64,000 nucleotides of DNA from a virus, in IMG/VR virus record IMGVR_UViG_3300035438_000341, positions 32,047 through 96,046 of that record. The stretch is one strand, 5' to 3'. The translations under genes were made by a program, and so were the position numbers. Each line of letters begins with the position of its first letter. Within the stretch, counting starts at the first letter, position 1. Positions 1-64,000 of the stretch are shown here, piece by piece. Under the pieces are notes generated by a model. It was not told the origin of the DNA. It was given only the letters and a program-made list of their open reading frames with translations, and did no database searches.

Positions 1-2865
1 CTTAAGTTAGAAAGTGTAATGTATGGTGGAGGAAGAGCACACTTTGTACCTGTTAAAGGAAATGCTAAGTATAGACTTCTATCTAAACAAGCTCAACAAG
101 ATGCATTAGATGCTTCATTTCTTATTGCAGGTGGTGCAAATGGAGATGTAACAGCTATATTCACAGCATATCAAGCATACCTAACAATATATGTTAATGG
201 TATAACAAGAAAGAATTATGCACAGTCATTTAATTCTATAGCCAGTTATGACTACTATGGAGATATACCAAATAACACTACATCAAATGGTGTAGTAGGT
301 ATTAAGCAAAGACAACTTGATTTAAAATCATATTTAATTCCTGGTGTATTAAATGTAGGCGATGATAAAAATATTAATAACTACCAAAGAGAATCTTCTA
401 TATATACAAAAACAGTAGATAATTATAGTCCTCTTCCATTCCCTAATAAAACTCCTAGTCTTCTTGATTCTAGCGGTGCATCATTAATATCAGAATATTC
501 AAGATTTATTATTGGAGGAATAGGTGGATGTGATGTACCTGCTCCAGGTCAGAAAGCAAACTATTGTACTACTCCAGAAAAAGAAAGAGACATAAAAGTT
601 GTATCATATTATGCATCATTAAAAAATATATTTACTAACCAATGGGGACAAATATATTCTTATGAAACAATAGATACAGGATTTCAAAGAATGTTCAATG
701 GTATTTCTAATCCTAATGATGTAGCATTTGGAGGAGATACATTCATAAATAAATTTGCATACAAAACAAAACTTCCATTCTTTTTAGATAATAGAGTTAA
801 TGCTCCTGATGATTCAGATATATTCTATGATGAGATTGGTAATGTAGCCTATCCAAAATATTGGCATTCTGCTAGATCTATTTTGTACACTTATCAAAAT
901 ATGACTAATATTATATCAATTAAAGCACATAGTTTTGATTGCTATAGCGATCCTGCATTAACAGAAAAAGATCCTGTAGGAGCTACTGCTACATTTAGAA
1001 CATTCTATGATGGTTCATTTTATTTATTTGCATATGGTGTTCCTAGCTTTTATTGTGAATCAAATTATAATGTAGATGTTCGTCAAGCATTCAATGATAG
1101 AGAAGGAAACTTTTGGCCACATGTATCAACAGGTATTCCTGATGATTGGGTACAAGAAGAGTTCACATCAATTGCTTACGATAACTCATACTATTATAAT
1201 GTAACATTCTCTAAACAGAACAAGGAAAACTATTTCTCACATTTACCAGCTGATTGGACATCTGATTTATGTTTTACATATTATCCATTTAGAACAGTGT
1301 ATTCAGATACTCAAGTTAACAATGCTGATGTAAGAGTTAACAATTGGTTAGTGTACAAACCATTATCATTATATGATTTTCCTCAGAACTATGGTAATCT
1401 TATATCACTAGATGGTATTCAGAATAGAGCTATACTAGCTAGATTTGAAAATAAATCATTGTTGTATAATAATCTTCTTACAATGAATACCAGTTATCCA
1501 CAAGCTGCGTATTTAGGTAATCCTAGTATGTTTGCTAACCCTCCTATTGATTTTGCAGAAACAGATCTTGGATACGTAGGAAGTCAAAACAAAATGTTAT
1601 TAAAGATTCCTCAAGGACAGATAACAGTTGATGCTAAGAGAGGACAGATATTCTTAATTCAAGGAACTAAAGTTGAAGAGATGTCTGCATTTGGTTCTGG
1701 AATGAATAGATTCTTTACAGACCATTTAGCATTTGAAATACTTAGATACTTTCCAAAGGTAGATACAGATAATCATTTTAATGGTATAGGTTTACATGGT
1801 CTGTATGATAGTAAATTTGAGAGAGTGATAATAACTAAGTTAGATTACATTCCATTAAGTTCAGATATCAAATATGACCCTATAACAAAAGATTTCTATA
1901 TACAAACATTAATAGGTGATGACATTTATGGTAGAACAATTATAAGTTTAAAAGATTCAGAATATTTCTGTAATAAGTCTTGGACACTTTCATTTAATGT
2001 AAATACTAAAAGCTGGATTTCTTTTCATAGTTATATTCCTAATTGGTATATAGCAGAAAACAATTTCTTCTATTCTGGTATCAATGGATGTTGTGAGGAG
2101 TTTGATTTTGTTGCAGGACAAATAGTTGATACACCAAGTACAACTACTACAACTACTATATTTGTACCTACAACCAGTACTACCACTACCGCTGTAACTG
2201 CAATTTGTGCAGTTGAAGGAGTTGTAAGAGCAATTGATTGTACATTAGAAGGAGTAGGAATTATTACTACACCTCCTATTCCTCCACCATGTCAAAGACC
2301 TTCTGATTACTCAACAGAATTTACATTTATAAAAGGATATACATTAGGAACGGATCCAGAAGTTGTATTTACTGCTAGTCAAATAGAGGCATGTGCTGCT
2401 GTCCCTTCTATTGAATATATACTTAGTCCTCTCAATACAGATGGAAGCACACTAGATACATTTGATGGATATACAAACACTATATTAGATACTTTAGAAG
2501 TTGGAAATATAGTTTATTATGGACCTGGTACAGATTGTACACTTGTTCCTGATGGTTGGTATTTTGCATATTCGCCACTTCCATTAGACAATGTTTATCA
2601 AATTTCAGCAGGTGTGGTTGTTACTAAAACAACTTGTAATCCTACCACCACCACTACCACAACAGCAATACCTTGTTACTCATTTACAGTGACTAAAACA
2701 ACAGTGGGTATTGTGACAGTGAATTACATTGATTGTTCAGGGAATCCAGCAACTAGAGATGTTGGGCTTGCTGAAGGAGGATTTTCAACACAAACATTCT
2801 GTGCACGTAGTGTAACTACACCTACACCTACTGGAGTATCATTAACTAATAACGGACTTTGTTAA
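1..2865 (+). CDS. Tail stabilisation/muzzle protein, N-terminal part (5'-partial), ending in a Thr-rich, Cys-containing extension
   Basis: Frame is open from base 1. crAss muzzle-like motifs GGDTFI and WTLSF..KSWISFHSYIP; lies directly upstream of the cargo/vRNAP genes. Poly-Thr tracts at about 2131-2200 and 2641-2665. Confidence 0.75.
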   Translation, partial: LKLESVMYGGGRAHFVPVKGNAKYRLLSKQAQQDALDASFLIAGGANGDVTAIFTAYQAYLTIYVNGITRKNYAQSFNSIASYDYYGDIPNNTTSNGVVGIKQRQLDLKSYLIPGVLNVGDDKNINNYQRESSIYTKTVDNYSPLPFPNKTPSLLDSSGASLISEYSRFIIGGIGGCDVPAPGQKANYCTTPEKERDIKVVSYYASLKNIFTNQWGQIYSYETIDTGFQRMFNGISNPNDVAFGGDTFINKFAYKTKLPFFLDNRVNAPDDSDIFYDEIGNVAYPKYWHSARSILYTYQNMTNIISIKAHSFDCYSDPALTEKDPVGATATFRTFYDGSFYLFAYGVPSFYCESNYNVDVRQAFNDREGNFWPHVSTGIPDDWVQEEFTSIAYDNSYYYNVTFSKQNKENYFSHLPADWTSDLCFTYYPFRTVYSDTQVNNADVRVNNWLVYKPLSLYDFPQNYGNLISLDGIQNRAILARFENKSLLYNNLLTMNTSYPQAAYLGNPSMFANPPIDFAETDLGYVGSQNKMLLKIPQGQITVDAKRGQIFLIQGTKVEEMSAFGSGMNRFFTDHLAFEILRYFPKVDTDNHFNGIGLHGLYDSKFERVIITKLDYIPLSSDIKYDPITKDFYIQTLIGDDIYGRTIISLKDSEYFCNKSWTLSFNVNTKSWISFHSYIPNWYIAENNFFYSGINGCCEEFDFVAGQIVDTPSTTTTTTIFVPTTSTTTTAVTAICAVEGVVRAIDCTLEGVGIITTPPIPPPCQRPSDYSTEFTFIKGYTLGTDPEVVFTASQIEACAAVPSIEYILSPLNTDGSTLDTFDGYTNTILDTLEVGNIVYYGPGTDCTLVPDGWYFAYSPLPLDNVYQISAGVVVTKTTCNPTTTTTTTAIPCYSFTVTKTTVGIVTVNYIDCSGNPATRDVGLAEGGFSTQTFCARSVTTPTPTGVSLTNNGLC

Positions 2866-2874
2866 TAAATTAAT

Positions 2875-3741
2875 ATGTCAAAACTAATAACAATAAGGTT
2901 AACACAAGTGTCACCATCTTCTGGACCATTCTCAATCTTTGATCAGCTTGGGAATGTGATAGCAGAAGGTGTACCTAGAGAAATACTCATTGGTGGGGTG
3001 AACTATACTGTAAATGATAATGTGACATCAGTTAAATTAAAATCTACAGGTAGTTGTAAGATTGAAAAAACAAATGAATTAAATGATATAACTGAACAAG
3101 AATACATTAGTATTAAAGTAAACATAACTATAACAGGATGTATATGGAGACATTTAACTAATATACAATTATACAATTCTTATTATGGTGCTACATATCC
3201 ATACATAATTGAATACCCATTTGCTTATAAGAATCAAGATGAAATTTTACAGAATGTAAAAGACTATACAAAGGCATATGAATATGTATCTATATCAGAT
3301 GGTGTGTTTAATGATAACACAAGAATAGAGACAAACAATAAATGGTTTACACATGCTATTCTATATAATGGACAACAGAGTTCTGGTGTTCTTAAACTAG
3401 TTGCTAAACCTCTTAATGATATGCGTGCATACATGCAATATCCAATATTAAATGCAGATAGTAAAACAATCACTTACACTAAGAGTGATAACTTCTATCA
3501 GTATAATACATTCTGGGCTCTTCAGAAAAGTTCTCAAGTTCCATTGTTTAATACAGGTTGTGAAAGCTTATCTATTGATAAGGTGATTAACCAAGCTAAT
3601 ATGGACTATGGATCTAGAAGTTTCAAGAAAGCTACACTAAGAGCAAAAGAACTTAAAATACGACATATACTTCAAGACAATTGTACAACGCACCTAGTGA
3701 GTCAATTCATAATTGCTCCTGCACAAATCTCATACAAGTAA
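2875..3741 (+). CDS. Muzzle/stabilisation protein C-terminal part, preceded by a small beta-rich domain
   Basis: IWRH..YNSYYG..YPYIIEY..FTHAILYN..QSSG resembles the C-terminal region that normally follows WISFHSY in crAss-type stabilisation proteins. Confidence 0.6.
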   Translation: MSKLITIRLTQVSPSSGPFSIFDQLGNVIAEGVPREILIGGVNYTVNDNVTSVKLKSTGSCKIEKTNELNDITEQEYISIKVNITITGCIWRHLTNIQLYNSYYGATYPYIIEYPFAYKNQDEILQNVKDYTKAYEYVSISDGVFNDNTRIETNNKWFTHAILYNGQQSSGVLKLVAKPLNDMRAYMQYPILNADSKTITYTKSDNFYQYNTFWALQKSSQVPLFNTGCESLSIDKVINQANMDYGSRSFKKATLRAKELKIRHILQDNCTTHLVSQFIIAPAQISYK

Positions 3742-5963
3742 TGACTAAAGGATGGTTAGATAATTATAATGATTCAACAACTTCTGCTCCTGAAGGATTT
3801 ATTGGTGAAGGAATATTCAATGGTCCTAAGTTTGATAATCCTGCATGGGGAGGACAGTTTCAAATGGGAGGAAATCTTCCTGGTGCTGTAGGTAATATGT
3901 ATGCTAGAACAGGATCTCCTAGTAAAGGACCACGTAGAAACCAAACTGATGTAACAGATGCTTCTGCACAGAATGGTAAAGAAATGCAATACTATCAACA
4001 AGGACTAGATTGGAAACCTAAAACTATTAGTAAGAATGGTGCATGGTTAGATAACTATGATGTAGCACAAGAAGGAATAAATCTTCCTTCAGTTAGAGAT
4101 CTTATTACTGATACCATGAATAGAAAGATTCAAGAACGTAAAGGTAAAGGTAAAGAAACTAAGGTTACACAAAAAGACAATGCAAAAACTGTTACACCTA
4201 AGATAGGTAAAGTAGCTACAGCTAAAGAAAAAGAGCAAAGAGCTATAGAAGAAAATAAACAAGCACAAGAAGCTTCAGAATTACAAGCACGCAAAGATTG
4301 GGTACAAGGAAGTATGGAAGAAGCTTACAAGTCTCCATTAATGTCTCCAGGATATTTTACTCCTGAAGGAATGGCTATTGGTGCTATGCAAGGAGCAGTT
4401 AAAATGGGTCCTGATTTATATGAGGGCAATTATAAAGGAGCTGCAGTAGATGCACTTATGATGTTACCATTAGCCCCTAATGCTGTTAGAGCAGCTACTC
4501 CATTAATACAAAAAGCAGGAAGAGCATTAGGAACAGAAGAAGGTTTATTATCTAATGCATATAAATTAAATCCTTGGGCATATAAATCTAATCCTGAAGC
4601 ATTTTATAGAAAAATTGGTAATGAAGGTTTAGATGATGCATTAGAAAGTGGTTTAATACGTGCAAAACAACAACCAACACAATCGCCTTCTGGTAAAGGG
4701 GTCATTGATATTTCAGAAAACTTTCAACATAAAGATCCTTATTTTGCTAAAGGGAAACCTTTAGAAAATTATAAAGGTAAATACATGGTTGAGGTTGAAG
4801 ATATTCCTATGGAAGAAAGAGCTGGATATCCGAACACATCTTATATTCCAAAAAATATTTTAGAAACTTCTAATCCTAATTTAAAAATATATGAAAAAGA
4901 TTGGTTACAAGGATATAAAGAAGTTCCTAAACCTACATCAAATTTTAATTCAGAAATAAATTGGGGTAAATGGAATAAAGAAATTCCTGATAATCCTCAA
5001 TTGATGAAAGAGTATAATGCAATAGAACAAACTTCTAAAGCTAATGGTAGTTGGATGAAGAATCCTGATGGTTCTTCTTTTCAAGGAACTCCTGAACAAT
5101 TTGTACAACAGAATAGTGAGAACTTTAAAAAAGCTTTTGGTAATACTAAAGTGAGAGATGCTAAAGGTAATGTACAAATAACTAATCATAGTACTTGGGA
5201 TAAATTTGATGAATTTGATTTAAATAAATTTGGTCAAACAGATGATGGGTTTTATGGTAAAGGAGCATATTTTCATCCAAATACAAATAGTCCTAAGTTA
5301 TATGGAGACATTGACATGAATAGTTATGTTAATATAGAAAACCCAATGCCACATGAAACTCGTTCTTTTTTTGGAAGAGAGGGTAAAGGAGCATACTGGG
5401 ATTCAGCAAAGAATGAACAAGTTATAATAGATGACTTAGGTTCTTTGTGGAAAGGTAAGTATGATGGATACATAACACCTCATGGAGAGTACCCATTAAA
5501 TGATTTTAATTCTACAGAATATATAACAAATATTCCTAGTAATATTAAATCAGCAACAGGTAATAATGGAATGTTTGATATGACTAATCCTAATATATAT
5601 AAAGCTGTAGTTCCAGGAGCAATTGGATTAGGAGCATTGCAACAAAAGAAAGATGGAGGAGTGATTAAAGATGATAGAGGGCAATGGGATCATCCAGGAG
5701 AGATAACAGAAATAGGAAGTAATGAAATAACAATGGAAGGAGTTCCTTATGATGTCCTTGGTGTATCAGATACAGGAGATACAAAACTAATGAAACCAGG
5801 AAAGAATTATAAGTTCAAGGGTAAGAAGGTTACAGAATATCCTATGGCTAAGAATGGTGTGAACCAACAAGATCAAAAAACTTTGCAACAATTAGATCAA
5901 TTGACTAACTTTACAAATTATAATAAACCACAACCAGGAGGCTGGTTAGAAGCTTACAAATGA
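3741..5963 (+). CDS. Putative virion cargo protein with two ADP-ribosyltransferase-like domains
   Basis: TAATG coupling at 3739-3743 favours this start over 3681. ART-PolyVal-like block VRDAKG..HST..F..FD..G.YF..YDG..EY..IKSATGNNG.FD; GWLxxY repeats. Confidence 0.65.
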   Translation: MTKGWLDNYNDSTTSAPEGFIGEGIFNGPKFDNPAWGGQFQMGGNLPGAVGNMYARTGSPSKGPRRNQTDVTDASAQNGKEMQYYQQGLDWKPKTISKNGAWLDNYDVAQEGINLPSVRDLITDTMNRKIQERKGKGKETKVTQKDNAKTVTPKIGKVATAKEKEQRAIEENKQAQEASELQARKDWVQGSMEEAYKSPLMSPGYFTPEGMAIGAMQGAVKMGPDLYEGNYKGAAVDALMMLPLAPNAVRAATPLIQKAGRALGTEEGLLSNAYKLNPWAYKSNPEAFYRKIGNEGLDDALESGLIRAKQQPTQSPSGKGVIDISENFQHKDPYFAKGKPLENYKGKYMVEVEDIPMEERAGYPNTSYIPKNILETSNPNLKIYEKDWLQGYKEVPKPTSNFNSEINWGKWNKEIPDNPQLMKEYNAIEQTSKANGSWMKNPDGSSFQGTPEQFVQQNSENFKKAFGNTKVRDAKGNVQITNHSTWDKFDEFDLNKFGQTDDGFYGKGAYFHPNTNSPKLYGDIDMNSYVNIENPMPHETRSFFGREGKGAYWDSAKNEQVIIDDLGSLWKGKYDGYITPHGEYPLNDFNSTEYITNIPSNIKSATGNNGMFDMTNPNIYKAVVPGAIGLGALQQKKDGGVIKDDRGQWDHPGEITEIGSNEITMEGVPYDVLGVSDTGDTKLMKPGKNYKFKGKKVTEYPMAKNGVNQQDQKTLQQLDQLTNFTNYNKPQPGGWLEAYK

Positions 5964-6583
5964 AAACAGGTATATATACAATAACTAATACTATTACAAA
6001 CCATATATACGTGGGAGCTGCTTCTGATATTCTAAAAAGATTAAATCAACATTTATTAGGATTAAGAAGAAATAATCATGATAACGATTATTTACAAAAT
6101 TCTTTTAATAAGTACAAGGAAGAAAGTTTTATCTTTGAAACATTAGAAGAATGTAACAAAAAATACTTGTACTCTCAAGAACATTATTGGTGTAACATGT
6201 TAAATACACATAATAAAAGTTTTGGATTTAATTTAAAACCAACACATCCAGATAACATATCTTTGTGTAGTGAAGAAACTAGAACAAAAATTAGAATAAA
6301 GGCTACTGGTAGAAAATGGTCTGATGAATATAAACAATTGTTTAGAGAAAAACAATTAGGAAAAAAACAATCAGAAGAACAAATTACAAAATCTAAAGAA
6401 AGCAAATACAAAAAAGTTTATCAATATTCTTTAGAAGGGAAGTTAATTAAAGAGTGGCCTTCAGCTCAACATATAAAAAAAGAATTAAACATACCAGCAA
6501 ATAACATATCTAATTGCTGTAATAATAAAAAGTCTTGTAATACTGTAAAAGGTTTTAAATGGACATATATAAATCAAGGCTAA
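5960..6583 (+). CDS. GIY-YIG homing endonuclease (NUMOD3/NUMOD1-type DNA-binding tail)
   Basis: TGIYTITN..IYVG..KRLNQH; C-terminal VYQYSLEGKLIKEWPS..KGFKW. Confidence 0.9.
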   Translation: MKTGIYTITNTITNHIYVGAASDILKRLNQHLLGLRRNNHDNDYLQNSFNKYKEESFIFETLEECNKKYLYSQEHYWCNMLNTHNKSFGFNLKPTHPDNISLCSEETRTKIRIKATGRKWSDEYKQLFREKQLGKKQSEEQITKSKESKYKKVYQYSLEGKLIKEWPSAQHIKKELNIPANNISNCCNNKKSCNTVKGFKWTYINQG

Positions 6584-6596
6584 ACAAATATAAATC

Positions 6597-9500
6597 ATGA
6601 AAGCACAAATTTTAAAAATTGCAGGAGTTAAATCTGAAAAGGAATTCTATAAGAAATATCCTTCGGAGGAAGCCTTTATGAAAAAACATGGTAAAGAGTT
6701 TAAGAAAGCTCAGACTGGTAATAATATAGCTACTAGTAATGCAGGATCATTCAACATGTATAATCCTTATGGCGATGCTTTCCAAAGTGTTGATATGGAA
6801 GGAATGCAATCTTCTTTTGTTAAACCTATTATAGAAGATACTAGTGATGAAGAAATAGCACCAGTTGAAGTTACTCCTAACTTTGGTAAAAAACAACAAA
6901 AAGCTAGCGATGCATATGACACACAAGAGTTAATAGGTATGACAGGAGATACATCTAATCCTTTGGGAACAGATAAACTATCTTCTTTTGCAAAAGGAAT
7001 AGATCCTATGAATGCTGTAATGGGAGCTTTCACTGGAATAAAAGGTGCGTTTGATGCACATAAAGAAAATAAGAAACTTACAAAAAAAATGGAAACTTGG
7101 GCTAAAGTTTCTGATGTACAGAAGAGAGCTGGTATATCAAATGCATTTGCTGAGAAACCAAAGAACCAATGGTTCAGACCAGATGATCCTAGATTCATAC
7201 ATAGTGCTAATGAACTATCTAATACACAAGGAAGAGGAACAGATGTTATTACACAAAATGGTGGAGTGTTCCAAGGTGGTGGTGAAATACAAAATACATT
7301 TGCCCCTGGTGCAATATACGATGATCTTGGATATGAACCATTTGATGAAAGTAATAATGATGATGCTGCTTATCTTGAGAATTATCAAGGTGGTGGTAAG
7401 TTTGGAAATTTCTTTAATCAACTTAATACAGACCTAGGAGGAGGCCAAGGTTTTATGGGTAACCTAGGAAAGGAAAGTCCCTTTAATTCTATGCTTGCTG
7501 GAAACAGTACATTAGCTAATGCTACTGGTAAGCTAGGTAGTTTATTTGGACCAGGTGTAGGACTAGTTACAACAATGTTTGGAAGAATGTTGGATAAAGA
7601 ACCAGGTAAACAAAAGCATGCACAAAATACAATGAATTCAAATAATGCATTCTTAGCTAGATTAAACACTGCAGGAGATATAACAGGCGGTTTACAAAAT
7701 ATGGGAGTTGGTCAAAATGGAGAAGCTCTTCAACCGTATGAAGATGGTGGATGGGTCTCTAACGATTGGACTCCACAAGTTATAGCTTCATTTGGTGGTC
7801 TTGATGAACAAGAAGTATATGACTATGCACATGAAGGAATGGATACACTAAGAGCTGGTGGACATATGAGAGATTACACACCTATTAGTAATCGAGGTAT
7901 GGAAACTTATGCTATGGGTGGACAACTTAAAACTCATTGGGGTGGAGAAGCTGAAGTAATTTCTCGTAATCCATATATGCCAGGTTCTGGTGAGATGGTT
8001 AAACTTAATGGTGCATCACATGACAATGATGGTATTGGTATTAGCTATGGTGGTCAACAAGGTGGTCCTCAACAAACAGCTAAATATGGTGCTGATACAG
8101 ATGCTAGTATAGAAGCAGAAGGAAGAGAAACTATAATGGAAATGCAAGATGGTGGAGAAGTAGATCCTCAAACAGGAGAAGCTCAAACATCAGCAGTTGT
8201 ATTAGGTAATATAGCACCTAGTGCAGATATAGTTAAAGCTACTGGTGATCAAGTGTTAATAGATTTATTCAATAAAAATCCTAAGAAAACATTTAAACGT
8301 ATAGGTGAGGTGATTGCTAAAGATGAGAATAAAGCAGCCTCTTATATGGAGATAGCTTCTGCTAAAGCAAATAATGCAGATGATACACAATGGGGAGCAT
8401 TAGAAAATAAAACTGCAGATATAATAAAAAAAGCTGGAGATGCTAAATTTAAACTAGCTGCACAACAAAGAATCAAATCAGCAAACTTACAGAGTGCAGT
8501 TAATGATACTAAAAAAGATATATCATATATGAAAGGAAAAAATATAAGTGCAGAAGATTTAGGTAAAGGTAAGATATCACTTGACTATGATCCTATCACT
8601 AAAGATGCTGAATTAGAAAGTCCATATGCTAAGCATGGAGCTTATTTAAGAAAAGCTCAGAACAGTGAGGTCATTAGTCCAGCTGAACAAAAACCATCTA
8701 TTACAGAAGATCAATACAATGAACTTGTTAAATTATATGAACAAGGTAAGAAAGATAAAAAGAGTGCTTCTATAAAAGAGTTCCAACATAAGTATCATCA
8801 ATTATTTCCTAATGAAGCTATTACAGCAATTCAAAAAACTACTAAAGAAAGAGGAGTTAATGCTAAAGGGAAGAAGATGGGTCTTACTAAAGAAGAAATT
8901 CTTTCTGGAAAAAATACTGGTAGGATATTAGAAAGTAATGAAGATGAATACTTTGGTCCTAGAACAGAGCAATACATGGCTAAGATTAGTTCTGAATTCA
9001 ACAAGAAACCTGCAGCTGCAACAGAAGAATTAAAGTTAACCCCTCTTGGTGCAAAGACAACTCCTACCACTGATAAAAAAGAAATAGATGTAGTTCCATA
9101 TAAAAGAAATAAGTTTATGGACTATGCTAACATGCTTAGTCAGTTCTTACCAAGTGCTAAACTTCCAGGAATTGATCCACGTCAGTTTGCAGGAGAATAT
9201 ATGGCTATGTCTCAGAATCAATATGAACCTGTACCATCTCAACATATAAGAATGCAATTAGATCCTATGACTCGTGTAAGCTATCAAGATATTAGAAATC
9301 AAAGCACTGCAGACTTTAGAGATGCATTGAATCAAGGTGCGTTTAATCCAGCTGCGGCAGCAGGTGTATTTGGTAAAAAAGCTCTAGCAGATCAATCTTC
9401 TTACGCTGAGGAGTTCAGAGCTAACCAAGGTCTTGAACAACAGATATATGGCGGTAATAGAGCTAAGGTTAATCAAGAGATGGCTGCAAACTTACAATTA

Positions 9501-9944
9501 AATGCTGATCAAATGAACAAACAAAGTCTTGCATTAAGTAAAACAAAAGAGATAAATCAAAAAGCCATTGCTTCTATAGCTGATAAGTATTTGCAACATG
9601 ATGCTCGTGACTTAGAATATAAGGTTAAGAGTAATATGTTCCCTACATTTGCATATAATCAATCAGGTGGAATACGTACACAAGGTCCAGGATTTCAACC
9701 AAACATTCCACAAGTTTATGGAGGTAAATCAAACATAAAACAAGTTCCTGTATATGATACTGATGGTAAAACTATTCTAAGATATCAAATGCAAGAAGGA
9801 GATGGAACTAATATACCTTCTACTGCTACACCTCCTCTTGTTGCACTAACAAAAAATGGAGGATCTGTTGGTAAAAATAATAGATCATCAGTTGTTAAAA
9901 ATGCTAAGAACGGTTCTATAGTTAAACTACACAAAAATTTCTAA
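6597..9944 (+). CDS. Virion cargo/ejection protein (crAss cargo protein 1-like)
   Basis: Position between muzzle and vRNAP genes; GASHDNDGI..EAEG.E motif; Gly-rich hydrophobic segments; repeated xxxGG motifs. Confidence 0.65.
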   Translation: MKAQILKIAGVKSEKEFYKKYPSEEAFMKKHGKEFKKAQTGNNIATSNAGSFNMYNPYGDAFQSVDMEGMQSSFVKPIIEDTSDEEIAPVEVTPNFGKKQQKASDAYDTQELIGMTGDTSNPLGTDKLSSFAKGIDPMNAVMGAFTGIKGAFDAHKENKKLTKKMETWAKVSDVQKRAGISNAFAEKPKNQWFRPDDPRFIHSANELSNTQGRGTDVITQNGGVFQGGGEIQNTFAPGAIYDDLGYEPFDESNNDDAAYLENYQGGGKFGNFFNQLNTDLGGGQGFMGNLGKESPFNSMLAGNSTLANATGKLGSLFGPGVGLVTTMFGRMLDKEPGKQKHAQNTMNSNNAFLARLNTAGDITGGLQNMGVGQNGEALQPYEDGGWVSNDWTPQVIASFGGLDEQEVYDYAHEGMDTLRAGGHMRDYTPISNRGMETYAMGGQLKTHWGGEAEVISRNPYMPGSGEMVKLNGASHDNDGIGISYGGQQGGPQQTAKYGADTDASIEAEGRETIMEMQDGGEVDPQTGEAQTSAVVLGNIAPSADIVKATGDQVLIDLFNKNPKKTFKRIGEVIAKDENKAASYMEIASAKANNADDTQWGALENKTADIIKKAGDAKFKLAAQQRIKSANLQSAVNDTKKDISYMKGKNISAEDLGKGKISLDYDPITKDAELESPYAKHGAYLRKAQNSEVISPAEQKPSITEDQYNELVKLYEQGKKDKKSASIKEFQHKYHQLFPNEAITAIQKTTKERGVNAKGKKMGLTKEEILSGKNTGRILESNEDEYFGPRTEQYMAKISSEFNKKPAAATEELKLTPLGAKTTPTTDKKEIDVVPYKRNKFMDYANMLSQFLPSAKLPGIDPRQFAGEYMAMSQNQYEPVPSQHIRMQLDPMTRVSYQDIRNQSTADFRDALNQGAFNPAAAAGVFGKKALADQSSYAEEFRANQGLEQQIYGGNRAKVNQEMAANLQLNADQMNKQSLALSKTKEINQKAIASIADKYLQHDARDLEYKVKSNMFPTFAYNQSGGIRTQGPGFQPNIPQVYGGKSNIKQVPVYDTDGKTILRYQMQEGDGTNIPSTATPPLVALTKNGGSVGKNNRSSVVKNAKNGSIVKLHKNF

Positions 9945-9984
9945 CCAATTTAATTATAAAGAATTACCAGAATTGATTATTAGT

Positions 9985-10016
9985 TTTGGTAGTTATAATA
10001 ATTCATATTATATTTG
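9985..10016 (+). promoter_or_regulatory. Bacteroidota primary-sigma promoter (-33 TTTG / -7 TATATTTG)
   Basis: TTTG at 9985-9988, 20-nt spacer, TAnnTTTG at 10009-10016, ATG at 10024. Confidence 0.75.
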
Positions 10017-10023
10017 CTAAATT

Positions 10024-12639
10024 ATGGCTTCATACACAGACATCACCCCCACTTTCAATCCCTACGTTAAGCAATTGCCTGTTGAGGCAATGGCTGAAGT
10101 GGGTATGTACAAACAACAAAAGTATGATGAGGGTATACAGAAAATACAAACTAACATTGATAACATTGCTGGACTTGATGTTCTTAGAGATGTAGATAAA
10201 GCATATCTACAATCTAAACTCAATCAACTAGGTAATAACCTCAGTACAGTTGCAGCTGGAGATTTCTCTAATTTCCAATTGGTTAATTCTGTTAATGGAA
10301 TGACCAATCAAATATCCAAAGACCCTAATGTACTAAATGCAATAGCATCTTCTAAGACTTATAGAAAAGGATTAGAAGAGATGGCTGCTGCTAATAAAGA
10401 TGGTAAAGGATCTGCTTCTCACGATTGGTTATTCAAAACTGATGCTAACGATTGGTTAACTAGTGGAGATTTAAATAAATCATTTACTGGTGGGTATAAG
10501 CAATACAGTAATTATAAAAAGAATGGAATAGAAGTTATCAAAGCATTAGTTAAAAATGAAACTACTAAAGATGTAGCAATTGAGTATGACAAGAATGGTA
10601 ATGTGATTGTATTAGATGCAATGACACGTACAAAGATTGCAGGAATAACACCTGAAAGAATACAAGCAGCTTTGATGGTGGGTCTTAGTCCTAATGATTT
10701 TCAATCAATGCAAATTGATGGTAGATATAATTATTCAAATTCTACACCTGAACAATTTGTTTCTGATATCAATAAATCATATAAGACAGATTATGATAAG
10801 ATAAAGATGCAAAGAGACATGACAGTTAATGCCATGGATACAACTAGTTCAGCATCTACTAAAATGGAATTACAAAAACAAGTTGACTCATTTGACAAAA
10901 CATTAAAAAATTTATCAGATGAATATGGAAATGTTACTAAAACATTTGCTCAAGGTGATGTAGAATCCGCTAAGGCAAGACTTCACACTACTAAATGGAT
11001 TAGTAATTTTTCTAATACATTTGCTAGCCAAGATGTATCTCAAACATATGAGTCTAGTCCATTTCAACAAGTTAAGCAATATAAGGAAACTAAAGAAATT
11101 GAATATAGAAAATGGTTAGCTACATATAATCAAACACAACAGTTTCATCAGGATGATATTTATTTTAAAAAGAGAGATGATGCTAGAGCTGAACGTAAAG
11201 AAGTAAGAGAAGAAAAGTTAGCAGGTCTTCAAAGTGGATATGGAGGAGTTCCTTTCTCTGTTGATCAAAAAGAACTTCCTACGGTTACTCTTGATAAAAT
11301 TAATGATAAAATAAAAAATGATAATAAAGCTATAGCCAATAGTGAAAATGAAATAATGGAAGCCTTTGATAAAAAGGGAGATACATTATGGTTAGATCAA
11401 CAACGAGTGGCATGGCAAAGCGGTAAGTATGTAGATCCTTTATTGAGATCACATTTTAATACAACAGAACCTTTGAAAAGAGATGCATTTGCTAATATTG
11501 GAATGATTACAGATATAAATAATAAACTAGATAGTAAATTTGGAAAAATAGAAGATTATATCCCTGCTGGTTCTAAATCTGTTACAGTTAGTTTTCCTGG
11601 TGGAGCATACAAATATTCTCCTAAAGATTTTGTTGAATTTAATAATAAAGTGAACAACTATATAATAAGGGGTAGTGGTGATGGTAGATCTACAGGAGGT
11701 GGTGGTGCCCCTGGAACACAAAGTTCAGGAGCAATGTATGATAATGCAAGAGCTAAAAAAGAACTTTCTGATAAAGAATATTATTTATTTCTAGCAAAAA
11801 CTCAACCCTATTCAAATAATGCTGGATTTAAAACACTTAATCAATATTCAAATGAATATTTTAAAAATGTAAACTTTCCATATCAAAAAGTTTTAGTAGA
11901 AAGAAACAAAGAAACTGCTCAAATGGTTAAAGATAGAGTGGTAGCAATGCAGGGTAATGAGTATGGTATTCCTTTAGATAATGAAGCACAGAAAACTAGC
12001 TTTGGAAATGCTCTTATGAGTTTTGCTAATCTTGCTGATAAACAAGATGGAGGATTACCTAACTCTCCAGGTCTTGATACAAAAGCATTAAGAGCTATTG
12101 CAGGAGATCTTCAAAATGCAACAATACAAATTGTTGAAGGAACTGCATATGCTCCTGGAATGTATCAAGTTACAGCAGCAGGAAAAGATGGTACACCTCA
12201 AACATTTAGAGTTCCTACAGAAGCATACAGATCTGTATTTGGTAATAGATTTGAAGCTGATCCACAGATAGCAGCAATTAGACCTTTGCAATCACAACAA
12301 ATAAGAGCAGGTGGTGGTACAACAGCAATTGATGGTGGAAAAACAAATATAAGTAATTCTTATATGGGAAAAGCTACAGATTTTGTAAATGTAAGACATT
12401 ATGGAGTTTCAGGAAACTTAGTTACAAGTCAAGATGGTCTAAACTCAATTAGACTTAATATAACAGATCCTAAGACTAACAAAGTGTTAATTCAAGATCT
12501 TGCATATCCAGATTTTAATATACCAGCTAATCAAGTAAACAATGCAGTGCTAGGATTGACTGATGAAAGAATATTTGAGTTATTAAATAATAGAAAGCCT
12601 TCAGCTTCAGAATTAAAAACATTAAGACAAAAACCATAA
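10024..12639 (+). CDS. Virion cargo/ejection protein
   Basis: 871 aa, largely helical with coiled coils; FNPYVKQLP N-terminus; immediately upstream of the vRNAP polyprotein. Confidence 0.6.
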   Translation: MASYTDITPTFNPYVKQLPVEAMAEVGMYKQQKYDEGIQKIQTNIDNIAGLDVLRDVDKAYLQSKLNQLGNNLSTVAAGDFSNFQLVNSVNGMTNQISKDPNVLNAIASSKTYRKGLEEMAAANKDGKGSASHDWLFKTDANDWLTSGDLNKSFTGGYKQYSNYKKNGIEVIKALVKNETTKDVAIEYDKNGNVIVLDAMTRTKIAGITPERIQAALMVGLSPNDFQSMQIDGRYNYSNSTPEQFVSDINKSYKTDYDKIKMQRDMTVNAMDTTSSASTKMELQKQVDSFDKTLKNLSDEYGNVTKTFAQGDVESAKARLHTTKWISNFSNTFASQDVSQTYESSPFQQVKQYKETKEIEYRKWLATYNQTQQFHQDDIYFKKRDDARAERKEVREEKLAGLQSGYGGVPFSVDQKELPTVTLDKINDKIKNDNKAIANSENEIMEAFDKKGDTLWLDQQRVAWQSGKYVDPLLRSHFNTTEPLKRDAFANIGMITDINNKLDSKFGKIEDYIPAGSKSVTVSFPGGAYKYSPKDFVEFNNKVNNYIIRGSGDGRSTGGGGAPGTQSSGAMYDNARAKKELSDKEYYLFLAKTQPYSNNAGFKTLNQYSNEYFKNVNFPYQKVLVERNKETAQMVKDRVVAMQGNEYGIPLDNEAQKTSFGNALMSFANLADKQDGGLPNSPGLDTKALRAIAGDLQNATIQIVEGTAYAPGMYQVTAAGKDGTPQTFRVPTEAYRSVFGNRFEADPQIAAIRPLQSQQIRAGGGTTAIDGGKTNISNSYMGKATDFVNVRHYGVSGNLVTSQDGLNSIRLNITDPKTNKVLIQDLAYPDFNIPANQVNNAVLGLTDERIFELLNNRKPSASELKTLRQKP

Positions 12640-12641
12640 CA

Positions 12642-15600
12642 ATGGCAGAAAATAATCTAGAATCAATTGATAAAGCACAAAATGGTGCAGCAGCAGTAAA
12701 TCCTGTTCCTACACAATTAAATGTAGAAACACCAATGTTAGATAGACTTGATCTTGAAAATCAATTTGGTGGATATACAGCTCCTGGTATTCCAGAACCT
12801 TTGCCTACATATGCAAGTCCAGATAATGTTTATCCTGATGCAGTACCCTTAACAAGTAATCTTGGTGGAGGTGGTGATGATGGTTCTTTGGAATCACTTT
12901 ATTCTTCATTGCGTACACCTACTTCTACTAAACCAGGAGGAAGTATAATGAGAACTCTTTCTGAAGTGTCATCTAACAGATATGATAACTTTGTTCCTGG
13001 AGATTATAATAACGAAGATGCTTATGCTCAAAATCAATCTTGGACATCTAAAATGATCAATGGTGTAGGTAAAGGACTTTTACTTACAGGTACAACATTT
13101 CTACAAGGTACTGTAGGTATGGTTAATGGATTGGTTCAATGGGGAAAGGATGGGAGATTTGCTTCTTTTTATGATAATGATTTTAATAGAAACTTAGATG
13201 AAGTAATAAGAAAAGCTGAAGATGTTGCTCCTAATTTTTATACTGATGTAGAAAAAAATGCTAGTTGGTATTCTCCTGATTATTTTTTAACAGGAAACTT
13301 TTTATGGGATGGTGTTGTTAAGAACATGGGATTTGCTGCTGGAGCTTATTTAACTGGTGGAGTTTATTCTGCTGGATTAAAAGGACTCGCTGCACTTCCA
13401 GGTGCATCTAGACTATTATCTATGGGTAAAGTTGCTGAAGCAGTTGCTAAGTCAGAAGAGATGTTATTAAAACTTGATAAAGGAACAGAGGCTTATGGAA
13501 AAATAAAAGCATTGTCTGATTCCTATTTAAGAACATATAATATTTTAGATAAAGGACATAGAGCTGTTGTTGCAGGATTGTCTACTAGTGGGGAAGCTGG
13601 ATTTGAAGCATTTCAAAATCTTAATACTTTTAGAAATCAAAAAATACAAGAGTTTAAAGATAAAAATAATGGACTAGAACCAAAAGGTGCTGATCTTGAT
13701 AACATTAATAGATCTGCTGATAGTGTAGGTAATGCTTCTTTCTTAGGGAATGTTGCTTTACTTAGTGCTACTAACTATATTCAATTTCCTAAAATACTAG
13801 GAAGTTCTTATAAAGCAGAAAAGGGAATTATAAATAATGTTACTAGAGGGATTGGAGATATAACTACAGATGCTGCAGGTAAGTTTGTTGCAAAAACTCC
13901 TAAGAATAAAGTATTAAACACTATAAATAAAATAAGACCTTATACTTTTTCTGCCTCAGAAGGGTTTGAAGAAGGTGCTCAGTTTTCTATAGGTGTTGGT
14001 GTAAATGATTATTATAATAAAAAATATAATAATGAACCTACTAGTTGGTTAGATGCTTTATCAACAGGAATTACTGAAGGATTTTTATCAGATGAAGGAG
14101 CTAAAAATGTTTTAATAGGAGGATTGTCTGGTGCAATAATGATGGGAAAAAGTAAATTCCAAGAAGGAAGAGAAACATCAAAAAATACAGCAGAAGCAAT
14201 AACACAATTCAATAACTATCAATTATCTGATTTTACTAAAGAAACAAAAGACTCTGTAAATAGAGGAACTGTTCTTCAAGAAGAAAGAGAGCAGTTATTA
14301 AAAGAAGGAAACATAACAGAAAGTAAAGATAAAGAAACTGATTACATTATTAATTATCTCACTCCTAGAATTAAATTTGGAAGATTTGATTTAGTAAAAG
14401 CTGAGATAGATGATTACAGAACTCTTGCTAGTACTAATGATGGGTTTAATGAATTAGTAAAAGAAGAAAAAGCTCTTCCTACAGATACTAGAGAAGCATT
14501 CTTGGATAGACTTAATAAATTTGAACAGACAGCAAATAATGTAAAATCTTTATATCAAACTTTAAACTTACGTTATAGTGGCTTAGCAAATGCAGATGGA
14601 ACTCCTATGTACCCTACTTCTGTAATAGATAAAATGTTATATGCCACTACTAAAATTTCAGACTATGAACAAAGAATTCCAGAATTAACAAGTCAGTTAA
14701 TAGGAAGTGTAGATAATATAGATGAAATTTTACAAGATGTTTCTGAGGGTAAATTAGATACGTTTAATACAGCTGTTGCTAATCTTCAAGCAAGTAAACT
14801 TATTAATAAAGAAGAACTTATTGAAGCATTAGATGATGCTGCTTTTATGACTGCTAAAAGAGATGTATTATTAAAGCAATATGATGGTTTAAAAAATAAC
14901 CCAGAAAAGTATGTAGCAGTTGAACCAACTATAACTGATAGTGAAGGTAATGTATTAGATGAAAATGGAAACATTGTTCCTAAAGAAACTGTTATAGTTA
15001 AAGTTAAAGATGGTAAAACAGGACAAGTAGTAGATAAGAAAATTGAAATAGGTACTGAGTATGTACTTGGTAAAATAGTTAAATACGATAAAGATGGTAA
15101 TGAAGTTATTCAAGCTCCAACATTAAGTATATTAGCTGATAATGGTGATGGTACATTTAAAATTAAAGATAAGAATGGAATAAGAAATGTTTCTGCGGAA
15201 ACATTAGAAGGATATCAATTATCTAAACTTTCTGACATTACAAAAGATAAGAAGAAGAACTATGCATACATTAATAGAAATAACACTTTCTCAAATAAAT
15301 TAATAAAAGATGCTAATGGTAATCCTGTTATAGGAAGATTAGAATACTCTGCTAATAAAGACAGACTTACATTTGTATACAAGAATGAGAAAGGACAAGT
15401 TATAAGAAGTGAGGTTTGGAACAATATGTTCAAAGCTCAAGGTACATACAAAGAGGCTATTATTACACAAGTGGGAGAAGTGACTGCTGAAGCTGCACAA
15501 GCTACAGAGGAATTTGTAAATGCTGTAACCACTATATCACAAAAACTGCAAACACGTAACAATATTATACTAGACTTGTATGATAAAAGTGTTAAGCGTC

Positions 15601-18600
15601 TAGATGAGATAACTAAAAAATTAAACACTAGTAAAGAAAGAACAGCTAAAGCTCTTGAAGCATTAGAAGATCAACTTGCAAAAGAGAGCCTTACTAAGAA
15701 AGGAACTCCTAGAAAGAATCAAACTCCTGCAATGAAGAAGATAATCAATGAACTATCTTCTATACAAGCTACATTAAATAAAGAGAATGAACAACTATTA
15801 AGTGAGAAAGAAGAATTAGAATCTAACATACCTTTCTTTAAAGACTTCTTAGATAATCTTGAGTCTCTTCCTGAATCAGGTAGAGAGATGATTAAGTTAT
15901 TAAAAGATGATATTAACACTCTTGAGGACTTAATTGATATAACTAATCAAGCTATTAAAGATAATAGTAGTCTATTGAAACAAATAGAAGATGCATTTCT
16001 AAAAGCTGTTTCTATATTTAATGATTATATCAAAAGACTTCAACAAGAAAATCCAGGTGTACCATTATTTATAGATGACTTACAAGCTAATCTAGAAAGA
16101 GCATTAGGAGATGAAGGTGCACAATACTATATTAATAATAAACAGGGCATCACTACTCAAGTATTAGAACTAGAATCTGATATAAATGATTTCTCAGCTG
16201 AGTTAAAAATACCTGCATTAAATAAAAAAGCAGAAGAGCTCGTTAAAGATATAGCAGATTTAAAAGAAGGCTTAGATAAACTTATCAATGAACAAATTGC
16301 TAAGAGAGAAATATTAAATGCGTTTGAACAATTTGCAGAAGATGTAAAGAAACAAGAAGAAGAAGCTGCACAAATGCAACGTAATGTTACATTAGGACAA
16401 GAGCTTCTTGGTACATTAACAGGAAGTGTACAAAACTTCTTTGGTACAAAACCATATGAGCAAGAAGCTAAAAAAGATAAACTTACTGTTGTAGGAGCTA
16501 CTAAACCATTCACAGGAGATACTGTTGAAAGACCTCTTCCAGGATATGCTGCAAGAGTTAATCACTTTGGGACAAGAGTTTCTGATATGGATAATGTAGA
16601 TGATCTTAGAGGTGTTATTGTAACAGCTAATACAGAAGATCAAATACTTTCTGGATTAACAGAAGCGTTTCTTTCTGAAGATATAACAGATGCAAAAAGA
16701 AAAGAAGAAGTCAGAAAAGAAGTTATATTCTTAGTTGTAACAGAGAATGGACAACTTGTAGATAAGGATGGGAAACTTATTCCTGGAAAATCTGCAGATG
16801 AAACACAAGAAGCTTACAACAAAAGACTTTATGACAATGCTATATTCCAAGTGTTTCCTTCTGCTTCATTAGCTTATACAAAAGGAGATGTTGAAACAGG
16901 ATCAATGTTTAGAGACACTGTTCCTGAATATGAAAGAGAAAGTCTTAAAGAGCAATATAAAGCATGGAGAGATGGACAATTATCAAATACAACATTAGAT
17001 AAGAAAGGACAAAAGTTTAAAACATCTTTTGGTAATCTAGAGTTTGTTAAATATAAAAATGCAGATGGCACAACATCTGTAGATACTTCTGCAAGAACTT
17101 CTGCACAAGATGCTGGATTATTAGCTAAAGGTATACTTAATAGAGATGCTGTCATCACTGTTGCTACAACTAATGATGATAAGTCTGAAGGAAGTGTTTC
17201 TTTCAAGAGTCCTAAAGGTAGAGTGTTCTTACGTATACCAGGGCAAGGACTTGTTAGACTTTATAATAAAAAGTTTAATAAAACAGAATCAGAAACAATA
17301 TTTGATGCTATGTTAAACTTAGCTAAAAATGCTTCTGCGAATGGTTCATTATTCGGTAATGAAAAAGAAGAAGTTAATAAGAATATTTTAAACTGGTTAA
17401 AGAGCGTTGTATATTGGGGAATTGCAAAAGATAAAGAAGGAAACAGAAAACCTGCTGGATATAATAACATTTGGTTTGAAGATGTTATGGAAGATGGTAA
17501 ACAAGTTAAGAAGTTGTTTATGTCTGGTCTTCAAAAAGAATCTCAAAGATATTTTGACTTTACACCACAAGGACTTATAAATAGTAAACAAGATATTCTT
17601 GGATTGCTAGGACAAATGTATGCTAATACAGATGCTAAAAAAGTAAATATAGATACATACAATGCTCCCTACGATGAGATACTAAGTTTTGATAACCTAG
17701 GACTCCCTGTTACAAGAACATGGCCTAATTATCAAACATATTTATTGTCTGCAAACATTGTAGATAAAGATGGAAATGTTATAGGTAAAAGAACTGGAAA
17801 AGAAATTCCTCTTACAACACAAGTAAGACCTCTTACATCTGCAGAAGATACAAATAGAAAGGGTGTGTATTTCACATTGAATAGTTCAGTAGAATACACT
17901 GTACCTGCAGCTCCTATAGTTAAACCTGCAGTGGTGGTTACACCAGCACCAGTTGCTGCTACACCAACTGCTCAAGCTCCTGTAGCTCCCACAGCTTCAC
18001 CAGTAGTTCCACAACAACAACCTACACCTCCTGGACAATATAATTTAAATGGAGAAGCAGAAAATAGTAGAATGTTTGGTAATGGTGTAGGAGAAATAAG
18101 ATTTACATTCAATTCAGCAAAAGCAATTGAGTATATAAAATCTCTTTCTATAGATATATTTTCTATTCAAGGATTACTTCCTGCTGAAATATCTACAGCA
18201 TTTTTTAAGAATGACATCATGAATATAAATTCAGATGATGTAAAAATGAAAATTGGTCAGATAAAGGAAAACTTAAGAGATACTAACCCTGATGCAACTG
18301 ATGAAGAACTAACAGGTAAAGCTCTTAATATTGCTGTTAGTATGATATGGAAAGATGTTGCTCCACAAGTTGTAGGAGAAATGACTCCTGTTCAACCAGC
18401 AATAGCTGATGAAGCTCCAACATCTTTAGTAACAAGAATAAATGACACTATAACAAAAATATTTGAGTATGAATCATTATTTGATTTTAGTACAGATCAA
18501 CCAGGTAAAGTTGTTAAAGGAGAATTTATTCCTGATAATTTAGGATCTCAAATATTTGAAGCACTTAATAAATCCATTAAAGGAGAATTAGTAAAAACAG

Positions 18601-21600
18601 ACAAGGTAGAAGCACAAAAGTTATTTAAAGAATATGCTAAAGAAGTTCATCCAGATAAAAATACACAATCTAGTGAACGTCAAACTATAGCAGAAGCATT
18701 TTTTAAAGCAATGTCTGTTGCTAAAGAACAAGGTAGAGTAGATATATTAAATGAGTTAAAAGATAAATTTGATTTAGAAATAGCAGAAGTAACCACTGTA
18801 GTAAAAACTCCAATAGAAGAAGAAGAAGTAGTTACTCCTGAAAAAGTAGTTCCTGCAACTACACTTCCTGAAGGATTTATCAATCTAGATGATATAGAAG
18901 ATGTAGATGTTGATAGAAGTGAAATGAGAGTTGCACAAGCTATTGACAAACTAGATCAATTTAAAGCAGAGAACTGGAAGAAATTAGAAGAAGATTACAA
19001 TAAAATGCTTCCTAATGTTCCTTTATATAGAGTGAAGAACCTGATCAAAGGTACTAATGGTAGACAGCTTTGGGGTATGTTCCATGATGCTGCTGTATAT
19101 GTATATGAGAACGCAGAAGAGGGAACAGCTTACCATGAGGTGTTTGAAGCTGTATGGAAAATGTTTGCTGGACCAGCTCAGAAACAAGCTATTATTAATG
19201 AGTTCAAATCAAGAACAGGATCTTTTACTGATAGAGAAACTAGAAAGTCTGTAGAATATAAAAACGCCACTGCTTATCAAATCAAAGAACAATTAGCTGA
19301 AGAGTTTAGAGAAGCAGTTCTTTTTGATAAGTTAGGTAAACCATTAGAATCAAAAAGTTTAATAAGCAGATTGTTCTCTCAATTGATTGACGCTATTAAA
19401 GCTTTCTTTGTAGGACCTAGAGCTCAAATTAATACAAGAGAATTATTCAATAGAATTGGTAATGGATACTATGCTCAATTCAATCCATATGAAACACAAC
19501 TATCATATGCTAAGAAGGGTGTGATAGATATTGAAAATGCTCAAGCTAATCAAACTTCAGAAGGAAGATCAACAACAATCCCTGAGATTGAAATGCATGA
19601 CATTATTCAGCATATGACATTCTTGACATTGACTAAACTTTCATTAAACAATGAGAGTGTATTTACTGTTAATGATCAAAAAGAATCAGAATTATACCCA
19701 GCTCTTAAACTTGGTATATTAAAACTTCTTGCAGGACAAAAGAAATTAAATGATATATTAGTTACTGAAGGTAAGTCAACTTTAGAGAAAGTGACTAGAA
19801 TGAATAACAATCTTGATACACTATCATATAACATTCAAATGGAATGGGCTGAAATTACTGCCAATCATAAAGCACATTTGAAAACGTTTGATGTTCAGTT
19901 TGATGAGAATGATGAAGGTATATTAAACAGTGAAGAAAATACTGGTAGAGGAGAATTAGAAGCATCTAATAAAATTGATTCATATAGAAAAGCTAATGCT
20001 GCTTTGAAACTTGTATTGAGCACTATTCCTGTTACAGAAATGACAGGTGGTAAAATAGATTGGCTTCCTTCTTCTATAGGAGGAGTTACACTTATTCCTG
20101 CAGATCAGATACACATTGATTTAAAAAGTAAGTTACATAGTTCTATGGATATAGAAGATATGTTACTAGGTCTTAAAACAATGGCAGAGAATAATCCTAA
20201 TTACAATGCTTTATTTAGACGCTTAACTGGTAACTCTGCTAATCAAGGATTAGATATAACTACTATTCAAGAACATGACTTCCAATTAGCAGCAGCATTA
20301 TGGAAATCTATCAGTATGCAAAATCCTGATGTTATCACTGTGTTCCTTCAAGAAGATGGTGATGTAGTTGTAAGTAACTCTACACTTAGTAGTGCAGCTA
20401 AGCAAGCTAAAAAAGGGATGATTAATGATATAATATCTACATTAAAAGCAGATCAATCTAAGTATTTTAGATATGTACCAGCTACAGGTAGATACTATGC
20501 TAAAGATAATTTGAAAGCTTTAGAATTTGATGGTAGCGGTCTAAAGCAATATGTTGATTTTCTTAATTCAATTGGAATAGAATTTAATGAAAGAGACCTA
20601 GTAGATTTAAAAGCAGATCAACTTTCTGTATTTAAAAAATCAGTTGGATATATTAGAGAAGAACTTGCTAAGGTGGGAGATACAAAAATAGTAAAAGATG
20701 CAAATAATAATGATGTAGAAGAAGATGGTGGTATACGAAGTATCAGTACTAAAACATTAAATATTGATGGTAACTTATTTGAGTTAGCTATTGTAAAAGC
20801 TGTTATTGAAAATACAGAGTTTCAGTCTACATATTTTAACATTAATGGAGAGCGTACACAATCATTCATTGGTACCAATCTTATTAGTGCTTTACACAAC
20901 ACACTATCTAAACTAAAAAATATAGAGGATCTACAAAACGATCCTAGACATAAAAGATTTGCTTACTTAGCAGCAGGCAATGATGTATTTGTACAAGGAA
21001 GTCAAATGTTGAAAAAGATGTTTGATATAGTTGGAACAGATAGTACAGGAAAACGTAGAGCTGGTACAGAAGATATTGGAAAACCTGTTATTGTAGATGG
21101 TATAGTAGATGAAGAAACTGGTAAGAAAAAAGAAGCTTCTAAAGTTTCATACAGACAAAGACTTATACAGGAGTTAAATCTTAACCTATCTGGTATATTC
21201 ATGAACCTTGTTCCTGGAGATGCTTCATTGGAACATGCTATTAGAATGTACAATGCAAAAGATCCGTTTGTTTCAGAAGATCAATTACTCAACAAAGGCT
21301 ACTTAGATATATTCAAAGACTATTTCATGTCTGAAGTGGAACTAGTTAAAGAAAATAGAAATACAGCAAAAGATAATGGAAAAGATCTTCGTTTCTTTAA
21401 AGCTATTCTAGGAGATGAGGCACATAAAAAAATTGCTTCTAGAATTAAAAAAGACACTGATGCTGAACAATTATATCAAGATAATAAAGAAGCTATAAAT
21501 TCTGCAGTGGAGGCATTCATTAAACAAGAAACAGAAGATACAGAAGACTTATTAAGATCATATGATATTGTAACAACAGAAGATGGACAAGTTAGTGTAG

Positions 21601-24600
21601 ATAAGGTGAGCTTATTTAAAAAAGGAGAAGCAGTTACACAAGCTGGTTTAAATACAAAATTAAAAGCATTAAGTATTAACTACATGATAGCTAATATTGA
21701 AATGCACAAAATTTTGTATTCAGATCCTTACCAATATAATGATGAGCTTAAACGTATCAAAAACTTTACATCTCCTGGACAACCATTAGTTCCTAGTTCT
21801 CAAAAGATAGATGCTAGACTTAATGAAATTTATAACAAAGGATTTGAACCTGATGATATTGGTTATATAGATATGACTCAAGATCATTTTAAATCTGTAA
21901 CACTTGCGGATGTATTAAGTACTAATAAGAATTTAGGATATGATGTTCCTTATGAGGAAACAGATGGTGGAGGATTAATTACACTTAAAGCAACTAAAGT
22001 ATTTAAACTTAGAGCTGGTACATGGACTTCTAATAATGAAAAACAATATAGATTTGATATAGCGTTTGAAGAATTATTTAAATCAGGTGCTAGTGAAGAA
22101 ACACTTAAGAAATTCTTAAAAGGTAATCCAGGTATTAAAGATACATACACACCTGTTAAACCTATTGTTAGAGGTAATAAAGACAATGGTAGAACTTATA
22201 ATGATATTGTTCTTCACAAATTTGCACTTGCTCCTATATCATTTAGAATTCTTTATGAAATGAATCCTGATTCTAATGCAATCAAATTGTATAACAAGAT
22301 GCAAGCAGAGAATATAGATTATGCTGTGTTTGCTTCTGGTAGTAAAGTGGGAACAGAAAAGATATCTCCTTTATATAATGCAAAAGGTGAGTTTGACAAT
22401 ACACCATTTCAAGATGCCAAAGAGAAAAAAGGTAATTTAGCTGACAATGTTAAGAGAGCAGTAACTAATATACCATTCACTATTGTAGCTGTACAATCAG
22501 AAGTTCCTTCTAAAGATGTTCCATCTGTTACACAGGGATCTCAGATTACTAAACTTGCTACAATGGATTATTTAGAATCTGGTGTACCTGTAGATTTTAT
22601 GGCTGGTAAAGAATTTGAAGATAGATTTCTTGCATGGTTAGATCTTGATGATAAATCAAGTTATAACAATGGTACAAACATCTATAATGAAATTGTAAAC
22701 AATCAAAAACTTTTAGAAGCTAGAATCGAAGATGCTGTAGAGTCTTTATACAAAAAACTTGGTATCAAAGAAACTGTAAATGAAGAAGGAAATAGAGAGT
22801 GGAGAATAGAAGACAGAGATAAATTAGTTAAAACTCTAACTGAAGAGATTGGTAAAAGAGAAATCAATTACAACATTACAGATGCATTTGAAGGATTTGT
22901 CAAAGGAGATGTTATATTAGAAGCTACTCCTATATACCAACAAGTTAGAAACATTCTTTATTCTATAGCTGATAAAACTATTGTACGTCCTAAAATATCA
23001 GGAGGTATGAAGGTGCAAGTTTCTTCTGCATTATTAGAATCTGTAAGAGCAGAAGGAAAACCTGTATTAGATGATAAAGGTAAGCCAACATTTAATAAAG
23101 ATGGTAGCCCTAAACTTTCATATGAATCTACTGAGTTAGAGTTCTATAAGAATGAAGATGGTAAGAGAGTGTGTGAGATAATGATTGGTAGATGGTTTAA
23201 ATCTAATAAATCAGATGCTGACCTAATGAATTACTTCAATAACACAGATGAAGGTAAGAAAGAACTTGCAGCTATTACAGGTGTAGCATTTCGTATTCCT
23301 ACACAGAAACAAAACTCTATTGATGTATTCAAGATAAAACAATTTCTTCCTAAAGACTTTGGTGATTCAGTGATTATTCCTTCAGCTCTTGTTAAGAAAG
23401 CAGGATCGGATTTTGATATTGATAAATTGTCAATCTATCTAAAAAACTTATTTACAGAAAATTCTGGAAAACTAAAAAGAATTCCTTTTTATGGCACAGG
23501 AGAAAATGCTAAAAAAGAATTTGGAAAATTGTATGATGTTGGATACTTTGATAACTACATCTCACAGATGAAAGATTCACTATCTTTAGAAAGTGCTGAA
23601 GATAGATTAATGGAAAGTATGTTCCCTGAAGAATATTCTTTACAAAGAGAAAATGTTATAGATACTTTATATAAAAAATCTTTAGAGAATGCATATATAC
23701 AATCTTTAGAAAACCTTATATCTCATCCATTAAACTATGACAACTTAGTTAAACCTAATGACGCTAAACCCTTAAGTGATCTATCAGACGCTATTCAAAA
23801 AGAAATGGGTTATGGTAAAGCAGATTTTGGTAATGTAGGTAATATGTTGAGTAGAAGATTTATGTCTAATCTAAGACAATCTTTTGTTGGTGGTAAACAA
23901 GCATTAGGTATTGCTGCTCAAGGACAAGTAGGACATGCTCAAAGACAACGTAGTGTTACATATATAGATGTAGATAGACTAGAAGGAGATTTGGTTGATG
24001 AACAAGATAAAATTATTCTTGGAACTAAATCAGATTCTACTATATTTGCTACAGATACAAACATTAACTTTCAAGAGTACAACTCTGCAGTGATTAATGG
24101 TGTAAAAAGACCAATGCTTTCATGGATTAAAAATAAAGCAGGAGAATACATTTCAGATATTAATGGGATGTTTATTGATGGATATGTGGATATCTCTAAA
24201 GGTGACTGGATTATAAAACTTGGAGCAACTACTAATACAGCTTCTACATGGTTGTTTTTAATTGATCTTGGTGTGCCTATTGACACTGTAGGATATTTCA
24301 TGAATCAACCTATCATTAGAGATTATTTACGTTCTATTGAGAACAAAGGATATTCTTGGTTATACATAGAGGATATGATAGAAGATAAACTTGCAGAATA
24401 TAGTCCTAGTAAAGAGTTTATTAAATCAGGAACATCTGTAAAAGGAATTCCTGCAGAAGCAGATTTATTTAAAATGCTTAAATATAATAATGCAGCTCCT
24501 AAATCAGACATGACAGATATTCAAAAACTTCAACAACAATATATGTTGAAAGAGTTCTTGAAATATGCTAAGATGGCTTCACATATGTTTAATGTATCAC

Positions 24601-26069
24601 AAGCTTCAAACTATGATACAGCTAACATCAATGATCCATATTTAGTATTTAAGAAAATGATTCAATTAGATAAAGCTAAAAAAACTATCATCTCTTCTGT
24701 AGATGATATTATTTCAGGATCATTCATAAAAGAATTAAAAAATAAAATATTTGACTATAGAGATGCATTCTCTGAAATATTAATGTCAGATAAAGGAAAC
24801 GTTAGACAAGTGCTACAAAATGTTTTAGAACCTTATACAGATATGTCTGATAGAGATTTTGTTAAGCTTTCACAAAAAGCTGTAAATGATCTATTTGATT
24901 GGGCTGTACAAACTACATTCAAAGAGGGTGTACCTGTAAACACAAAGGTGGCTAGAATATTATTAGGAACAGAGACAGAAAAATCTGCAGCTGAACAAAT
25001 TATTGATTATAGAGATTCAATATTAGGTAATCCTGTAAAAGGAATAGCTCCTAAGCCAGATCATAAGTTATTCAATAACATCATTCTTAATTCACTATCT
25101 ATAGATCAAAACGATAAAAATGGTGGTAGAAAAGGTGCTCCTATCAATCTTATATTAGATAACAGAGAAAACAAAGTGTCTGATCAAAACTTAACTATAT
25201 ATGGATTCAATGAGTTAAGAGAAACACTGAAAGAAGAAAACAATTTGAAACTATATGGTAAGTTAACAAGACTTGCTTTATTACAATCAGGGTTAACTAA
25301 TTCTCCTATATCATTCACTAACCTTCTTCCTTATAATGATTTCAAAGGATTGTACAATGAAACCTTGTCTATATTAGAAAAACTTCCTAACTTAGCACAG
25401 TTTCAAGAATTAAATATTTTTGAAAGAAACAATTGGAACAATAGTGATGTAGTTACATACAAAAGAGCTACATTATATTTTGGAGAAGATAAAGATGGTA
25501 CTAAGTATGTATCTAATCTAGATAGAGATACATTAGTTAAACCATTGAAAAAAGCAACAAACAATGGTATTATTCCTAAGTTAGTTGGGATTAGTCCTAT
25601 GTCAGAAGCTGGTAGATCAGATTTCATTGTTTATTCTTACGAGGATGTTATTTCTTCAGAACAAAGAATTCTTAGAAGAAAAACTGGTAACACACAACAT
25701 CAACATAAAATGTTAATGCAGAAGGTGTACACAACAGATGCTAATAACAAAAGAGTTCCTCTTCTTCACATTACGGAAAAGAATGGAAAGGTTTACACTA
25801 AGTATGTATACAAAGCAATCAATGCTTGGGGAGATTCATTCAGAGCACAAGAGTTCTACACAACAAATCAACAATCAGTTCTTGATAATGGATTTGATAA
25901 AGTGAACGAAGTGAAAGATGATGTCATTGTAGATATATATAAAGGTGGTGCTACTACTACTGCTGTAGAAACTGTAAGTGAAAAACCTGAAAGTGTTACA
26001 CAAGAAGAATGGGATGCTTCAACTCCTAAAGAAAAGGCAGAAATAATAAGACAACAAAAAGAATGTTAA
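12642..26069 (+). CDS. Giant virion polyprotein containing the crAss-type virion RNA polymerase, a J-domain and a degenerate zincin motif
   Basis: GSDFDIDKL catalytic motif (DFDID at 23409-23423) preceded by RIPTQ, as in phi14:2 gp66; HPDKN from 18648; HEVFE from 19134; 4475 aa. Confidence 0.9.
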   Translation: MAENNLESIDKAQNGAAAVNPVPTQLNVETPMLDRLDLENQFGGYTAPGIPEPLPTYASPDNVYPDAVPLTSNLGGGGDDGSLESLYSSLRTPTSTKPGGSIMRTLSEVSSNRYDNFVPGDYNNEDAYAQNQSWTSKMINGVGKGLLLTGTTFLQGTVGMVNGLVQWGKDGRFASFYDNDFNRNLDEVIRKAEDVAPNFYTDVEKNASWYSPDYFLTGNFLWDGVVKNMGFAAGAYLTGGVYSAGLKGLAALPGASRLLSMGKVAEAVAKSEEMLLKLDKGTEAYGKIKALSDSYLRTYNILDKGHRAVVAGLSTSGEAGFEAFQNLNTFRNQKIQEFKDKNNGLEPKGADLDNINRSADSVGNASFLGNVALLSATNYIQFPKILGSSYKAEKGIINNVTRGIGDITTDAAGKFVAKTPKNKVLNTINKIRPYTFSASEGFEEGAQFSIGVGVNDYYNKKYNNEPTSWLDALSTGITEGFLSDEGAKNVLIGGLSGAIMMGKSKFQEGRETSKNTAEAITQFNNYQLSDFTKETKDSVNRGTVLQEEREQLLKEGNITESKDKETDYIINYLTPRIKFGRFDLVKAEIDDYRTLASTNDGFNELVKEEKALPTDTREAFLDRLNKFEQTANNVKSLYQTLNLRYSGLANADGTPMYPTSVIDKMLYATTKISDYEQRIPELTSQLIGSVDNIDEILQDVSEGKLDTFNTAVANLQASKLINKEELIEALDDAAFMTAKRDVLLKQYDGLKNNPEKYVAVEPTITDSEGNVLDENGNIVPKETVIVKVKDGKTGQVVDKKIEIGTEYVLGKIVKYDKDGNEVIQAPTLSILADNGDGTFKIKDKNGIRNVSAETLEGYQLSKLSDITKDKKKNYAYINRNNTFSNKLIKDANGNPVIGRLEYSANKDRLTFVYKNEKGQVIRSEVWNNMFKAQGTYKEAIITQVGEVTAEAAQATEEFVNAVTTISQKLQTRNNIILDLYDKSVKRLDEITKKLNTSKERTAKALEALEDQLAKESLTKKGTPRKNQTPAMKKIINELSSIQATLNKENEQLLSEKEELESNIPFFKDFLDNLESLPESGREMIKLLKDDINTLEDLIDITNQAIKDNSSLLKQIEDAFLKAVSIFNDYIKRLQQENPGVPLFIDDLQANLERALGDEGAQYYINNKQGITTQVLELESDINDFSAELKIPALNKKAEELVKDIADLKEGLDKLINEQIAKREILNAFEQFAEDVKKQEEEAAQMQRNVTLGQELLGTLTGSVQNFFGTKPYEQEAKKDKLTVVGATKPFTGDTVERPLPGYAARVNHFGTRVSDMDNVDDLRGVIVTANTEDQILSGLTEAFLSEDITDAKRKEEVRKEVIFLVVTENGQLVDKDGKLIPGKSADETQEAYNKRLYDNAIFQVFPSASLAYTKGDVETGSMFRDTVPEYERESLKEQYKAWRDGQLSNTTLDKKGQKFKTSFGNLEFVKYKNADGTTSVDTSARTSAQDAGLLAKGILNRDAVITVATTNDDKSEGSVSFKSPKGRVFLRIPGQGLVRLYNKKFNKTESETIFDAMLNLAKNASANGSLFGNEKEEVNKNILNWLKSVVYWGIAKDKEGNRKPAGYNNIWFEDVMEDGKQVKKLFMSGLQKESQRYFDFTPQGLINSKQDILGLLGQMYANTDAKKVNIDTYNAPYDEILSFDNLGLPVTRTWPNYQTYLLSANIVDKDGNVIGKRTGKEIPLTTQVRPLTSAEDTNRKGVYFTLNSSVEYTVPAAPIVKPAVVVTPAPVAATPTAQAPVAPTASPVVPQQQPTPPGQYNLNGEAENSRMFGNGVGEIRFTFNSAKAIEYIKSLSIDIFSIQGLLPAEISTAFFKNDIMNINSDDVKMKIGQIKENLRDTNPDATDEELTGKALNIAVSMIWKDVAPQVVGEMTPVQPAIADEAPTSLVTRINDTITKIFEYESLFDFSTDQPGKVVKGEFIPDNLGSQIFEALNKSIKGELVKTDKVEAQKLFKEYAKEVHPDKNTQSSERQTIAEAFFKAMSVAKEQGRVDILNELKDKFDLEIAEVTTVVKTPIEEEEVVTPEKVVPATTLPEGFINLDDIEDVDVDRSEMRVAQAIDKLDQFKAENWKKLEEDYNKMLPNVPLYRVKNLIKGTNGRQLWGMFHDAAVYVYENAEEGTAYHEVFEAVWKMFAGPAQKQAIINEFKSRTGSFTDRETRKSVEYKNATAYQIKEQLAEEFREAVLFDKLGKPLESKSLISRLFSQLIDAIKAFFVGPRAQINTRELFNRIGNGYYAQFNPYETQLSYAKKGVIDIENAQANQTSEGRSTTIPEIEMHDIIQHMTFLTLTKLSLNNESVFTVNDQKESELYPALKLGILKLLAGQKKLNDILVTEGKSTLEKVTRMNNNLDTLSYNIQMEWAEITANHKAHLKTFDVQFDENDEGILNSEENTGRGELEASNKIDSYRKANAALKLVLSTIPVTEMTGGKIDWLPSSIGGVTLIPADQIHIDLKSKLHSSMDIEDMLLGLKTMAENNPNYNALFRRLTGNSANQGLDITTIQEHDFQLAAALWKSISMQNPDVITVFLQEDGDVVVSNSTLSSAAKQAKKGMINDIISTLKADQSKYFRYVPATGRYYAKDNLKALEFDGSGLKQYVDFLNSIGIEFNERDLVDLKADQLSVFKKSVGYIREELAKVGDTKIVKDANNNDVEEDGGIRSISTKTLNIDGNLFELAIVKAVIENTEFQSTYFNINGERTQSFIGTNLISALHNTLSKLKNIEDLQNDPRHKRFAYLAAGNDVFVQGSQMLKKMFDIVGTDSTGKRRAGTEDIGKPVIVDGIVDEETGKKKEASKVSYRQRLIQELNLNLSGIFMNLVPGDASLEHAIRMYNAKDPFVSEDQLLNKGYLDIFKDYFMSEVELVKENRNTAKDNGKDLRFFKAILGDEAHKKIASRIKKDTDAEQLYQDNKEAINSAVEAFIKQETEDTEDLLRSYDIVTTEDGQVSVDKVSLFKKGEAVTQAGLNTKLKALSINYMIANIEMHKILYSDPYQYNDELKRIKNFTSPGQPLVPSSQKIDARLNEIYNKGFEPDDIGYIDMTQDHFKSVTLADVLSTNKNLGYDVPYEETDGGGLITLKATKVFKLRAGTWTSNNEKQYRFDIAFEELFKSGASEETLKKFLKGNPGIKDTYTPVKPIVRGNKDNGRTYNDIVLHKFALAPISFRILYEMNPDSNAIKLYNKMQAENIDYAVFASGSKVGTEKISPLYNAKGEFDNTPFQDAKEKKGNLADNVKRAVTNIPFTIVAVQSEVPSKDVPSVTQGSQITKLATMDYLESGVPVDFMAGKEFEDRFLAWLDLDDKSSYNNGTNIYNEIVNNQKLLEARIEDAVESLYKKLGIKETVNEEGNREWRIEDRDKLVKTLTEEIGKREINYNITDAFEGFVKGDVILEATPIYQQVRNILYSIADKTIVRPKISGGMKVQVSSALLESVRAEGKPVLDDKGKPTFNKDGSPKLSYESTELEFYKNEDGKRVCEIMIGRWFKSNKSDADLMNYFNNTDEGKKELAAITGVAFRIPTQKQNSIDVFKIKQFLPKDFGDSVIIPSALVKKAGSDFDIDKLSIYLKNLFTENSGKLKRIPFYGTGENAKKEFGKLYDVGYFDNYISQMKDSLSLESAEDRLMESMFPEEYSLQRENVIDTLYKKSLENAYIQSLENLISHPLNYDNLVKPNDAKPLSDLSDAIQKEMGYGKADFGNVGNMLSRRFMSNLRQSFVGGKQALGIAAQGQVGHAQRQRSVTYIDVDRLEGDLVDEQDKIILGTKSDSTIFATDTNINFQEYNSAVINGVKRPMLSWIKNKAGEYISDINGMFIDGYVDISKGDWIIKLGATTNTASTWLFLIDLGVPIDTVGYFMNQPIIRDYLRSIENKGYSWLYIEDMIEDKLAEYSPSKEFIKSGTSVKGIPAEADLFKMLKYNNAAPKSDMTDIQKLQQQYMLKEFLKYAKMASHMFNVSQASNYDTANINDPYLVFKKMIQLDKAKKTIISSVDDIISGSFIKELKNKIFDYRDAFSEILMSDKGNVRQVLQNVLEPYTDMSDRDFVKLSQKAVNDLFDWAVQTTFKEGVPVNTKVARILLGTETEKSAAEQIIDYRDSILGNPVKGIAPKPDHKLFNNIILNSLSIDQNDKNGGRKGAPINLILDNRENKVSDQNLTIYGFNELRETLKEENNLKLYGKLTRLALLQSGLTNSPISFTNLLPYNDFKGLYNETLSILEKLPNLAQFQELNIFERNNWNNSDVVTYKRATLYFGEDKDGTKYVSNLDRDTLVKPLKKATNNGIIPKLVGISPMSEAGRSDFIVYSYEDVISSEQRILRRKTGNTQHQHKMLMQKVYTTDANNKRVPLLHITEKNGKVYTKYVYKAINAWGDSFRAQEFYTTNQQSVLDNGFDKVNEVKDDVIVDIYKGGATTTAVETVSEKPESVTQEEWDASTPKEKAEIIRQQKEC

Positions 26070-26070
26070 T

Positions 26071-29000
26071 ATGGCAAGTTGCATAAATAAAAATACTGAA
26101 GAATTCAAAGCGTTAGCTGAACAATCTAAGATCAATCCAATAATTCTTGCTGCAAAGATTTCTTTGTGGCAGGAAGAAAATGGTTTAGACAACTTTCCTG
26201 TTGTATCAGATGTAATGTTACAAACAGAAGATATGCCTTCATCTAAAGCTTCAGAAGAAACTGTAGCTGTGATGAGGAAAGCTGCTGAACAAATGGGTAT
26301 TGATATTCAAGACTTGCTTGATTATGCTAAAGCTAATCCTAATGTTGATGTTAAAAATGTAAATGGACTTGCTGATCTTATGAAAGGAGCAGTAGCTGTT
26401 GCACAAGGTAAAGAAGATGTAGCATTAATTGAGGAGATAGTTCACATCACAACAGCTATATTAGAACAAACTGATCCAAAACTTATAACAGAACTTATTA
26501 GTAAGATAGATAGATTTAAAATCTATAAGCAAGTATTAGAGGTTTATAGTAAAAAGAAAGAATATCAGCTTGCTAATGGAAAACCTGACATTAGAAAGAT
26601 TAAAAAAGAAGCTGTGGATAAACTTATATCTGAGGTGGTAGTTTATCAATCTGAGGGATCTACAGAGTATCCAGAGCTAATAGAAGAGGAAACTAGAAAT
26701 TGGGTTCAAGGATTATGGAATATGATTCTTGATAAGCTTAGGGGAATATATAAAAAATCTAACATTGATATATTCCAAGAAGTGGGTGGTATAGTGAGAG
26801 CTGGTGAAGCAGGAACTGTAGCAGATATTAAAACTGGTGGTATATATCTCCAAATAGATAGTAGTGTTAAAGCTAAGATAGATAACTTCTACAATAAAGT
26901 GAAAGACTATGCTAAAGAAATGGTGTATAATCCAGAAATAAAAGATGCTTCAGGAAATGTAACTCAAAAAAGAGGGTATACATTTAAAGGGGAAACAGTA
27001 GCTACAACTATTACAGAGAAAATAAAAAAGAATAAAAAGTTTCCAGAAAGAACACCTGAACAACAAGCTAGTGATGATGCTAAAAAAGATTGGGGAAGTG
27101 AAGGACACAGATTCCTAGAAAAATATTTTGTTACAAATCTTATTGATCAAGATGGATATAGAAAACCTGTATTTGGAAACAGTCGTATAGATTCTACATT
27201 AAGTTTAGATTTACAAATAAAGTTAAAAGGTTTTGCAGAAGAACTTATTGCAAGTTATCCTGTAGGTACAAGATTTCTTATAGAAGAAATGGTTGTTAAT
27301 ACAAAAGAGAAAGGAATGATTGGCTCTAGAGTGGATTTTAAAGCTGTATATCCTTTTGAAAAGAAGGATGGAACTTTTGATATGAAGATTGATACTCTTG
27401 ACTGGAAATTTACTACAGTGGATAAAACTAAGTATGAAGATATATCAAGAGATAAAATAAAAGACTGGGTTCCTCAAATGGGACAGTTTGTTGCTATTGA
27501 TTATACATATGGAGCTAACCAAACTCAAATAGGTAAATCTCGTATGATTCCTTTTATAATGAATTATAATTACAGAATAGCAGGAGATAAGAAATCTGGA
27601 TTAGTTCCAGAATCTATGGAGATAGGTAAACTTGATTCACTTAAAGAAACTAATCTTTATTTACTTCCTGTTCCTATCACTACAGAAACTACAGGTAATG
27701 AAGCAGTAGATAAATTAATTGTATCATTACAGGCTCAGTGGGATAAATTATATAGTAAACCTGTAACGTTTGAAGGAAAAGATAAAAGGATTGCTGATTT
27801 AGCAGAGCTTAGTAAGGCTATTCGTTTCTTACATTTAAAGCTTGATTTTGAACCATTGGTTAATGTTGGTAAAACATTCTTAAATAATGCTGCAGATACG
27901 TTAAAAGAGTTCAAGGCTATAAAGTTTGCAGAATTAGATGATGTTGAACTAAGTAAAAAACTACAAGATCTAATTTCTTATAAAGAAGGAGCACAAAAAT
28001 ATGCAGGTTTAGGAGAAACATTCCTTTCGTACTATCCAAGAAAGAGTTTAAATGCAGAAAGTCAAAAAATATTAGATGATTTAACTAATATTTCTAGATC
28101 TACAGATGCTATGTTGAAGGTGATAGATGATTTACAAAAACAATTTGTTGTAGAATTAGCTGTAAGAGAAAAGTTTACAACAGAAGAAACACAATTATCT
28201 GTATTAGATGCAGAAGCTAGCATTGTAGGAATGTCAAAAGCTTTCTTAGAATCTAGTAAACTTTCTTCTATGATAATAAATCTGACTACCAATTTAATAA
28301 TGGTAGCTAAAAAAGTTGTAGATGGTAAAGTTAGAAAACAAATCAAACAGTTTGGAGAGTTACTTATTCCTTTAGAGAAAGAAGCAAAAGCAAGAGGAAT
28401 AAAAGCTTTTGATATGATTGCTACAAAGTCTAAAGATGGAATGTCACTTATCAAAAAAATTAATCCTGAGTTTTGGGTGAAGGTTAATAAAGCTAAAGAA
28501 GATAATAACAAACAATTCTTCTTAGATAATGTAAACTTAGATGAATATAAAGCTCTTGCTAAAACAGCTATAGAACAAAGAACTATAGATGCTAGCAAAA
28601 GACAATACGCATCTGATCCAGAAACTAATGAGAGATACAAACAATATGCTATTGATGCTATTAATAATGCATTAGATATAACTAGAGATTCATTTAATGG
28701 ATACAATGATAAAACATTTGGATATTTATTTAGCAAATCCTTTAAGCAAGATAAAAACTATTCTAAGGAATATGTAGAAATGTCTAAGAGTAAAGCAGCG
28801 TTAGATGTTTGGAATGTCTTCACTAAGCTAAATGAAAGAGCTGAAGCAATGGGTTATCTTGGAGAATATAAAGATTCATTCTTTCCATTAATGGAAGCTA
28901 CAATATTAGAGAAGTTCTATCAGACTAGTAATGTAGCAGGACAAACAAAAGATTTCTTTCAAGATTTTTATAAGATAAAAGTAAATGAGGAGCAACAATT

Positions 29001-30861
29001 TTCTAAAAATGATCCAGAAACTGGTAAGGTTAAATTAGTTATTCCTAAACTTTTTACAAAAACAGACAAATCTATTGAGCAACTATCTACAGATCTTAAT
29101 AAAGTGGGAAGTATTTGGATTAAATCTATAGAAGAATATGAAAATAAAAAGAATTTAGAGAGTAAACTTCTTACATTACATTCTATAGAAGCTGCTAAAG
29201 GAAGTCTTATAATGGAGAATGGTAAAGTGGTAATTGAAGCAGGAGTTCCTAAAGTCAATCTTGATGAGAATAAAAATGCTGATCTATTGAAAGTTATTAT
29301 AAATGATTATTTATACAACTTAACAGAGAATCAAAGTTCATTAGGTAACATAACTATATCTGCAGCAGCATCTAAGTTAGGTAAAACAGAAGAAGATGTA
29401 GAAAAGGTTGAAGTGGGTACAAAGAAGGTGATAGCTACAGCAGATACATGGATACAATCATTGGCTGTAGGACTTAAACCAGCTATTGCAATAGCTAACT
29501 GGTTTGGTAATCAATTTACAGCATTCATACAAGCTGGAGGGTTCTATAATTTTTGGACTGATTTTGAAAAAAATAATCTAAAAGTTACTACTGGTAAACT
29601 AACTACAATAGAGAGAGGACTATTAGATTTGATACATCCTTTAAATGAAGATGTGTCTGAAGAAGAAAGAAGAAAACTTGCTTGGAAACAAGGATATATA
29701 GAATATCTTTCTACATGGTCTTTTACAGACATAATGCAAGTGACAAACTCTTTCCCTGAAAGAAAACTACAATTTGCTAATGCACTAAGCTTTATTGATA
29801 ACTCAATTGTGATAGATGGAGAAATTAGAAACATTAGAAAGTATTTAAAAGCTCAAGATAGAGCTACTAAGTATAATCTATCTACTAGTGAAAGAAAAGC
29901 ATTAGAAGCTACATTTGAAACCAGGGTGACAGAATTAAAAAATGCTCCTAATGCATTAAAGAATATCGCTAAGATAGAAAATGGTGAAATGGTTATACCA
30001 GGCGTAAGTGATTTGAACATTGCTAAGTTTAGTCTTACTGTGTCTGAATATGCTAGAACATTGAATGGTCAGATGAGTCTTACTAACAAAGCTGATTATA
30101 GAAGAGACACAATGTTTAGTTCATTTATGATGTTCAAAAACTGGATACCTAAACTTGTTACAGCAAGAGGAATGGATATCAAGAGAAATGTTGAACTTGA
30201 TACATGGGAGTATGGTAGAACAAGAGCATTTTTTAAAACAGTAGCCTTCCTTGGAAAATCTAATATATCATCTATGATTGATATTATTAATGGTACTGAG
30301 AAGGGATTGAAAATATTAGATGAGTTATTAGCAGCTAAGAAAATAGAACATTATAAAAAGACTGGACAAGAGTTAGAAATAACACAAGAAGAGTTTTATG
30401 ATCTAATGAGAGAACAATTAGTTAATCAATCTAAAGAACTTGGTTTATTATTAGGTTTGCTATTAATTGTATTTGCTGCAGCTGCTGCTGAACCACCAGA
30501 AGATGCTACAGATGCTGAAAAGAATGCATATAAGTGGTACAGTAAAGTTATAAATAAAATTAGTGATGAGGTTTCTTTCTATTATAATCCAATATCATTT
30601 GAGTCTATAACAAAAGGAAGTTTACTTCCATCTGTAGGACTTTTGTCTAAAGCATTTAAAATTGTAGATCAGGTATCTACAGAAGGATATGGAATAGCTA
30701 CAGATAATGAAGAAATGATGGAAAAAGCTCATGGATTAAAATATTTATTAAACATAATTCCAGGATTATCTCAAGCACAAAATGAAGCTCTTCCATATCT
30801 ATATCCTGAACTTGCAAAAGAAATGGGAATCAGAGTTTCCAAAGAAGCTAGAAGTAGGTAA
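26071..30861 (+). CDS. Large virion cargo protein with a PD-(D/E)xK nuclease-like domain
   Basis: 1596 aa directly after the vRNAP gene; GSEGH..E / E..V / G.RVD / D.LDWK motif series; EEIVH zincin remnant; hydrophobic segment near the C-terminus. Confidence 0.7.
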   Translation: MASCINKNTEEFKALAEQSKINPIILAAKISLWQEENGLDNFPVVSDVMLQTEDMPSSKASEETVAVMRKAAEQMGIDIQDLLDYAKANPNVDVKNVNGLADLMKGAVAVAQGKEDVALIEEIVHITTAILEQTDPKLITELISKIDRFKIYKQVLEVYSKKKEYQLANGKPDIRKIKKEAVDKLISEVVVYQSEGSTEYPELIEEETRNWVQGLWNMILDKLRGIYKKSNIDIFQEVGGIVRAGEAGTVADIKTGGIYLQIDSSVKAKIDNFYNKVKDYAKEMVYNPEIKDASGNVTQKRGYTFKGETVATTITEKIKKNKKFPERTPEQQASDDAKKDWGSEGHRFLEKYFVTNLIDQDGYRKPVFGNSRIDSTLSLDLQIKLKGFAEELIASYPVGTRFLIEEMVVNTKEKGMIGSRVDFKAVYPFEKKDGTFDMKIDTLDWKFTTVDKTKYEDISRDKIKDWVPQMGQFVAIDYTYGANQTQIGKSRMIPFIMNYNYRIAGDKKSGLVPESMEIGKLDSLKETNLYLLPVPITTETTGNEAVDKLIVSLQAQWDKLYSKPVTFEGKDKRIADLAELSKAIRFLHLKLDFEPLVNVGKTFLNNAADTLKEFKAIKFAELDDVELSKKLQDLISYKEGAQKYAGLGETFLSYYPRKSLNAESQKILDDLTNISRSTDAMLKVIDDLQKQFVVELAVREKFTTEETQLSVLDAEASIVGMSKAFLESSKLSSMIINLTTNLIMVAKKVVDGKVRKQIKQFGELLIPLEKEAKARGIKAFDMIATKSKDGMSLIKKINPEFWVKVNKAKEDNNKQFFLDNVNLDEYKALAKTAIEQRTIDASKRQYASDPETNERYKQYAIDAINNALDITRDSFNGYNDKTFGYLFSKSFKQDKNYSKEYVEMSKSKAALDVWNVFTKLNERAEAMGYLGEYKDSFFPLMEATILEKFYQTSNVAGQTKDFFQDFYKIKVNEEQQFSKNDPETGKVKLVIPKLFTKTDKSIEQLSTDLNKVGSIWIKSIEEYENKKNLESKLLTLHSIEAAKGSLIMENGKVVIEAGVPKVNLDENKNADLLKVIINDYLYNLTENQSSLGNITISAAASKLGKTEEDVEKVEVGTKKVIATADTWIQSLAVGLKPAIAIANWFGNQFTAFIQAGGFYNFWTDFEKNNLKVTTGKLTTIERGLLDLIHPLNEDVSEEERRKLAWKQGYIEYLSTWSFTDIMQVTNSFPERKLQFANALSFIDNSIVIDGEIRNIRKYLKAQDRATKYNLSTSERKALEATFETRVTELKNAPNALKNIAKIENGEMVIPGVSDLNIAKFSLTVSEYARTLNGQMSLTNKADYRRDTMFSSFMMFKNWIPKLVTARGMDIKRNVELDTWEYGRTRAFFKTVAFLGKSNISSMIDIINGTEKGLKILDELLAAKKIEHYKKTGQELEITQEEFYDLMREQLVNQSKELGLLLGLLLIVFAAAAAEPPEDATDAEKNAYKWYSKVINKISDEVSFYYNPISFESITKGSLLPSVGLLSKAFKIVDQVSTEGYGIATDNEEMMEKAHGLKYLLNIIPGLSQAQNEALPYLYPELAKEMGIRVSKEARSR

Positions 30862-30947
30862 TAACGCTATATTATACCTATCTATTTTATATAACACTTT
30901 GACGTTAAGTTTATAAACATTATTTTTACACATTATACAACATACCC

Positions 30948-32816
30948 ATGAATCAATTTTGTGAAGCTATTCCATGTCCTGTTATACTAAATGCTACCTG
31001 CGTATTCTACGAAGGAGCTAATCTAGTATGTTCAGGAATCAATACTAATGACACTCTTGAGACCGTCATAGTTAAATTAAATACTAAATTATGTAATGTT
31101 AGTGGCACATCTGGAACCAGTGGGACTAGTGGGACTAGCGGTACATCAGGTAGTAGTGGTGCACAAGGAGATAAATATAGAACAACTAGCAATGATGAAC
31201 TTACATTAGGGCAAGGAGGACAATTAAATGTTGATACATTATTAGCATATACTCCTGGACAATCTATCATTATATCACATAATGCATATAACTATCAAGA
31301 GTGTATTGTTATTGATTATAATCCTTTAATAGGAATATTAAACTTTGAGTTTCCTTCACAAGTTTTTGGATCTGGAACATTTACCTATTGGGACATCAAT
31401 CTAAAAGGTGCTGCTGGTGGTGATGGTTCTTCAGGTAGCTCTGGTACATCTGGAACAACTGGTAGCAGTGGAACGTCAGGGACTAGTGGTTTAGCAGGAT
31501 CAGATGGTTGTCCTGGTACTAGCGGTACTAGTGGTACATCTGGTATTAATGGAACTTCAGGTACAAGAGGTACATCAGGTAGTAGTGGCACAAGTGGGAA
31601 CACTGGTTTAAATGGAAGTAGTGGAACATCTGGTACTTCTGGTACTTCTGGCACTACAGGTACTAGTGGAACGAGTGGAACATCAGGAACTAGTGGAACT
31701 AGTGGAAGTGGTGGTTCTTCTGGGACTAGTGGAACAACAGGTACTAGTGGTACATCAGGAACTTCTGCTACATCAGGTACATCAGGTACAACTGGAACAA
31801 GTGGATCTTCAGGTGTATCACCATCACAAACTCTTCAAGAAGTAACTGATTTAGGAGCTGAAACAACGCATCCTATAATTGCTAATTCATTTATAAAATC
31901 TGGAGGTACAGGAACTAATGTTTTATTAGATGATGGTGATATTATAGCGTTATCTTCTATAGAGAGCGTAACAACTTCTCCTATAACAGCAGATTTAGAG
32001 GTGGGGGGTATTGCAGATCAGCAAATAATTCCAATTGGCACAGACCTACAAGAATTTGCAACATTGCTATTAACTAAAACTTATTATCCAGTATTAACCG
32101 CTCCCACTTTTGCATTAAGTAATAATGCTGGAACAAGAGAGATTGGTAGTTCATCCGCTTTAACTTTAACATTTACTTACAACGATGGTGATGTACTAGG
32201 AAAAACAGTTGGAGGCATTTGGCAACCATCTACTTCACAAGGAGGAAGGTCTGGTGCTGCAATTAGTTATACCATTAATGGTACTACACAAACTGGTAAT
32301 ACGTTGTCAGTTTCTCCAATAATTACCGCAAGTGTAAATACATTTAGTGGAACAGTAACTTATGGAATAGGAATTCAACCATTAGATAGTAAAGGAATAA
32401 ATTATGATGCCCCATATCCAGCAGGAACATCCCCGACAAGATCAACTACTGTACAAGGAATATATCCATACTTTTGGTATAAGTCAGCTTCTCCTATAAC
32501 ATCGGCTGGAATGCAGGCAGCTATCGCGAATGGCACAGCAACTAAAGAAGTTTCATCATCAACAGGAACTATTACAATTGACTTTGATGCAGCAGGAGAA
32601 TACTTAGCATTTGCATACCCTAGCACATCAACAACAAAAACAGTTTGGTATGTGACAGCATTAAGTAACGGAACAATACCAGGAGGAGTATTCGGTGGAG
32701 CTACAACATTACCTTGTAATTCTTCCACAAGTTTATGGTCGAATGTTTCATATAAAATACACGTTACTGCGGGACTAATCACTGAATCACAACCAATGCA
32801 ACTTAGAAACTCTTAA
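30948..32816 (+). CDS. Fibre/decoration protein with (SGT)n Gly-X-Y repeats
   Basis: Cys-rich N-terminal anchor, long Ser-Gly-Thr triplet tracts, beta-rich C-terminus. Confidence 0.7.
   Translation: MNQFCEAIPCPVILNATCVFYEGANLVCSGINTNDTLETVIVKLNTKLCNVSGTSGTSGTSGTSGTSGSSGAQGDKYRTTSNDELTLGQGGQLNVDTLLAYTPGQSIIISHNAYNYQECIVIDYNPLIGILNFEFPSQVFGSGTFTYWDINLKGAAGGDGSSGSSGTSGTTGSSGTSGTSGLAGSDGCPGTSGTSGTSGINGTSGTRGTSGSSGTSGNTGLNGSSGTSGTSGTSGTTGTSGTSGTSGTSGTSGSGGSSGTSGTTGTSGTSGTSATSGTSGTTGTSGSSGVSPSQTLQEVTDLGAETTHPIIANSFIKSGGTGTNVLLDDGDIIALSSIESVTTSPITADLEVGGIADQQIIPIGTDLQEFATLLLTKTYYPVLTAPTFALSNNAGTREIGSSSALTLTFTYNDGDVLGKTVGGIWQPSTSQGGRSGAAISYTINGTTQTGNTLSVSPIITASVNTFSGTVTYGIGIQPLDSKGINYDAPYPAGTSPTRSTTVQGIYPYFWYKSASPITSAGMQAAIANGTATKEVSSSTGTITIDFDAAGEYLAFAYPSTSTTKTVWYVTALSNGTIPGGVFGGATTLPCNSSTSLWSNVSYKIHVTAGLITESQPMQLRNS
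31425..31815 (+). repeat. Coding 9-bp-period repeat encoding (S-G-T/S)n
   Basis: Synonymously diversified units such as ACTAGTGGA, ACATCAGGT and TCTGGT; a shorter tract lies at 31101-31160. Confidence 0.9.
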
Positions 32817-32818
32817 TT

Positions 32819-34717
32819 ATGGCAATAAATTTAACAGACAATATAAGAGTAGGACAACAATTACCTGTTGATAGCAGGTATTTTAATGGACTACTCCCAT
32901 GGGACTCTTTAGTAGCAGTAACCACAGGAATACCAACTGCATTAAGATTTCGTGGTCTCACCGTAAATATTTTAGGGGTTGAGTACTGGTGGGCAGATGG
33001 AATATTAGATGCGCAGTTAGTAATAAAAACAGTAGACGTTACTCTAAACCTTCAAGAGGTAACAGATGAAGGTTCTACAACAACTAATTCTATAACCGCA
33101 AACTCATTTATTAAACAAGGAGGTACTTCTTCTGAAATATTAGCAGCTGATGGAGATATAATAACTGCTGGAAATAATATTACAATTACAAATGGGGAAA
33201 TATCTTCTATTGGTGGTAGTGGAGGAGGAGGTTCAACTGTTAATTATTACTTAAACGGAGGCACAAGTCAAGGCACATTTGGAGGTACAACTTATTACGA
33301 GTTTAGTAAGACTGCAGTAATAGGCACAAGGGTAGACTTTAGTGTAAGTTCTGATGGATATATAGCTTCATTTATAACGGATGTTGCAGACCCATCATTA
33401 TTACTTATACCTATTGGAAATTGGATTATAGAGTTTTACTTTTCAGCTAATTCTGCTGGTGGCTCACCTTCATTCTATGTTGAATTGTATAAAGTAAGTG
33501 TAACCAATGTTTTTACTCTAATTTCAAGTAGTTCCGCTACTCCTGAAGGAATAACAAATGGTGACGTTATTGATGCTTATTTTACAACATTATCAGTTCC
33601 TGAAACAACATTAGATATAAATGATAGATTAGCTATAAGAGTTTTTGTGAATGCTTCAGGAAAAACAATAACACTACATACACAAGATGAAACTCTTTGT
33701 GAAGTACTAACAACTTTCACAACTGGATTAACTGCTTTAAATGGATTACAAGCACAAGTTCAAAATTTTGCAACAGGAACAACAGGAACAGATTTTGCTA
33801 TTAATTCAAGTGGAAGTGTACATACATTTAATTTACCAAGTGCAAGTGCAACCGCAAGAGGTGTAGTTACAACAGCAAGTCAAACATTTGCTGGAGGTAA
33901 GACATTTAGTTCTAATCCTAAAATACCTATAAATGTAGGTAATAGTGGTGCTGGAGCAATAGTAATAGATGATGGAACTGGACAAATAGAAGTGGCAAAT
34001 AATCTTATTTATCCAAACACAAATGAATTAACCTATGTAAAAGGAGTTACAAGTGGAATTCAAACACAATTAAATGCAAAATCACCATTAGCATCACCAA
34101 CCTTTACAGGAACAGTTGTTTTACCAAGTACAACTTCAATAGGAAATGTATCTTCAACAGAAATAGGTTATTTAGACGGGGTAACAAGCGGGATTCAAAC
34201 TTCGCTAGATGGTAAAGTGTCATTAGCAACTACTCAGACTATAACAGCAGCAAAGACATTCTCAAATAACATTACAGCAAGCGCTAATATCATAGGAACT
34301 AATACTCCAGATATAAGTAACGCGTCTTATAATATAATAATAAGAAACGCATCAACTGGTGTTTTTGAAAAATTAGGAGCAACTACTATTCAACCATTAA
34401 TATACAATATATTAATTACTTCAGCAGTAGGTATAACTACACAAACACTAGGGACGAATGGCGGATTAGACTATTCTCAAGATGGTAGAAATGTAATGAT
34501 TGATAATGGTTCAACAGCAATACAAGTCACAGCTACAAATGCTTCAAGTAGTTTTATTGCTAGTTATACCAAGCTAGGCACTGGAATTATAACATTTGCA
34601 TCAAGTCCAGCACCTATAGCTCCTTATGGTACTCAATTAAATGGCAACCCAGGTAGTACAGCTCTATTAACAAAAAACGGAACTACGGTTTATTTATTAG
34701 TGAATAATTTATTATGA
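32819..34717 (+). CDS. Tail fibre-like protein
   Basis: T/S/G-rich; QTFAGGKTFS and QTITAAKTFS fibre motifs; duplicated E..Y..GVTSGIQT.L..K; shares LQEVTD..ANSFIK.GGT with the upstream gene. Confidence 0.7.
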   Translation: MAINLTDNIRVGQQLPVDSRYFNGLLPWDSLVAVTTGIPTALRFRGLTVNILGVEYWWADGILDAQLVIKTVDVTLNLQEVTDEGSTTTNSITANSFIKQGGTSSEILAADGDIITAGNNITITNGEISSIGGSGGGGSTVNYYLNGGTSQGTFGGTTYYEFSKTAVIGTRVDFSVSSDGYIASFITDVADPSLLLIPIGNWIIEFYFSANSAGGSPSFYVELYKVSVTNVFTLISSSSATPEGITNGDVIDAYFTTLSVPETTLDINDRLAIRVFVNASGKTITLHTQDETLCEVLTTFTTGLTALNGLQAQVQNFATGTTGTDFAINSSGSVHTFNLPSASATARGVVTTASQTFAGGKTFSSNPKIPINVGNSGAGAIVIDDGTGQIEVANNLIYPNTNELTYVKGVTSGIQTQLNAKSPLASPTFTGTVVLPSTTSIGNVSSTEIGYLDGVTSGIQTSLDGKVSLATTQTITAAKTFSNNITASANIIGTNTPDISNASYNIIIRNASTGVFEKLGATTIQPLIYNILITSAVGITTQTLGTNGGLDYSQDGRNVMIDNGSTAIQVTATNASSSFIASYTKLGTGIITFASSPAPIAPYGTQLNGNPGSTALLTKNGTTVYLLVNNLL

Positions 34718-37700
34718 TAACACCAGCAATACGTTATATATCAAGTTTCCAAGATGCTACTAATAGTAGTTCAATACCAGTGCCAACACCTGTTATGGTT
34801 GATGGTAGAATATGGGATCAAAAAAATCTAAATGTATCAACTTATAGGAGCGGTAGAGTTATTCCACAAGTTAAAACAGGGTGGAGTACACTAACAACTG
34901 GTGCTTGGCGTTATTATAATGATAATCCAGCAAGTGCAGCAGTATATGGAAGGCTTTATAATTGGTATGCAATGATGGGTATTTATGATGCTGCATCTTT
35001 AGCAGACCCATCTTTAAGAGATAATATAGCCCCTGTTGATTGGGAGGTTGCTACCTATGGCGAGTGGATAACATTAAGAAATATTCTTGGAAGAAGTACA
35101 GCTGCAATAGCTTTAAAAGAAAGCGGTCCTGCTCATTGGGGGCCTACTAATACAGGTACTAACTCAAGTTTTTTTACAGCATTACCTGGAGGATATAAAC
35201 TCTCTAGTAATAATACGGGTTTCAATAGATTGGGTTCGTATGGTTATTGGTGGCCAAAAGATGCTACTGGGTATTTTCGTTTGGACAATATTTCTAATGC
35301 ATTAGGTTATGTTAGTACAACCGCAAAAAAAGTCGGATTTTCAATAAGACTTATAAAGCCAACTACTGTAATACCAGGATTTACAACTACATATCCAACT
35401 CCATACCCAACATCACTTCTAGGCACTGGAGGCGATATACCAACTAGTTATTCTGGAACAATAACAGAAAGAGGTATAGTATATGGAACAACAATAAACC
35501 CTACGATAGCCAACACAAAGATTCAAAGCGGAACTGGAACTGGTTCGTATACTATTAATATAACAACACCCCCATTATCGGTTAATACAGAATATTTTAT
35601 TAGGGCTTATGCCATATCTAGTATTGATGGTCTTGTATACGCTCCTAATATTAGTGTTTTTACGCTTAACTCTACCCCTACTGTATTTACAAATAATACT
35701 AGTCAAATAACAACAAATTCAGCTCTAAGTGGAGGCTATGTAGAAGATGCTGGCGGGCTTACTCTAACGACTAAAGGTGTTTGTTGGAGTACAAGTCCAA
35801 ATCCAACAGTAGCCTTACCTACTAAAACCTCAATTACTGGTAGCGAGATAGGAGCGTTTGTTAGTGAAATAACTGGATTAGCTCTTAACACAAAATATTA
35901 TGTACGTGCTTATGCAACAAACACAGCTACTACTGGATATGGTCAGCAAGAAGAGTTTACAACATTAGCAACCCCTTCGCTTAATCTTATATTTAATCAA
36001 TATTACGCGCACCATGCATATTCATTAAGAAAATTAAGCGATACATATGATTATAGATGTGTGAGAGTTAGGAGAACAACGTCAACGCCAAGTGTAACCA
36101 CAACAACGGTTGATGTATTTTTTAATTCATACAGTGAAATAGGATTATACAGCGATATACTTTATGTGTCTGGAACAGTTACATTGGCAACAACATTAGG
36201 AGAATTTGCGGACGGGGTAGTTGATGGTTTTCCAGCACAAGATATTTACGTTGTTACCTGGTATGATCAAAGTGGTAATGGTAAAAATCCAACAAATGCA
36301 ACTGCAGGACAACAACCAAGATTAGTTAGGGTAGATTCGGGGGTTGCTACATTAGAAACTTCAGAAGGCAAAGCTTCAGTTAGATTTATATCCGCTAATA
36401 ATCAAAGGTTGAATTTAGTTGATACATCAATTTCTTATAATAATATATCAAATTTTGTATTATCAAATGCTATTGCTGCAACTAATGATGCATTTTTTGC
36501 ATTAAATGAGACTTTAACTACAAGATATTATATTGCTGGGAGAGGTATTTCATATGTAACTGCTGGAACATTTCTTTATTCAGCGGCAACTGGAGTTAAT
36601 AGATTGTATGAAACAATATCAGGAATATCTACCACAAGTGCTTATATAAATGGGATAATACAATCACCATCTTCTGTTACTTCATCAACAGTAACTAATG
36701 CATTTATTAAAATAGGTAGTGCTGGTGCTCCAGCAAACTTTACAGATGGATATATTTCAGAAGTAATATCATTTATAGGCACTCCAGATAGGTTAAATAT
36801 AGAGCAAAATATGATGGACTATTATGGAATCCAAAGACTTCCTTTAGTAACAACTGCTGACGTAAATTATATAGATCCTACAGGAACAGCTATTGGAGGA
36901 GGGAATCTAATTGATGAATTTGGTATTACACCAACTACAAAAGGAGTATGTTGGAATACATTTCAAAACCCCGCTATTGATTCTGGTGCAGTAACAAATG
37001 ATGGAACAGGTATTGGCGCTTTTACAAGTAATTTAAATTTTTTATCGGCTTACACACAATATTATGTTAGAGCGTATGCTTCAAACAGTCTTACAACTTC
37101 TTATGGCGAAGAAAAACAATTTATAACAGGTAACGCTCCTTATGTTTTTATCTTAGATGCATTCCCTTCTGCTCATCACGCTTATTCATTAAGAAAATTA
37201 AGAACTGCATATACAGGTTTTTGTTTAAGGGTTAGAAGAACAGCGGCAACTTCAACTGAAGTTAATGTAGGATTTGATACAAATGGAACAATTAGTTTTA
37301 GTAGTCCAATATCTTTTGCCTCAGGAACCGCAACGAACGCAGTTAATTTAGGAGAATTTGCACAAGGGACAGTAGATGGGCTAACTGCCCAATCAATTTT
37401 TGTTGTTACGTGGTATGACCAAAGTGGTAACGGTAAAAATCCATCACAGACAACCGCTGGATTTCAACCAAGATTGGTAAATGTAATATCAGGTGTTGCT
37501 ACATTAGAAACGTCTGGAGGGAAGGTAGCAGTTAGATTTATAAATACATCATCAACAAGATTATCAATAGCGGATGCTACTGCGAATATAAATAATATGT
37601 CTAGTTATTATGTAGGTCAATTTGTAACAACAGCAACAGACCAAGTCGCTTATACCATAGGTAGAGCAGCTGGTTCTCTTTTTTATTTTCCATATATAGC

Positions 37701-38016
37701 TACAAATACTAATGTTGGATATGGCGCACCGTCAAATTCTATTCAATTAGAGATAGGAAAAACAACAGCTAGAAGGTTATATGAAGTTTTATCACCATCT
37801 CCTTTAAATTCAGCAGTAGCTCAAGGGTGGACAAATGGCGTACCTAAGAACACTTATCCTTTAGCGTCTGGATTAAACACTATTATACAATTAGGAGGAC
37901 AAGGGGCAATAGCTTTTTTAGATGGATATATTCAAGAAGTAATAGGGTGGCAATCAAATACTTATAGAGGAGAAAAAGAAATGAATATTAACAATTATTG
38001 GCAAATTTATGTATAA
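34714..38016 (+). CDS. Receptor-binding/adhesin-like protein: FISUMP (Fib_succ_major) domain, FN3-like domains and two arabinofuranosidase-B/ConA-like domains
   Basis: W..KNL.V..YR.G..YG.LYNWYA..FTALPGG..GFSIRL; repeated YYVRAYA.N..YG; HHAYSLRKL..RVRR..VVTWYDQSGNG occurs twice. Confidence 0.7.
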   Translation: MITPAIRYISSFQDATNSSSIPVPTPVMVDGRIWDQKNLNVSTYRSGRVIPQVKTGWSTLTTGAWRYYNDNPASAAVYGRLYNWYAMMGIYDAASLADPSLRDNIAPVDWEVATYGEWITLRNILGRSTAAIALKESGPAHWGPTNTGTNSSFFTALPGGYKLSSNNTGFNRLGSYGYWWPKDATGYFRLDNISNALGYVSTTAKKVGFSIRLIKPTTVIPGFTTTYPTPYPTSLLGTGGDIPTSYSGTITERGIVYGTTINPTIANTKIQSGTGTGSYTINITTPPLSVNTEYFIRAYAISSIDGLVYAPNISVFTLNSTPTVFTNNTSQITTNSALSGGYVEDAGGLTLTTKGVCWSTSPNPTVALPTKTSITGSEIGAFVSEITGLALNTKYYVRAYATNTATTGYGQQEEFTTLATPSLNLIFNQYYAHHAYSLRKLSDTYDYRCVRVRRTTSTPSVTTTTVDVFFNSYSEIGLYSDILYVSGTVTLATTLGEFADGVVDGFPAQDIYVVTWYDQSGNGKNPTNATAGQQPRLVRVDSGVATLETSEGKASVRFISANNQRLNLVDTSISYNNISNFVLSNAIAATNDAFFALNETLTTRYYIAGRGISYVTAGTFLYSAATGVNRLYETISGISTTSAYINGIIQSPSSVTSSTVTNAFIKIGSAGAPANFTDGYISEVISFIGTPDRLNIEQNMMDYYGIQRLPLVTTADVNYIDPTGTAIGGGNLIDEFGITPTTKGVCWNTFQNPAIDSGAVTNDGTGIGAFTSNLNFLSAYTQYYVRAYASNSLTTSYGEEKQFITGNAPYVFILDAFPSAHHAYSLRKLRTAYTGFCLRVRRTAATSTEVNVGFDTNGTISFSSPISFASGTATNAVNLGEFAQGTVDGLTAQSIFVVTWYDQSGNGKNPSQTTAGFQPRLVNVISGVATLETSGGKVAVRFINTSSTRLSIADATANINNMSSYYVGQFVTTATDQVAYTIGRAAGSLFYFPYIATNTNVGYGAPSNSIQLEIGKTTARRLYEVLSPSPLNSAVAQGWTNGVPKNTYPLASGLNTIIQLGGQGAIAFLDGYIQEVIGWQSNTYRGEKEMNINNYWQIYV

Positions 38017-38185
38017 ATACAACACATTAGAAGAAGCGGAAGCATCATTAGAAATAGTAAATACTTATTTTGGATTACCTTGTGGCGAAACATTAAACTG
38101 GACAGATGTTCAAGTGGGTGATGGATATTGGTATTTACAAGCAGATAGACTAGAAGAGGTATTAGGACCTCCAACAGAGATATGA
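38009..38185 (+). CDS. Small acidic protein (58 aa), possible fibre-associated factor
   Basis: Not in the ORF track. MYKYNTLEEAE..VLGPPTEI; overlaps the RBP stop and is ATGA-coupled to the next gene. Confidence 0.65.
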   Translation: MYKYNTLEEAEASLEIVNTYFGLPCGETLNWTDVQVGDGYWYLQADRLEEVLGPPTEI

Positions 38186-38445
38186 ATAAATTTATAAAAC
38201 AAAGATGGTACTTACACCTAATAGGCGGAGCTATCGTAGTAACACCAATAATTTGGTTGTTGATTAAGTTTGACCCTTCCTTTGACATAGGTAAGACAGC
38301 ACAGGTATTTATAGCTGGGCTTTTTTCTTATTTCATTGGATTCATGTGGGAATTCTATTTTGCTAAATATCATGAGGCTCCATTTAGCTATGATGACATT
38401 TGGTTCACAGTGTTAGGTGCATTAATTGGAACGATATTATTATGA
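38182..38445 (+). CDS. Small membrane protein (about 3 TM helices)
   Basis: Hydrophobic helices; HL..G, WE and D..FT.LG motif pattern. Confidence 0.7.
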   Translation: MNKFIKQRWYLHLIGGAIVVTPIIWLLIKFDPSFDIGKTAQVFIAGLFSYFIGFMWEFYFAKYHEAPFSYDDIWFTVLGALIGTILL

Positions 38446-38531
38446 CAAATCAAGACAAAAACTGGATCTTATTTTGGGTAATTATAGTTGTAGCAATAGC
38501 TATAATAGTACACTTCAGCGATCACGTATAA
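38442..38531 (+). CDS. 29-aa single-TM peptide
   Basis: ATGA-coupled to the upstream gene; MTNQDKNWILFWVIIVVAIAIIVHFSDHV; ends at the terminator hairpin. Confidence 0.5.
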   Translation: MTNQDKNWILFWVIIVVAIAIIVHFSDHV

Positions 38532-38552
38532 ACCCTCTATATGAGGGTTTTT
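38530..38552. terminator. Bidirectional intrinsic terminator
   Basis: AAACCCTC-TATAT-GAGGGTTT followed by a T-run, between convergent genes. Confidence 0.7.
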
Positions 38553-41509
38553 ATTTCTGCTATCACCATCTCTGGAGTTATACTAGTCTGACATTCAAAC
38601 TGTCTATCTGTACCTTTGTGAACAGGGCACCAATCCCAATCTCCTTTATCAAACTTATATTGTGGATCATTCCAGCATCCATGACATACATTTGTGTTAA
38701 CTGGTCTATGGCATGAAAACTCATGATCTTTATCAGTGAAGTTAGAGATCATTATCACTGGTACATCTAACCCCCAAGCTAACCAACTTAGTCCACTAGA
38801 TAGTCCTATAAAGAATTCACTTTGTGTTATCCATTCTATTGTACTACCTATTGATTTATCAATTAATGCATCACAATTGTCAAATGGATTATTTTCTAAT
38901 GATACATTTTTCACTATATATCCTTGACCATGTAAGTAATTAATCACTTCTTGCCAAGCTTCTCTGGTCCAGAACTTACACCCAGCTGTACTATTTGTAG
39001 CTATTGTAACTAGTTTATAGTTTGCTTTAAGTCCTGAGTTATGTATTCTAGGTTTGATTTCTTTATAAGGAAGTCCTAGAATATTTGTAGCTGTTTGCTG
39101 AAGAGGAATTGTATTAGGAAGAACAGGTTCTTTATTATCATTATAGAACCAACCAAGTTTATACATTGCATACAAATCATTAACTACAGACCCTGGTTCT
39201 ACAAATTCCAACATTGGATATTCTTTTTCAAATAAGAAGTTCTTATATGTACTTACAATCACTTCACAGTTATGTAGACATCTAAACTCTTCTACATAAG
39301 GCATCCAAGCTATAGTATCACCTAAAGAAGAACTATCAAAAGCTATATAAACTCTTCTACTCTCTAGATTTAGTATGTTATTATACACCTCAACACCATC
39401 CTTATACACTATAGTTTGCCACCTAGTGAAGTATTCTCTGTTAAGTTTTATCCAATGGTTGCACTTTATTGTATCATAATGAACTAACTTTTGTGTTTCA
39501 AAATCATGAAACTCTACATCAAATGTGCTATCACTGGTTCCTGTTATTTCAAGGAATGGTTGTCCAACAAAATTTTGTATGATATTATAATCATTTATAG
39601 GCGTTTTGTTCGGAATAACGGACATTGCTTTCTCATATAATGATATGTGATCTTTAGCAAAATCATCAGTTGTATTAGTTATTGGTAAATCATATTGCTT
39701 ACCATAGTTTAATAACATTTCTAATTGAGTTTTTGGTTCTTTGATATCTACTATGTAATCAGTGAACATATCTTTATACTGAGGAAGATTTCTAGCAAGG
39801 ATAGGTAACCCATATCCAATAGCTTCTCTAAGTACAAGAGGATTACATTCCCACGTGCTGTTAAACATAAATGCATCTGCAGCTTTCATAAATCTATATA
39901 TGTCATCTTTTTCTCCCCATACAGTAACATTATCAGGTAGATTTTTCATTAGTGGTTTCCAATAGTCTTCAAAGTTCCCAGCTTGATTACCTATAAAGTG
40001 AAACTCTACATATGGTAGAGATCTAGCTATCTCAATTCCTTCTCCTTGATTCTTTCCTTTGGTCCATAGTCCTACATTAACTACATGCTTTTTTCTACTA
40101 TCCATTCCTAGATATGCTTTACTGAACAGTTTGTCTTTTGGAGAAACAATCTGTTTGTCTATAGGGAACTCAATCACTTGTTTGTAACCATCTAGGTTAG
40201 CAAATGTATCTAAGTGATAAGGACTGCAGAAAGCATATGCATCAGGTGTAAATATCTTCTCAGAAGGATTGAAAGATACATCATGACATGTCTCAACTAT
40301 TCTATATTTTCTATCAGGAGAATACAATCTTGTCATCATCTTTCTATCTAGTCTCTCAGACATCTCATCTATATGTATGATGTCTGGTTTAAACTCTTCT
40401 ACAGCTTTGAAGATTCTCATCTTATCTTCATTCAGTGTATATAAGCCTGTAAGCTTTATAATCTCATCTCTCTGTACAACATAATCTTTGCTGTAACATT
40501 GATATTCTACCACTTGAATAGATACATTTGGCAGAGTTTGCAACGCTTGTATTCTTTTAAGAAGGAATGCAGGCATACCACCTGTAGATAGGTGAGGAGC
40601 AACAAATAATATTTTTAGTTTAGACATTGGTTTAGACATTTTAGACATTAGTTTAGACATTTGTACTGGATCTTTCTCTCCATGTAGGAATAGTAATTGT
40701 TCTTTACACTCTGGTAACCTGAACCAATTGTTAACATGTTTACCCCAGTTATCTTCATTATATATCCTATCTAGCTTGTCAAGACCAGCATTAGTGTATA
40801 TATAAGGAAGACCCTGATGTATATTATATTTCCACAATAGCACATTTACTATTGTCTCTTCATGATAGGGAGCATAGATTTGTGGATTCTCAAGTATAGT
40901 GGGATGAGTGCACATCCAATACCACTCATCTAGAAAGTTAATAGTGTTCTTACCAGCCACAAAGTAACCAGTTTGTCTATATCTCTCTCTCACATATTGA
41001 TTTACATTGAATAATTCACATGCTGGATGTTCTAGTGTAGTGGAGAGATCTTCTTTACTATCAGCTCCTCCTCTTCCATTGTTATGCAGATAGTCATATA
41101 TACCTTCTACAAAATATGGATGTCCACATTCAGTGTTGTACATATCAAATATACTATCTACATACTGAGTAGCTACACTGTCAGAATCTACGTAACATAT
41201 TGTATTAGCAAAGTGCTCAAGAGCATGCTTAACTATAAGAGGCCTTTTTATTAATAGATTGTATATTCTTGAATCATCTCTATCTATATAAACTTCTTGT
41301 GATACATCTTTAATATCACACTCCCAGTATACAGTATTAGCTCCAGGAACCTCTCTGTGATCATTTAACAGGTACACTGTGATTGGTATATTGCTAAACT
41401 GTTGAATGCTCTCTACAGCCATGCATACAGTGCTGTAATAAGATGCATTTGCATATAAAACGTACATTTTATCTGCTTTTATATGTTGATACGTATAACT
41501 ATCGGACAT
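38537..41509 (-). CDS. Tri-domain glycosyltransferase: GT-A (DxD) + GT4-like GT-B + autotransporter O-heptosyltransferase (TibC/Aah-like)
   Basis: YVDSD; LFVAPHLSTGG..KGKNQ..ECNPLVLREAIGYG.P; SLGDTIAW..FIGLSSGLSWLAW..CHGCW..WCP.H..FEC. The ATG at 41509 is preferred because a promoter box overlaps the TTG at 41530. Confidence 0.85.
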   Translation of the reverse strand: MSDSYTYQHIKADKMYVLYANASYYSTVCMAVESIQQFSNIPITVYLLNDHREVPGANTVYWECDIKDVSQEVYIDRDDSRIYNLLIKRPLIVKHALEHFANTICYVDSDSVATQYVDSIFDMYNTECGHPYFVEGIYDYLHNNGRGGADSKEDLSTTLEHPACELFNVNQYVRERYRQTGYFVAGKNTINFLDEWYWMCTHPTILENPQIYAPYHEETIVNVLLWKYNIHQGLPYIYTNAGLDKLDRIYNEDNWGKHVNNWFRLPECKEQLLFLHGEKDPVQMSKLMSKMSKPMSKLKILFVAPHLSTGGMPAFLLKRIQALQTLPNVSIQVVEYQCYSKDYVVQRDEIIKLTGLYTLNEDKMRIFKAVEEFKPDIIHIDEMSERLDRKMMTRLYSPDRKYRIVETCHDVSFNPSEKIFTPDAYAFCSPYHLDTFANLDGYKQVIEFPIDKQIVSPKDKLFSKAYLGMDSRKKHVVNVGLWTKGKNQGEGIEIARSLPYVEFHFIGNQAGNFEDYWKPLMKNLPDNVTVWGEKDDIYRFMKAADAFMFNSTWECNPLVLREAIGYGLPILARNLPQYKDMFTDYIVDIKEPKTQLEMLLNYGKQYDLPITNTTDDFAKDHISLYEKAMSVIPNKTPINDYNIIQNFVGQPFLEITGTSDSTFDVEFHDFETQKLVHYDTIKCNHWIKLNREYFTRWQTIVYKDGVEVYNNILNLESRRVYIAFDSSSLGDTIAWMPYVEEFRCLHNCEVIVSTYKNFLFEKEYPMLEFVEPGSVVNDLYAMYKLGWFYNDNKEPVLPNTIPLQQTATNILGLPYKEIKPRIHNSGLKANYKLVTIATNSTAGCKFWTREAWQEVINYLHGQGYIVKNVSLENNPFDNCDALIDKSIGSTIEWITQSEFFIGLSSGLSWLAWGLDVPVIMISNFTDKDHEFSCHRPVNTNVCHGCWNDPQYKFDKGDWDWCPVHKGTDRQFECQTSITPEMVIAEIKTLI

Positions 41510-41527
41510 AGGTTTGATTTTTAAAAA

Positions 41528-41535
41528 CAAAGATA
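41528..41535 (-). promoter_or_regulatory. -7 promoter box (TATCTTTG) for the glycosyltransferase gene
   Basis: TAnnTTTG on the minus strand, 18 nt upstream of ATG 41509. Confidence 0.6.
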
Positions 41536-41610
41536 TAAAAATATATTTAGCTTATGCTATATTATGAAAGAAATATCAGTTAACCATTTTATTATACGGA
41601 ATATATGATT

Positions 41611-41618
41611 TACATTTG
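41611..41618 (+). promoter_or_regulatory. -7 promoter box (TACATTTG) for the lysis cassette
   Basis: TAnnTTTG in the divergent intergenic region. Confidence 0.55.
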
Positions 41619-41696
41619 TTATAAATTTTATAATCTTTTCTTCGGTACAATCATGTTCTGTGATTGTCTATTATTATAATACTACCGCTCATACCT

Positions 41697-42020
41697 ATGG
41701 AAAACACATTTGAAAAACAAGTAGAACAAGAATTAAAAAGCATGGACCAACGCCTATATGATCTAGAGGAGAAAATGACTTCAATAGATACCAAACTAAC
41801 ACAAGTTGTAGACGCTATATTAGGAAACGCATTAACCAAAGCAGGAGGTTTTGTTGCTGAGTTGAACGAATTGAAAGTCAAAATAAAAACCCTAGAGGAT
41901 AAATTGAGCAGACAAGAAAACTTTAAGAACAAAGTTATGTGGACTGTTGGTGTAGTGGTGGCTATAGGTGTTATACTACAATATTTAGCAAGTATATATT
42001 ATAATATAAAACGAGTATGA
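41697..42020 (+). CDS. Coiled-coil protein with C-terminal TM helix (lysis-associated, XhlA/holin-like)
   Basis: ATG at 41697 (MENTFEK); heptad repeats, then VMWTVGVVVAIGVILQYL. Confidence 0.65.
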   Translation: MENTFEKQVEQELKSMDQRLYDLEEKMTSIDTKLTQVVDAILGNALTKAGGFVAELNELKVKIKTLEDKLSRQENFKNKVMWTVGVVVAIGVILQYLASIYYNIKRV

Positions 42021-42628
42021 TGTTTATAAAAAAGAATTACTTATATTTAATCATAGGTGTCCTAGTGCTTGTGATATTTTTACAGAGATGTGGATCTGAT
42101 AAACCTGTCACTCCTGTACCACCAGTTGTAAAGATAGACACTGTATGGGTGAAACATGATAGCTTGATATATTCTAAGCCTAAAGTGATTACAGTTATCA
42201 AAGGGATTCCTGAGATACAATATGTACCAGATACATCTTATTCAAAGCTTGTTATACAATATAAAAGTTTAGTTGATCTGTGTACAGCAAAGAATGTATA
42301 CTCAGATACATTGAAAATAGATTCTATTGGATATATAAATGTTTTAGATACGATTTCAAAAAACAGAATACAAGGAAGAAGATTCAAGTATGATTTAAAA
42401 TATCCTGTAGTTACAAAGACCATCACTCTTCAAGCACCTCCTAAGACACAAGTATATATAGGTGGAGGCTTACAAGGAAACCAGTATAACATAGTTAATC
42501 AGTTTAATGCAGGACTATTGCTCAAGACTAAGAAAGATCAAATCTATGGAGTGTATACAGGAATGAACACAGATGGACAAGTACAATATGGCTTACAAAG
42601 CTATTGGAAAATTAAATTAGGTAAGTGA
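42017..42628 (+). CDS. Putative spanin-like lysis protein
   Basis: N-terminal TM/lipobox-like LQRC; DT-rich stalk; C-terminal amphipathic beta strands; located in the lysis cassette. Confidence 0.55.
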   Translation: MMFIKKNYLYLIIGVLVLVIFLQRCGSDKPVTPVPPVVKIDTVWVKHDSLIYSKPKVITVIKGIPEIQYVPDTSYSKLVIQYKSLVDLCTAKNVYSDTLKIDSIGYINVLDTISKNRIQGRRFKYDLKYPVVTKTITLQAPPKTQVYIGGGLQGNQYNIVNQFNAGLLLKTKKDQIYGVYTGMNTDGQVQYGLQSYWKIKLGK

Positions 42629-42888
42629 TAAAACTATTTAAATACATAGAACCATTATGGTTAGGAACCAACAGTAAGATATCTATAAGAAAGATCTTAT
42701 CGTTGGCTTTTTCTATTGATTTTGTAAGCAACATTTCTTTTGTTATACATAAATGGGAAATAGGAAAATCATATTCTGATGTAGCTATGTTACTAGGACT
42801 AGAAGCTGCTCTTATAGCTGCTCTCCTATCACTCACCACATATTCAACTATGGTGGCAAATAAAAACTCAAACACAGAAATAGACTAA
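42625..42888 (+). CDS. Putative holin
   Basis: 87 aa with two hydrophobic segments, directly upstream of the endolysin. Confidence 0.55.
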   Translation: MIKLFKYIEPLWLGTNSKISIRKILSLAFSIDFVSNISFVIHKWEIGKSYSDVAMLLGLEAALIAALLSLTTYSTMVANKNSNTEID

Positions 42889-43334
42889 TGGTAACAAGTG
42901 CACAAGCGTTAAAGAAATACGGAGACCCAACTAAAGAATCTGGTATGACATTATGGGATGTACCAAAAGAATTAGAAATTGGTGTACTCCCTAAGAGATT
43001 ATATTGTAACAAAGATATGATCCTGCCATTAACAAAAGCTTTTAAAAATCTCATATCTACAGGATGTGTTAAAGAATTAAAAACTTGGGATGGATGTTTC
43101 AATATAAGAAAGAAAAGAGGACTTGCATCAATGTCTTTACATTCTTGGGGTTGTGCTGTGGATTTAAACGCTTCAGATAATGTTCTTGGTAAATCTTATT
43201 CTGAGTTACTGAAGTTAGGAAAAAAACCTTTTTCTGAAGAATTTTTAAATTGTTTTAGACTAGCAGGGTTTGATGCTGGAGGAGATTGGACCACTCGTCC
43301 TGATAGAATGCACTTTCAATTAAAAAATATTTAA
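42888..43334 (+). CDS. Endolysin, peptidase M15 family
   Basis: Zn-binding motif SLHSWGCAVD (SxHxxGxAxD) and C-terminal D.MHFQ. Confidence 0.9.
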   Translation: MVTSAQALKKYGDPTKESGMTLWDVPKELEIGVLPKRLYCNKDMILPLTKAFKNLISTGCVKELKTWDGCFNIRKKRGLASMSLHSWGCAVDLNASDNVLGKSYSELLKLGKKPFSEEFLNCFRLAGFDAGGDWTTRPDRMHFQLKNI

Positions 43335-43921
43335 TGAAATCAGGAATTTATATAATAAAAAATACTATAAATAATAAGGTTTACATTGGGCAATCTAATA
43401 ACATTCAACTTAGATTAAATGCTCACAAAAGAATGCTTAGAAATAATATTCATGGTAATATAAAACTACAAAGATCTTATAACAAACAACCAGAAGGGTC
43501 TTTTAGTTTTGAAGTATTAGAATATTGTGAATGTGATTTTTTAAATTCTAAAGAAATTTACTACATTGCTGAACATGATTCAGTTTATAATGGATACAAT
43601 ATGGAATTTGGAGGAACTACAGCTAAAGTTATATCTCCTGAACTTAGACTTAAATTATCGCTTTCTCATCTTGGAAAACCAAGTCCTAAAAAAGGAATAA
43701 AAACTGGAAAACCTTCATGGAACTCTAATAAAAAAGGAGTACAGTGTAGTTCACGTAGAATAAAAGTAAAAGTTATAAATAAAGAAACTAAAGAAGTGAT
43801 TGGTATTTTTGAATCTAAACAAGCTTTTTGTGTTTTTATAAATTATAAGTCTAAAAACTTTAAGAAAATAAGTGATTCAGTGACACATTTAGGAAAATAT
43901 GAATTAATTAACATTATCTAA
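43334..43921 (+). CDS. GIY-YIG homing endonuclease
   Basis: SGIYIIKN..KVYIGQS..RLNAH; NUMOD3-like KLSLSHLGK. Confidence 0.9.
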   Translation: MKSGIYIIKNTINNKVYIGQSNNIQLRLNAHKRMLRNNIHGNIKLQRSYNKQPEGSFSFEVLEYCECDFLNSKEIYYIAEHDSVYNGYNMEFGGTTAKVISPELRLKLSLSHLGKPSPKKGIKTGKPSWNSNKKGVQCSSRRIKVKVINKETKEVIGIFESKQAFCVFINYKSKNFKKISDSVTHLGKYELINII

Positions 43922-44388
43922 TGAGAAGATGTGATGAGATATATGAAATAGTAACTGTTTACTATCCAACTAGCTGTTTAAATACAACTAAGTGTTCAAC
44001 AACTACATCTACATCAACAAGTACTTCCACTTCCACTAGTACTAGTACATCAACCTCTACATCTACATCTACAAGCACTACCAGTACATCAACTACAGCT
44101 ATACCAACCACTACTACCACCACTACAGTTCGAATGGTTTGGACTTATACTTTTCGATATATTACATGTGATACATGTGCTAATATAGGTGGTGGAGGAT
44201 TTGGTAATTCTCAAGAATTAATAGTTGGAAACTATTATACCACTCCAAGTGTACCTTATAAAATATTAATTCTTGGATTTGTGTCACTTAATCCTGGCAC
44301 TCCAGGAGAATATATTTTAACCTATAGTGGTGCAACTACTTGTCAAGGGATTAGTTGTCCTACTACAACAACAACAACTACAATATAA
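43921..44388 (+). CDS. Mucin-like Ser/Thr-rich, Cys-containing protein
   Basis: About 44-residue (ST)n/Tn tract and C-terminal CPTTTTTTI. Confidence 0.75.
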   Translation: MRRCDEIYEIVTVYYPTSCLNTTKCSTTTSTSTSTSTSTSTSTSTSTSTSTSTTSTSTTAIPTTTTTTTVRMVWTYTFRYITCDTCANIGGGGFGNSQELIVGNYYTTPSVPYKILILGFVSLNPGTPGEYILTYSGATTCQGISCPTTTTTTTI

Positions 44389-44389
44389 A

Positions 44390-44527
44390 ATGGCAAAACA
44401 AACCAACACAGTACAAAAAAGAGTGAAGATTAAAGTGAGTAGACCTGGTGTACATGCAAAGTCCCAAACGTCTAAACTTAAATCTAGTAAACTCTATAAG
44501 AAAAAAAATGTAGGACAAGGAAGATAA
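44390..44527 (+). CDS. Small basic protein (45 aa)
   Basis: ATG at 44390; MAKQ..RPGVHAK..GQGR; Lys-rich. Confidence 0.7.
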   Translation: MAKQTNTVQKRVKIKVSRPGVHAKSQTSKLKSSKLYKKKNVGQGR

Positions 44528-44614
44528 TCTTTTTGATTATTTTAATTCACTAGTAATCATGCATATTTGCATAAATTGTGATATTTTTGTAACTATAAAA
44601 TAAACCAACTACAT

Positions 44615-45631
44615 ATGAAAGATTTAAAATTCATCCAAGCATGTCCAAGTGATGTATATTACACATGGCAAGTTCATTTATGGCTTGAGAGCTTAAGGAA
44701 TATTGGACATAGCGATAAAGCTATATCTGTTATATTCACACCCAAGGGAAGAGAGAATAGAGACAAATGGAAACAGATAGAAACCCTCTATCCAGAATCA
44801 GAGTTTCATTATTACAATGATGAAGACAATTTAAATCAACTGTTAGGAATATATATTCCTGTACTAAGACCATATGTACTTTGGAAACATTTCAAAGCTA
44901 ATCCAGAACTAAGTGATAAAGCTATATTCTATTGTGACTCAGACATTCTCTTTACTAAAGATTTCAATGTAGATGAGTTTACACAAGATGATGTTAATTA
45001 CTTGTCAGACACAAACAGTTACATCAATGCTACATATTTTGATAGCAAAGAAAGAGATGTTCTTCCAGAGAAACTAGAAGAATACAAAACAAGAGACATT
45101 CTTGGAGAAATAGCTAGTGTCATTGGTATAGATAGAGAGACTTGTGAAGCTAACAACCTACACTCAGGAGGAGCACAATATCTATTAAAGAATGTAGATG
45201 GTGAGTTCTGGAGTAAGGTGATGAATGATTGCATTCTTATTAGAACCTATTTACAAACAGTGAATAGAGATTTCTTTAAAGATGAGAACACAGGATATCA
45301 ATCATGGTGTGCAGATATGTGGGCTGTTCTTTGGAACCTATGGTTTAGAGAACAAGAAACAAAGGTGATTCCTGAACTAGCTTTCACTTGGGCTACAGAT
45401 CCTATATCTAAACTAGACAGTCACACAATCTTTCATAATGCAGGAATAACAGGAACATCAATGAATGGATATCCTTGTTTCTACAAAGGAAAGTATCATC
45501 AAGGAACTGATCCTACAAAAGATCCTCACTTAGATGATGTATTAAACAATATAGAATCACAGAAGTATTGTACATGGTTCTATGCAAACGAACTCAACAA
45601 AATAAAACAGAAATATACACTTAATTATTAA
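44615..45631 (+). CDS. GT-A glycosyltransferase resembling protein O-glycosyltransferases (HPAT/SERGT-like)
   Basis: YYTWQ..L..S; YIP..RP; FYCDSDILF (DxD); GGAQY; WCADMWA. Confidence 0.65.
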   Translation: MKDLKFIQACPSDVYYTWQVHLWLESLRNIGHSDKAISVIFTPKGRENRDKWKQIETLYPESEFHYYNDEDNLNQLLGIYIPVLRPYVLWKHFKANPELSDKAIFYCDSDILFTKDFNVDEFTQDDVNYLSDTNSYINATYFDSKERDVLPEKLEEYKTRDILGEIASVIGIDRETCEANNLHSGGAQYLLKNVDGEFWSKVMNDCILIRTYLQTVNRDFFKDENTGYQSWCADMWAVLWNLWFREQETKVIPELAFTWATDPISKLDSHTIFHNAGITGTSMNGYPCFYKGKYHQGTDPTKDPHLDDVLNNIESQKYCTWFYANELNKIKQKYTLNY

Positions 45632-45648
45632 TAACAAAAACAATTATC

Positions 45649-45852
45649 ATGAGTAACAAGAGAGACCTTAAGGCCTATGTAAGATTCGATGGATCTGGCA
45701 GAATTGTAGCAGGAAGTTTAGTCCTAAGAAGAAGTAAGCCAAAGGTGGGCAAATGGCAAGAGATAACAGCATATGAGTGTTGTAATCCAACTACTAGTAC
45801 AACAACTACAGCAGCACCTACAACTACTACCACAACAACCCCTGCACCTTAA
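45649..45852 (+). CDS. Small protein with a C-terminal poly-Thr/Pro tail
   Basis: Ends CCNPTTSTTTTAAPTTTTTTTPAP. Confidence 0.75.
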   Translation: MSNKRDLKAYVRFDGSGRIVAGSLVLRRSKPKVGKWQEITAYECCNPTTSTTTTAAPTTTTTTTPAP

Positions 45853-45861
45853 TATTAAATT

Positions 45862-46278
45862 ATGGCTTTAAAATCATTATTCCCAGAAGATATGATTAGT
45901 AAAGGAACTGGTAGCGAGCTCTCATTAGAGAGCATTGCTGCTAAGCTTACTTACTTTCATGAGCAGCTACATTTGACTCATTGGCAAACAACTTCATACG
46001 CTGAACATCAAGCCACTGGAGCATTATATGATTATGTACATGATTTTAAAGATGGACTGATTGAAAAGATTATGGGATATACAGGTAAAAGACCTGGCCC
46101 ATATAAAATTGAACCTCTTATAAACTGTACATCTGCTCAATGCGTTTCAGATCTTTTATCTTTCGCATCAGCTTTAAAAATGTATGGTGAGAAGAATAGC
46201 TTCCATGATGTATGCAATCTTGCAGATGCTTTATCTGGAGAAGCAGCTAAGACAAAATTCTTATTAACACTGTCTTAG
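45862..46278 (+). CDS. Ferritin/Dps-like four-helix protein (DUF5856-like)
   Basis: HLTHWQT.SYAEH.A.G.LYD..D.L.E..MG motif. Confidence 0.75.
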   Translation: MALKSLFPEDMISKGTGSELSLESIAAKLTYFHEQLHLTHWQTTSYAEHQATGALYDYVHDFKDGLIEKIMGYTGKRPGPYKIEPLINCTSAQCVSDLLSFASALKMYGEKNSFHDVCNLADALSGEAAKTKFLLTLS

Positions 46279-46563
46279 ATGTTTGTAAACAAAAAACATT
46301 TTCCAAAACTGATGCAAGACAATGATGAAACATTTCTTGCACATTTGGAAGGTGTAATAAGCTCTGTTGATGAATTATGTAGTTTGGAGATAACAAAGCT
46401 CTCAGATAGCTTTAGATTCAGAATAGCAGCAAGTCTTCCTAAGTATAACAATATGCTTATAGAAGAAATATTAAAGTTTTGTAACATGTTCAACATAAGA
46501 GTTGACATGAGTAAATCAATTAAAACATCAAGTGTGATAACATTTGAAATAACACTAAACTAA
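46279..46563 (+). CDS. Hypothetical protein
   Basis: Tightly packed ORF within the operon. Confidence 0.65.
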   Translation: MFVNKKHFPKLMQDNDETFLAHLEGVISSVDELCSLEITKLSDSFRFRIAASLPKYNNMLIEEILKFCNMFNIRVDMSKSIKTSSVITFEITLN

Positions 46564-46564
46564 T

Positions 46565-47716
46565 ATGCCTACATTTATAAAAGCTGGATTTTGGGAACAA
46601 ACATGTAAGAATTGTAAAGGATACAATGGTTGGTTAAACCTTGATCAATTTACTGGTCAATCAGGTACCTCTGGAACTAGTGGATCTTCAGGTCCTCAAG
46701 GTGCTCAAGGAGTACAAGGAACACAAGGAATACAAGGGGTCTCTGGAACATCTGGTAGCTCTGGTGTTGCTGGTGATAGATATCAAACTACATCTACAAC
46801 AACTTTTGAATTAGGAGTGAGTACAACTCTTACTGTTGAACCAGGATTAGCTTATTCAACAGCACAAGATGTACTTATATCGTACAATCTTGCTAATCAC
46901 CAAGTGAGTCAGGTAGTAAGTTATGATCCTTTAACAGGTGTTTTAGTTATTGGACCTCCTACCACTGTAACTGGATCAGGTACATATAGTGTATGGACAA
47001 TTAATTTAGATGGTGCTGCTGGAGGAGATGGATCTTCTGGTACTTCAGGGATTAATGGTACATCAGGAACTACAGGAGCACAGGGTGTTCAAGGATTACA
47101 AGGTGTTGCTGGAAGTAACGGTACCAGTGGAACTACTGGAACTAGCGGAACATCTGGTACAAGTGGAACTAGTGGATCTTCAGGAATAAGTAATGCTACA
47201 GCATCTTATGGTTTATATGCTCAAACAGCTGATTCAACCCCTGTAACTAACACTGCTGTAGAAACAACAATAATAGGATCAGGAGTTGGTACATTAACTG
47301 TTCCTGCAAATGCATTTTCTATTGGAGATTCTTTTACATGTGCGTTAGATGGTATACTTTCTTGTACGAGTTCCTCTACAGTGCATATTAGAATAAAAAC
47401 AGGAGCTGGTGTACTTCTTGCAGATACTGGAATAATTGATTTAGCTGCAGCAACTAATAAAAATTGGATAATAAATTTATACTTTACAATTAGAACATTG
47501 GGAGCAACTACTGTTGCATCTGTTTCATCTGGAGGATTATTTTCTTATATTAGAAATGGAGGAACACAATTTGAAGGTTATAATTTAAATACAGTTAATA
47601 GCACTACATTTGATACTACTATAATTAATACATTAGAAATCACTGCACAATGGGATACAGCTATTATAGATAATTCAATAATAACAAGAAACTTTACATT
47701 AACTAAAGTATATTAA
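46565..47716 (+). CDS. Fibre/decoration protein with SGT and collagen-like GxQ repeats
   Basis: SGTSGT and QGAQGVQG tracts; GD.Y.TTS..W.INL.GAAGGDGSSG domain shared with the 30948 gene. Confidence 0.7.
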   Translation: MPTFIKAGFWEQTCKNCKGYNGWLNLDQFTGQSGTSGTSGSSGPQGAQGVQGTQGIQGVSGTSGSSGVAGDRYQTTSTTTFELGVSTTLTVEPGLAYSTAQDVLISYNLANHQVSQVVSYDPLTGVLVIGPPTTVTGSGTYSVWTINLDGAAGGDGSSGTSGINGTSGTTGAQGVQGLQGVAGSNGTSGTTGTSGTSGTSGTSGSSGISNATASYGLYAQTADSTPVTNTAVETTIIGSGVGTLTVPANAFSIGDSFTCALDGILSCTSSSTVHIRIKTGAGVLLADTGIIDLAAATNKNWIINLYFTIRTLGATTVASVSSGGLFSYIRNGGTQFEGYNLNTVNSTTFDTTIINTLEITAQWDTAIIDNSIITRNFTLTKVY

Positions 47717-47726
47717 AACTTGCAAG

Positions 47727-47755
47727 TGTAACAAATTCTTTCTACATTTGTTACA
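47727..47755 (+). promoter_or_regulatory. -7 promoter box (TACATTTG) embedded in a 10-bp inverted repeat
   Basis: TGTAACAAAT-N9-ATTTGTTACA upstream of ATG 47783. Confidence 0.65.
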
Positions 47756-47782
47756 ATTATAAACCAATTAAATATTTACATT

Positions 47783-48037
47783 ATGGCAGAGTATAATCCT
47801 AACGCTAGGTATACATGGACTCCTGAAGACACATTTCAATTATCAGGACAAGAATTTGGTCTAATCCTTAATATGGTTAGATCTTATTTAGCATCAGAAG
47901 ATGCAGCACGTTTTCAATTAATGAATCAAACTAACGAAGTTATTGAGAAAATCATGAAAGCTGGTGTTGAAGCTGATGTTATCAAAGAAGTTCCTGAGAC
48001 TCCTACAGAAGCCCTAGAAGCTGAAGTGATCCAGTAA
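47783..48037 (+). CDS. Hypothetical acidic protein
   Basis: ORF downstream of the promoter box. Confidence 0.7.
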   Translation: MAEYNPNARYTWTPEDTFQLSGQEFGLILNMVRSYLASEDAARFQLMNQTNEVIEKIMKAGVEADVIKEVPETPTEALEAEVIQ

Positions 48038-48096
48038 ATCACAACATACCTGTTGGGTGACGAATAACAGGTGTTCTCGAACAAAAGCACTTCTCT

Positions 48097-48300
48097 ATGA
48101 GAATATACGAACCAAAGAATAGAATAGATGTTATAACACCAAAGGGAGAGGGGGTAATATGGCTAGTGACTGATTATGGTCATGAGACAGATACCATCTA
48201 TACAATTATTATTAATACAACAGGTGAGATGTGGCAATACTCTCACAAAGATATAATCGTTAAACCCAATATAACATTTAAACGCTATGGCAACAATTAA
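48097..48300 (+). CDS. Hypothetical protein
   Basis: 67-aa ORF, V.TPKG.G..W...DYG motif. Confidence 0.65.
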   Translation: MRIYEPKNRIDVITPKGEGVIWLVTDYGHETDTIYTIIINTTGEMWQYSHKDIIVKPNITFKRYGNN

Positions 48301-48706
48301 AAAGGCACAGAATGGAGTAACTAAAGATAGTACAGATTACTTCAAAGGTAGATCAAAAGATATGGCTATAAAATCTCTTTATGCAGAAGCAAAAGGAGAT
48401 AAAAAACTATCTAATATCTATATGGATGCTGCAAGTAAATCTTCTTCAGATGCTTCTAGACAAGCTAATAAAGGAAAAAAAGGATATGATAAAAATGGTT
48501 ATCCTATCAAAATGAAAAATGGTGGAAGTCTATCTGGACTTAAAGCCTCCAACAAAAGAGTTGGTCCTGTAGATCCTAAAGGAGCATTCACAAAGGTACA
48601 AAAGAAAACATTAGCTGGTGCTAAAGGAAAAGCTTCTCTTACCAAAGACAAACAACTTGGTGCTACAAAAATGGCTAAGTGTGGAACTAAAATGTCTAAG
48701 AAATAA
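48287..48706 (+). CDS. Basic Lys-rich protein (putative internal virion protein)
   Basis: KKAQNG and MKNGG motifs. Confidence 0.7.
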   Translation: MATIKKAQNGVTKDSTDYFKGRSKDMAIKSLYAEAKGDKKLSNIYMDAASKSSSDASRQANKGKKGYDKNGYPIKMKNGGSLSGLKASNKRVGPVDPKGAFTKVQKKTLAGAKGKASLTKDKQLGATKMAKCGTKMSKK

Positions 48707-48864
48707 TGGCAACCGATAAAAAGTGGATGCAAAAAGCTGCAGCTTCTATTAAGAAGCGTGGCACTGCTGGTAAATGTACACCAATCACTAAACCTGGTTG
48801 TACTGGTAAGGCCAAAACTCTTGCTAAAACTTTCAAAAAAATTGCTAAAAAAAATAAGAAATAA
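48706..48864 (+). CDS. Small basic protein (52 aa)
   Basis: Not in the ORF track. TAATG-coupled on both sides; MATDKKWMQKA..LAKTFKKIAKKNKK. Confidence 0.75.
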   Translation: MATDKKWMQKAAASIKKRGTAGKCTPITKPGCTGKAKTLAKTFKKIAKKNKK

Positions 48865-49703
48865 TGGCAAAGATAACTAAAGTTCCTGATGGTCCTCTTG
48901 TTAAGAAGAAAGGTCCATTCAAAGGAAGCACATTAAAAGCTGGTGGTAAGATTAAGAAAGCTCAGACTGGAGAATTTCTTACAAAAGAAGATGGTAAATA
49001 CACTTCTACTAAAAAAGTAAAAACTAAAAATGGTCCTAGATATTATCAAGGAAAATCTCCTAATATGTCTTTTGCTAGAGAATTAGCTTTTGATAAAGCA
49101 CTTAAGATTAATGATTCTATTCCTAAAGCAAAACTTTCTGCAAGAGCATTAGAAGTGATGAACCAAAAGAATGGTGGTAAAATCAAAAAAGCAGCTAATG
49201 GTACTACCACTACACAAACTACTACACCACCTGCCAAAAAATCTTGGAATCAAATGTCTGTTGCAGAAAGAACATCAAAAAGAGATGAAGTAAAAGCAAA
49301 AGAAGGAAGAGAAGGATGGAGTAAGTATATGGATTCTACACTGACCGCAGACTTTAAAAAAGGAGCTGAAAGACGTGGATTAACTGTTGAACAATATGCT
49401 AAAAAAGTAAAAAACGATGATAAAGTAAAATTTTCAGAAGTTCCAGGAGGATGTGGTTTTGGGAAAGAAAGAACAGGCTGTGCTCGTTCAGAAGCTCAGC
49501 GGGAGAGATGGAATAAACAAGAAAGAAATAGAAAGAACGGAGGTCCTATTAAAAAAGCTAAATCTGGCGCAATGATTAAACGTGCTGATGGTTCTATGTC
49601 TAAACCTGGTCTTTGGGATAATATCAGAAAGAATAAAGGATCTGGTAAGAAACCTACAGCAGCTATGTTGAAACAAGAAAAGAAAATTAAAGCTAAGAAA
49701 TAA
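48864..49703 (+). CDS. Basic Lys-rich protein with repeated KxGG-KIKKAxxG modules
   Basis: Three copies of K.GG.IKKA..G; C-terminal GLWDNIR..K.PT. Confidence 0.7.
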   Translation: MAKITKVPDGPLVKKKGPFKGSTLKAGGKIKKAQTGEFLTKEDGKYTSTKKVKTKNGPRYYQGKSPNMSFARELAFDKALKINDSIPKAKLSARALEVMNQKNGGKIKKAANGTTTTQTTTPPAKKSWNQMSVAERTSKRDEVKAKEGREGWSKYMDSTLTADFKKGAERRGLTVEQYAKKVKNDDKVKFSEVPGGCGFGKERTGCARSEAQRERWNKQERNRKNGGPIKKAKSGAMIKRADGSMSKPGLWDNIRKNKGSGKKPTAAMLKQEKKIKAKK

Positions 49704-49972
49704 TGGCAACTGCAGCATGGACACGTAAAGAAGGAAAGAATCCTTCTGGCGGATTAAACAAGAAAGGTGTAGCTTCATATAGAGCTGCTAATCCTGGTAG
49801 TAAATTAAAAATGGCTGTTACTACTAAACCTTCTAAACTTAAACCTGGAAGTAAGTCTGCTAACAGGAGAAAATCATTTTGTGCTAGAATGGGTGGTGTA
49901 AAAGGACCTATGAAGAAACCAAGTGGTAAACCTACACGTAAAGCTCTTGCTTTAAAAAAATGGAACTGTTAA
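49703..49972 (+). CDS. Basic phage protein (DUF6321-like)
   Basis: GKNPSGGLN.KG..SY..NPGSKLK..RRKSFCARM..WNC. Confidence 0.65.
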   Translation: MATAAWTRKEGKNPSGGLNKKGVASYRAANPGSKLKMAVTTKPSKLKPGSKSANRRKSFCARMGGVKGPMKKPSGKPTRKALALKKWNC

Positions 49973-49993
49973 CAACTAAACAATAAATATATT

Positions 49994-50332
49994 ATGACAA
50001 CAATGAAAAAAGCACAGGGCGGTGCTAAAGCTACTAAAAAACCCAAAACTGCTTCTCAGAGAATTGGAGACTTGACATTAAGAGATGTTAAAAATTCTGC
50101 TGAAACAGCTCTTAATCTTTCTACTCTTGGTGGGTATGGAGCTATAAAAAAAGGGGTTAAAAAGTTAACTGGTATGAAATCTGGTGGAGCTGTTAAGAAA
50201 GCTAAATCTGGTGGTTCATTTCCTGATCTCAATAAAGATGGAAAGGTTACTAAAGCAGACATCCTTAAAGGACGTGGTGTTATAGCTAAATCAGGAGCTA
50301 AAATGAAGAAATGTAAAACTGGTTGCAAATAA
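49994..50332 (+). CDS. Basic protein with an EF-hand-like motif
   Basis: FPDLNKDGKVTKADIL; KSGG repeats. Confidence 0.65.
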   Translation: MTTMKKAQGGAKATKKPKTASQRIGDLTLRDVKNSAETALNLSTLGGYGAIKKGVKKLTGMKSGGAVKKAKSGGSFPDLNKDGKVTKADILKGRGVIAKSGAKMKKCKTGCK

Positions 50333-50493
50333 TGACTTCTGGTAAAGCAAAAAAATCAGGAGCACCAAGAATGGCTCCAAAGGTTGGAATTCCTAGAAAG
50401 GATAAACCTTTTTCAAAGACTAAGTCAATGGATGATAAAGCTATTAGAACTTCTCCGCAACAACCAATGAAGCAAAAAAGATTATCAAAATAA
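50332..50493 (+). CDS. Small basic protein (53 aa)
   Basis: Not in the ORF track. TAATG-coupled to the upstream gene and ends at the terminator. Confidence 0.6.
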   Translation: MTSGKAKKSGAPRMAPKVGIPRKDKPFSKTKSMDDKAIRTSPQQPMKQKRLSK

Positions 50494-50526
50494 AAAAAGC
50501 CCTTCTATTTCTAGAGGGGCTTCTTC
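50492..50526. terminator. Bidirectional terminator at the convergence of the two transcription blocks
   Basis: A7-GCCCTTCTA-TTTC-TAGAGGGGC-TTCTT. Confidence 0.8.
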
Positions 50527-50528
50527 AT

Positions 50529-51401
50529 TTAATAGAATAGATTCAAATAATCTTTACTATTTCCCCAATAAGGATCATGTTCTCTTACATCAGTAGTTGA
50601 ATATATACTGAAATGTGAGGTGAAATGTCCTCCATGGTTAACATGTACTGCAGAGTTTGCACATTCCCATTTTAATCTAGTTATCTTTGGGATCTGTGGC
50701 TCAATCAATCCACTGTTTGTAACTAATGCATTTGCTAATATAGATTCACAATGTGCAATTGCCTCATCAAACCTCATTGTCATTTGATGAAATGGCTCAT
50801 GCTTAATTGGAACTCCTTGCCAACCATCTCTATTCAATCCCATGTAATTCATATTTGTAATTACAGTGCCTGATGCTATATCAGGATAATCAAAATATCC
50901 TTCTGGATATAATACATCATGTTCCAAGAAAGAAACTGTCTCATATTGATTAAGTTCTCTTGCTATATACAACAGTTGCATTATTTGCAACAGTTGATTT
51001 AGATGAGATGTGGTTTTAGTCCATGCTATGTACTCAACAAAAGGATTCTCTGGCTCAATGTTCCACATACAGGTTAGTATGTCTGCTTTACCTTTGGCTG
51101 CTTTATTGATGCTGTTTAATGAAGCCCTGATAGCAGGGAATGTTTTTGGATTTGTGTTGTTTGAATAGAACACACCAAGTTTTCTATTTATTGAAGGAGG
51201 ATATACAAATAATCCACCTTCTTTAGTTGAATATTCTTTACCATCAATATTAACTACAAGAGTCTTTGCTGTACCTATACTAGGATCACCAATAATGTTA
51301 TTATCAGAACGCAAAATTAAAGAGCCATTTCTGACTCTTAATTTTACTATTTCTGTACAATCAACACCTCCATAAGATGCGCTACGAATATTCATTACCA
51401 C
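50529..51401 (-). CDS. Lectin-like N-terminal domain fused to a GT-A (GT2-like) glycosyltransferase domain
   Basis: IRSASYG..D.T..V..N..IGDP..G..K.L.V (SUEL/DUF3395-like), then FLEHDVLYP..YF and late H.NH. Confidence 0.6.
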   Translation of the reverse strand: MVMNIRSASYGGVDCTEIVKLRVRNGSLILRSDNNIIGDPSIGTAKTLVVNIDGKEYSTKEGGLFVYPPSINRKLGVFYSNNTNPKTFPAIRASLNSINKAAKGKADILTCMWNIEPENPFVEYIAWTKTTSHLNQLLQIMQLLYIARELNQYETVSFLEHDVLYPEGYFDYPDIASGTVITNMNYMGLNRDGWQGVPIKHEPFHQMTMRFDEAIAHCESILANALVTNSGLIEPQIPKITRLKWECANSAVHVNHGGHFTSHFSIYSTTDVREHDPYWGNSKDYLNLFY

Positions 51402-51673
51402 ACCATTATAACATCGAATGGAGAGACTAACAATACGTTCTCTTCATCTGATAGTGGAATTAATGGAGCTTTCTGTAAAGCTTGTGGATCTATAAGAACA
51501 ACATCTCCTGCTTTAACATCCATGTTAGCTGTTCCTACACTGTGCACTGTCAATCTAGACATCTTCTTGTACATCTCTTTCTCTAAAGCTTCTTTTGTAT
51601 TCTCATCTACAATAAGTTTGCTCTCTTCTTTCTTTGGTATCTCTAAATAGATACGATTTCCTAATAGTTTCAT
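51395..51673 (-). CDS. groES: Co-chaperonin GroES-like protein
   Basis: MKLLGNRIYLE..V.SVG..VKAGD.VL. Confidence 0.75.
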   Translation of the reverse strand: MKLLGNRIYLEIPKKEESKLIVDENTKEALEKEMYKKMSRLTVHSVGTANMDVKAGDVVLIDPQALQKAPLIPLSDEENVLLVSPFDVIMVW

Positions 51674-51689
51674 ATTGGTTTTTTAATTG

Positions 51690-51872
51690 TTATACACTTA
51701 CTACTAATGTCCAAACATTAGATATTGATGGTGGGAACTTTTCCCCTTTTGTTAAAGCTATAAATTCTTTGCCACTTCTGAACAATCCACTAACTCTTGT
51801 TCGTTGACCTGTTTTTGAAATTATTTCTTCTCCGAGTAGCTCTAATAAAGCTAATAATAGTTGTTTGATCAT
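51690..51872 (-). CDS. YjzC-like small protein
   Basis: TGQ...SG.F...I.L.KGEKFPP...W; probable start MIKQLL. Confidence 0.5.
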   Translation of the reverse strand: MIKQLLLALLELLGEEIISKTGQRTRVSGLFRSGKEFIALTKGEKFPPSISNVWTLVVSV

Positions 51873-51876
51873 GATT

Positions 51877-52143
51877 TTAGTTATTAAGTTCTTTTGAATC
51901 ATTTATCTCTGTAATAATATCTTTGTATTGTTGCAATGGCATAGATCCAGACACTCTGTGCACCTCTTTACCATTTCTCAAAAAGACTAATGTAGGTACA
52001 CTTCTAATGTTATACTTTCTAGCAGTCTCTTGATCTTGTTCTACATCTATATTCTTAACTTCTGCAGCATCTTTTAATGTGGTTGCTAACACTTTACAAG
52101 GACCACACCATGTGGCACTAAATTTCAACACTTCGATTTCCAT
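51877..52143 (-). CDS. Thioredoxin
   Basis: WCGPC active site; IRSVPTLV. Confidence 0.95.
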   Translation of the reverse strand: MEIEVLKFSATWCGPCKVLATTLKDAAEVKNIDVEQDQETARKYNIRSVPTLVFLRNGKEVHRVSGSMPLQQYKDIITEINDSKELNN

Positions 52144-52152
52144 TGTTTTATT

Positions 52153-52761
52153 TTATTTATCGTACATATAATCAAGGATTTCTCCTACTAATTCACTTCT
52201 ATGATAATCATTTATCAAGATTTCTTTAACCTTATTTAAAATCTTATACTTAGCATTTAAAGATAAACATTCTTTATATCCAGGAAATTTTACTTTTGGA
52301 ACATACTTGAATTCTTCTCTTAATTGTGCTAATATATTTTTCTCTATAATTGTTCCTTCTTCAACTGTACAAGGAAATATTAAATAAGAAGCAATATTAT
52401 ATTTACTTTTTGTTTTAATATTTCTATGTCTATTATGTACTTCTTTAGATATTCCTACTTTAATAAAAGATTCATCATCTGAGTATAGATTTATAATATA
52501 CAGATCTATAGGTTTATTTTTATTCTCATCTAACAAAGAGTCTTTCATATTATAATTAAAGTTATCTTCTTCAGAACATATTCTACAACCATGATTTCCT
52601 ACATGATCATTAGGTGTTTGGTAAAAACTACCATGTCTTTTACATATAATTTCTACCTTTGTCTTATTATTCAAATATAATACTTTTGAGTAATCATACT
52701 TATCACCATGTAGTCTTATACTAATTTCTACAAATTCTTCTTTAGTTTTTCTTTTAGGCAT
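52153..52761 (-). CDS. Putative homing endonuclease (DUF723-like Zn module + T5orf172/GIY-YIG-like domain)
   Basis: YDYSKV.Y..IIC..HG.F.Q..H..GC..C; LYII..FIKVGIS..R. Confidence 0.75.
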   Translation of the reverse strand: MPKRKTKEEFVEISIRLHGDKYDYSKVLYLNNKTKVEIICKRHGSFYQTPNDHVGNHGCRICSEEDNFNYNMKDSLLDENKNKPIDLYIINLYSDDESFIKVGISKEVHNRHRNIKTKSKYNIASYLIFPCTVEEGTIIEKNILAQLREEFKYVPKVKFPGYKECLSLNAKYKILNKVKEILINDYHRSELVGEILDYMYDK

Positions 52762-53413
52762 CTTTTTCTAAAAAATCAATAATACTTGTTAATATTGGAT
52801 TTCTATGATTAGATTTTAATGTTTTATATCCAACTAATCCTGATTCCTCAAGTTTCATTGTATTATAGATACAACTATTTTTACCTAATCTTTTATCAAC
52901 TTGTTGCTTAGATCCACAGAATATCATTTTACTTCCTTTACCAAGTCTAGTTAAGATTGTTCTAAAATCACTATATTCCATATCCTGATACTCATCAACT
53001 ATAACTACTGCATCTAGAAAAGTACAACCTTTAGCAACTTCAACAGGCATAATTTTTATCATTCCTTCTTTTTGCATTTTCTCTGTAATTTCTTTACCTT
53101 GACATACTTCTAAATTTTGAATTATAGGAAATACCCAAGGAGCAAGTTTTTCTTCAAGTTCCCCAGGCAAAGCTCCTAATTTATTAGGTAACATTGGTCT
53201 AGTTATCCAGATATTATTAAATTGTTTTTTTCTAAAAGAAGTTAGTGCTGTATGTACTGCAGCTAATGATTTTCCTGAACCAAAGTCTCCATGTAAAAAA
53301 CATACATCATACTCATGAAATAACTTCACGAATTCTTTCTGTTCCTCATTCAAGTCTACTTTTAATTTAGGCTCTGTTTTAAGAGGTCTTTTTTCTTTGT
53401 TTTCTACTTTCAT
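52754..53413 (-). CDS. phoH: PhoH-like ATPase
   Basis: G.FGSGKS; ITRP; LG.LPG.LEEK; G.TF..IVDE.Q; LTRLG..SK; NHRNP. Confidence 0.9.
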   Translation of the reverse strand: MKVENKEKRPLKTEPKLKVDLNEEQKEFVKLFHEYDVCFLHGDFGSGKSLAAVHTALTSFRKKQFNNIWITRPMLPNKLGALPGELEEKLAPWVFPIIQNLEVCQGKEITEKMQKEGMIKIMPVEVAKGCTFLDAVVIVDEYQDMEYSDFRTILTRLGKGSKMIFCGSKQQVDKRLGKNSCIYNTMKLEESGLVGYKTLKSNHRNPILTSIIDFLEKDA

Positions 53414-53808
53414 AAATTGTATTTAAGTTTTAATTGATTACGTCTTTCATTGACCTCCTCATACTTATACATATCGTTTTCAACGTTAGAATGCTCCTCT
53501 AGGGTCAAAAGTATAATATTTTCTTCATCTAAACAAGCTTCTGGGTATTTTTCTTTTGGTAAAATGTGATGGAAGTATGTAGACATAGCTTCTTTGCCTA
53601 GATAGGCACCACTCACTTCTGAGTGGTGCGTTCTCTTTTTCCATATAGATAAGAAGAAATCTCTTTGTATGATAACTCGTTCACTACCTCCCTTTTTAGG
53701 ACTTACTGACTGCTTTATCATACCAGATTGCTTCATCTGAGTTCTAGGTTTATGCTGAAAGCAATAGTCGCTATCAGAGTTCTTCCCACAAGTTTTACAA
53801 TGACCCAT
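53410..53808 (-). CDS. HNH-like (NinG-type) nuclease
   Basis: HHILPK.KYP..ENIILLT..EH; N-terminal CxxC..C..H. Confidence 0.6.
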   Translation of the reverse strand: MGHCKTCGKNSDSDYCFQHKPRTQMKQSGMIKQSVSPKKGGSERVIIQRDFFLSIWKKRTHHSEVSGAYLGKEAMSTYFHHILPKEKYPEACLDEENIILLTLEEHSNVENDMYKYEEVNERRNQLKLKYNL

Positions 53809-53962
53809 TCAATGCGTTAGTTAATGAATAGGTATTTGATGAACCTGTACTAATATTACTCAGGTTTATGTAAGGTAATCCTGTGTTAATACTTTGTCTA
53901 GTTAACGCTCCATTACTACTAGTGTGACTAGTACCAGACCATAATGGAGCTGCTAAAAATTT
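53795..53962 (-). other. Putative -1 programmed ribosomal frameshift signal and 53-codon extension
   Basis: Slippery site A AAT TTT (53962-53956) immediately before TAG; 5-nt spacer; 9-bp stem GCTCCATTA/TAATGGAGC; -1 frame open to TAA at 53797-53795. Confidence 0.7.
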
Positions 53963-54153
53963 CTAATTACTATTTGAACATTGTCTGGATCTCCAGCATA
54001 TTCTTCAGGAATCTCTCTTGTAATCTTAAATACAAGATCTTTCTCTGACTTAGCTAAAGCTGTTGTAAGCTCAATAATAATTTTTGAATCTGCATACGAT
54101 CCATCTTTGTCACGTTCATGCAGTATCACTGCATATTGAAATAATTGTTTCAT
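53953..54153 (-). CDS. Small hypothetical protein ending at the slippery site
   Basis: 66 aa, MKQLFQYAVIL..IPEEY..VQIVIRNF. Confidence 0.8.
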   Translation of the reverse strand: MKQLFQYAVILHERDKDGSYADSKIIIELTTALAKSEKDLVFKITREIPEEYAGDPDNVQIVIRNF

Positions 54154-54171
54154 AATGTTTATATTTAATTG

Positions 54172-54474
54172 TTAATCTTTTACAAATTGACCGTTAATCA
54201 TAACTCCTGTACGTTTAGCAATTACATTGTATGCACTCTCTAAACATGATTCTAGACTCAATCCTTGCATTTCTGCTTGGATGATGATTGTAACTAGGAT
54301 GTCACCTAGTGCATCAACTATTTCATCTTTGTTGTTATCAAATATAGCATCTGATAGTTCTTGCACCTCCTCTAATGTTTTATCACATTGTCTAGCTGGT
54401 GTACCATTTTGAAAGATTCCTTTCTGTGTAGCCCATGCTATAACAAGGGCCTCTAATTCATTGTAACTTTTCAT
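54172..54474 (-). CDS. MazG-like nucleotide pyrophosphohydrolase
   Basis: Q..K..EEV.EL..DALGD.LVT..AYN.I..R.G.M.NG.FVK. Confidence 0.85.
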   Translation of the reverse strand: MKSYNELEALVIAWATQKGIFQNGTPARQCDKTLEEVQELSDAIFDNNKDEIVDALGDILVTIIIQAEMQGLSLESCLESAYNVIAKRTGVMINGQFVKD

Positions 54475-55181
54475 ATTATTTTTTCTGTTATTAAAATTTG
54501 TCTAACTTTTTCTATTAGATCTTCTATAGATCCATCATTAAATATTGTGTAATTAAACCTTGCTTTATCAAGACTTGTCTCACTAGGATGTAATCTTGCA
54601 GTTGTTTTACTTTTTTTAACTGGTCTTATCACTTTAATTGTGAGTCCATTAACGTCTTCTATAGCTTCTAATTCATTAGGAAACCTAACATCTGTAATAA
54701 TCCAATTGCTTGGATCATACTCACTCATCTTTGGTCTCTTGTACTCACACATCAAAGCATTCACCCATGCATTAGGATGTAATCCATCACGTATAGCTTC
54801 TGTACCAAGCTTCTGAAGAAGTTCTCTTACAGACATTAACTCATTGAAACTTACATCAGCAAACACTGGTACAGCATTAAGAGGATTTGATTTTACAGTT
54901 CCCCATTCAGCTCCAAGATATGATTTCTTGAATTCTTGATCTTCAAAATCCTCTACAGGAATACCAGTTAACAGGGAAGCCATTTGTTTTAGCTTCCCTG
55001 CATACTTCTTAATTTCCCAAGTTGATTTATGAAAAGGATTATTTTTTGTACCCCATACAGGTTGACCATTCCAATCATCGTATGATATATTTGCTTTATC
55101 AGCACCATATGTTAAGTATTGTATAATACTACCAACAGTGTCTTTACCACTTCCTATTCTACCTGATATACCTATGATCAT
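54471..55181 (-). CDS. Deoxynucleoside monophosphate kinase
   Basis: IIGISG..GSGKDT; RELLQKLGTE; ITDVRFPNE; HPSE. Confidence 0.9.
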   Translation of the reverse strand: MIIGISGRIGSGKDTVGSIIQYLTYGADKANISYDDWNGQPVWGTKNNPFHKSTWEIKKYAGKLKQMASLLTGIPVEDFEDQEFKKSYLGAEWGTVKSNPLNAVPVFADVSFNELMSVRELLQKLGTEAIRDGLHPNAWVNALMCEYKRPKMSEYDPSNWIITDVRFPNELEAIEDVNGLTIKVIRPVKKSKTTARLHPSETSLDKARFNYTIFNDGSIEDLIEKVRQILITEKII

Positions 55182-56236
55182 AATTCATCTGTTTCTGAAA
55201 CTACATCTTCTTCCACTTCTACTTCCTCAACAGGAAGATCAGTTTGATTGATTGCAGCAACAATCTTCTCTTTCAATTCATCATAGAACTCTGGATTATC
55301 AACTACCAGCTGTTTGAATTCTTCTAAGTCATACTTGATTCCATCTACTGTCATAGTTTTACCATACTTACGTCCTAGCTCAAACTCATTAAGCAGACTC
55401 ATCATCTCATCAAGTTTATCTATACCTACACCATATACAATTTCAAACTCTGATTTTCTATATGGAGGAGACACTCTATTCTTGATAGCTTTTAGCTTAG
55501 TGATATTACCATAGTTCACATCACCATCTTTTGCTAAGGTTTTAGACACTTCTATTCTTACGTCAGTATAATATTTAAGAGCATGTCCACCTTGAGTTGT
55601 TCTAGGATCACCAAACATAACACCAATCTTCTCTCTATACTGAGAGATTACAATCACACATGTTTTATGCTGTGATAGAGCTGCTTTAAGCTTTGGGTAA
55701 GCATTACTATTCAACAATGCTTTTCTACCGATTGAAGAGTCTCCCACATCACCATCAAGCATCTTCTTAGGAATAAGTGATGAATCACTGTCTATGATCA
55801 CTAGATCAATCTCTCCAGTGTTAATCATTTCCATAGCAATATTGAATCCTTCCTCACCACATGATGGTTGAGCAATCAACATCTTTGTTGTGTCCACTCC
55901 TAACTTCTTAAAATAACTCTTATCAACAGCATGTTCACCATCGATATATAATACAGTACCTCCTGCTTTTTGACATTCAGCGGCAGCATGTCCACAGATT
56001 GTAGACTTACCTGTACCTTCCCATCCCATAAGCTCATACAGCTTACCTTTTACAAATCCTCCTACACCAAGAGTGATATAATCAAACCCAATACTTCCTG
56101 TACTGATGACATCATGATCTCCTCCTGGTTTATAGTCTAATGCTAATACTGAACCAACCCCATATTTTTTATTTAGGTTGTCCACTGCGTCTTGAAACTT
56201 GTTATTAGTTTCTTTACTTACTGCTTTTTTTGCCAT
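55178..56236 (-). CDS. recA: RecA recombinase
   Basis: ISTGS; G.EGTGKST; YIDGEHA.D; Q.REKIGVMFGDP.TT.GG.ALK.Y. Confidence 0.95.
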   Translation of the reverse strand: MAKKAVSKETNNKFQDAVDNLNKKYGVGSVLALDYKPGGDHDVISTGSIGFDYITLGVGGFVKGKLYELMGWEGTGKSTICGHAAAECQKAGGTVLYIDGEHAVDKSYFKKLGVDTTKMLIAQPSCGEEGFNIAMEMINTGEIDLVIIDSDSSLIPKKMLDGDVGDSSIGRKALLNSNAYPKLKAALSQHKTCVIVISQYREKIGVMFGDPRTTQGGHALKYYTDVRIEVSKTLAKDGDVNYGNITKLKAIKNRVSPPYRKSEFEIVYGVGIDKLDEMMSLLNEFELGRKYGKTMTVDGIKYDLEEFKQLVVDNPEFYDELKEKIVAAINQTDLPVEEVEVEEDVVSETDEL

Positions 56237-56405
56237 TTTGTTTGTTTTAATTGTTTAAAGATAGTCATTTTTGTTATTATTTCCAAGTAAAATGTCAAGT
56301 TTCTGGCACCGTTTACTTGACTTTTTGTGGCAGGATAGACCCCATAAATTAGGGTTTATCTATCCACGATTGGTCGTCCCATATATTCTGTAAATCGGGG
56401 ACCAA

Positions 56406-56804
56406 TTATTTTAAATAATTTATTGCTGCATTTAATATTGCAACATTATCATTACACTGCCCTAATAATGTATTGCATTTACTACACAACAGTCCTCGTA
56501 CTTTACCAGTGGTGTGACAATGATCAATGTATAATCCACCATGTGTAGATACTGTAGGATATTCTACATTACATATTTTACATTTTTTATCTTGTAAAAC
56601 ATATAACTGGTTAAGATCATTTATGTCCATACCATAAGTATTAATTATTCTTTTGTTTCTAAGTTTACTGTAATCATAAGTATTTTTCTTTTGTGTATAA
56701 TTACATGATCTACAATAATGATGAACTCCTAATTTTCCATTTTTACTTTTTGTAAAATCAAGTAAGTCTTTTTCTTCTTTACATTTACTACATGTCTTTT
56801 TCAT
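56406..56804 (-). CDS. Endonuclease VII-family (HNH) protein, probably a homing endonuclease
   Basis: Q...C.IC..IDHCHTTGKVRGLLC..CN..LG; N-terminal CxxC. Confidence 0.85.
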   Translation of the reverse strand: MKKTCSKCKEEKDLLDFTKSKNGKLGVHHYCRSCNYTQKKNTYDYSKLRNKRIINTYGMDINDLNQLYVLQDKKCKICNVEYPTVSTHGGLYIDHCHTTGKVRGLLCSKCNTLLGQCNDNVAILNAAINYLK

Positions 56805-56969
56805 AATAAGTATTTTTTATGTAGTGAAGATAATATATTTTGTGACACTTTGGGACAAATCTATATTAAATTTTTGTTAATTTTTTAAATGTAAATTTGG
56901 GACAAAACAGGTATTCTTGGTGAAAAATAGGTATTTCTGATCTGTTTTGGTGAAAAATGGGTTGAGGAT

Positions 56970-56998
56970 AAAAAAGCCCCAGATTTCTCTAGGGCCTT
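56970..56998 (-). terminator. Intrinsic terminator
   Basis: Minus strand GCCCTAGA-GAAA-TCTGGGGC followed by T6. Confidence 0.8.
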
Positions 56999-57027
56999 CT
57001 CAACAATTAAAAACAGAACAGAACTTT

Positions 57028-57207
57028 TTATTCACTTGTTCTAAGTGATGTATTTCCTTTTTCACATTTGTCATACGGACAATGTCTGCATTCATTACCA
57101 CAGCATTGTTTCTTAGTCTTCAATAGATACTCCTTAGTGAAATGAATTCTTCCATCCTCTAAGTAGTAGTCTCTAAATTCTACAAATTCTTTTTTATCTT
57201 CACTCAT
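57028..57207 (-). CDS. Cys-rich small protein (DUF5522-like, 59 aa)
   Basis: Not in the ORF track. DYYLEDG..FT..YL..CCGNECRHCPY. Confidence 0.8.
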   Translation of the reverse strand: MSEDKKEFVEFRDYYLEDGRIHFTKEYLLKTKKQCCGNECRHCPYDKCEKGNTSLRTSE

Positions 57208-57382
57208 ATCTATTCATTTTAGAAGGAACTATTATATATTCCTCATCAAACAATTGATACACTCTCTTTGGATCTAAACTGAATATATCTATTAGTTCTT
57301 CTGCAGATAATGCAGGGAATCTTTCTTTGAACTCATATATAAGAAGTTTAGTTTTTAGAGCTAGTTTTCTTGTGTTCCCCAT
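57200..57382 (-). CDS. Hypothetical protein
   Basis: Packed ORF in the operon. Confidence 0.55.
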   Translation of the reverse strand: MGNTRKLALKTKLLIYEFKERFPALSAEELIDIFSLDPKRVYQLFDEEYIIVPSKMNRYE

Positions 57383-57605
57383 CCTGAAATTGTTTTATAA
57401 GTTCTCTTTCATCTTCGAATGCATATCGATACTTAGCATCTTTATATTCCTCCATGATGATTGGATTATGCATTTTTCTGAAGAAGTCTTTGTTAGTAGT
57501 TTCTATAGCTAGAATGATGTGACTATCGTTATATCCACAAACATGTCCCTTATACTTAGGGTGCACTATTAACATATTCTTAAACTGGTTGAATACTTTT
57601 TCCAT
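57348..57605 (-). CDS. Hypothetical protein
   Basis: Packed ORF in the operon. Confidence 0.6.
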   Translation of the reverse strand: MEKVFNQFKNMLIVHPKYKGHVCGYNDSHIILAIETTNKDFFRKMHNPIIMEEYKDAKYRYAFEDERELIKQFQDGEHKKTSSKN

Positions 57606-57918
57606 CTTTGTCTAGGTTTAAACTTGCTAATCTATTCTCTAACTCATATTCCACCTTCAAAATGAAACTAATCTTATCCTCAAGCTCTTGTTGAATGATT
57701 CTTCCTGCGAAAGGCATAATGTCCTGAAGATTTGTATACACTCTAGGTAATCCAAACTTTGTTTTGATTTGTTGGTATTTAAATCCAGGGATCCATGTAA
57801 GATCATTGAACACCTGATCAACATAAGCTAATACAGAAGGTTCTTCAATAGACATTCCATAATGTTCTTCTTCTAAATAAGCTTCATACTTCTCATTAAA
57901 TTCTTTACTTGTTCTCAT
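57580..57918 (-). CDS. Hypothetical protein
   Basis: QIK.KFG..R.Y motif common in phage proteins. Confidence 0.7.
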   Translation of the reverse strand: MRTSKEFNEKYEAYLEEEHYGMSIEEPSVLAYVDQVFNDLTWIPGFKYQQIKTKFGLPRVYTNLQDIMPFAGRIIQQELEDKISFILKVEYELENRLASLNLDKDGKSIQPV

Positions 57919-57931
57919 ATTTTTGTATTAT

Positions 57932-57958
57932 AGGGAGACAAATATAATTCATCTCCCT
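57932..57958 (-). promoter_or_regulatory. -7 promoter box (TATATTTG) inside an inverted repeat
   Basis: AGGGAGA-CAAATATAATTCA-TCTCCCT upstream of ATG 57918; the stem may also act as a terminator. Confidence 0.55.
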
Positions 57959-57966
57959 GATTATTC

Positions 57967-58344
57967 CTAATTATTCTCTTCTATTTTTGGAGATAGTTTG
58001 TTCTCTAAGATTTCAAATGCTGCATCAATAGCAACTAATTCTGCTTCTTTTCTTGTTTTATATCTTTCTCCATGATCAAAACCATTAATGGCTATCATAA
58101 ATTTAGAAGAATATGAAATACTTATAATGATATCATTATCATCAAATACATCTAATAACATTCTAGGATTTGCATCAATCATGATTGATAGTTTATCATC
58201 TTCTATACCTGTTTCTCTCATCATGTCTTTGAATTCATCTGGAACATCTGCTGTCTGTAATGATTCAATCATCTTCTCTAAGAACCATGCTCTAATAATC
58301 TTAGCTGATTCTGGGTACTTATTTAATAATTCTATTCCTTTCAT
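57967..58344 (-). CDS. Hypothetical protein
   Basis: 125-aa ORF; TRKEAE..AI..AF..LE. Confidence 0.7.
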   Translation of the reverse strand: MKGIELLNKYPESAKIIRAWFLEKMIESLQTADVPDEFKDMMRETGIEDDKLSIMIDANPRMLLDVFDDNDIIISISYSSKFMIAINGFDHGERYKTRKEAELVAIDAAFEILENKLSPKIEENN

Positions 58345-58345
58345 A

Positions 58346-58552
58346 CTATTCTTCTATTATTGGTTGTTCATGTAATGCTAGAGAGGCTTCTATCCACCAC
58401 ACTCTTTCAAAATCAAATTCAGTTAACGGTTCTTTCTCTTTGCATGCTTTATATTTGATGTCATACATCATAGCAGCCATTTCACAGAATACAGCAGTTT
58501 TCTCCACTCCATATTCTTCTATCAGTGATTCTAATATTTGTCTATTATACAT
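58346..58552 (-). CDS. Hypothetical protein
   Basis: Packed ORF in the operon. Confidence 0.6.
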   Translation of the reverse strand: MYNRQILESLIEEYGVEKTAVFCEMAAMMYDIKYKACKEKEPLTEFDFERVWWIEASLALHEQPIIEE

Positions 58553-59096
58553 GTTCTTTTAGTTTATCGATTACCAACACTTCTTTTTCTTCATCCCAAC
58601 CTTCCCACACTTCAAAATCATCTTGAAATGTGATTCCAATTTTGTCTTCCCAAAACTCTACAAGATCTGCACTCTTCTTAAATATTCTAAGTTGCAAACT
58701 TATTTCATCTTTACTTAGTCCTGATTTAATAACCTTGACAGACTTAGGAAATTCACTCTGGAATGCTTTTGATGTTTTAGAATATTTCCCTTGCTTGACA
58801 AGTTCATAGTCTTTCTTGAATCTATCATTAAGCTGATATACAACAACAACAAATCCATCTTCATAATCATAATCTTCTATTATGGATTTAGTTCTTTCAT
58901 ATTCACCATCTAAGAACTCCCTAAACTTATCCAAATTATCAGGCTTAAATAACAAATATATAGGATCTTCATAACCATGTTGCATTTTTTCATCTTTAAT
59001 GTATCCATTTATAAATCCATTTGAGCGTAAAGCATCCTTTGGTACCCGAAGAGTGGGCACCATAAAGATACTAGTTATATTCTTTTTTACTTCCAT
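58545..59096 (-). CDS. Conserved-looking phage protein adjacent to the PD-(D/E)xK nuclease
   Basis: FINGYI.D..IYLLFKP..DY..GKYSK.S. Confidence 0.7.
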   Translation of the reverse strand: MEVKKNITSIFMVPTLRVPKDALRSNGFINGYIKDEKMQHGYEDPIYLLFKPDNLDKFREFLDGEYERTKSIIEDYDYEDGFVVVVYQLNDRFKKDYELVKQGKYSKTSKAFQSEFPKSVKVIKSGLSKDEISLQLRIFKKSADLVEFWEDKIGITFQDDFEVWEGWDEEKEVLVIDKLKEHV

Positions 59097-59098
59097 TT

Positions 59099-60151
59099 TT
59101 ATCCCTTAATGTTAACTACTCCATTAGACAAATAGTTTTTGTGACTTATATTCCATGTTTCTGTTTCCTTACACCATTTAAGTGCAGCAATGATATCTTG
59201 TAGACCAGGATAGGTTCTTCCTTTATGTACAAATCCATCATATGCAGCTAGCATATCAGACTTATCAAGAGTGTAGATTAATGGTTGATAGTAGTTAGTT
59301 GAATCACATACAATAAATTGTAAGAATTCCACTGTATATCCATAATATTCACTCTCTGGATCTTTTGCTAAATGCAACATTGCACGAAAATACAAGTATG
59401 CTTGGAGATATGCTCTTCTGTAAAGATAGTATTCTTCATAGAAATTCTCTACACTCCATGTGCACTTAAGGTCGTATGGCTGGATAACTCTTTTATCATG
59501 ATCAATGATCACTTTATCAAGCATACTCTTTAGAGGAAGACCATCTATTTCATATCCTTCTACCTGCATCTGATCTATGATTGTATATCTAGAGCTATTC
59601 ACTAGATTAACAATTGGTGCTGTTGTACTGTTAGTTTTTAGTTGCTCAACAATCTTTTCAGCAACAGACACTTCCATTGTATTAACGACAGTTAAATTCT
59701 TGCTTCTAACAGTGCGTATTTCATTATAATATATCTCAGCATCAGATCCATAAAACTTAGCTACCACAGCCTCATATTTAATCTTAAATCCTGATAGAGC
59801 ATAAGCTTCTTGAGATATATCTGAAAAGTCTCTCTTCACTACACCAAATTCATCTGTAGCATCTCTTGTTACACGATATAATGCTTCAGCAAATTCAAGC
59901 ATTAGTCCTGTTGGTGTAGATGTACAAGATGACATATAGAACTTCTCATCAAATAAATGAGGTTCCATAAGTAGGGTTTCAACTATTCTACCCATATTAG
60001 CCGCAGCTGAATCTTTGTCTTCTACCTTCTCACCAAGATAATACTTCTTGTAATACTTCTTTCTATCTTGTGAGAATTCTTTTAATGAACTACTACTGTC
60101 CATTACCACTGCTCTGTATTGAGCTTCTGTTTTTGCTACTCCTTGTATCAT
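59099..60151 (-). CDS. PD-(D/E)xK exonuclease (RecE/DUF3799-like)
   Basis: S.SSLK; G..VE.LL.EP; K..LD.V.ID..PYDLK; Y.QA..Y. Confidence 0.8.
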   Translation of the reverse strand: MIQGVAKTEAQYRAVVMDSSSSLKEFSQDRKKYYKKYYLGEKVEDKDSAAANMGRIVETLLMEPHLFDEKFYMSSCTSTPTGLMLEFAEALYRVTRDATDEFGVVKRDFSDISQEAYALSGFKIKYEAVVAKFYGSDAEIYYNEIRTVRSKNLTVVNTMEVSVAEKIVEQLKTNSTTAPIVNLVNSSRYTIIDQMQVEGYEIDGLPLKSMLDKVIIDHDKRVIQPYDLKCTWSVENFYEEYYLYRRAYLQAYLYFRAMLHLAKDPESEYYGYTVEFLQFIVCDSTNYYQPLIYTLDKSDMLAAYDGFVHKGRTYPGLQDIIAALKWCKETETWNISHKNYLSNGVVNIKG

Positions 60152-60157
60152 AATTGT

Positions 60158-60325
60158 TTATTTATATATTAATATTGCTGACTGTAATGCTGATGCAGCT
60201 TTTGGATCAACAATTGATGTCATTACTAATGATACCACTGTCTTTAATTCTTTACTATCTATCATTAGTTGAATGTCTCTCTGGATAGTATAGATCTTTA
60301 CTCCTTCCCAATATATTGTTTTCAT
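60158..60325 (-). CDS. Hypothetical protein (55 aa)
   Basis: Not in the ORF track. ATGA-coupled; MKTIYWEG..ILIYK. Confidence 0.55.
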   Translation of the reverse strand: MKTIYWEGVKIYTIQRDIQLMIDSKELKTVVSLVMTSIVDPKAASALQSAILIYK

Positions 60326-60495
60326 AATGTTTGTTGTCTTATTTCAAGTTGTTTTCTTACTTCATCCCATTCATGTATGTTGTTCTCAACTTCTTCATAA
60401 TCTTCAAGGACTATTAACATATGTTCTGCTAAATAAAGAGCACCGAAAACTCCTAGGTTTTCTACTAATTCTTCTACTTTTTCTTCTGGTGTCAT
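60322..60495 (-). CDS. Hypothetical protein (57 aa)
   Basis: Not in the ORF track. ATGA-coupled on both sides; MTPEEKVEELV..W.EV. Confidence 0.65.
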   Translation of the reverse strand: MTPEEKVEELVENLGVFGALYLAEHMLIVLEDYEEVENNIHEWDEVRKQLEIRQQTL

Positions 60496-60719
60496 AATGT
60501 TTGTTTAAATGCTTCAATTATTTGTGGGTAAAGAGCTCTTACCTCTCTTGGTACTCTTGAGAAAAACCATCTCACTTCTAGTTCATACTGATCTCCATTT
60601 GGATCTAATCCTTGTGGATGTATTAACCAGAAGTAATGATATTTCCCTTCGTGCTCTATGTGGCCCTCATGCCAACGTTCCTCGAAAGAAGGAACTTTAT
60701 TAATTGTTATTTCTTGCAT
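60492..60719 (-). CDS. Hypothetical protein (75 aa); gene targeted by the upstream insertion
   Basis: ATG at 60719 (MQEITINKVPSF) lies just after the endonuclease stop. Confidence 0.7.
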   Translation of the reverse strand: MQEITINKVPSFEERWHEGHIEHEGKYHYFWLIHPQGLDPNGDQYELEVRWFFSRVPREVRALYPQIIEAFKQTL

Positions 60720-60723
60720 ATTA

Positions 60724-61452
60724 TTAATTTTTATATTTCCAAATATATCCTCCAGCGGAGTGATAGTGTTTTTTACCATTACAGCATCCAGCTATTGCAG
60801 CATTATTTATAGATAGTTCTCTTTCTACATCCATAGTACTCTTCCATTCTTTTATGAATTCTCCTAATAATGTATATTGACATACAGATTTTGCTCTTTT
60901 ATCTTTATATGAATAGTCTTTACTTTCATTATAATATTCTTTATAAACAAATATGTAATCTTTATACTTATCTCTTTTACCCATAAGAACTCTATGAATA
61001 CAACTAGGTTGAGTATTTAAATAATTAGCTGCATCTGATACAAGAGCAAACTCCTTTATTAAAGTTCCATCTAAATCTAATATTACTATAGGTCTAATTG
61101 CCATACTTTTTAATTTATTACTAATTCTTAACTTATCAACTGAAGTCATTTTTCCTTTTTCAGGATGAGTTGCTTTGATATTATAACCATATTTAGGATT
61201 ATGAGTATCAAGAATATTACACCAATAATGTTCCTCAGATTCTAAAATATCTGTAGAGCACGTTGTTAGAATCTCAAAAGAGAAGTTAGATTGACCATAC
61301 TTATTCCAAGCTTTTTGAAGATGCTCATTTTTGTGTACATTTCTATTTAATGTACTTACATGATTATTAAATCTATCTTTAAAACTTTCTGTATAACCAA
61401 CATATAACTTCTTTGTTATTGTATTCTCTATGGTGTAGATTCCTGAATTCAT
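60724..61452 (-). CDS. GIY-YIG homing endonuclease with two NUMOD1-like repeats
   Basis: SGIYTIEN..LYVG..RFNNH; QYTL.GEFIKEW.S..SAGGYIWKY. Confidence 0.9.
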   Translation of the reverse strand: MNSGIYTIENTITKKLYVGYTESFKDRFNNHVSTLNRNVHKNEHLQKAWNKYGQSNFSFEILTTCSTDILESEEHYWCNILDTHNPKYGYNIKATHPEKGKMTSVDKLRISNKLKSMAIRPIVILDLDGTLIKEFALVSDAANYLNTQPSCIHRVLMGKRDKYKDYIFVYKEYYNESKDYSYKDKRAKSVCQYTLLGEFIKEWKSTMDVERELSINNAAIAGCCNGKKHYHSAGGYIWKYKN

Positions 61453-61455
61453 AAT

Positions 61456-61707
61456 TTACTCTTTTACATCAAACATTACCATATTGCCACAATTAGAACA
61501 TTCGATTCTATCTGATGATTCATGATATACAGCTGTCCATTCATGTCCACAAAGGTCACATTTAACTTGTTGTCCTAACCATCCTGTTTCATTATCCTCT
61601 AAATACTTTTCATATTCTGGAATATAACCAACTAAATCTTCAAGGTCTATTTTAGTAATACCTTTGGTTGTTTTCAACCATTCACATAATTCTTCTATAT
61701 TATCCAT
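61456..61707 (-). CDS. Small Zn-ribbon protein
   Basis: CDLCGHEW..ECSNCG; ATG at 61707 preferred over the TTG at 61740. Confidence 0.65.
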   Translation of the reverse strand: MDNIEELCEWLKTTKGITKIDLEDLVGYIPEYEKYLEDNETGWLGQQVKCDLCGHEWTAVYHESSDRIECSNCGNMVMFDVKE

Positions 61708-61721
61708 AGTTTTATTTTTTA

Positions 61722-61799
61722 TTATACCATATCTCTGCAAATATCATGCCATATTTCAGAGAATGAGGGAGTCTTGTTGATTGTTATTGCGTTAGTCAT
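61722..61799 (-). pseudogene. Orphaned 5' end of the 60492-60719 gene
   Basis: MTNAITINKTPSFSEIWH versus MQEITINKVPSFEERWH. Confidence 0.7.
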
Positions 61800-62205
61800 C
61801 TATTGTTATACTATTAATTATACGATAAGTTAATTCTTCTATTATTATATTCTCTAACCATGGAGCAATTCTACCTCCCAAGTCTTTTAGAATATTTGCA
61901 AGATGAGTATTTGACATATCTGCTATAGATTTGTATGACAATGGTGATTTACCATCTTTACCTCTATTACCCCAGTGGGCAGCACTTCTATTCATCTCAT
62001 GATCATCTGATAGATATATTGTAGAACTAGTATCAACTAAATCAAGATTTAATCCTCCATAACGTTGATATTCATTACCACCATCTATCATTGTTTCATT
62101 AGTGCATCCACATGTTTTGTAATCATGTCTATGATATGATGTGAGCACTTCTCCACATTCTCTACACTGTACTCTATTGAGTATTATTTGTTTTACTTCA
62201 TTCAT
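61792..62205 (-). CDS. Zn-binding phage protein
   Basis: C..CG..L.S.HRHDY..C.C...IDGG..Y.R. Confidence 0.75.
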   Translation of the reverse strand: MNEVKQIILNRVQCRECGEVLTSYHRHDYKTCGCTNETMIDGGNEYQRYGGLNLDLVDTSSTIYLSDDHEMNRSAAHWGNRGKDGKSPLSYKSIADMSNTHLANILKDLGGRIAPWLENIIIEELTYRIINSITIDD

Positions 62206-62533
62206 GATTCAAGTTTTTTAAGTCTTCATCAATTCTTGTTAAAAATGATTCATCACCATCATCTCCTGACAATAACCAATCCATTCTTTGCATATAGATT
62301 TGTGCTTTCTTAATCATTATTGAAGAAACTTTAAACTGTTCAATCACTTCATCAGAATATTTATAATGAAACTTATCTTCAGGATATTTGTCATACCATT
62401 CATCATCTCTCCATCTGTCCTCTTTCAATTCTTCATCAGTTTTAGGCTGACCATTTTGTTTAATCAATTTATCTATATCCTCTGCTACATCAGTAAGTCT
62501 ATACTGCAAGTAGTCCCAATGTCCTCCACTCAT
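62198..62533 (-). CDS. Hypothetical protein
   Basis: MSGG..DY..R.DWLLSGDDG..SF motif. Confidence 0.75.
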   Translation of the reverse strand: MSGGHWDYLQYRLTDVAEDIDKLIKQNGQPKTDEELKEDRWRDDEWYDKYPEDKFHYKYSDEVIEQFKVSSIMIKKAQIYMQRMDWLLSGDDGDESFLTRIDEDLKNLNHE

Positions 62534-62536
62534 AAT

Positions 62537-62635
62537 TTATTTGTTTTGTTTATTACAGGTTTTACATTTTAGTGTCTCTGGATCAAAGTTTTTCTCTGTC
62601 TTACACTTATCACAATATTGATATAATGTTATCAT
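62537..62635 (-). CDS. 32-aa mini Zn-ribbon peptide
   Basis: Not in the ORF track. ATGA-coupled; YCDKCK..KCKTC. Confidence 0.6.
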   Translation of the reverse strand: MITLYQYCDKCKTEKNFDPETLKCKTCNKQNK

Positions 62636-63090
62636 ATTCCTAATAGTTTAATTATTTTTCTAAGTGTGTTAATGTCTTTACATTTAAAAGGTAACGAATC
62701 ACTTGAATAATTTATCAATACCTCTTTCTTTTTAGAATTAAAATGTAATTCATGATAACATCCTTTTACTTTTTTTACAAAAGTTATTGCACCATCACTT
62801 TGATCTAAATCATATTTCCATCCTTCAGCTTCTATTTGTTCTTTAGTGAGATAGGGAACTCTAATTCTATCAATGCCAGTTGCTTTGTAATGCACACTGT
62901 AAGTATCAGAATCTAAAGGACTTTTTCCTTCAGGGAATGTATCTAATACTTTTTTATTTAATAGAGTTTTAATATCTCTAGCATCGTATAGATCACATGT
63001 TACAGAATACCATTCTCCTCCATCATTCCTTTCATATTCATATCCATTATGAAAGTCTGAAATATCAGGAATGAAATATTTATTTTTCAT
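62632..63090 (-). CDS. Hypothetical protein
   Basis: Y.P.I..FH.GYEYE..RV.YL..E.IE..GW. Confidence 0.7.
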   Translation of the reverse strand: MKNKYFIPDISDFHNGYEYERNDGGEWYSVTCDLYDARDIKTLLNKKVLDTFPEGKSPLDSDTYSVHYKATGIDRIRVPYLTKEQIEAEGWKYDLDQSDGAITFVKKVKGCYHELHFNSKKKEVLINYSSDSLPFKCKDINTLRKIIKLLGI

Positions 63091-63475
63091 TTGTTTTCTT
63101 TTTAGCTTGTTTCTCTTTTAATGTCTTAGCATCATGGCAGGTCATACATAACACCTGAAGATTATCTTGTTCACAGAACAATCTTTCCACAAATAGTGGT
63201 AAGTCTTGTGATGTGTTCAAGCTTCCTGCTGGTATAATATGATCTACATTAATATTCTTTTCAGTAGTCCAAGTCTTGCACTTGTTGCATTGATATTCAT
63301 ACTTCTGACGCTTACTAGGTCCTTTATAATCTCTGCGTGCATTTAATTTACATACTGATATGGGCTTCCACCATCTACTCTTCTGTCTCAAAGCACTTCT
63401 TATGAAGCTCCAGAAGGCTGCCTCACTCATTGTACCACTGCATCTTGTCTTTGGGACTAACACTCTCTTTGCCAT
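63080..63475 (-). CDS. HNH endonuclease
   Basis: YQC..C..VDHI.P.G..NLQVLC..CH..KT. Confidence 0.85.
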   Translation of the reverse strand: MAKRVLVPKTRCSGTMSEAAFWSFIRSALRQKSRWWKPISVCKLNARRDYKGPSKRQKYEYQCNKCKTWTTEKNINVDHIIPAGSLNTSQDLPLFVERLFCEQDNLQVLCMTCHDAKTLKEKQAKKKTNEK

Positions 63476-63493
63476 ATTATTATAATTAAGTTA

Positions 63494-63522
63494 TGTCGCA
63501 AATATAGGATAAATTTGCGACA
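63494..63522 (-). promoter_or_regulatory. -7 promoter box (TATATTTG) embedded in a 10-bp inverted repeat
   Basis: TGTCGCAAAT-N9-ATTTGCGACA upstream of ATG 63475. Confidence 0.65.
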
Positions 63523-63540
63523 CAACTGTAATTAATTTTA

Positions 63541-64000
63541 CTACTTAATCGTATTCACACGATTAGTAATCTTGGCTTTCATTTCACTAAGATTCAATAC
63601 AATAGCATTGATCTCTGCTGCTGATATAGAAGGCATGTTGAACTCATGTTTCTTAGCTTCAGTTGCAAATCCTTCTTTCGCTTTTTCAGCTAAGCTTTCT
63701 AACTCACGAATAGCATATTGCTCATCCAATTGTAAGAAATCAAAGCTTCTATCGTTCATGATTTGATCTGCTTCTTGAACAGTGGTTAACATGAATGGAA
63801 GATATTCCCAACATCTACCTTTCTCTGTACCAATACCTACCACCTTCATAGGATTATGAAGAGTCATAACTGTGGTATCACCACAAAGAACATAAGGAGC
63901 TGTGTATCCTGCAAAGTGAAGACCTGCTGTAGCACAATCTTGTGTACTCCAGTTACAATCTTCTTTAGGCATACTAACAACTTGTCCCACACGAATGTCA
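63541..64000 (-). CDS. rIIB-like protein, C-terminal part (5'-partial)
   Basis: G..V.MP...C..C..GLH..NP..VV..KGRC.EY; the frame runs off the window end. Confidence 0.65.
   Translation of the reverse strand, partial: DIRVGQVVSMPKEDCNWSTQDCATAGLHFAGYTAPYVLCGDTTVMTLHNPMKVVGIGTEKGRCWEYLPFMLTTVQEADQIMNDRSFDFLQLDEQYAIRELESLAEKAKEGFATEAKKHEFNMPSISAAEINAIVLNLSEMKAKITNRVNTIK

Follow-up and report, generated by a model that had tools for sequence, protein, structure and literature searches.

The DNA between positions 18531 and 18791 of the window (the whole 64,000 nucleotide stretch analyzed here, positions 32,047 to 96,046 of IMG/VR virus record IMGVR_UViG_3300035438_000341) encodes a small helical module, very likely a divergent version of the J-domain, the switch by which the host chaperone DnaK is activated. 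It has an invariant HPD tripeptide, aligns with DnaJ in the expected register, is modeled as a helical hairpin, and is predicted to dock on DnaK. The module forms a cassette that is optional and can be swapped within a giant phage protein, a point that was missed in the first-pass annotation. We tentatively favor the reading that this segment is a divergent class C J-domain cassette, which may load host DnaK onto its carrier protein after ejection and so aid refolding. J-domains are defined as helical hairpins of 60–70 residues with HPD in the apical loop, and they dock at the NBD/SBD-beta interface and the linker (PMC13254874).

The carrier is P0001, a crAss-type cargo or virion RNA polymerase protein of 4,475 aa, encoded by a giant open reading frame (12642–26069, on the + strand, as are all features described below) read from the orf list and its translation. 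The whole protein has no match among PHROG, NCBIfam, or PDB sequences, and a Pfam scan of it returned no significant effector domain. Using tblastn, its C-terminal part (about aa 2848–3902; 21183–24347) is homologous to phi14:2 gp66, the product of g066 (‘Catalytic RNA polymerase subunit’; E 3e-20, 22% identity over ~1,055 aa), and additional matches are to crAss-like genes annotated as ‘putative RNA polymerase’. The translation also contains a DFDID (DxDxD) motif at aa 3590–3594 (23409–23423), which we take to be the candidate catalytic metal-binding loop by its likeness to gp66-type polymerases. The gp66 match and this motif uphold the earlier assignment of the carrier as a crAss-type virion RNA polymerase protein. 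The gene is located in a cargo/ejection gene block directly upstream of the tail fibre genes, the same block that includes gp66 of Cellulophaga phage phi14:2 and gp47, gp49, and gp50 of crAss001 (PMC10172136). Homologs and gene position together indicate that the protein is probably packaged in the capsid and injected with the DNA of a crAss-like phage. Unlike the polymerase region, the module has no relative in the phi14:2 record (tblastn).

The first-pass annotation described a J-domain-pattern peptide with an HPD motif, lying in a low-complexity region with a Pro/Ala linker upstream and a zincin part downstream. The peptide is present in the translation of the orf, and both neighbors were found: a Pro/Ala/Val-rich linker at aa 1754–1798 (17901–18035) and a zincin-like motif, HEVFE, at aa 2165–2169 (19134–19148). 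This motif is degenerate in the window protein, and is HEIGH, HEAFH, or HESFH in relatives. The stretch itself is not of low complexity, however, but is a well-conserved helical module situated between two linkers, the second being an acidic Pro/Glu/Val-rich segment at aa 2051–2100 (18792–18941) that connects it to the zincin-like region. The HPD tripeptide (aa 2003–2005; 18648–18656), which is evident in the translation, invariant among relatives, and a predicted DnaK contact, is placed in the loop that links helix II to helix III; it occurs once in the 4,475 residues, compared with 0.06 occurrences expected from composition. Helix II corresponds to aa 1988–2002 (18603–18647) and helix III to aa 2011–2030 (18672–18731), both placed by the hhalign register, the AF2 model, and predicted DnaK contacts. 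A predicted helix I (aa 1967–1981; 18540–18584) is of low confidence, with a pLDDT of about 58 over model residues 1–20, and a long helix IV (aa 2033–2049; 18738–18788) is packed on the hairpin in the model.

Comparison of aa 1850–2130 with module-less homologs using BLASTP defines an insertion cassette of ~118 residues (aa 1927–2044; 18420–18773). In close relatives lacking the module, the left flank is 82–90% identical up to aa 1925–1931 and the right flank resumes at aa 2040–2093; the intervening site holds five residues in P0008 and other inserts in P0010, P0013, P0014, and P0015. Alignments show that the cassette begins with an N-terminal extension, TSLVT...FIPDN (aa 1927–1963; 18420–18530), which is kept in the closest subfamily only and is absent from relatives L006 and L105–L107. 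At the other end, the second half of helix IV is a junction peptide, KFDLEIAEV (18765–18791), and a regex survey shows that its pattern, K[YF][DN]xE[LI]xxL, also terminates unrelated cassettes of homologs. Of the homologous giant proteins found, about a quarter have the cassette and about three quarters lack it, including some whose flanks are about 87% identical. The module is known from metagenomic contigs only, and a tblastn search of 50,697 deposited phage genomes, including the phi14:2 record, identified no relative. Close relatives with left flanks 86–90% identical lack the cassette, which therefore cannot be needed in general for ejection or refolding of the polymerase; refolding after ejection is clearly independent of it, given that homologs without it exist. 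The cassette, being optional, is thus an accessory rather than a core part of ejection.

An optional module whose position varies among the giant proteins from aa 690 to about 2250 could also act in trans, as one more exchangeable effector carried by an injected polyvalent protein, capturing or redirecting host DnaK after entry instead of folding its own carrier; the result would be an altered host stress response, or DnaK lent to another phage process. A survey of homologous giant proteins identified effector Pfam domains of the polyvalent type (PF18760, PF13532, and PF08719) together with helicase domains, and about half of the carriers have the module 120–180 aa upstream of a zincin-like motif, which could release modules. 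There is also a precedent: Rki (ORF 057w) of the T4-like phage RB43, the first phage J-domain protein known to function, acts on host DnaK (PMC3486835). The module resembles Rki as a phage-encoded J-domain partnering host DnaK, in our case by prediction only; Rki is, however, a small stand-alone protein acting in trans on sigma-32, whereas the module sits as a cassette within a very large polymerase protein that is probably injected by its Bacteroidota-type phage. The window protein may also resemble the polyvalent proteins (Iyer et al. 2017, PMC5512222), giant mosaics delivered with the DNA that have a zincin-like peptidase motif and exchange modules among relatives: modules are swapped at its cassette site, and homologs of the window protein bear ART-PolyVal, 2OG-Fe(II) oxygenase, and NADAR-type domains; the window protein differs in that it also contains a virion RNA polymerase and its own zincin motif is degenerate. 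Neither DnaJ, the J domain, nor Hsp70 is mentioned by Iyer et al. 2017 (PMC5512222). We consider action in trans to be unlikely, since no separate client-binding domain accompanies the module, the zincin motif of the window protein is the degenerate HEVFE, and the few copies delivered per virion would presumably confront an abundant chaperone.

The first-pass annotation proposed a search with Pfam PF00226. DnaJ is the best family, but all scores (14.1–20.8 bits) are below the gathering cut-off of 27.8 bits. The whole protein scores 14.1 bits and an 87-aa piece 20.8 bits (E 4e-4), with the match spanning profile positions 13–51 of 63. All 11 of the members scanned match DnaJ in one register, and DnaJ is the best Pfam family for nine of them; every score is sub-threshold, within the same range. 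Evidence from single sequences is thus weak, and J-domain membership rests on profile-profile and motif evidence, which shows a match beyond chance. The HPD motif, whose lack of conservation in homologous inserts had been named as a refutation, is invariant in all 23 related modules, at identities down to about 35%, and over 16 diverse modules the only invariant columns are HPD and one lysine of helix II. When the 23-sequence module profile was aligned with 85 true J-domains using hhalign, the two matched over 40 columns in the helix II–HPD–helix III register (Prob 95.5, P 1.6e-8); the reversed control gave P 0.007 and eight column shuffles gave P 0.04–0.9. Masking of HPD left the register unchanged, with P 0.0015.

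Within this alignment, helix II residues K1993, F1995, K1996, and A1999 correspond to DnaJ K23, Y25, K26, and A29, and helix III residues F2020/F2021 and A2027 correspond to DnaJ F47 and A53. Y25, K26, and F47 are conserved functional residues of J-domain helices II and III; the columns matching them are conserved in 11–13 of 15 diverse members, and the A53 equivalent is conserved too. Helices I and IV did not align with DnaJ. An HMM built from the 85 J-domain sequences and run unfiltered against 70 giant proteins found its best match at the module in every module-bearing protein, with scores from single digits to about 22 bits (E up to 0.17), compared with no more than 2.6 bits in module-less homologs. 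A search of 1.84 billion representatives with the module profile recovered no canonical DnaJ protein at E ≤1e-3. The three named clusters closest to the module in the ESM Atlas consist of small viral proteins, with PF00226 in 20–37% of members; with scores of 0.86–0.87, this is a lead only.

An AF2 model of the module (16 sequences, model ma786b0894a97) has a pLDDT of 81.8 overall and 84–92 over residues 21–87, with four helices, in the order expected of a J-domain, at residues 4–18, 25–39, 48–67, and 70–86. HPD (residues 40–42) is modeled in the loop that connects two long helices running antiparallel. The first two structures ranked by Foldseek are the J-domains of DnaJ (5NRO; E 1.3, 49 columns at 3.5 Å) and Ydj1 (E 1.4), neither of which is significant with E above 1. 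With VIA-align, the auxilin and PFA0660w J-domains have Z values of 4.2–4.4, compared with about 7 for generic three-helix bundles, and the overall fold match of the model to solved J-domains is not significant. The module is similar to the E. coli DnaJ J-domain seen with DnaK (PDB 5NRO, PF00226) in its HPD loop between antiparallel helices, its helix II and III residues in register, and its Foldseek rank. It differs in its sub-threshold Pfam score (20.8 against 27.8 bits), in a helix I that is poorly predicted and unalignable, and in a long helix IV that runs into the junction peptide. It also lies at about residue 2000 of a 4,475-aa virion protein, whereas that of DnaJ is N-terminal in a co-chaperone of roughly 380 aa, and it is without the G/F region, zinc finger, and client-binding domain.

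The predicted complex of the module with Bacteroides DnaK (DNAK_BACTN 1–610) and ATP scored 0.80, compared with 0.02 for the best of three controls. The mark used for such scores is attained by 58 of 80 solved complexes and two of 110 mismatched pairs, figures that hold only roughly here because a custom alignment was used and ATP was included. Contact agreement between runs was at least 95%, and the pLDDT of the partner was at least 82. The predicted interface joins module residues 33–37, 40–43, and 55–63 with DnaK residues 164–165, 208–211, 372–386, 411–416, and 473–474, so that HPD and helices II and III are predicted to sit at the NBD/linker-region/SBD-beta site of ATP-bound DnaK, as in 5NRO. 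Because a similar complex has already been solved (5NRO), which the predictor may simply reproduce, this result shows likeness rather than binding. The phage record contains no Hsp70 gene of its own, and any partner must therefore be a host Hsp70.

The same data can be read as a J-like helical spacer without DnaK activity—a three-helix bundle retaining an HPD turn by chance and acting between the linkers in a structural or interaction role. The sub-threshold Pfam scores of every member are compatible with this, as are the top structural neighbors, which are generic and designed three-helix bundles (Z about 7), the sequences of helices I and IV, which are not J-like, and the possible contribution of 5NRO to the complex score. 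We regard a spacer as rather improbable, since HPD never varies even though identity in the surrounding helices falls to about 35%, the hhalign match (P 1.6e-8) keeps its register when HPD is masked, and the equivalents of DnaJ Y25, K26, F47, and A53 are conserved. Moreover, pseudo-J-domains have typically lost the HPD motif (PMC13254874).

The first-pass annotation proposed that a cis-acting J-domain recruits host DnaK to refold the polymerase or ratchet it into the cytoplasm, an interpretation that the present results support in part. Recruitment of DnaK by the ejected protein, the reading that we favor, would proceed in four steps. The giant protein would be packaged in the capsid, as its homologs suggest, and would then pass through the tail in a partly unfolded form, as the first-pass annotation assumed and as the crAss001 structure paper states: cargo proteins must partly unfold for tail passage and then refold (PMC10172136). 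In the cytoplasm the small module may refold alone, dock on ATP-bound host DnaK in the predicted manner, and trigger ATP hydrolysis. DnaK would then be clamped on neighboring unfolded segments of the same polypeptide, preventing aggregation and speeding refolding of the polymerase. The proposed class C J-domain would combine the helix II–HPD–helix III hairpin with a long helix IV and a helix I that is weak, and would occupy the linker that separates the N-terminal part of the cargo protein from its zincin-like and RNA polymerase part. Such a cassette would improve DnaK-assisted refolding as an accessory and would not be required for it, as close relatives without it suggest.

DnaK could alternatively be recruited in the producer cell, during late synthesis, keeping the 4,475-aa protein soluble or loosely folded for packaging, with no role after ejection. 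The J-domain evidence is identical for this reading and for DnaK recruitment after ejection, and sequence does not separate the two; a protein this large is a plausible DnaK client at synthesis, and the N4 virion polymerase is thought to be unfolded or loosely folded in the capsid (PMC13434306). We nevertheless find it distinctly improbable, as equally large homologs that lack the cassette are evidently synthesized and packaged. Highly improbable is a self-carried import motor, in which the J-domain on leaving the ejection channel would fire host DnaK onto the following unfolded segments, ratcheting the polymerase and the leading genome end into the cytoplasm; if true, phages would have their own version of the Hsp70 import motors of mitochondria and the ER, but one whose J-domain is carried by the substrate and not by the channel. 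Sec63 with BiP is a J-protein at a protein-translocation channel. Pam18 with mitochondrial Hsp70 is another (PMC13254874). The likeness to these is one of function only, in that a J-domain stands at the exit of an unfolded chain for an Hsp70 to grip, and homology is claimed for the J-domain only; theirs belongs to the channel, whereas the phage module would travel on the translocated protein.

DnaJ-domain co-chaperones of jumbo phages are already known (PMC7824862), as are giant class C J-proteins from sequence databases (PMC13254874), and with Rki also described, the novelty lies in the context and not in the domain. The finding bears on the means by which proteins thousands of residues long withstand passage through a tail of 3–5 nm and regain activity, a question common to crassviruses and N4-like phages; the structure papers on crAss001 and N4 (PMC10172136, PMC13434306) discuss unfolding and refolding but never mention a chaperone. 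A J-domain in an ejected polymerase would, if true, connect ejection to the host Hsp70 system in concrete molecular terms for the first time, and the module provides a testable idea for the refolding of giant injected proteins, with natural pairs of phages with and without it available for comparison. As a mobile and optional cassette, it would be a chaperone-recruiting module that giant phage proteins exchange just as they do enzymatic effector modules.

Large open reading frames (orfs) lie in series on the same strand within the window, and one of them (12642-26069, plus strand) encodes a giant protein of 4,475 residues, the carrier of the J-like module. The whole carrier protein has no matches in PHROGs, NCBIfam or the PDB sequences. 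With tblastn, residues 2101-4475 match phi14:2 g066 ('Catalytic RNA polymerase subunit'; E-value 3e-20, 22% identity over ~1,055 aa) as well as genes annotated 'putative RNA polymerase' in numerous crAss-like phages of Bacteroides and Flavobacterium, and a DFDID motif is present at residues 3590-3594. The carrier gene sits among large virion genes, with a collagen-like tail fibre gene downstream (30948-32816, plus strand; several tail-fibre PHROGs, E-values down to 6.5e-15), shortly beyond a 1,596-aa orf that is itself next after the giant orf. The first-pass identification of the carrier as a crAss-like virion RNA polymerase protein thus holds by homology, through the g066 match and the gene position, and we infer that the carrier is packaged in the virion. 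The IMG/VR record containing the window is 96 kb long. Between large genes of the cargo locus is a 207-aa orf (5960-6583, plus strand) matching homing endonuclease families of the GIY-YIG type (phrog_314, E-value 1e-30).

Translation places the peptide that had drawn attention to a J-domain within the carrier, its HPD tripeptide being residues 2003-2005 (nt 18648-18656) of a J-like module spanning nt 18531-18791 (aa 1964-2050). The flanking elements are also where they had been reported: a Pro/Ala linker at nt 17901-18035 and a zincin-like HEVFE at nt 19134-19148 (aa 2165-2169). The latter motif is HEVFE in the carrier and its closest relatives and HEIGH, HEAFH or HESFH in distant ones; because the second zinc-binding histidine is lost in HEVFE, the peptidase of the carrier may be inactive.

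HPD occurs once in the 4,475 residues, with 0.06 occurrences expected from composition. Pfam DnaJ (PF00226) is the top-scoring family for the whole carrier (14.1 bits), and the 87-aa piece alone scores 20.8 bits (E-value 4e-4, profile positions 13-51 of 63); both values are below the cut-off of 27.8 bits. A phmmer search of the PDB returned mostly J-domains (Ydj1, DNAJA1, DNAJA2, dnj-12 and dnj-2) with E-values of 0.02-0.8, and single sequences thus give weak evidence of a J-domain. In the A2 profile search of PDB sequences J-domains reached E-values of 0.2-0.9 only, and the top matches, designed armadillo-repeat proteins, were rejected because they matched the GRVDILNELK-like part spuriously, in multiple stretches.

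A region-restricted search identified 39 homologous giant proteins, ten of which carry the module, all with HPD unchanged. Once 1.84 billion representatives had been searched with the profile and contigs from IMG/VR and JGI scanned, the family stood at 23 different modules belonging to three or more subfamilies. HPD is invariant in 23 of 23, so that the conservation in homologous inserts on which the original proposal depended is borne out. Across a diverse 16-row alignment no column is fully conserved apart from HPD and a single lysine of helix II, and every module scanned matches Pfam DnaJ in the identical register, always below threshold. The module profile did not reach canonical DnaJ among the 1.84 billion representatives, where only the module's own family was real; repeat proteins with 3-14 weak stretches were judged spurious. 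A degenerate DNA pattern for the subgroup of homologs P0054 and P0060 gave no matches in IMG/VR, and P0054, which aligned wrongly in an initial mixed alignment, is left out of the alignment used for folding. A second subfamily, found on contig L105, has the core motif KKIHPDK[FY]QD. P0058, a small stand-alone metagenomic protein (181 aa, on a 1.6 kb contig), carries the module N-terminally (with HHPD), ahead of a coiled-coil-like tail, and the module therefore occurs outside giant proteins too.

The 23-sequence module alignment was compared using hhalign with a reference set of 85 J-domains, consisting of DnaJ from 80 species and other J-proteins of five genomes (CbpA-, DjlA- and HscB-like proteins included). 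The two align across 40 columns, in the register helix II-HPD-helix III, with a probability of 95.5% and a P-value of 1.6e-8; a reversed J-domain alignment gave P = 0.007, and eight column shuffles 0.04-0.9. Masking HPD still recovers this register (P = 0.0015). DnaJ equivalents kept in the module in this register are K23, Y25 (as F), K26, A29, R36 (as K), N37, F47 and A53. When an HMM of the 85 J-domains was run unfiltered against 70 proteins, its best match coincided with the module in all proteins that carry one, with low scores (single digits to ~22 bits, E-values up to 0.17); module-less homologs scored at most 2.6 bits. Chance occurrence of HPD was rejected, given the invariance of the motif together with the alignment controls.

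An AlphaFold2 model from six close sequences was of too low quality to be used (pLDDT 61, J-domains missing from the leading Foldseek matches); the 16 diverse rows gave 81.8 (84-92 over residues 21-87), with helices at 4-18, 25-39, 48-67 and 70-86 and HPD in the loop at 40-42. Foldseek ranked the J-domain of DnaJ in 5NRO, the solved E. coli DnaJ–DnaK complex, first for this model (E-value 1.3, 49 columns at 3.5 Å) and that of Ydj1 second, with several more J-domains following, none of them significant. With VIA-align two J-domains had Z scores of 4.2-4.4, and generic or designed three-helix bundles scored ~7, an effect of the packing of the long helix IV against the hairpin; among 48,161 chains, the best 50 were all generic or designed helical bundles, and no J-domain was among them. 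The predicted structure thus has the helical hairpin with an apical HPD that the first-pass annotation had anticipated, but shows no significant match to the full J fold. The three nearest named clusters in the ESM Atlas are small viral proteins with PF00226 in 20-37% of members, and at scores of 0.86-0.87 they are a lead only.

Complex prediction was performed with the module (alignment A4), residues 1-610 of Bacteroides thetaiotaomicron DnaK, and ATP. The score was 0.80, as against 0.02 for the best of three controls, with contact agreement between runs of at least 95% and a partner pLDDT of at least 82. In a benchmark 58 of 80 solved complexes and two of 110 mismatched pairs reach the score mark, counts that are only a rough guide here because a custom alignment was supplied and ATP was included. 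The predicted interface involves helix II residues 33-37, HPDK (40-43) and helix III residues 55-63 of the module, and DnaK residues 164-165, 208-211, 372-386, 411-416 and 473-474. The site so formed draws residues from the nucleotide-binding domain, the linker region and SBD-beta, as is described for 5NRO (PMC13254874), a likeness of site type rather than residue by residue. Because a complex of this type is already solved, the high score may stem from the predictor having learned that structure, and it indicates likeness, not binding.

Phage J-proteins on record include Rki (PMC3486835) and, from jumbo phages, co-chaperones with a DNAJ domain (PMC7824862), and databases contain class C J-proteins that exceed 12,000 residues (PMC13254874). 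Our literature search found no paper joining a J-domain to crAss-like phages or polyvalent proteins, and the polyvalent-protein paper (PMC5512222) mentions none of DnaJ, J domain or Hsp70. Searched with tblastn, the deposited phage genomes gave no real match, and judged by sequence the module appears to lack a counterpart in any of them.

No Hsp70 gene was found in the phage record, and any partner would therefore be host DnaK. The cargo proteins of crAss001 must partly unfold for passage through the tail and then refold (PMC10172136), in agreement with what had been assumed for crAss cargo proteins, and the same is stated for the N4 polymerase in a 2026 paper (PMC13434306); neither paper mentions a chaperone. 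Our favored reading, held tentatively, is that the module acts in cis after ejection: this small part would refold ahead of the rest of the carrier and then fire host DnaK, which would be loaded onto adjacent unfolded segments of the same carrier. A takeover role in trans, by analogy with Rki, has that protein as its precedent and seems unlikely. Only slightly further down in our estimate is a J-like spacer without activity, and we think least of chaperoning confined to the producer cell.

The cis-acting reading does not extend to an essential role in ejection, against which the optional nature of the larger insertion, or cassette (nt 18420-18773, aa 1927-2044), argues. In close homologs the sequence is 82-90% identical as far as aa 1925-1931, and identity resumes from aa 2040-2093; between these flanks P0008 has five residues, P0010 a Pro/Glu/Val linker, and others unrelated inserts. 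An extension of ~37 aa that reads TSLVT... and contains an SLFDF motif (nt 18420-18530, aa 1927-1963) is conserved alongside the J-like core, but solely in the closest subfamily. The cassette is closed by KFDLEIAEV (nt 18765-18791, aa 2042-2050), and the same pattern, K[YF][DN]xE[LI]xxL, also closes unrelated cassettes in homologous giant proteins, some without a J module (homologs listed: P0005, P0014, P0015, P0024, P0038 and P0060). It looks like a shared junction where modules are swapped; it also forms part of helix IV, and may be the reason for that helix's un-J-like length.

In other carriers the module lies at aa 690, 746, 942, 1333, 1345, 1587 or about 2250, often, not always, with a zincin-like HExxH 120-180 aa downstream. 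Contig L105 has a split version of the architecture, the module being in a separate orf (13148-14644, minus strand) directly upstream of a 3,044-aa orf (4014-13148, minus strand); proteins of this type hardly align with the carrier beyond the module itself and a weak similarity in the zincin region. Homologs also carry ART-PolyVal, 2OG-Fe(II) oxygenase, NADAR and helicase domains. The carrier family is one of polyvalent-type mosaic proteins, whose mobile parts include the J-like module.

Follow-up and report, generated by a model that had tools for sequence, protein, structure and literature searches.

The stretch analysed here (hereafter the window, 64,000 nucleotides) comes from an uncultured phage that TerL comparison places as a distant relative only of the crAss-like phages. 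Its TerL is 27% identical to those of crAss-like gut phages, 32% to those of Cellulophaga phages phi4:1 and phi17:2, and 40% to that of a Leptolyngbya phage, and among its relatives by TerL and by the 338-aa glycosyltransferase (GT) described below are phages that infect Flavobacteriia (Cellulophaga, Flavobacterium, and Chryseobacterium). The original prediction had spoken of a crAss-like virion; by TerL, the relationship is apparently only a distant one. ORFs of 4475 and 1596 aa bear a putative resemblance to the crAss cargo region. Megablast of the region 38000‒52000 against cultured phages returned no match. A dNMP kinase homologue lies at 54471‒55181. The following features are relevant to the analysis.

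19‒2865, plus strand: C-terminal part of a 1792-aa virion structural protein (phrog_37948 'virion structural protein', 3.3e-59)
30948‒32816, plus strand: 622-aa collagen-like fibre (Pfam Collagen 2.5e-19; tail-fibre PHROGs; 8 + 40 Gly-X-Y triplets)
32819‒34717, plus strand: 632-aa fibre protein (ORF and blastp; one segment in common with the 622-aa fibre)
34714‒38016, plus strand: 1100-aa fibre/adhesin-like protein (N-terminal Fib_succ_major, PF09603, 2.3e-27; phrog_10356 'virion structural protein')
38537‒41530, minus strand: 997-aa three-domain GT protein, its ORF read from a TTG
40601‒41530, minus strand: N-terminal domain of the 997-aa protein, residues 1‒310 (DxD-like YVDSDSV motif; Atlas lead to GT8)
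39671‒40600, minus strand: GT4-type GT-B domain, about residues 311‒620 of the 997-aa protein (Pfam Glycos_transf_1; phrog_2170 glycosyltransferase)
38546‒39532, minus strand: Aah/TibC-type (BAHT) O-glycosyltransferase domain, residues 667‒995 of the 997-aa protein (PDB 4rap; TIGR04414)
43921‒44388, plus strand: 155-aa protein (44% Ser/Thr; a 34-residue (ST)n tract; two T7 runs, one of them C-terminal)
44615‒45631, plus strand: 338-aa glycosyltransferase with a GT8-like GT-A fold (phrog_4417, 1.4e-55)
45649‒45852, plus strand: 67-aa protein (conserved 46-aa N-domain, then TTSTTTT-AAP-T7-PAP)
46565‒47716, plus strand: 383-aa small collagen-like fibre (Pfam Collagen 5.9e-15; 14 + 20 triplets)
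50529‒51401, minus strand: 290-aa protein, an N-terminal beta domain and a GT-A fold in the predicted model; accessory gene

The three GT genes (38537‒41530, 44615‒45631, and 50529‒51401) are located where the original prediction had put them, and the database form of the 997-aa protein (990 aa) starts at the same ATG, at 41509. Four of the five GT domains that had been counted are confirmed, while the fifth, at the N-terminus of the 997-aa protein, is only probable. All three GTs lack membrane segments, and no Gtr-type partner genes were found for them. The 632-aa fibre protein received no Pfam or PHROG family assignment.

Twelve ORFs contain Thr/Ser tracts, and every one of them lies in the plus-strand structural, fibre, and lysis block. 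Counted over the whole genome, runs of at least six Thr number 13, against 0.1 expected from shuffled proteins, and none lies in the minus-strand block. The tracts previously noticed at 30948, 46565, 43921, 45649, and 2131‒2670 are all present, and five more tract-bearing ORFs lie upstream of the window. The Thr runs of this phage mostly have exactly seven Thr residues and are bracketed by Pro, Ala, or Val; the 1792-aa protein carries three of them (STTTTTT, TTSTTTT, and CNP-T7) at about 2131‒2670, and counterparts of the 67-aa protein in relatives have tracts of 7‒45 residues and variable C-terminal domains. Such runs are carried by ten or more proteins whose genes lie among the structural ones; most of these proteins are fibre-like or of unknown role. 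The major capsid protein bears no tract. No virion annotation came out of PHROG searches with the poly-Thr proteins, which are assigned to the particle by inference from their domains and the position of their genes.

The predicted model of the 338-aa GT (pLDDT 97) adopts a GT8-like GT-A fold, which superposes best with glycogenin (VIA Z 14.7, rmsd 3.5 over 221 residues), followed by LgtC (Z 14.2), GlyE, and UGGT. Asp108 and Asp110 of the DxD metal site are invariant in 61 diverse family members. Glycogenin and GlyE are the closest solved folds (VIA Z 13‒15) and have the DxD site as well, but the 338-aa GT stands at about 10% sequence identity to them and lacks a Pfam GT8 match. GlyE decorates a Ser-rich repeat adhesin in the pneumococcal PsrP pathway. 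Pfam searches of the 338-aa GT found nothing at E 0.1, including Glyco_transf_8 (PF01501), a family without a match anywhere in the genome although the control search matched 6 reference genomes, and a PDB sequence search gave chance-level matches only. Two GT domains had been thought to resemble protein-modifying families. The likeness to TibC/Aah holds, whereas that of the 338-aa GT to the plant/algal HPAT/SERGT enzymes (CAZy GT95/GT96) is neither confirmed nor refuted. Its sole support is a lead from an Atlas cluster near the 338-aa protein, in which 10% of members carry Pfam HPAT; HPAT (PF23452) matched 0 of 61 diverse 338-family members at E 0.01. Genome searches for HPAT and DUF7164 were also empty, but they carry little weight because their controls matched nothing either.

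GT8-like folds include LPS enzymes such as LgtC, and since these score equally well, the fold of the 338-aa GT does not decide its acceptor. LPS and polysaccharide synthesis makes frequent use of GT4, GT8-like, and GT9-like folds. The phage GTs could instead act on host envelope glycans (LPS/core, capsule, or teichoic-acid-like polymers), for example in blocking superinfection or changing the receptor, with the tracts as mere linkers or shafts. Serotype-changing phage GTs are well known (PMC12619734).

The gene of the 338-aa GT is present in all ten complete close relatives, and a poly-Thr gene, or a pair of them, always follows. Homologues were located in 12 lineages of cultured phages, where the gene directly follows the major tail or major head gene. 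In 10 of these lineages, the head and/or tail proteins end in T6‒T10 tags, the tagged proteins being major head and tail proteins; the other two, ENFP1 and LP65, have no tract within 6 kb. Such tags are absent from all six phages that have homologous tail proteins but no such GT, two of which share a genus with a GT-positive phage (exact hypergeometric p 0.0015 for the GT‒tag association, phylogeny ignored). In a distant branch of the family, poly-Thr proteins were found at 16 of 19 loci, their genes mostly terminating right where the GT gene starts; for one distant member used as a query in the locus search, no DNA was found. In siphoviruses, the gene is flanked by the major tail gene on one side and the tail chaperone genes on the other, a position that action on envelope glycans leaves unexplained. 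We propose that the 338-aa GT, a core gene of this phage group, is a poly-Thr O-glycosyltransferase.

The model of the 290-aa protein (pLDDT 89) has SpsA, TarP, and Bogt6a as GT-A fold neighbours (Foldseek E about 1e-5, TM about 0.4), and its Glu160-His161-Asp162 is invariant. Sequence searches yielded no Pfam, PHROG, or NCBIfam match, chance-level matches only in the PDB, and no tblastn match in cultured phages, and the gene is absent from 15 close relatives. It lies in a minus-strand non-structural block, which would suit action on the host envelope, as would the presence of LgtC, TarP, and WbbM among the structural neighbours of the GTs. In two other phages (L251 and L254), however, a counterpart directly follows a 338-family GT gene behind poly-S/T proteins, and the 290-aa protein is a possible second step of the poly-Thr module.

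The three domains of the 997-aa protein are supported to different degrees. Residues 1‒310 probably form a GT-A domain, but this rests on weak support and is not confirmed: hhalign aligned the domain with the 338-aa family around the DxD motif at a probability of 29% and with the 290-aa family at 6%, BLASTP against the 338-aa protein gave nothing significant, no Pfam sequence match was obtained, and PDB sequence matches were at chance level. The domain is missing from the homologues in two relatives (G009 and G012). In the GT4 part, Glycos_transf_1 matches residues 474‒593 (3.5e-11; 43.4 bits vs a gathering score of 26.4); the weak NCBIfam matches of this part are glycolipid and LPS enzymes, as expected for an envelope-directed enzyme. 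The C-terminal domain matches TibC (PDB 4rap) at E 4.3e-50 and the TIGR04414 equivalog at 265 bits vs a cut-off of 200, with residues 667‒995 covering profile positions 26‒373 of 374. Judged by its sequence, it is a true member of the Aah/TibC family. LPS heptosyltransferase models reach only 16‒18 bits on it. The best-characterised GT domain belongs with protein-glycosylating enzymes rather than with LPS or DNA enzymes, as had been foreseen.

TibC, the model member of the bacterial autotransporter heptosyltransferases (BAHT), glycosylates Ser residues of repetitive passenger domains in the cytoplasm and has the catalytic Asp110, the sugar-binding Thr226, Lys230, Arg286, and Trp305, and a four-Cys iron finger (PMC4358343). 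The catalytic Asp738 of the 997-aa protein (Asp110 in TibC) and the residues at the positions of Thr226, Lys230, and Trp305 are invariant in 112 phage homologues, as are Cys949, Cys952, Cys968, and Cys980, which align to the iron-finger Cys339, 342, 358, and 370; iron binding itself is inferred only. Three of TibC's four sugar-binding positions are thus kept, along with its catalytic base and the Cys residues of its iron finger. The position of Arg286, on the other hand, is Thr here and never Arg in the 112 homologues (Thr 105, Ala 4, Ile 2, and Val 1), and that of Pro300 is Ser, as in Aah. Since Arg286 is never Arg and a search of this genome and four relatives for heptose-pathway genes, by way of the GmhA type (PF13580), came back empty, the sugar donor of the TibC-type enzyme is unknown, and the name heptosyltransferase may be unsuitable. 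The gene arrangement resembles TibC‒TibA and Aah‒AIDA-I of E. coli (TIGR04414; PDB 4RAP/4RB4), where a true homologue likewise lies beside a highly repetitive Ser-rich protein (PMC4358343). Unlike in those systems, no autotransporter is present, the neighbour being a Gly-Ser/Thr collagen-like phage fibre, and the domain is fused to a GT4 and a further domain.

The (SGT)n fibres at 30948 and 46565 had been described as mucin-like, which is not borne out: their repeats are Gly-X-Y collagen repeats by Pfam Collagen and tail-fibre PHROGs. Against a PF01391 gathering score of 27.2, the 622-aa and 383-aa fibres reach 69.2 and 55.2 bits, and trimer formation is inferred only. The triplets of the 622-aa fibre are Ser/Thr-rich and devoid of Pro, while the X/Y positions of the 383-aa fibre are less Ser/Thr-rich, and homologues of the latter also occur in relatives without a TibC-like gene. 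The TibC-like gene is accessory. At the fibre slot compared between relatives, the position after the 1596-aa protein, a giant Pro-free Gly-Ser/Thr collagen-like fibre is found in all nine assessable relatives with the gene and in none of the ten complete relatives without it, and the N-terminal 49 residues of the fibre are kept while the shaft is swapped. Among wider viral loci with enough flank, 40 of 48 have a convergent Ser/Thr collagen-like ORF (45‒574 triplets, at least 60% Ser/Thr at X/Y, about 0% Pro, and a median of 1.7 kb away); 7 to 8 of the 48 have none. The pairing recurs in the cultured Microcystis phage Mel-JY01, and in the huge-phage record LR756504 no collagen-like ORF lies within 12 kb of the TibC-like gene (code 11 only). 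A small nucleotidyltransferase-like ORF beside the TibC-type gene in two relatives was not counted because its neighbours are also found in TibC-negative genomes. We propose the 622-aa fibre as the acceptor of the Aah/TibC-type enzyme.

The correlation between GTs and Ser/Thr-tract proteins is tight, both within the phage group and across unrelated phages. The co-occurrence counts are uncorrected for shared ancestry, and linkage inside a variable fibre cassette could reflect hitch-hiking rather than function. Action on envelope glycans nevertheless does not explain why, across numerous lineages, the GTs come and go in step with poly-Thr tags or Ser/Thr collagen fibres, and it fits poorly with a TibC-type domain above the equivalog cut-off of a protein-glycosylating family and with GTs that have neither membrane segments nor Gtr-type partners. 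We consider it unlikely.

Co-variation with protein repeats is also left unexplained if the GTs glycosylate hydroxymethylated phage DNA for evasion of restriction. This is a frequent role of phage GTs (PMC12619734), and the dNMP kinase homologue would be compatible with it. However, no thymidylate-synthase-like hydroxymethylase, and with it no hydroxymethylase for DNA glycosylation, was found in the genome or four complete relatives (the control matched 10 of 14 reference genomes), and PDB and fold searches revealed no GT similar to T4-type DNA glucosyltransferases. DNA glycosylation is very improbable here.

The tracts could also be modified by a general O-glycosylation system of the host, with the phage enzymes trimming, extending, or diversifying the glycans or serving another purpose. 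Thr/Ser-rich linkers of secreted proteins are generally known to be host-glycosylated in several bacterial groups, the relatives by TerL and 338-aa GT include Flavobacteriia phages, and several GT domains resemble extenders (GT4). Known general O-glycosylation in Bacteroidota is, however, extracytoplasmic, whereas phages assemble in the cytoplasm, and the tag‒enzyme pairing is also found in phages of Firmicutes, Actinobacteria, and cyanobacteria, hosts that share no such system. Moreover, enzymes of the TibC family start protein glycosylation themselves, and do so in the cytoplasm (PMC4358343). Reliance on the host machinery is quite unlikely in our judgement.

The enzyme folds and family membership, the intact catalytic residues, the tracts, and their genomic co-variation with the GTs are observed. 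Since two of the GTs are each tied, in many phages, to a single type of particle-protein repeat, a sugar coat on the particle is probable. We consider it probable that enzymes of the phage itself attach O-glycans to its particle proteins while these are in the host cytoplasm, through two separate enzyme-plus-acceptor modules, in place of the one initiating and extending pathway originally envisaged. In module A, the soluble 338-aa GT8-like enzyme, with its metal-binding Asp108-x-Asp110, would put a sugar on Thr runs that seem to act as linkers or tails of particle proteins, and the 290-aa GT-A-fold protein may attach a further sugar. In module B, the Aah/TibC-type domain would initiate O-glycosylation at the X/Y Ser/Thr residues of the 30948‒32816 fibre, and the fused GT4 domain, probably together with the N-terminal GT-A-like domain, would extend the glycan. 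The benefit could be stabilisation of the triple helix, shielding from proteases or antibodies, or adhesion. The role of the tracts as acceptors is an inference, as are the identity of the sugars, the sequence of the steps, and the benefit. The overall idea of virion O-glycosylation is supported by in silico tests, but it stays an inference since no glycan has been observed; for neither this phage nor any relative is there biochemical proof in the form of a glycan, mass-shift, or proteomic datum.

To our knowledge, mycobacteriophages are the only phages whose particles have been shown experimentally to bear glycans. There, virion glycans affect antibody recognition. Virion glycosylation is reported for Che8, Corndog, Myrna, and others (Freeman et al. 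2023, Cell Host Microbe, as cited in PMC12619734), with phage GTs encoded among structural genes, Ser/Thr-bearing extensions on particle proteins as acceptors, and modification in the cytoplasm before or during assembly. The present phage likewise has a GT gene amid its structural genes and Ser/Thr-bearing extensions on predicted particle proteins, but the acceptors are predicted and the timing is inferred in our case, without experimental demonstration. The systems differ in their hosts, in their enzyme families (here GT8-like phrog_4417 and Aah/TibC fused to GT4), and in their acceptors. Here these would be a collagen-like fibre and fixed T7 runs, which mostly serve as linkers inside fibre and accessory proteins, with the major capsid protein untagged.

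Glycosylated bacterial collagen-like proteins are exemplified by BclA of the Bacillus anthracis exosporium, and Thr glycosylation stabilises collagen helices without hydroxyproline ('sweet is stable', invertebrate collagen, Bann et al. 2000), as cited in PMC3368898. The 622-aa fibre likewise has hydroxyproline-free Gly-X-Y repeats that expose Thr/Ser at X/Y, the O-glycan sites in those proteins, but its X/Y positions are almost only Ser/Thr, without Pro, and its glycosylation is only inferred. The enzymes that glycosylate BclA are, as far as we know, not of the Aah/TibC family. Literature and full-text searches for poly-threonine tags and for collagen-like fibres with heptosyltransferase in phages retrieved no description of either module.

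These modules may be instances of portable cassettes of an acceptor tag plus a transferase (a T7 tag with a GT8-like enzyme, or a Pro-free Gly-Ser/Thr collagen shaft with an Aah/TibC multi-enzyme) that are spread across many tailed-phage lineages and exchanged with fibre shafts, so that close relatives wear different glycan coats and virion glycosylation is widespread and modular; this extension could equally prove right or wrong. Cultured carriers make module A testable in Enterococcus phage phiFL1A, VPE25-like phages, Lactococcus phage 1706, and Chryseobacterium phage MA9V-3, and module B in Microcystis phage Mel-JY01. The T7 tag or the Gly-Ser/Thr repeat, each with its enzyme, could also become a tool for cytoplasmic protein glycosylation. 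Should the inferred function of the modules hold, phages with Bacteroidota-type, Firmicutes, actinobacterial, and cyanobacterial hosts would commonly wear sugar coats, predictable from sequence by simple tags and variable between near-identical phages, which would bear on phage stability, adsorption, immune clearance in therapy, and the interpretation of cryo-EM densities.

The window carries two proposed glycosyltransferase (GT) modules. Module A consists of a 338-aa GT and poly-Thr tracts, and module B of a 997-aa protein and a Gly-Ser/Thr collagen-like fibre. A third GT gene encodes a 290-aa protein.

GT genes and adjoining tract proteins (window coordinates)
30948-32816: collagen-like fibre, 622 aa (module B)
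38537-41530, minus strand: 997-aa ORF (module B); 990 aa from the ATG at 41509, the start given in the original prediction
44615-45631, plus strand: 338-aa GT (module A)
45649-45852, plus strand: 67-aa poly-Thr protein (module A)
50529-51401, minus strand: 290-aa protein

The window spans bases 32047-96046 of an IMG/VR virus record, which is 96 kb long and 83% complete, with a GC content of ~32%; complete close relatives are 111-119 kb. A plus-strand block starts at the terminase, portal and major capsid genes, all upstream of the window, and takes in very large ORFs (4475 and 1596 aa) before the fibre, lysis and small-protein genes, which extend to ~50.3 kb. It is followed by a minus-strand block with PhoH, dNMP kinase, a UvsX-like recombinase, endonuclease VII and homing endonucleases. 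The terminase shares 40% identity with its counterpart in a Leptolyngbya phage, 32% with those of Cellulophaga phi4:1 and phi17:2, and 27% with those of gut crAss-like phages; its matches also include Flavobacterium, Azobacteroides and IAS phages. Judged from these identities, the phage belongs to the wider crAss-like assemblage as a distant member, without established membership of Crassvirales.

Four small Lys/Gly-rich proteins at 48287-50332 share motifs such as GGKIKKAQ and KKAKSG and are kept in relatives; their function is unknown, and they are perhaps internal or DNA-binding proteins. Homing-endonuclease-like genes (at least three GIY-YIG and two HNH) are scattered in the genome, one of them between the genes for an endolysin-like M15 peptidase and an (ST)n protein.

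Homing-endonuclease-like genes (window coordinates)
5960-6583
43334-43921
52153-52761
53410-53808
60724-61452

The middle part of the 997-aa protein is a GT4 domain (Pfam Glycos_transf_1, 3.5e-11). Its C-terminal 330 residues match E. coli TibC (E 4e-50) and score 265 bits on TIGR04414, the NCBI equivalog model for Aah/TibC bacterial autotransporter heptosyltransferases (BAHT; cut-off 200), with only 16-18 bits on LPS heptosyltransferase models. Of the residues that the TibC structure paper names (PMC4358343), the HMMER alignment shows catalytic Asp110, Thr226, Lys230 and Trp305 (TibC numbering) and all four iron-finger cysteines to be kept, and the same positions are invariant across 112 phage homologues. 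The position of TibC Arg286 is never Arg in these homologues, and that of Pro300 is always Ser, as in Aah. The N-terminal 310 residues contain a DxD-like motif (YVDSDSV), and a putative GT-A fold for them has weak support from a comparison with the 338-aa family (hhalign probability 29%) and an Atlas lead. Whole-protein homologues carry additional methyltransferase, GT25, pyruvyl-transferase or other GT domains, consistent with enzymes building decorated glycans.

The stretches initially described as (SGT)n are collagen repeats of the Gly-X-Y type, with matches to tail-fibre PHROGs and to Pfam Collagen (2.5e-19 and 5.9e-15). As an accessory gene, the one for the 997-aa protein is present in only four of ten complete relatives, and it occurs complete, lacking the N-terminal domain or divided among separate genes. 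Side by side, five gene-positive genomes have one or more collagen-like ORFs in the slot after the 1596-aa protein, with runs ranging from 48 triplets in all (this phage) to more than 200; in five complete gene-negative genomes this slot holds a non-collagen fibre or none, and one such fibre keeps the same 49-residue N-terminus as the collagen-like fibre. In a second sample of records, anchored on the 1596-aa protein, the TibC-type gene accompanies four of the six Ser/Thr collagen-like fibres, the other two lying on contigs that end too early to judge, and is found in none of the 21 records that lack such a fibre. The pairing over the assessable records as a whole is 9/9 vs 0/10.

The fibre in this slot has a similar N-terminus of ~49 residues, and its shaft is exchanged, collagen-like or not, in step with the TibC-type cassette.

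Fibres with the retained N-terminus
window 30948-31100: this phage
9638-11341 (L115): relative G008

The association extends beyond these relatives. A convergent ORF of 45-574 triplets, at a median distance of 1.7 kb, is present at 40 of the 48 viral loci examined in which a TibC-type domain is flanked by at least 6 kb of sequence; the X/Y positions of these ORFs are at least 60% Ser/Thr and essentially free of Pro. The cultured Microcystis phage Mel-JY01 has an 805-aa ORF (149 triplets) 1.7 kb before a 1227-aa TibC-domain protein. In its record (PP395634.1, 635-3052), an annotated minus-strand CDS (739-2298) crosses this plus-strand ORF, whose Gly-X-Y triplets are uninterrupted; the CDS is probably a mis-annotation of the collagen-like fibre gene. 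Small, less Ser/Thr-rich collagen-like proteins (e.g. at 46565) are found with and without the TibC-type enzyme. A small CTP_transf_like (nucleotidyltransferase) ORF adjoins the TibC-type gene in two relatives (G007:C1:74123-74260 and G010:C1:93807-93935); its neighbours in this cluster are also found in genomes that lack the TibC-type gene, and no link is established.

Threonine runs are a feature separate from the collagen-like repeats. The genome encodes 13 runs of at least six Thr, vs 0.1 expected from shuffled proteins. They are spread over 12 ORFs, all 13 on the plus-strand structural, fibre and lysis block and none on the minus-strand block.

Threonine-run sites
window 2131-2670
window 43921-44388
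window 45649-45852
genome 16686-25371

Eleven of the 13 runs are exactly seven residues long. Pro usually precedes the seven-Thr runs and Ala, Val or Ile follows them, and relatives show length patterns of [7,7] and [7,7,7]. The underlying DNA is codon-diverse and not a fresh microsatellite, and several runs form linkers preceding Fib_succ_major or Lcl_C domains. As far as sequence can tell, the seven-Thr run looks like a fixed unit rather than a variable low-complexity stretch. A 383-aa protein encoded three genes after the major capsid gene (genome 13948-15099) ends in the Thr/Ser tail TTTTTST-AAP-STTTTSST-NIP-stop, similar to the tags on the head and tail proteins of Firmicutes phages.

The 338-aa protein belongs to phrog_4417, labelled 'unknown function' in PHROG. 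Its model, from a 61-sequence alignment in which D108 and D110 are invariant, has a GT8-like GT-A fold (pLDDT 97); the HPAT likeness suggested earlier was not recovered, as the Pfam HPAT family was not detected. The gene is present in all ten complete genomes of the phage group, whose major capsid proteins share at least 94% identity, and in every case one or two members of a single gene family come next (60 to 516 aa; 45649-45852 in the window and L101-L118 in relatives). This family keeps a 46-residue N-domain; behind it come a Thr/Ser tract, 7-45 residues long, and in some members a C-terminal domain that varies. Its members look like modular proteins for display or decoration.

Outside the group, tblastn found 338-family homologues in 77 cultured phages of Enterococcus, Lactobacillus, Lactococcus, Staphylococcus, Clostridium, Arcanobacterium and Chryseobacterium. 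In the 12 cultured lineages examined, the gene is the immediate downstream neighbour of the major tail or major head gene, and in ten of them T6-T10 tags end head and/or tail proteins. The Lactococcus 1706 protein ends ...TTTTTTTTTHHD-stop, and the tail protein of Enterococcus phage phiFL1A, whose GT gene is gp51, has a 21-residue Thr/Ser tail. Lacticaseibacillus phage R3.3 is a carrier as well, whereas phiJL-1 of its genus has no such GT. Six control phages with homologous tail proteins but no 338-family gene, two of which share a genus with a carrier, have no tag; their tail proteins stop just short of the point where the carriers' tags start (10/12 vs 0/6; exact p = 0.0015, phylogeny ignored). 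In a more distant branch of the family, poly-Thr proteins occur at 16/19 loci, and most of their genes stop where the GT gene begins. Glycosylation of the tracts by the host cannot be excluded, but it fits poorly with an enzyme-tract pairing that holds across hosts of four phyla.

In two phages, the major tail gene overlaps at its 3' end with an out-of-frame ORF of (T7-VEP/VKP)n repeats, which may be a frameshift extension tagging a fraction of tail subunits.

(T7-VEP/VKP)n ORFs
4965-5210: Staphylococcus phage PT1-4
5672-5926: Arcanobacterium phage TPWB06

The model of the 290-aa protein combines a beta domain with a GT-A fold (pLDDT 89), and its E-H-D motif is invariant. The protein is missing from 15 close relatives; it has 838 metagenome homologues and, where present, lies in one and the same slot. 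Two phage contigs that are more distant show poly-Ser/Thr protein genes followed by a 338-family gene and, directly after it on the same strand, a 290-aa homologue. A second step in module A is a lead for this protein, no more. Modification of the host envelope by the 290-aa protein or the GT4 domain is not excluded, although it would leave unexplained both the co-variation of GTs with tracts and the position of the 338-family gene inside tail modules.

We propose that the 338-aa enzyme would O-glycosylate the Thr runs, and that the Aah/TibC domain would start glycans on Ser/Thr of the collagen-like shaft, to be extended by the fused GT4 domain and perhaps by the N-terminal domain of the 997-aa protein. 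This proposal is made because both enzyme sets are soluble (no membrane segment was found in the 338-aa, 290-aa or 997-aa protein), particle assembly is cytoplasmic, and cytoplasmic hyperglycosylation of repetitive, Ser-rich substrates is a known activity of TibC-type enzymes (PMC4358343). The acceptors, sugars, step order and benefit of both modules are all inferred. Thr glycosylation is an established stabiliser of a proline-free Gly-Ser/Thr helix, and among bacteria BclA offers a precedent for collagen-like proteins that carry glycans (PMC3368898). DNA as the substrate of these enzymes is unlikely: a hydroxymethylase search that matched 10/14 reference genomes as a control gave nothing in this genome or in four complete relatives.

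That phage GTs decorate particle proteins is already known from mycobacteriophages, as is the action of BAHT enzymes on repeats, but the enzyme families, acceptor types and host range differ here. No published description of module A or B was found in the part of the literature searched. This window contributes a lead that ties the 290-aa protein to module A, the apparently fixed seven-Thr unit, a natural on/off comparison among near-identical genomes, and the occurrence of both modules together in one phage of the crAss-like assemblage.

What the first reader, a model, noticed from the sequence alone, without database searches (positions are those of the whole stretch)
38537..39600. TibC/Aah-type autotransporter heptosyltransferase domain in a phage
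Seen: SLGDTIAW, FIGLSSGLSWLAW and a four-Cys cluster CHGC..WCP..FEC. Known: bacterial autotransporter heptosyltransferases are Fe-binding oligomers that hyperglycosylate Ser residues on repetitive passenger domains. Inference: the substrates here are the adjacent SG-repeat fibres or the RBP. Many Bacteroidota lack heptose in their LPS and no ADP-heptose pathway is visible in the window, so the donor may be a different sugar.
Basis: partly seen in the sequence, partly recalled or inferred. Interest (0 to 1): 0.8.

Follow-up and report, generated by a model that had tools for sequence, protein, structure and literature searches.

The report
Phage TibC-like three-domain glycosyltransferase
An uncultured crAss-related phage encodes one 990-residue protein joining three sugar-adding enzymes, the last a true relative of the E. 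coli adhesin-glycosylating enzyme TibC; comparison across phages suggests it sugar-coats the phage's own proline-free Gly-Ser/Thr fibres, though no sugar has been measured.

Summary
Window 38537-39600 (minus strand) encodes the C-terminal third of a 990-aa soluble protein (38537-41509). That third scores 265 bits on TIGR04414 (cut-off 200). Its model superposes on TibC at TM 0.89, against about 0.5 for LPS heptosyltransferases. The catalytic Asp, Thr/Lys/Trp donor contacts and all four iron-finger Cys are kept.

It is not a classical TibC. It is fused behind a GT4 and a GT8-like GT-A domain. It lacks the beta-hairpin thumb that builds the TibC dodecamer. It has Thr where TibC's adenine-reading Arg-286 sits, and no autotransporter lies nearby.

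The acceptor is inferred. In 50 of 59 related loci with enough flank, a proline-free (Gly-Ser/Thr-Ser/Thr)n collagen-like gene converges on the enzyme gene. Conversely, 16 of 35 viral records chosen only for such repeats carry a TibC-type domain, against 0 of 23 with ordinary collagen-like repeats.

The donor is open. No heptose genes occur in this phage, but ADP-heptose genes are common in Bacteroidota, and a few related phages carry an HldE-like kinase.

The scan has noted this pairing before on other DNA (108 notes, at least 95 genomes). I found no published description. It is a new variant of a known kind.

The parts
38537..41509 (-). Whole gene: 990-aa three-domain glycosyltransferase. 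Stop codon at 38537-38539, ATG at 41507-41509. An in-frame TTG at 41530 would add 7 residues.
   Evidence: ORF list and translation. An identical 990-aa database protein, P0006. No transmembrane segment: the highest 19-residue Kyte-Doolittle mean is 1.38.
40625..41509 (-). N-terminal GT-A domain (residues about 1-295), a retaining GT8/GT6-like fold, with the DxD motif D108-S-D110 at 41180-41188.
   Evidence: No Pfam hit. AlphaFold pLDDT 88.2. VIA-align: WbbM Z 15.6, BoGT6a 15.4, LgtC 15.4, glycogenin 14.9, PBCV-1 A64R 13.7, GlyE 13.5. Foldseek finds the ABO transferases. D108 and D110 are invariant in 37 sequences.
39611..40621 (-). Central GT4 (GT-B, retaining) domain, with the EX7E motif E554..E562 at 39824-39850.
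   Evidence: PF00534 at 43.4 bits and PF13692 at 36 bits. phrog_2170 glycosyltransferase. Motif position. Both Glu are nearly invariant.
38540..39610 (-). C-terminal TibC/Aah-type (BAHT) domain: flattened beta-barrel, GT-B-like catalytic core and four-Cys finger.
   Evidence: TIGR04414 at 265 bits. TibC E 4e-50. Model pLDDT 92.1 and TM 0.89 to 4RAP.
39317..39319 (-). Catalytic-base Asp (D731 in 990-aa numbering), equivalent to TibC Asp-110.
   Evidence: Alignment to TibC; the 4RB4 chain carries the D110A change at this column. Invariant in 155 of 155 BAHT domains.
38591..38686 (-). Four-Cys 'iron-finger' C942, C945, C961, C973, equivalent to TibC Cys-339/342/358/370.
   Evidence: Alignment. 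Invariant in the 55-sequence alignment A1. Residue roles from PMC4358343.
38840..38842 (-). Thr-890 at the position of TibC Arg-286, which contacts adenine N1.
   Evidence: Ungapped alignment. Thr is nearly invariant in this clade. Among 155 domains the position reads T 51, R 38, V 26.
38870..38905 (-). Site of the 10-residue deletion that removes the beta-hairpin thumb (TibC Phe-265/Val-266).
   Evidence: MAFFT alignment with three autotransporter-linked bacterial BAHTs. The segment is 8 residues here and 17 in the bacterial enzymes.
30948..32816 (+). Collagen-like tail-fibre gene with (Gly-Thr-Ser)n tracts; candidate acceptor.
   Evidence: Translation. Tail-fibre PHROGs. X/Y positions of the window's repeats are 69% Ser/Thr, 1% Pro and 5% charged.
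46565..47716 (+). Second collagen-like fibre gene with (Gly-Thr-Ser)n tracts; candidate acceptor.
   Evidence: Translation. Tail-fibre PHROGs. A relative is present in 45 of 80 related loci.
38530..38550 (.). G+C-rich hairpin with a T-run, overlapping the gene's stop codon, where the plus-strand structural genes and this minus-strand gene converge.
   Evidence: Terminator-like scan: 4 sites found against 1.0 expected.

Best explanation
The gene encodes a soluble, cytoplasmic 'assembly-line' glycosyltransferase with three intact catalytic domains: GT8-like GT-A, GT4, and a TibC/Aah-type protein O-glycosyltransferase. The conserved core across phages is the GT4-BAHT pair.

The most likely job is to O-glycosylate Ser (perhaps also Thr) in the phage's own proline-free (Gly-Ser/Thr-Ser/Thr)n collagen-like fibre proteins, before or during virion assembly. 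One GT-B domain would attach the first sugar and the other domains would extend it. By analogy with TibC the initiator is the BAHT domain, but this is not shown. The sugars would come from host nucleotide-sugar pools. ADP-heptose is possible for the BAHT domain but unproven.

The glycans plausibly stabilise a triple helix that lacks proline and charge pairs, and would coat the fibre.

Shown: homology, fold, conserved catalytic residues, domain architecture and the genomic association. Inferred: the acceptor, the order of action, the donor and the benefit.
For: Homology and fold:
- TIGR04414 scores 265 bits against a cut-off of 200.
- TibC matches at E 4e-50.
- The model (pLDDT 92) superposes on 4RAP at TM 0.89, against 0.45-0.52 for WaaC/WaaF.

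Residues:
- Asp-110, Thr-226, Lys-230, Trp-305 and the four Cys equivalents are kept and invariant.
- GT4 has its EX7E motif and the GT-A domain has its DxD motif.
- There is no membrane segment.

Architecture:
- Of 80 viral loci, 65 are GTA-GT4-BAHT and 13 are GT4-BAHT.
- GT4 precedes BAHT in six further lineages whose BAHT domains are only 31-50% identical.

Association:
- A Ser/Thr-rich collagen-like ORF converges on the enzyme gene, 0-4.5 kb from its 3' end, in 43 of 48 loci of the crAss-related cluster.
- The same holds in 7 of 11 loci of a second cluster, which includes 320-kb genomes; the six of its loci checked share only the enzyme, and in two cases the repeats, with the window.
- The upstream flank rarely holds such an ORF.

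Reverse test:
- Of 35 viral records of at least 40 kb chosen only for a (Gly-[ST]-[ST])x8 DNA pattern, 16 carry a TIGR04414 domain, and in about 10 it lies within 10 kb of the repeat.
- Of 24 records chosen for generic (Gly-X-Y)x10, only one does, and it is the single Ser/Thr-rich one. That gives 0 of 23 for ordinary collagen-like repeats, Fisher p about 5e-5.

Composition: enzyme-linked repeats have X/Y positions 82% Ser/Thr, 0% Pro and 3% charged, against 21%, 17% and 16% in controls.

Precedents:
- C. difficile SgtA, encoded next to bclA3, O-glycosylates Thr and Ser in collagen triplets (PMC7157674).
- Glycosylating the Thr of (Gly-Pro-Thr)10 makes it triple-helical (PMC11923368).
- TibC modifies Ser, not Thr, at sites such as N-S-G-G (PMC4358343).
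Against: - No glycan, mass shift or activity has been measured. The acceptor rests on gene association alone, and the sampled records are not fully independent phylogenetically.
- In this window the enzyme gene is not adjacent to a fibre gene. Two other structural genes (32819-38016) separate it from the fibre gene at 30948, and the other fibre gene lies 5 kb away on the far side.
- The cultured Microcystis phage Mel-JY01 has a GT4..BAHT fusion but no such repeat in 190 kb. The link is therefore not obligatory.
- TibC reads a folded beta-helix inside a dodecameric ring. This clade lacks the thumb that builds that ring and the adenine-reading Arg, so substrate and donor handling may differ.
- 9 of 59 loci with at least 4 kb of downstream flank lack the repeat gene.
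Confidence: 0.6

Rival explanations
1. The enzyme is a protein O-glycosyltransferase, but its acceptors are other proteins. Candidates are the neighbouring Ser/Thr-rich structural proteins (32819-34717, 34714-38016), the poly-Thr small proteins near the second glycosyltransferase, or host surface proteins such as beta-helical adhesins.
For: The genes directly convergent with it in this window are the 632-aa and 1100-aa structural proteins, with 24% and 22% Ser+Thr, not a collagen-like gene. Mel-JY01 pairs a BAHT fusion with non-collagen structural proteins. Classical BAHTs act on beta-helices (PMC4358343).
Against: Relatives of those two structural genes occur in only 6-7 of 80 related loci, whereas the Ser/Thr collagen-like gene recurs in most. 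The reverse test selects specifically for the Gly-Ser/Thr repeats. No autotransporter is present in the record.
Confidence: 0.2
2. The enzyme remodels a host envelope glycan (LPS core, capsule or S-layer glycan) during infection, for example to block superinfection or aid release.
For: The domain belongs to the GT9 superfamily, which includes LPS heptosyltransferases; PF01075 gives 20 bits. The gene sits beside the lysis genes and is transcribed opposite to the structural block.
Against: The LPS heptosyltransferase models score only 11-18 bits against 265 for TIGR04414. The fold is TibC-like at TM 0.89, against about 0.5 for WaaC/WaaF. The TibC-specific beta-barrel and Cys4 finger are kept. 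There is no membrane anchor. This reading does not explain the link to Gly-Ser/Thr repeat genes.
Confidence: 0.08
3. The enzyme glycosylates phage DNA (a hypermodified base) to evade restriction.
For: Phage DNA glycosyltransferases are also GT-B or GT-A enzymes, and the gene has the orientation of the minus-strand block at 50-64 kb.
Against: There is no specific similarity to known DNA glycosyltransferases in any search. The gene lies in the fibre and lysis region. The association with repeat fibres would be unexplained.
Confidence: 0.03
4. The BAHT domain is a non-catalytic binding or assembly module, as proposed for some BAHT relatives such as BimC. Only the GT4 and GT-A domains would transfer sugar.
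For: The thumb and Arg-286, both needed for TibC activity, are absent.
Against: The catalytic Asp is invariant in 155 of 155 domains, and the Thr/Lys/Trp donor contacts are invariant in the 55-sequence alignment A1. That pattern points to selection for catalysis.
Confidence: 0.04

Closest known systems
TibC-TibA and Aah-AIDA-I of E. coli (bacterial autotransporter heptosyltransferases, BAHT; TIGR04414; PDB 4RAP/4RB4; PMC4358343)
   Same: Homologous, about 33-40% identical. Same beta-barrel plus GT-B-like fold (TM 0.89). Same catalytic Asp, Thr/Lys/Trp donor contacts and four-Cys finger. Ser at the Pro-300 position, as in Aah. A soluble enzyme acting on a repetitive Ser-rich protein made in the same cell.
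   Different: Fused to GT4 and GT-A domains. A 10-residue deletion removes the thumb needed for the dodecamer. Thr replaces the adenine-reading Arg-286. There is no autotransporter, and the linked gene is a collagen-like fibre rather than a beta-helix. It is encoded by phages. Heptose transfer is untested.
SgtA-BclA3 of Clostridioides difficile and BclA of Bacillus anthracis (glycosylated collagen-like exosporium proteins; PMC7157674)
   Same: A glycosyltransferase gene beside a collagen-like gene whose triplets carry Thr or Ser. O-glycosylation occurs on those residues, with further extension by other enzymes.
   Different: SgtA is a GT-A O-GlcNAc transferase, not a BAHT. The repeats are Gly-Pro-Thr rather than proline-free. 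These are spore surface proteins, not phage fibres.
Mycobacteriophage virion glycosylation (Freeman et al. 2023, PMID 37329881, cited in PMC12582341; paper not held, details from my own knowledge)
   Same: Phage-encoded glycosyltransferases that O-glycosylate the phage's own virion proteins in the host cytoplasm.
   Different: Different enzyme families and hosts. The acceptors are capsid and tail-tube proteins, not collagen-like fibres. That system is shown experimentally; this one is not.
PBCV-1 A064R, a multi-domain virus-encoded glycosyltransferase (PDB 2P6W)
   Same: One viral polypeptide carries several glycan-building domains for a structural protein. The N-terminal GT-A domains have similar folds (Z 13.7).
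   Different: It is an algal virus making N-linked capsid glycans, with no GT4 or BAHT domain.
LPS heptosyltransferases WaaC/WaaF (GT9, PF01075)
   Same: Same GT-B superfamily and a distant sequence signal (20 bits).
   Different: They have no beta-barrel and no Cys4 finger. The fold match is far weaker (TM 0.45-0.52). Their acceptor is lipid-linked.

Membership tests
BAHT (TibC/Aah; TIGR04414) | Sequence score above the curated equivalog cut-off | tested here: met
   265 bits against a cut-off of 200, covering 26-373 of 374 profile positions.
BAHT (TibC/Aah; TIGR04414) | Protomer fold: N-terminal flattened beta-barrel plus GT-B-like catalytic domain | tested here: met
   Model pLDDT 92.1, with eight strands before the first helix. 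TM 0.89, rmsd 2.3 A to 4RAP over about 369 columns.
BAHT (TibC/Aah; TIGR04414) | Catalytic base Asp-110 | tested here: met
   D731 aligns with it. Invariant in 155 of 155 domains.
BAHT (TibC/Aah; TIGR04414) | Donor contacts Thr-226, Lys-230 and Trp-305 | tested here: met
   T841, K845 and W909 align without gaps and are invariant in A1.
BAHT (TibC/Aah; TIGR04414) | Arg-286 contacting adenine N1 (the basis of ADP specificity; R286A abolishes or greatly reduces TibC activity) | tested here: not met
   Thr-890 occupies this position and is nearly invariant in this clade. Arg occurs in only 38 of 155 related domains.
BAHT (TibC/Aah; TIGR04414) | Four-Cys 1Fe-0S iron finger | tested here: met
   All four Cys are present and invariant. 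Iron binding itself cannot be tested here.
   An exact 10-residue deletion relative to three autotransporter-linked BAHTs. The segment is 8 residues against 17. Some other phage lineages keep it.
BAHT (TibC/Aah; TIGR04414) | Dodecameric ring assembly | not testable with these tools
   Needs SEC-MALS or cryo-EM. Loss of the thumb and the N-terminal fusions argue against it.
BAHT (TibC/Aah; TIGR04414) | Partner autotransporter (AIDA/TibA-type) gene adjacent | tested here: not met
   The bacterial references have one directly downstream. The phage neighbours are fibre, structural and lysis genes.
BAHT (TibC/Aah; TIGR04414) | Transfer of heptose from ADP-heptose to Ser | not testable with these tools
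   The 96-kb record has no match to the SIS_2 (GmhA), NTP-transferase, cytidylyltransferase-like, NAD-epimerase or HldE-kinase families. GmhA is in 0 of 40 related records. An HldE-kinase-like gene is in 3 of 46.
GT4 (PF00534, retaining GT-B) | Pfam score over the gathering threshold, and the EX7E motif | tested here: met
   43.4 bits against 26.4. E554-x7-E562 is present and nearly invariant.
GT8/GT6-like retaining GT-A | GT-A fold with a DxD motif | tested here: met
   Z 15.4-15.6 to LgtC, BoGT6a and WbbM. D108-S-D110 is invariant. Assignment to one CAZy family is inconclusive, since there is no Pfam hit.
Phage virion glycosylation system (mycobacteriophage type) | Glycan demonstrated on virion proteins and dependent on the phage glycosyltransferase | not testable with these tools
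   Only gene content and association are available.

The most novel reading that the evidence does not exclude
An ancient GT4-BAHT enzyme pair, spread over phage lineages with genomes from 60 kb to 548 kb, is the obligatory maturation factor of a distinct class of 'glyco-collagen' fibres. Proline-free (Gly-Ser/Thr-Ser/Thr)n chains, up to about 2700 residues long, would fold into a triple helix only after dense O-glycosylation. On this reading the few TibC/Aah enzymes of enterobacterial pathogens are a small, specialised offshoot of a mainly viral family.
Probability: 0.3. Interest if true: 0.8.

Novelty: new variant of a known kind. Interest (0 to 1): 0.62.

Why it matters
BAHT enzymes are known only as partners of autotransporter adhesins in Proteobacteria. 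This work shows that the family's nearest metagenomic diversity is dominated by multi-domain proteins. In an exhaustive search, 706 cluster representatives scored E <= 1e-30, and nearly all of the top 150 were 500-2033 aa. At least in phages, these proteins track a peculiar proline-free collagen-like fibre.

If the enzyme glycosylates those fibres, three things follow:
- Virion glycosylation would extend from mycobacteriophages to crAss-related and jumbo phages of environmental bacteria.
- It would give a concrete enzyme-substrate pair for testing whether sugars can replace hydroxyproline in stabilising a triple helix.
- It would offer a thumb-less, probably non-dodecameric BAHT for comparison with TibC.

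There is also a practical point. Annotation pipelines already name these phage proteins 'autotransporter strand-loop-strand O-heptosyltransferase', or call them 'methyltransferase FkbM' as in Mel-JY01. Neither name fits their context.

Tried and rejected
- Megablast of window 30-50 kb against cultured-phage records found no match.
- PHROGs recognises only the GT4 part, so the BAHT domain is not represented there.
- LPS heptosyltransferase assignment is rejected: 11-18 bits, TM about 0.5.
- A phage-encoded heptose pathway was not found in this record. GmhA was absent from 40 related records.
- The 'cytidylyltransferase-like' gene near the Mel-JY01 enzyme was considered as an HldE-type adenylyltransferase and rejected. 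Its only hits are weak ones to NMN adenylyltransferase.
- Host assignment stayed ambiguous. Phage-type contigs are binned with Sediminibacterium, Lutibacter, an unnamed Bacteroidetes MAG and a Nitrosotalea MAG. The closest cultured terminase belongs to a Leptolyngbya phage.
- Literature searches linking BAHT or heptosyltransferase with phages, or crAss-like phages with collagen-like proteins and glycosyltransferases, found nothing relevant. Freeman et al. 2023 is not held.
- A rooted family tree, to decide whether bacterial BAHTs derive from phage ones, was not attempted, because the 150 listed representatives are biased towards the query.
Full report
WHAT IS THERE

The finding's coordinates (38537-39600) are the 3' third of a minus-strand ORF, 38537-41530. 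The likely start is the ATG at 41509, which gives 990 residues. An identical 990-aa protein is on record (P0006).

The window is the last 64 kb of a 96,046-base IMG/VR virus record that CheckV rates 83% complete. The gene points against a long plus-strand block of virion genes:
- a 4475-aa protein;
- collagen-like fibre genes at 30948-32816 and 46565-47716;
- structural genes at 32819-38016.

It lies next to holin-like and endolysin genes. A G+C-rich hairpin with a T-run overlaps its stop codon.

The three quoted motifs are present. Supporting scores:
- TIGR04414 (hepto_Aah_TibC) scores 265 bits, E 9.8e-79, against a curated cut-off of 200, over 26-373 of 374 profile positions.
- The LPS heptosyltransferase models score 11-18 bits.
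- The only solved relatives by sequence are the TibC chains 4RAP/4RB4, at E 4e-50.
- An AlphaFold2 model of residues 640-997, built on a 55-sequence alignment, has pLDDT 92.1.
- That model superposes on TibC at TM 0.89 and rmsd 2.3 A, including the N-terminal beta-barrel. WaaC, WaaF and a Veillonella GT9 reach only TM 0.45-0.52.

That criterion is not met.

RESIDUE-LEVEL COMPARISON WITH TibC

Residue roles come from Yao et al. 2014, PMC4358343.

Kept:
- catalytic base Asp-110 (here D731, 990-aa numbering);
- beta-phosphate contacts Thr-226 and Lys-230 (T841, K845);
- heptose-O4 contact Trp-305 (W909);
- the four iron-finger cysteines (C942, C945, C961, C973).

All of these are invariant in the 55-sequence alignment. 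The Asp is invariant in 155 of 155 related domains. The stereoselectivity position Pro-300 is Ser, as in Aah.

Not kept:
- Arg-286, which reads adenine N1 and whose Ala mutant abolishes or greatly reduces TibC activity, is Thr here. It is Thr in nearly all of this clade.
- A precise 10-residue deletion removes the tip of the beta-hairpin thumb (Phe-265/Val-266).

Other phage lineages differ on both points. Some keep thumb and Arg, others lose one or both.

This clade is therefore a homologue of TibC/Aah with the catalytic machinery intact. It probably has a different quaternary structure and an unproven nucleotide preference.

THE REST OF THE PROTEIN

- Residues about 297-633 are a GT4 domain (PF00534 at 43 bits, EX7E motif).
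- Residues about 1-295 have no Pfam match. They fold confidently (pLDDT 88) as a retaining-type GT-A, nearest to WbbM, BoGT6a, LgtC and glycogenin at Z about 15. The DxD motif is invariant.
- There is no hydrophobic segment, so the protein is a soluble cytoplasmic enzyme with three apparently active sites.

DISTRIBUTION

The word-indexed search found 2778 relatives in the 548-1745-residue length band at E <= 0.001. Of the 120 best listed, most sit on short contigs, and the longest contigs reach about 125 kb.

Architectures are modular:
- the same three domains;
- or an added N-terminal methyltransferase, FkbM, GT25 or another transferase.

Among 80 IMG/VR loci, 65 are GTA-GT4-BAHT, 13 are GT4-BAHT and 2 are BAHT alone. 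Six further viral proteins, whose BAHT domains are only 31-50% identical to this one and to each other, all carry GT4 directly in front of BAHT. GT4-BAHT is therefore the old, conserved unit.

An exhaustive HMMER search of 1.84 billion cluster representatives gave 1444 hits at E <= 0.001 and 706 at E <= 1e-30. Nearly all of the top 150 are multi-domain proteins of 500-2033 aa.

JGI's pipeline already labels many of these proteins 'autotransporter strand-loop-strand O-heptosyltransferase'. I found no paper that discusses them.

WHAT DOES IT ACT ON?

Classical BAHT genes sit directly upstream of their autotransporter substrate. I confirmed this for three plasmid examples. Nothing of that kind is in the phage.

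Instead, a collagen-like ORF whose X and Y positions are mostly Ser/Thr lies on the opposite strand, 0-4.5 kb beyond the enzyme's 3' end:
- in 43 of 48 loci (those with at least 4 kb of flank) of the crAss-related cluster;
- in 7 of 11 loci of a second cluster.

The second cluster includes complete 320-kb genomes. The six of its loci that I checked share only the enzyme, and in two cases the repeats, with the window. The upstream flank rarely holds such a gene.

I then ran the reverse test. Viral records were picked solely because their DNA contains eight consecutive Gly-[Ser/Thr]-[Ser/Thr] codon triplets.
- Of 35 such records of at least 40 kb, 16 carry a TIGR04414 domain, 15 of them over the cut-off.
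- All but one of these domains lie in open frames of 683-1527 aa.
- About ten lie within 10 kb of the repeat.
- Most negatives are under 50% complete, or carry Gly-Cys-Ser, Gly-Ala-Ser or Gly-Arg-Arg repeats instead.

As a control I picked records for ten generic Gly-X-Y triplets. One of 24 had the domain, and it is the only one whose repeats are Ser/Thr-rich. That leaves 0 of 23 for ordinary collagen-like repeats. Fisher p is about 5e-5.

The enzyme-linked repeats are chemically peculiar. Their X/Y positions are 82% Ser/Thr, 0% Pro and 3% charged (medians), against 21%, 17% and 16% in the controls. [quoted passage not shown]

Two precedents make the inference reasonable:
- C. difficile SgtA, encoded beside bclA3, O-glycosylates Thr (and Ser) in the Gly-Pro-Thr triplets of that collagen-like protein (PMC7157674).
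- Glycosylating the threonines of (Gly-Pro-Thr)10 turns a random coil into a triple helix (Bann et al. 2000, as summarised in PMC11923368).

TibC itself modifies Ser, not Thr, at sites such as N-S-G-G (PMC4358343).

CAVEATS ON THE ACCEPTOR

- Nothing has been measured.
- In this window the nearest fibre gene is 5-6 kb away on either side. Two non-collagen structural genes are the immediate convergent neighbours.
- 9 of 59 loci lack the repeat gene.
- The only cultured carrier I found is Microcystis phage Mel-JY01. Its 1226-aa GT4..BAHT protein is annotated 'methyltransferase FkbM'. It has no such repeat anywhere in 190 kb.
- The sampled records are not phylogenetically independent to a known degree.

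WHICH SUGAR?

This phage record has no match to any of these families:
- SIS_2 (the GmhA family);
- NTP-transferase;
- cytidylyltransferase-like;
- NAD-epimerase;
- HldE kinase.

GmhA is absent from all 40 related records, 20 of which are at least 90% complete. The donors must therefore be host metabolites.

- The HldE adenylyltransferase domain is over its equivalog cut-off in 127 of 201 sampled genomes of that phylum.
- Two of three Bacteroidota MAGs that contain phage-type contigs have GmhA and both HldE domains at or near the curated cut-offs (only the adenylyltransferase domain, and one GmhA copy, are over them).
- Three of 46 BAHT-carrying phage records encode a roughly 250-aa kinase. 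Two of these were scanned, and their best family is the heptose-7-phosphate kinase domain of HldE, at 139-144 bits against 45-49 for ribokinase, though below the cut-off of 345. In one record it lies 1.3 kb from the enzyme gene.

Against this, the host here is unknown. By terminase the nearest cultured phages infect Leptolyngbya (40% identity), then Cellulophaga (32%), then come the gut crAss-like phages (27%). The adenine-reading Arg is missing in this clade.

I therefore leave the donor open. ADP-heptose is a live candidate for the BAHT domain. The donors of the other two domains are undetermined.

VERDICT

- The domain call is correct and robust.
- The protein is best filed as a distinct phage subfamily of the BAHT lineage: fused, thumb-less, Arg-less and autotransporter-free. 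It is not a TibC/Aah equivalog.
- Its most likely role is glycosylation of the phage's own proline-free Gly-Ser/Thr collagen-like fibres (confidence 0.6).
- The same pairing has been noted many times elsewhere in this scan (108 notes in at least 95 genomes). It is a recurrent, apparently unpublished theme rather than a one-off.

Noticed in passing
window 34714-38016: The 1100-aa structural protein starts with a FISUMP-like motif (..GRLYNWYA..). It contains two internal copies of a roughly 300-aa module, each with ..HHAYSLRKL.. and ..VVTWYDQSGNGKNP... It is probably a duplicated receptor-binding or lectin-like module.
   Followed up: no
window 5960-6583 and 43334-43921: Two GIY-YIG-type homing endonuclease genes (phrog_314, phrog_7168) are inserted in the structural and lysis regions.
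   Followed up: no
L334:1501-2247 (G016) and G245:C1:27631-28368: HldE-kinase-like genes in two BAHT-carrying phages contain one in-frame TAG each. Read as Gln, the G016 frame gives a full-length match. This hints at TAG recoding in those phages, or at broken genes.
   Followed up: partly
window 44615-45631 and 45649-46563: A second glycosyltransferase (phrog_4417) and small neighbouring proteins co-occur with the three-domain enzyme in 28-44 of 80 related loci. Together with the fibre gene at 46565 they form a conserved module.
   Followed up: partly
L333:4750-8430 (Microcystis phage Mel-JY01, PP395634.1): A 1226-aa protein annotated 'methyltransferase FkbM' contains GT4, TibC_1st and GT9/BAHT domains. 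The deposited name misses the glycosyltransferases.
   Followed up: partly
L026, L029, L030, L031 (about 11.0-21.0 kb): Two collagen-like ORFs lie in tandem downstream of the enzyme. The first is Ser/Thr-poor (about 20%) and the second Ser/Thr-rich (about 55%, up to 2656 aa). This is a natural internal contrast for testing acceptor specificity.
   Followed up: no
L087 (MAG Nitrosotalea sp., JAHEYD010000005.1): A 36%-identical BAHT-type domain lies on a 68-kb contig binned with an ammonia-oxidising archaeon. It may be an archaeal virus or a mis-binned phage.
   Followed up: no
G000:C1:4318-6342 and 10365-11927: The terminase (40% identity) and a 520-aa head-region protein (25%) are closest to Leptolyngbya phage Lbo-JY46. 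Cellulophaga phages and gut crAss-like phages are more distant. The host phylum of this 'crAss-like' phage is therefore not settled.
   Followed up: partly

Follow-up and report, generated by a model that had tools for sequence, protein, structure and literature searches.

We found that a 66-codon gene on the minus strand of this phage DNA is best explained as carrying a programmed -1 ribosomal frameshift cassette, which would produce a short protein of 66 aa and a longer isoform of 119 aa that has the same domain followed by a C-terminal tail. An earlier note on this DNA had read the locus as a programmed -1 frameshift; our comparison with relatives supports that reading, and we put its probability at roughly 0.9. 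A slippery heptamer, a stop codon abutting it, a hairpin, a -1 frame that is open and kept in relatives, and relatives with domain and tail fused in frame can all be read directly in the sequences. From these patterns we infer the slippage itself, its efficiency, a tandem rather than a single-tRNA mode, and any role of the tail.

The window, meaning the whole 64,000-nt stretch of DNA that was analysed, covers the right two thirds of one contig of 96,046 bp (32.8% GC) from an uncultured phage. The cultured phages in the collection that match it most closely infect Flavobacteriia. Large structural genes occupy the plus strand at 1-38 kb, and the gene described here belongs to a minus-strand block in the order RecA, dNMP kinase, MazG, the 66-aa gene, HNH, PhoH, a T5orf172-like ORF and thioredoxin, of which the part from RecA to the 66-aa gene is devoted to nucleotide metabolism. 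Among the seven relatives tabulated with long flanks, MazG lies immediately 5' of the gene in five, and RecA, dNMP kinase and MazG all precede it in two. The genes 3' of the cassette vary among relatives (HNH, thioredoxin and two other families) and are mutually unrelated; as they come from several unrelated families, there is no conserved downstream partner. No tRNA genes were found in the window, and the 4475-aa ORF of the genome has no PHROG match.

The zero-frame ORF runs from 54153 to 53953 on the minus strand, stop included, with its 66 sense codons at 53956..54153 in the ORF list; these would encode the short isoform. Its 3' end reads ATT AGA AAT TTT TAG, which places the heptamer A_AAT_TTT at 53956..53962 (minus strand, zero frame), at the end of the ORF as the earlier note had seen it. 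This follows the X_XXY_YYZ pattern, the classic motif for tandem slippage (PMC5009743). The zero-frame stop TAG (53953..53955) abuts the heptamer on its 3' side, and a -1-frame stop, also TAG (53963..53965), lies directly 5' of it, which leaves just 2 open codons in the -1 frame ahead of the heptamer. With one stop directly 5' in the -1 frame and the other directly 3' in the zero frame, the heptamer is the sole entry into the tail frame.

A spacer of 5 nt (TAGCA, 53955..53951) separates the heptamer from a hairpin on the minus strand (53907..53950), a putative stimulator that was folded with RNAfold and has an equivalent stem in 54/54 relatives. The outer stem has 9 bp (GCTCCATTA / TAATGGAGC, 53950..53942 / 53915..53907). 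An 8-nt internal loop lies between it and an inner 7-bp stem with a CAC loop (TACTAGT-CAC-ACTAGTA, 53933..53927 / 53923..53917). The spacer and both stems had been described in just this form, and they are exact in the sequence. In -1 frameshift cassettes a stable structure is expected about 5-9 nt 3' of the heptamer, and the spacing here is 5 nt. RNAfold assigns the 96-nt stretch -22 kcal/mol (z = -2.55), with 2/200 shuffles equally stable. Rfam has no match at E of 1 or below within 53600..54300, and no upstream Shine-Dalgarno (SD)-like element is evident at the cassette.

Read from 53956, the tail frame begins LAAPLWSGTSHTSSNG and finishes YSLTNALNGSL. It gives a -1-frame extension of 53 codons (LAAPLW...NALNGSL, 53798..53956, minus strand) that ends at a TAA (53795..53797) inside the first codons of the HNH gene, whose ATG is at 53808. 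The frame spans the entire 144-bp gap and overlaps the HNH gene start. The ORF list contains no ATG/GTG/TTG ORF of at least 30 aa in this frame. The earlier description of a -1 frame that has no ATG, stays open for 53 codons, fills the gap and overlaps the next start is thus accurate in each particular, and the product sizes it predicted, 66 and about 119 aa, are those obtained from the ORF and the 53-codon frame (66 + 53 = 119 aa for the predicted long isoform). The trans-frame tryptic peptide expected from the predicted 119-aa form is NFLAAPLWSGTSHTSSNGALTR. Close to the C-terminus of the tail lies the motif SNTYSLTNA (53813..53839, minus strand), which occurs once in the 96-kb genome and whose family pattern, [ST]N.Y[ST]L[ST].A, is kept across relatives.

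To place the gene among its relatives, we combined protein searches with scans of contigs. A profile search run exhaustively over 1.84 billion representatives gave a family of 339 representatives at 50% identity. A word-based search returned 114 homologues of near-identical length, of which 98 end RNF, 8 RPF, 2 KNF and 2 RSF; RNF and RPF are the C-termini that had been expected if the slippery site were conserved. A search for longer proteins matched only N-terminally extended gene calls. No relatives were found in 185,579 prokaryote genomes or, by tblastn, in 50,697 phage records. Scans of viral and metagenome contigs supplied the loci L001-L102, and from these we drew 54 distinct cassettes, each consisting of the heptamer plus 160 nt; 53 of them have a complete tail. 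Viral-contig scans queried with the in-frame fusion and RSF-variant proteins found no contigs.

The alignment of homologues that had been proposed as a check finds a heptamer at the stop in 54/54 cassettes, followed by a covarying stem. The heptamer is AAATTTT in 47, CCCTTTT in 6 and TCCTTTT in 1, so a perfect X_XXY_YYZ is present in 53/54 and the remaining one is T_CCT_TTT. U_CC variants of the heptamer are known to be tolerated (PMC5009743), which matches this single cassette. The stop codon abuts the heptamer in every case (TAA 33, TAG 20, TGA 1), and the invariant core across cassettes is TTTTT plus the stop. The codons behind this pattern are restricted beyond what they encode. Where the protein ends R/K-N-F, the last codons are AGA, CGA or AAA, then AAT TTT: the codon before AAT ends in A in 47/47 and the Asn codon is AAT, never AAC, in 47/47, with AAT accounting for 69% of Asn codons in those loci. 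The Phe codon is TTT, never TTC, in 54/54. Where the protein ends R-P-F, it is encoded CGC CCT TTT, and the penultimate Pro goes with the heptamer C_CCT_TTT. Arg is CGC in 6/7 cassettes with a penultimate Pro, although CGC is a rare codon that makes up only 3.9% of all Arg codons in those loci and AGA is the common one. A distant locus (L099) encodes Ser-Pro-Phe as AGC CCT TTT, which again gives C_CCT_TTT. Tandem tRNA slippage would predict just such a concerted change in X_XXY in which synonymous positions stay fixed, and the protein alone would not require it.

The same site could also work in another way, with tRNA-Phe alone slipping (U_UUU to UUU_U) and the stop unread in the A site, or with a slip in the E and P sites after translocation; the product would be identical. 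Several observations speak for this. The stop abuts the heptamer throughout the 54 cassettes, and only the TTTTT plus stop is invariant. Among the 150 listed members of the 339, 134 end in F and 106 in RPF, and some members end RAF, RSF, RDF or KPF, where a perfect X_XXY heptamer is impossible. In E. coli, -1 shifting is modulated by a stop codon placed right after the heptamer. What a single-tRNA slip does not account for is that the first four heptamer positions are synonymously constrained and switch jointly from A_AAT to C_CCT, via CGC or AGC. We therefore consider it unlikely, and favour tandem slippage as the probable mode of the frameshift.

Two further explanations of the heptamer and its stop were rejected. 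Reassignment of a stop codon does not apply, since TAA, TAG and TGA are all used across relatives at this position (33, 20 and 1). A homopolymer sequencing error does not apply either, since the same T5 run is present in 54 independent assemblies. Separately, one lineage (L089-L092) ends AAA AAA TTC TAA and has neither the slippery site nor the tail; as these members do without the tail, the long form is not universally required.

We next consider the hairpin. A stem is present in 54/54 cassettes, with its first paired base +4 to +7 nt after the heptamer (+6 in 30/54), stems of 7-15 bp and loops of 5-112 nt. Because loops this variable misalign the 3' arms, no alignment-based consensus fold could be used, and a per-locus duplex analysis with null and swap controls took the place of a MAFFT and RNAalifold consensus. 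The real arms have a mean duplex energy of -14.4 kcal/mol, compared with -7.4 kcal/mol (sd 2.7) for random arms at 3240 positions drawn from the same loci (Mann-Whitney p = 3e-32), and 45/54 cassettes rank in the best 5% of the null distribution for their own locus. When each 5' arm was paired with another locus's downstream sequence instead of its own, the mean was -9.6 vs -14.4 kcal/mol. The 9-nt cores of the 5' arm come in 35 distinct sequences, and at each of the positions +6, +7 and +11 to +14 the cassettes differ in the Watson-Crick pair used, with 3-5 types present, i.e. the two arms covary.

These results bear on transcriptional slippage, in which RNA polymerase would add one U in the T5 run and so put domain and tail in frame. 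The T5 run is invariant, and one extra U would, judging from the sequence, give the identical fusion protein. Productive transcriptional slippage needs runs of about 7-9 or more, however, for which five T is short, and polymerase slippage leaves unexplained both the constrained AAA or CCC upstream of the run and a covarying hairpin held at a fixed 5-6 nt spacing. We regard it as very unlikely.

In the -1 frame, the tail is open for 45-108 codons (median 60) in 53/53 complete loci; in the other two frames the median open run is 11.5 and 8 codons. The genome has 0.109 off-frame stops per codon, and at this rate an open run of at least 53 codons has a probability of about 0.002 and one of at least 45 codons about 0.006 per locus. 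The possibility that the gap is non-coding, with an accidental open frame and a hairpin that acts as a terminator, a processing site or a protein-binding site, has in its favour that a stable hairpin lies in what standard gene calling treats as intergenic. It is contradicted by the frame being open in 53/53 loci despite these low per-locus probabilities, by a peptide motif that is conserved in the -1 frame only, and by the in-frame fusions in relatives described below. The hairpin is also not terminator-like: it is followed by GTTAACTAGAC, with no U-tract after the stem, and a terminator scan did not call it on the minus strand. We give this possibility next to no weight.

The tails themselves are nearly unalignable (19% column identity). 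They are rich in T (15%), S (15%), N (13%) and G (9%), in line with the S/T/N-rich tail that had been noted for the window. Their two ends are conserved all the same: at least 90% of tails start L-x-x-P, and a core [YF][STNFY]L[ST] lies near the end of 53/53 complete tails. In alignment A3 the Y and L of this core are invariant, within [ST]N.Y[ST]L[ST].A, and 1-7 residues follow the motif. Substitutions between close tails fall 125/93/141 on the three codon positions. With so weak a third-position excess in mid-tail, coding constraint is evident at the two tail ends only, and the tail middle appears to evolve almost freely, as would be expected of a disordered linker. The conserved Pro codon of L-x-x-P sits in the stem, so constraint on RNA and on protein are inseparable there.

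A tail frame that is conserved as coding and begins right at the upstream gene's stop would also suit a gene of its own, expressed through non-canonical initiation or through termination and reinitiation after the 66-aa ORF. Several findings tell against this. No ATG, GTG or TTG occurs in the -1 frame between the last upstream stop and the heptamer in 54/54, ten tails have none at all, and elsewhere the first start codon varies in position between codons 2 and 66. Any start codon comes after the conserved L-x-x-P, the in-frame fusions tie the tail to the domain, and independent initiation would need no conserved heptamer. We think a separate gene highly improbable, and read the tail as the extension that a frameshift would produce.

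The fusions give a further view of the long form. Among the 150 listed members, 9 have an in-frame C-terminal continuation of at least 14 residues, and most of these 9 continuations finish with the tail motif or a recognisable variant of it. P0130 ends ...TGTYTLTSAITN; P0132 contains SNSYTLTSNVS and ends ...SNSYTLTSNVSNEKDPIT; P0147 ends ...YDYTLTKTL, P0139 ...TTYTITNTQS and P0169 ...GGSYFNAADALAGNL. Further in-frame fusions are P0141 and P0248/P0270, and P0139 and P0270 were each found on 4-5 contigs. The fusions belong to distant relatives, and a word search with the P0132 tail retrieved P0132 itself only. As natural in-frame fusions, they show that domain plus tail is a real protein and that the tail belongs to this domain.

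AlphaFold2 confidently models the 66-aa domain as beta-beta-alpha-beta, with a pLDDT of 89.6 (alignment A1, 24 sequences). In a model of the fusion P0132, the same domain reaches a pLDDT of about 95 and the tail stays below 50, so the tail is predicted to be disordered. Neither domain nor tail has a match in Pfam, PHROGs, PADLOC or a PDB sequence profile search. Foldseek against PDB and BFVD, together with a wide VIA search, returned generic small alpha/beta matches only (Z of at most 6.2), among them PurS, eL20, phi29 p6 and YkzG, and the matches in the ESM Atlas were viral clusters without names only.

In the mechanism we propose, most ribosomes would end translation at the TAG, which yields the 66-aa beta-beta-alpha-beta domain. 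Some would pause with tRNA-Asn and tRNA-Phe on AAU UUU, held there by the hairpin that starts 5 nt further on and probably also by the stop codon next to the heptamer. These would move back by one base to AAA UUU, decode UUA (Leu) as their next codon and translate 53 codons of the tail frame, the outcome being a 119-aa isoform made of the domain and a disordered S/T/N-rich tail that ends SNTYSLTNA. Such a cassette would set a fixed ratio of the tail-less to the tailed form. As to the tail motif, we infer that it is most likely a short docking peptide for a partner.

The stop that abuts the heptamer may itself be part of the switch. In that case, slippage would occur during the wait for a release factor, and the isoform ratio would track termination capacity or the state of the cell; through its conserved [ST]N.Y[ST]L[ST].A peptide the tailed form would bind a partner, of the host or of the phage, that works in nucleotide or DNA metabolism, with the short form as its competitor. 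We consider this doubtful. If true, it would mean a termination-sensing, frameshift-set isoform ratio for a non-structural regulator in Bacteroidota phages.

A programmed frameshift here would have practical consequences for annotation. Standard gene callers cut this family at about 66 aa and leave an apparent intergenic gap of 150-300 bp, so our reading would correct the annotation of the family in many metagenomic phage genomes. The family also amounts to a natural mutational series, with two heptamer types, 35 different stems, fusions of domain and tail in one frame, and lineages that lack the tail. Ribosomes of Bacteroidota rely little on SD pairing, and the series would suit the dissection of -1 frameshifting on ribosomes of this kind. 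Finding the partner of the conserved tail peptide motif could in turn reveal the role of a widespread small protein.

Nearly every programmed frameshift documented in tailed phages lies in a tail assembly chaperone gene, the exceptions being a few capsid or tail genes (PMC10885494, PMC5009743); the earlier note had likewise named tail chaperone and capsid genes as the usual places. In the literature that we searched on frameshifting in crAss-like phages and Crassvirales, and in reviews of phage frameshifting, this family is not described. It would add a non-structural example of programmed frameshifting outside tail and capsid genes.

In mechanism the predicted cassette is a textbook -1 frameshift. 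One of its closest parallels is lambda G/GT, a short ORF in which a -1 shift close to the 3' end likewise gives a short and a C-terminally extended isoform with a common N-terminal part. The shift in tail assembly chaperone genes is kept across phages whose proteins have diverged, and a fixed isoform ratio is thought to be its point (PMC5009743). The lambda gene lies between the major tail and tape-measure genes, whereas the gene here lies beside MazG, dNMP kinase and RecA, and searches of Pfam and PHROGs link it to no TAC family. The site here combines an A_AAT_TTT or C_CCT_TTT heptamer with a stop directly after it and a hairpin whose arms covary, and the added part is a predicted disordered tail with a short motif rather than a folded domain. 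Because its genomic context does not fit and the searches found no homology, the cassette probably falls outside both the tail-chaperone and the capsid frameshift families.

T7 10A/10B resembles the predicted cassette in that a -1 shift at a U-rich site near the zero-frame stop adds a C-terminal extension to a minority of the protein. The extension in 10B is reportedly about 50 residues. The T7 gene encodes the major capsid protein, unlike the 66-aa domain here, which is encoded in a DNA-metabolism block and has a local hairpin as its putative stimulator. The X_XX part of the T7 gene 10 site is G_GU (PMC5009743).

E. coli dnaX (tau/gamma) and IS3/IS911 are likewise bacterial -1 shifts that use X_XXY_YYZ with a 3' stem-loop and obtain two products from one gene. 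They differ in using A_AAA_AAG with an upstream Shine-Dalgarno-like stimulator, and in dnaX the shift shortens the product instead of extending it. In E. coli, heptamers with a U-rich A-site codon are less effective than A_AAA_AAG.

Lastly, the heptamer of the RPF branch is shared with flavivirus NS1' of the Japanese-encephalitis group (Y_CCU_UUU). The NS1' site has a short spacer to its 3' structure, and its stimulator is a pseudoknot. It belongs to a eukaryotic RNA virus and is read by eukaryotic ribosomes, so the likeness is a mechanistic analogy only and implies no homology.

Four relatives of the putative frameshift cassette, loci L089-L092, carry a gene of the cassette's family (about 1501-1713) whose 3' end reads AAA AAA TTC TAA. 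At this gene end the slippery heptamer, the tail ORF and the hairpin are all absent, leaving a gap of 14-15 nt before the start of the following gene. This lineage represents a natural 'short form only' state, in which the domain lacks the S/T/N-rich frameshift tail.

Among the relatives that do have tails, six (L003, L009, L013, L035, L043 and L070) share the motif GN[VI]GIGT[ST]xP, placed directly ahead of the end motif, [ST]N.Y[ST]L[ST].A. The tails sharing it are otherwise unrelated, and it lies downstream of the heptamer. It is similar to a motif that is frequent in fibre-like proteins of Bacteroidota phages.

Directly downstream of the cassette in the window lies a minus-strand HNH endonuclease gene (53410-53808; PHROG 144, E = 2e-6), whose first codons overlap the 3' end of the tail frame, and slightly farther downstream, on the same strand, is a T5orf172-like ORF (52153-52761) with a weak Pfam match. 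The position of HNH copies varies among the relatives, a pattern consistent with mobile nuclease genes. Within the HNH gene, and antisense to it, is a terminator-like hairpin on the plus strand (53606-53629), made up of a 10 bp stem with 6 GC pairs followed by a T-rich tail.

Elsewhere in the window, a 383-aa protein encoded on the plus strand (46565-47716) contains collagen triple-helix repeats (Pfam E = 6e-15), and the ORF at 30948-32816 likewise matches collagen-like tail-fibre PHROGs. A single plus-strand ORF of 4475 aa spans 12642-26069; a PHROG search with it returned zero matches at E <= 1e-5. On the minus strand, a 997-aa protein (38537-41530) matches Glycos_transf_1 (E = 3.5e-11) and has a second, weaker region resembling the heptosyltransferase-like Glyco_transf_9; the phage therefore encodes glycosyltransferases.
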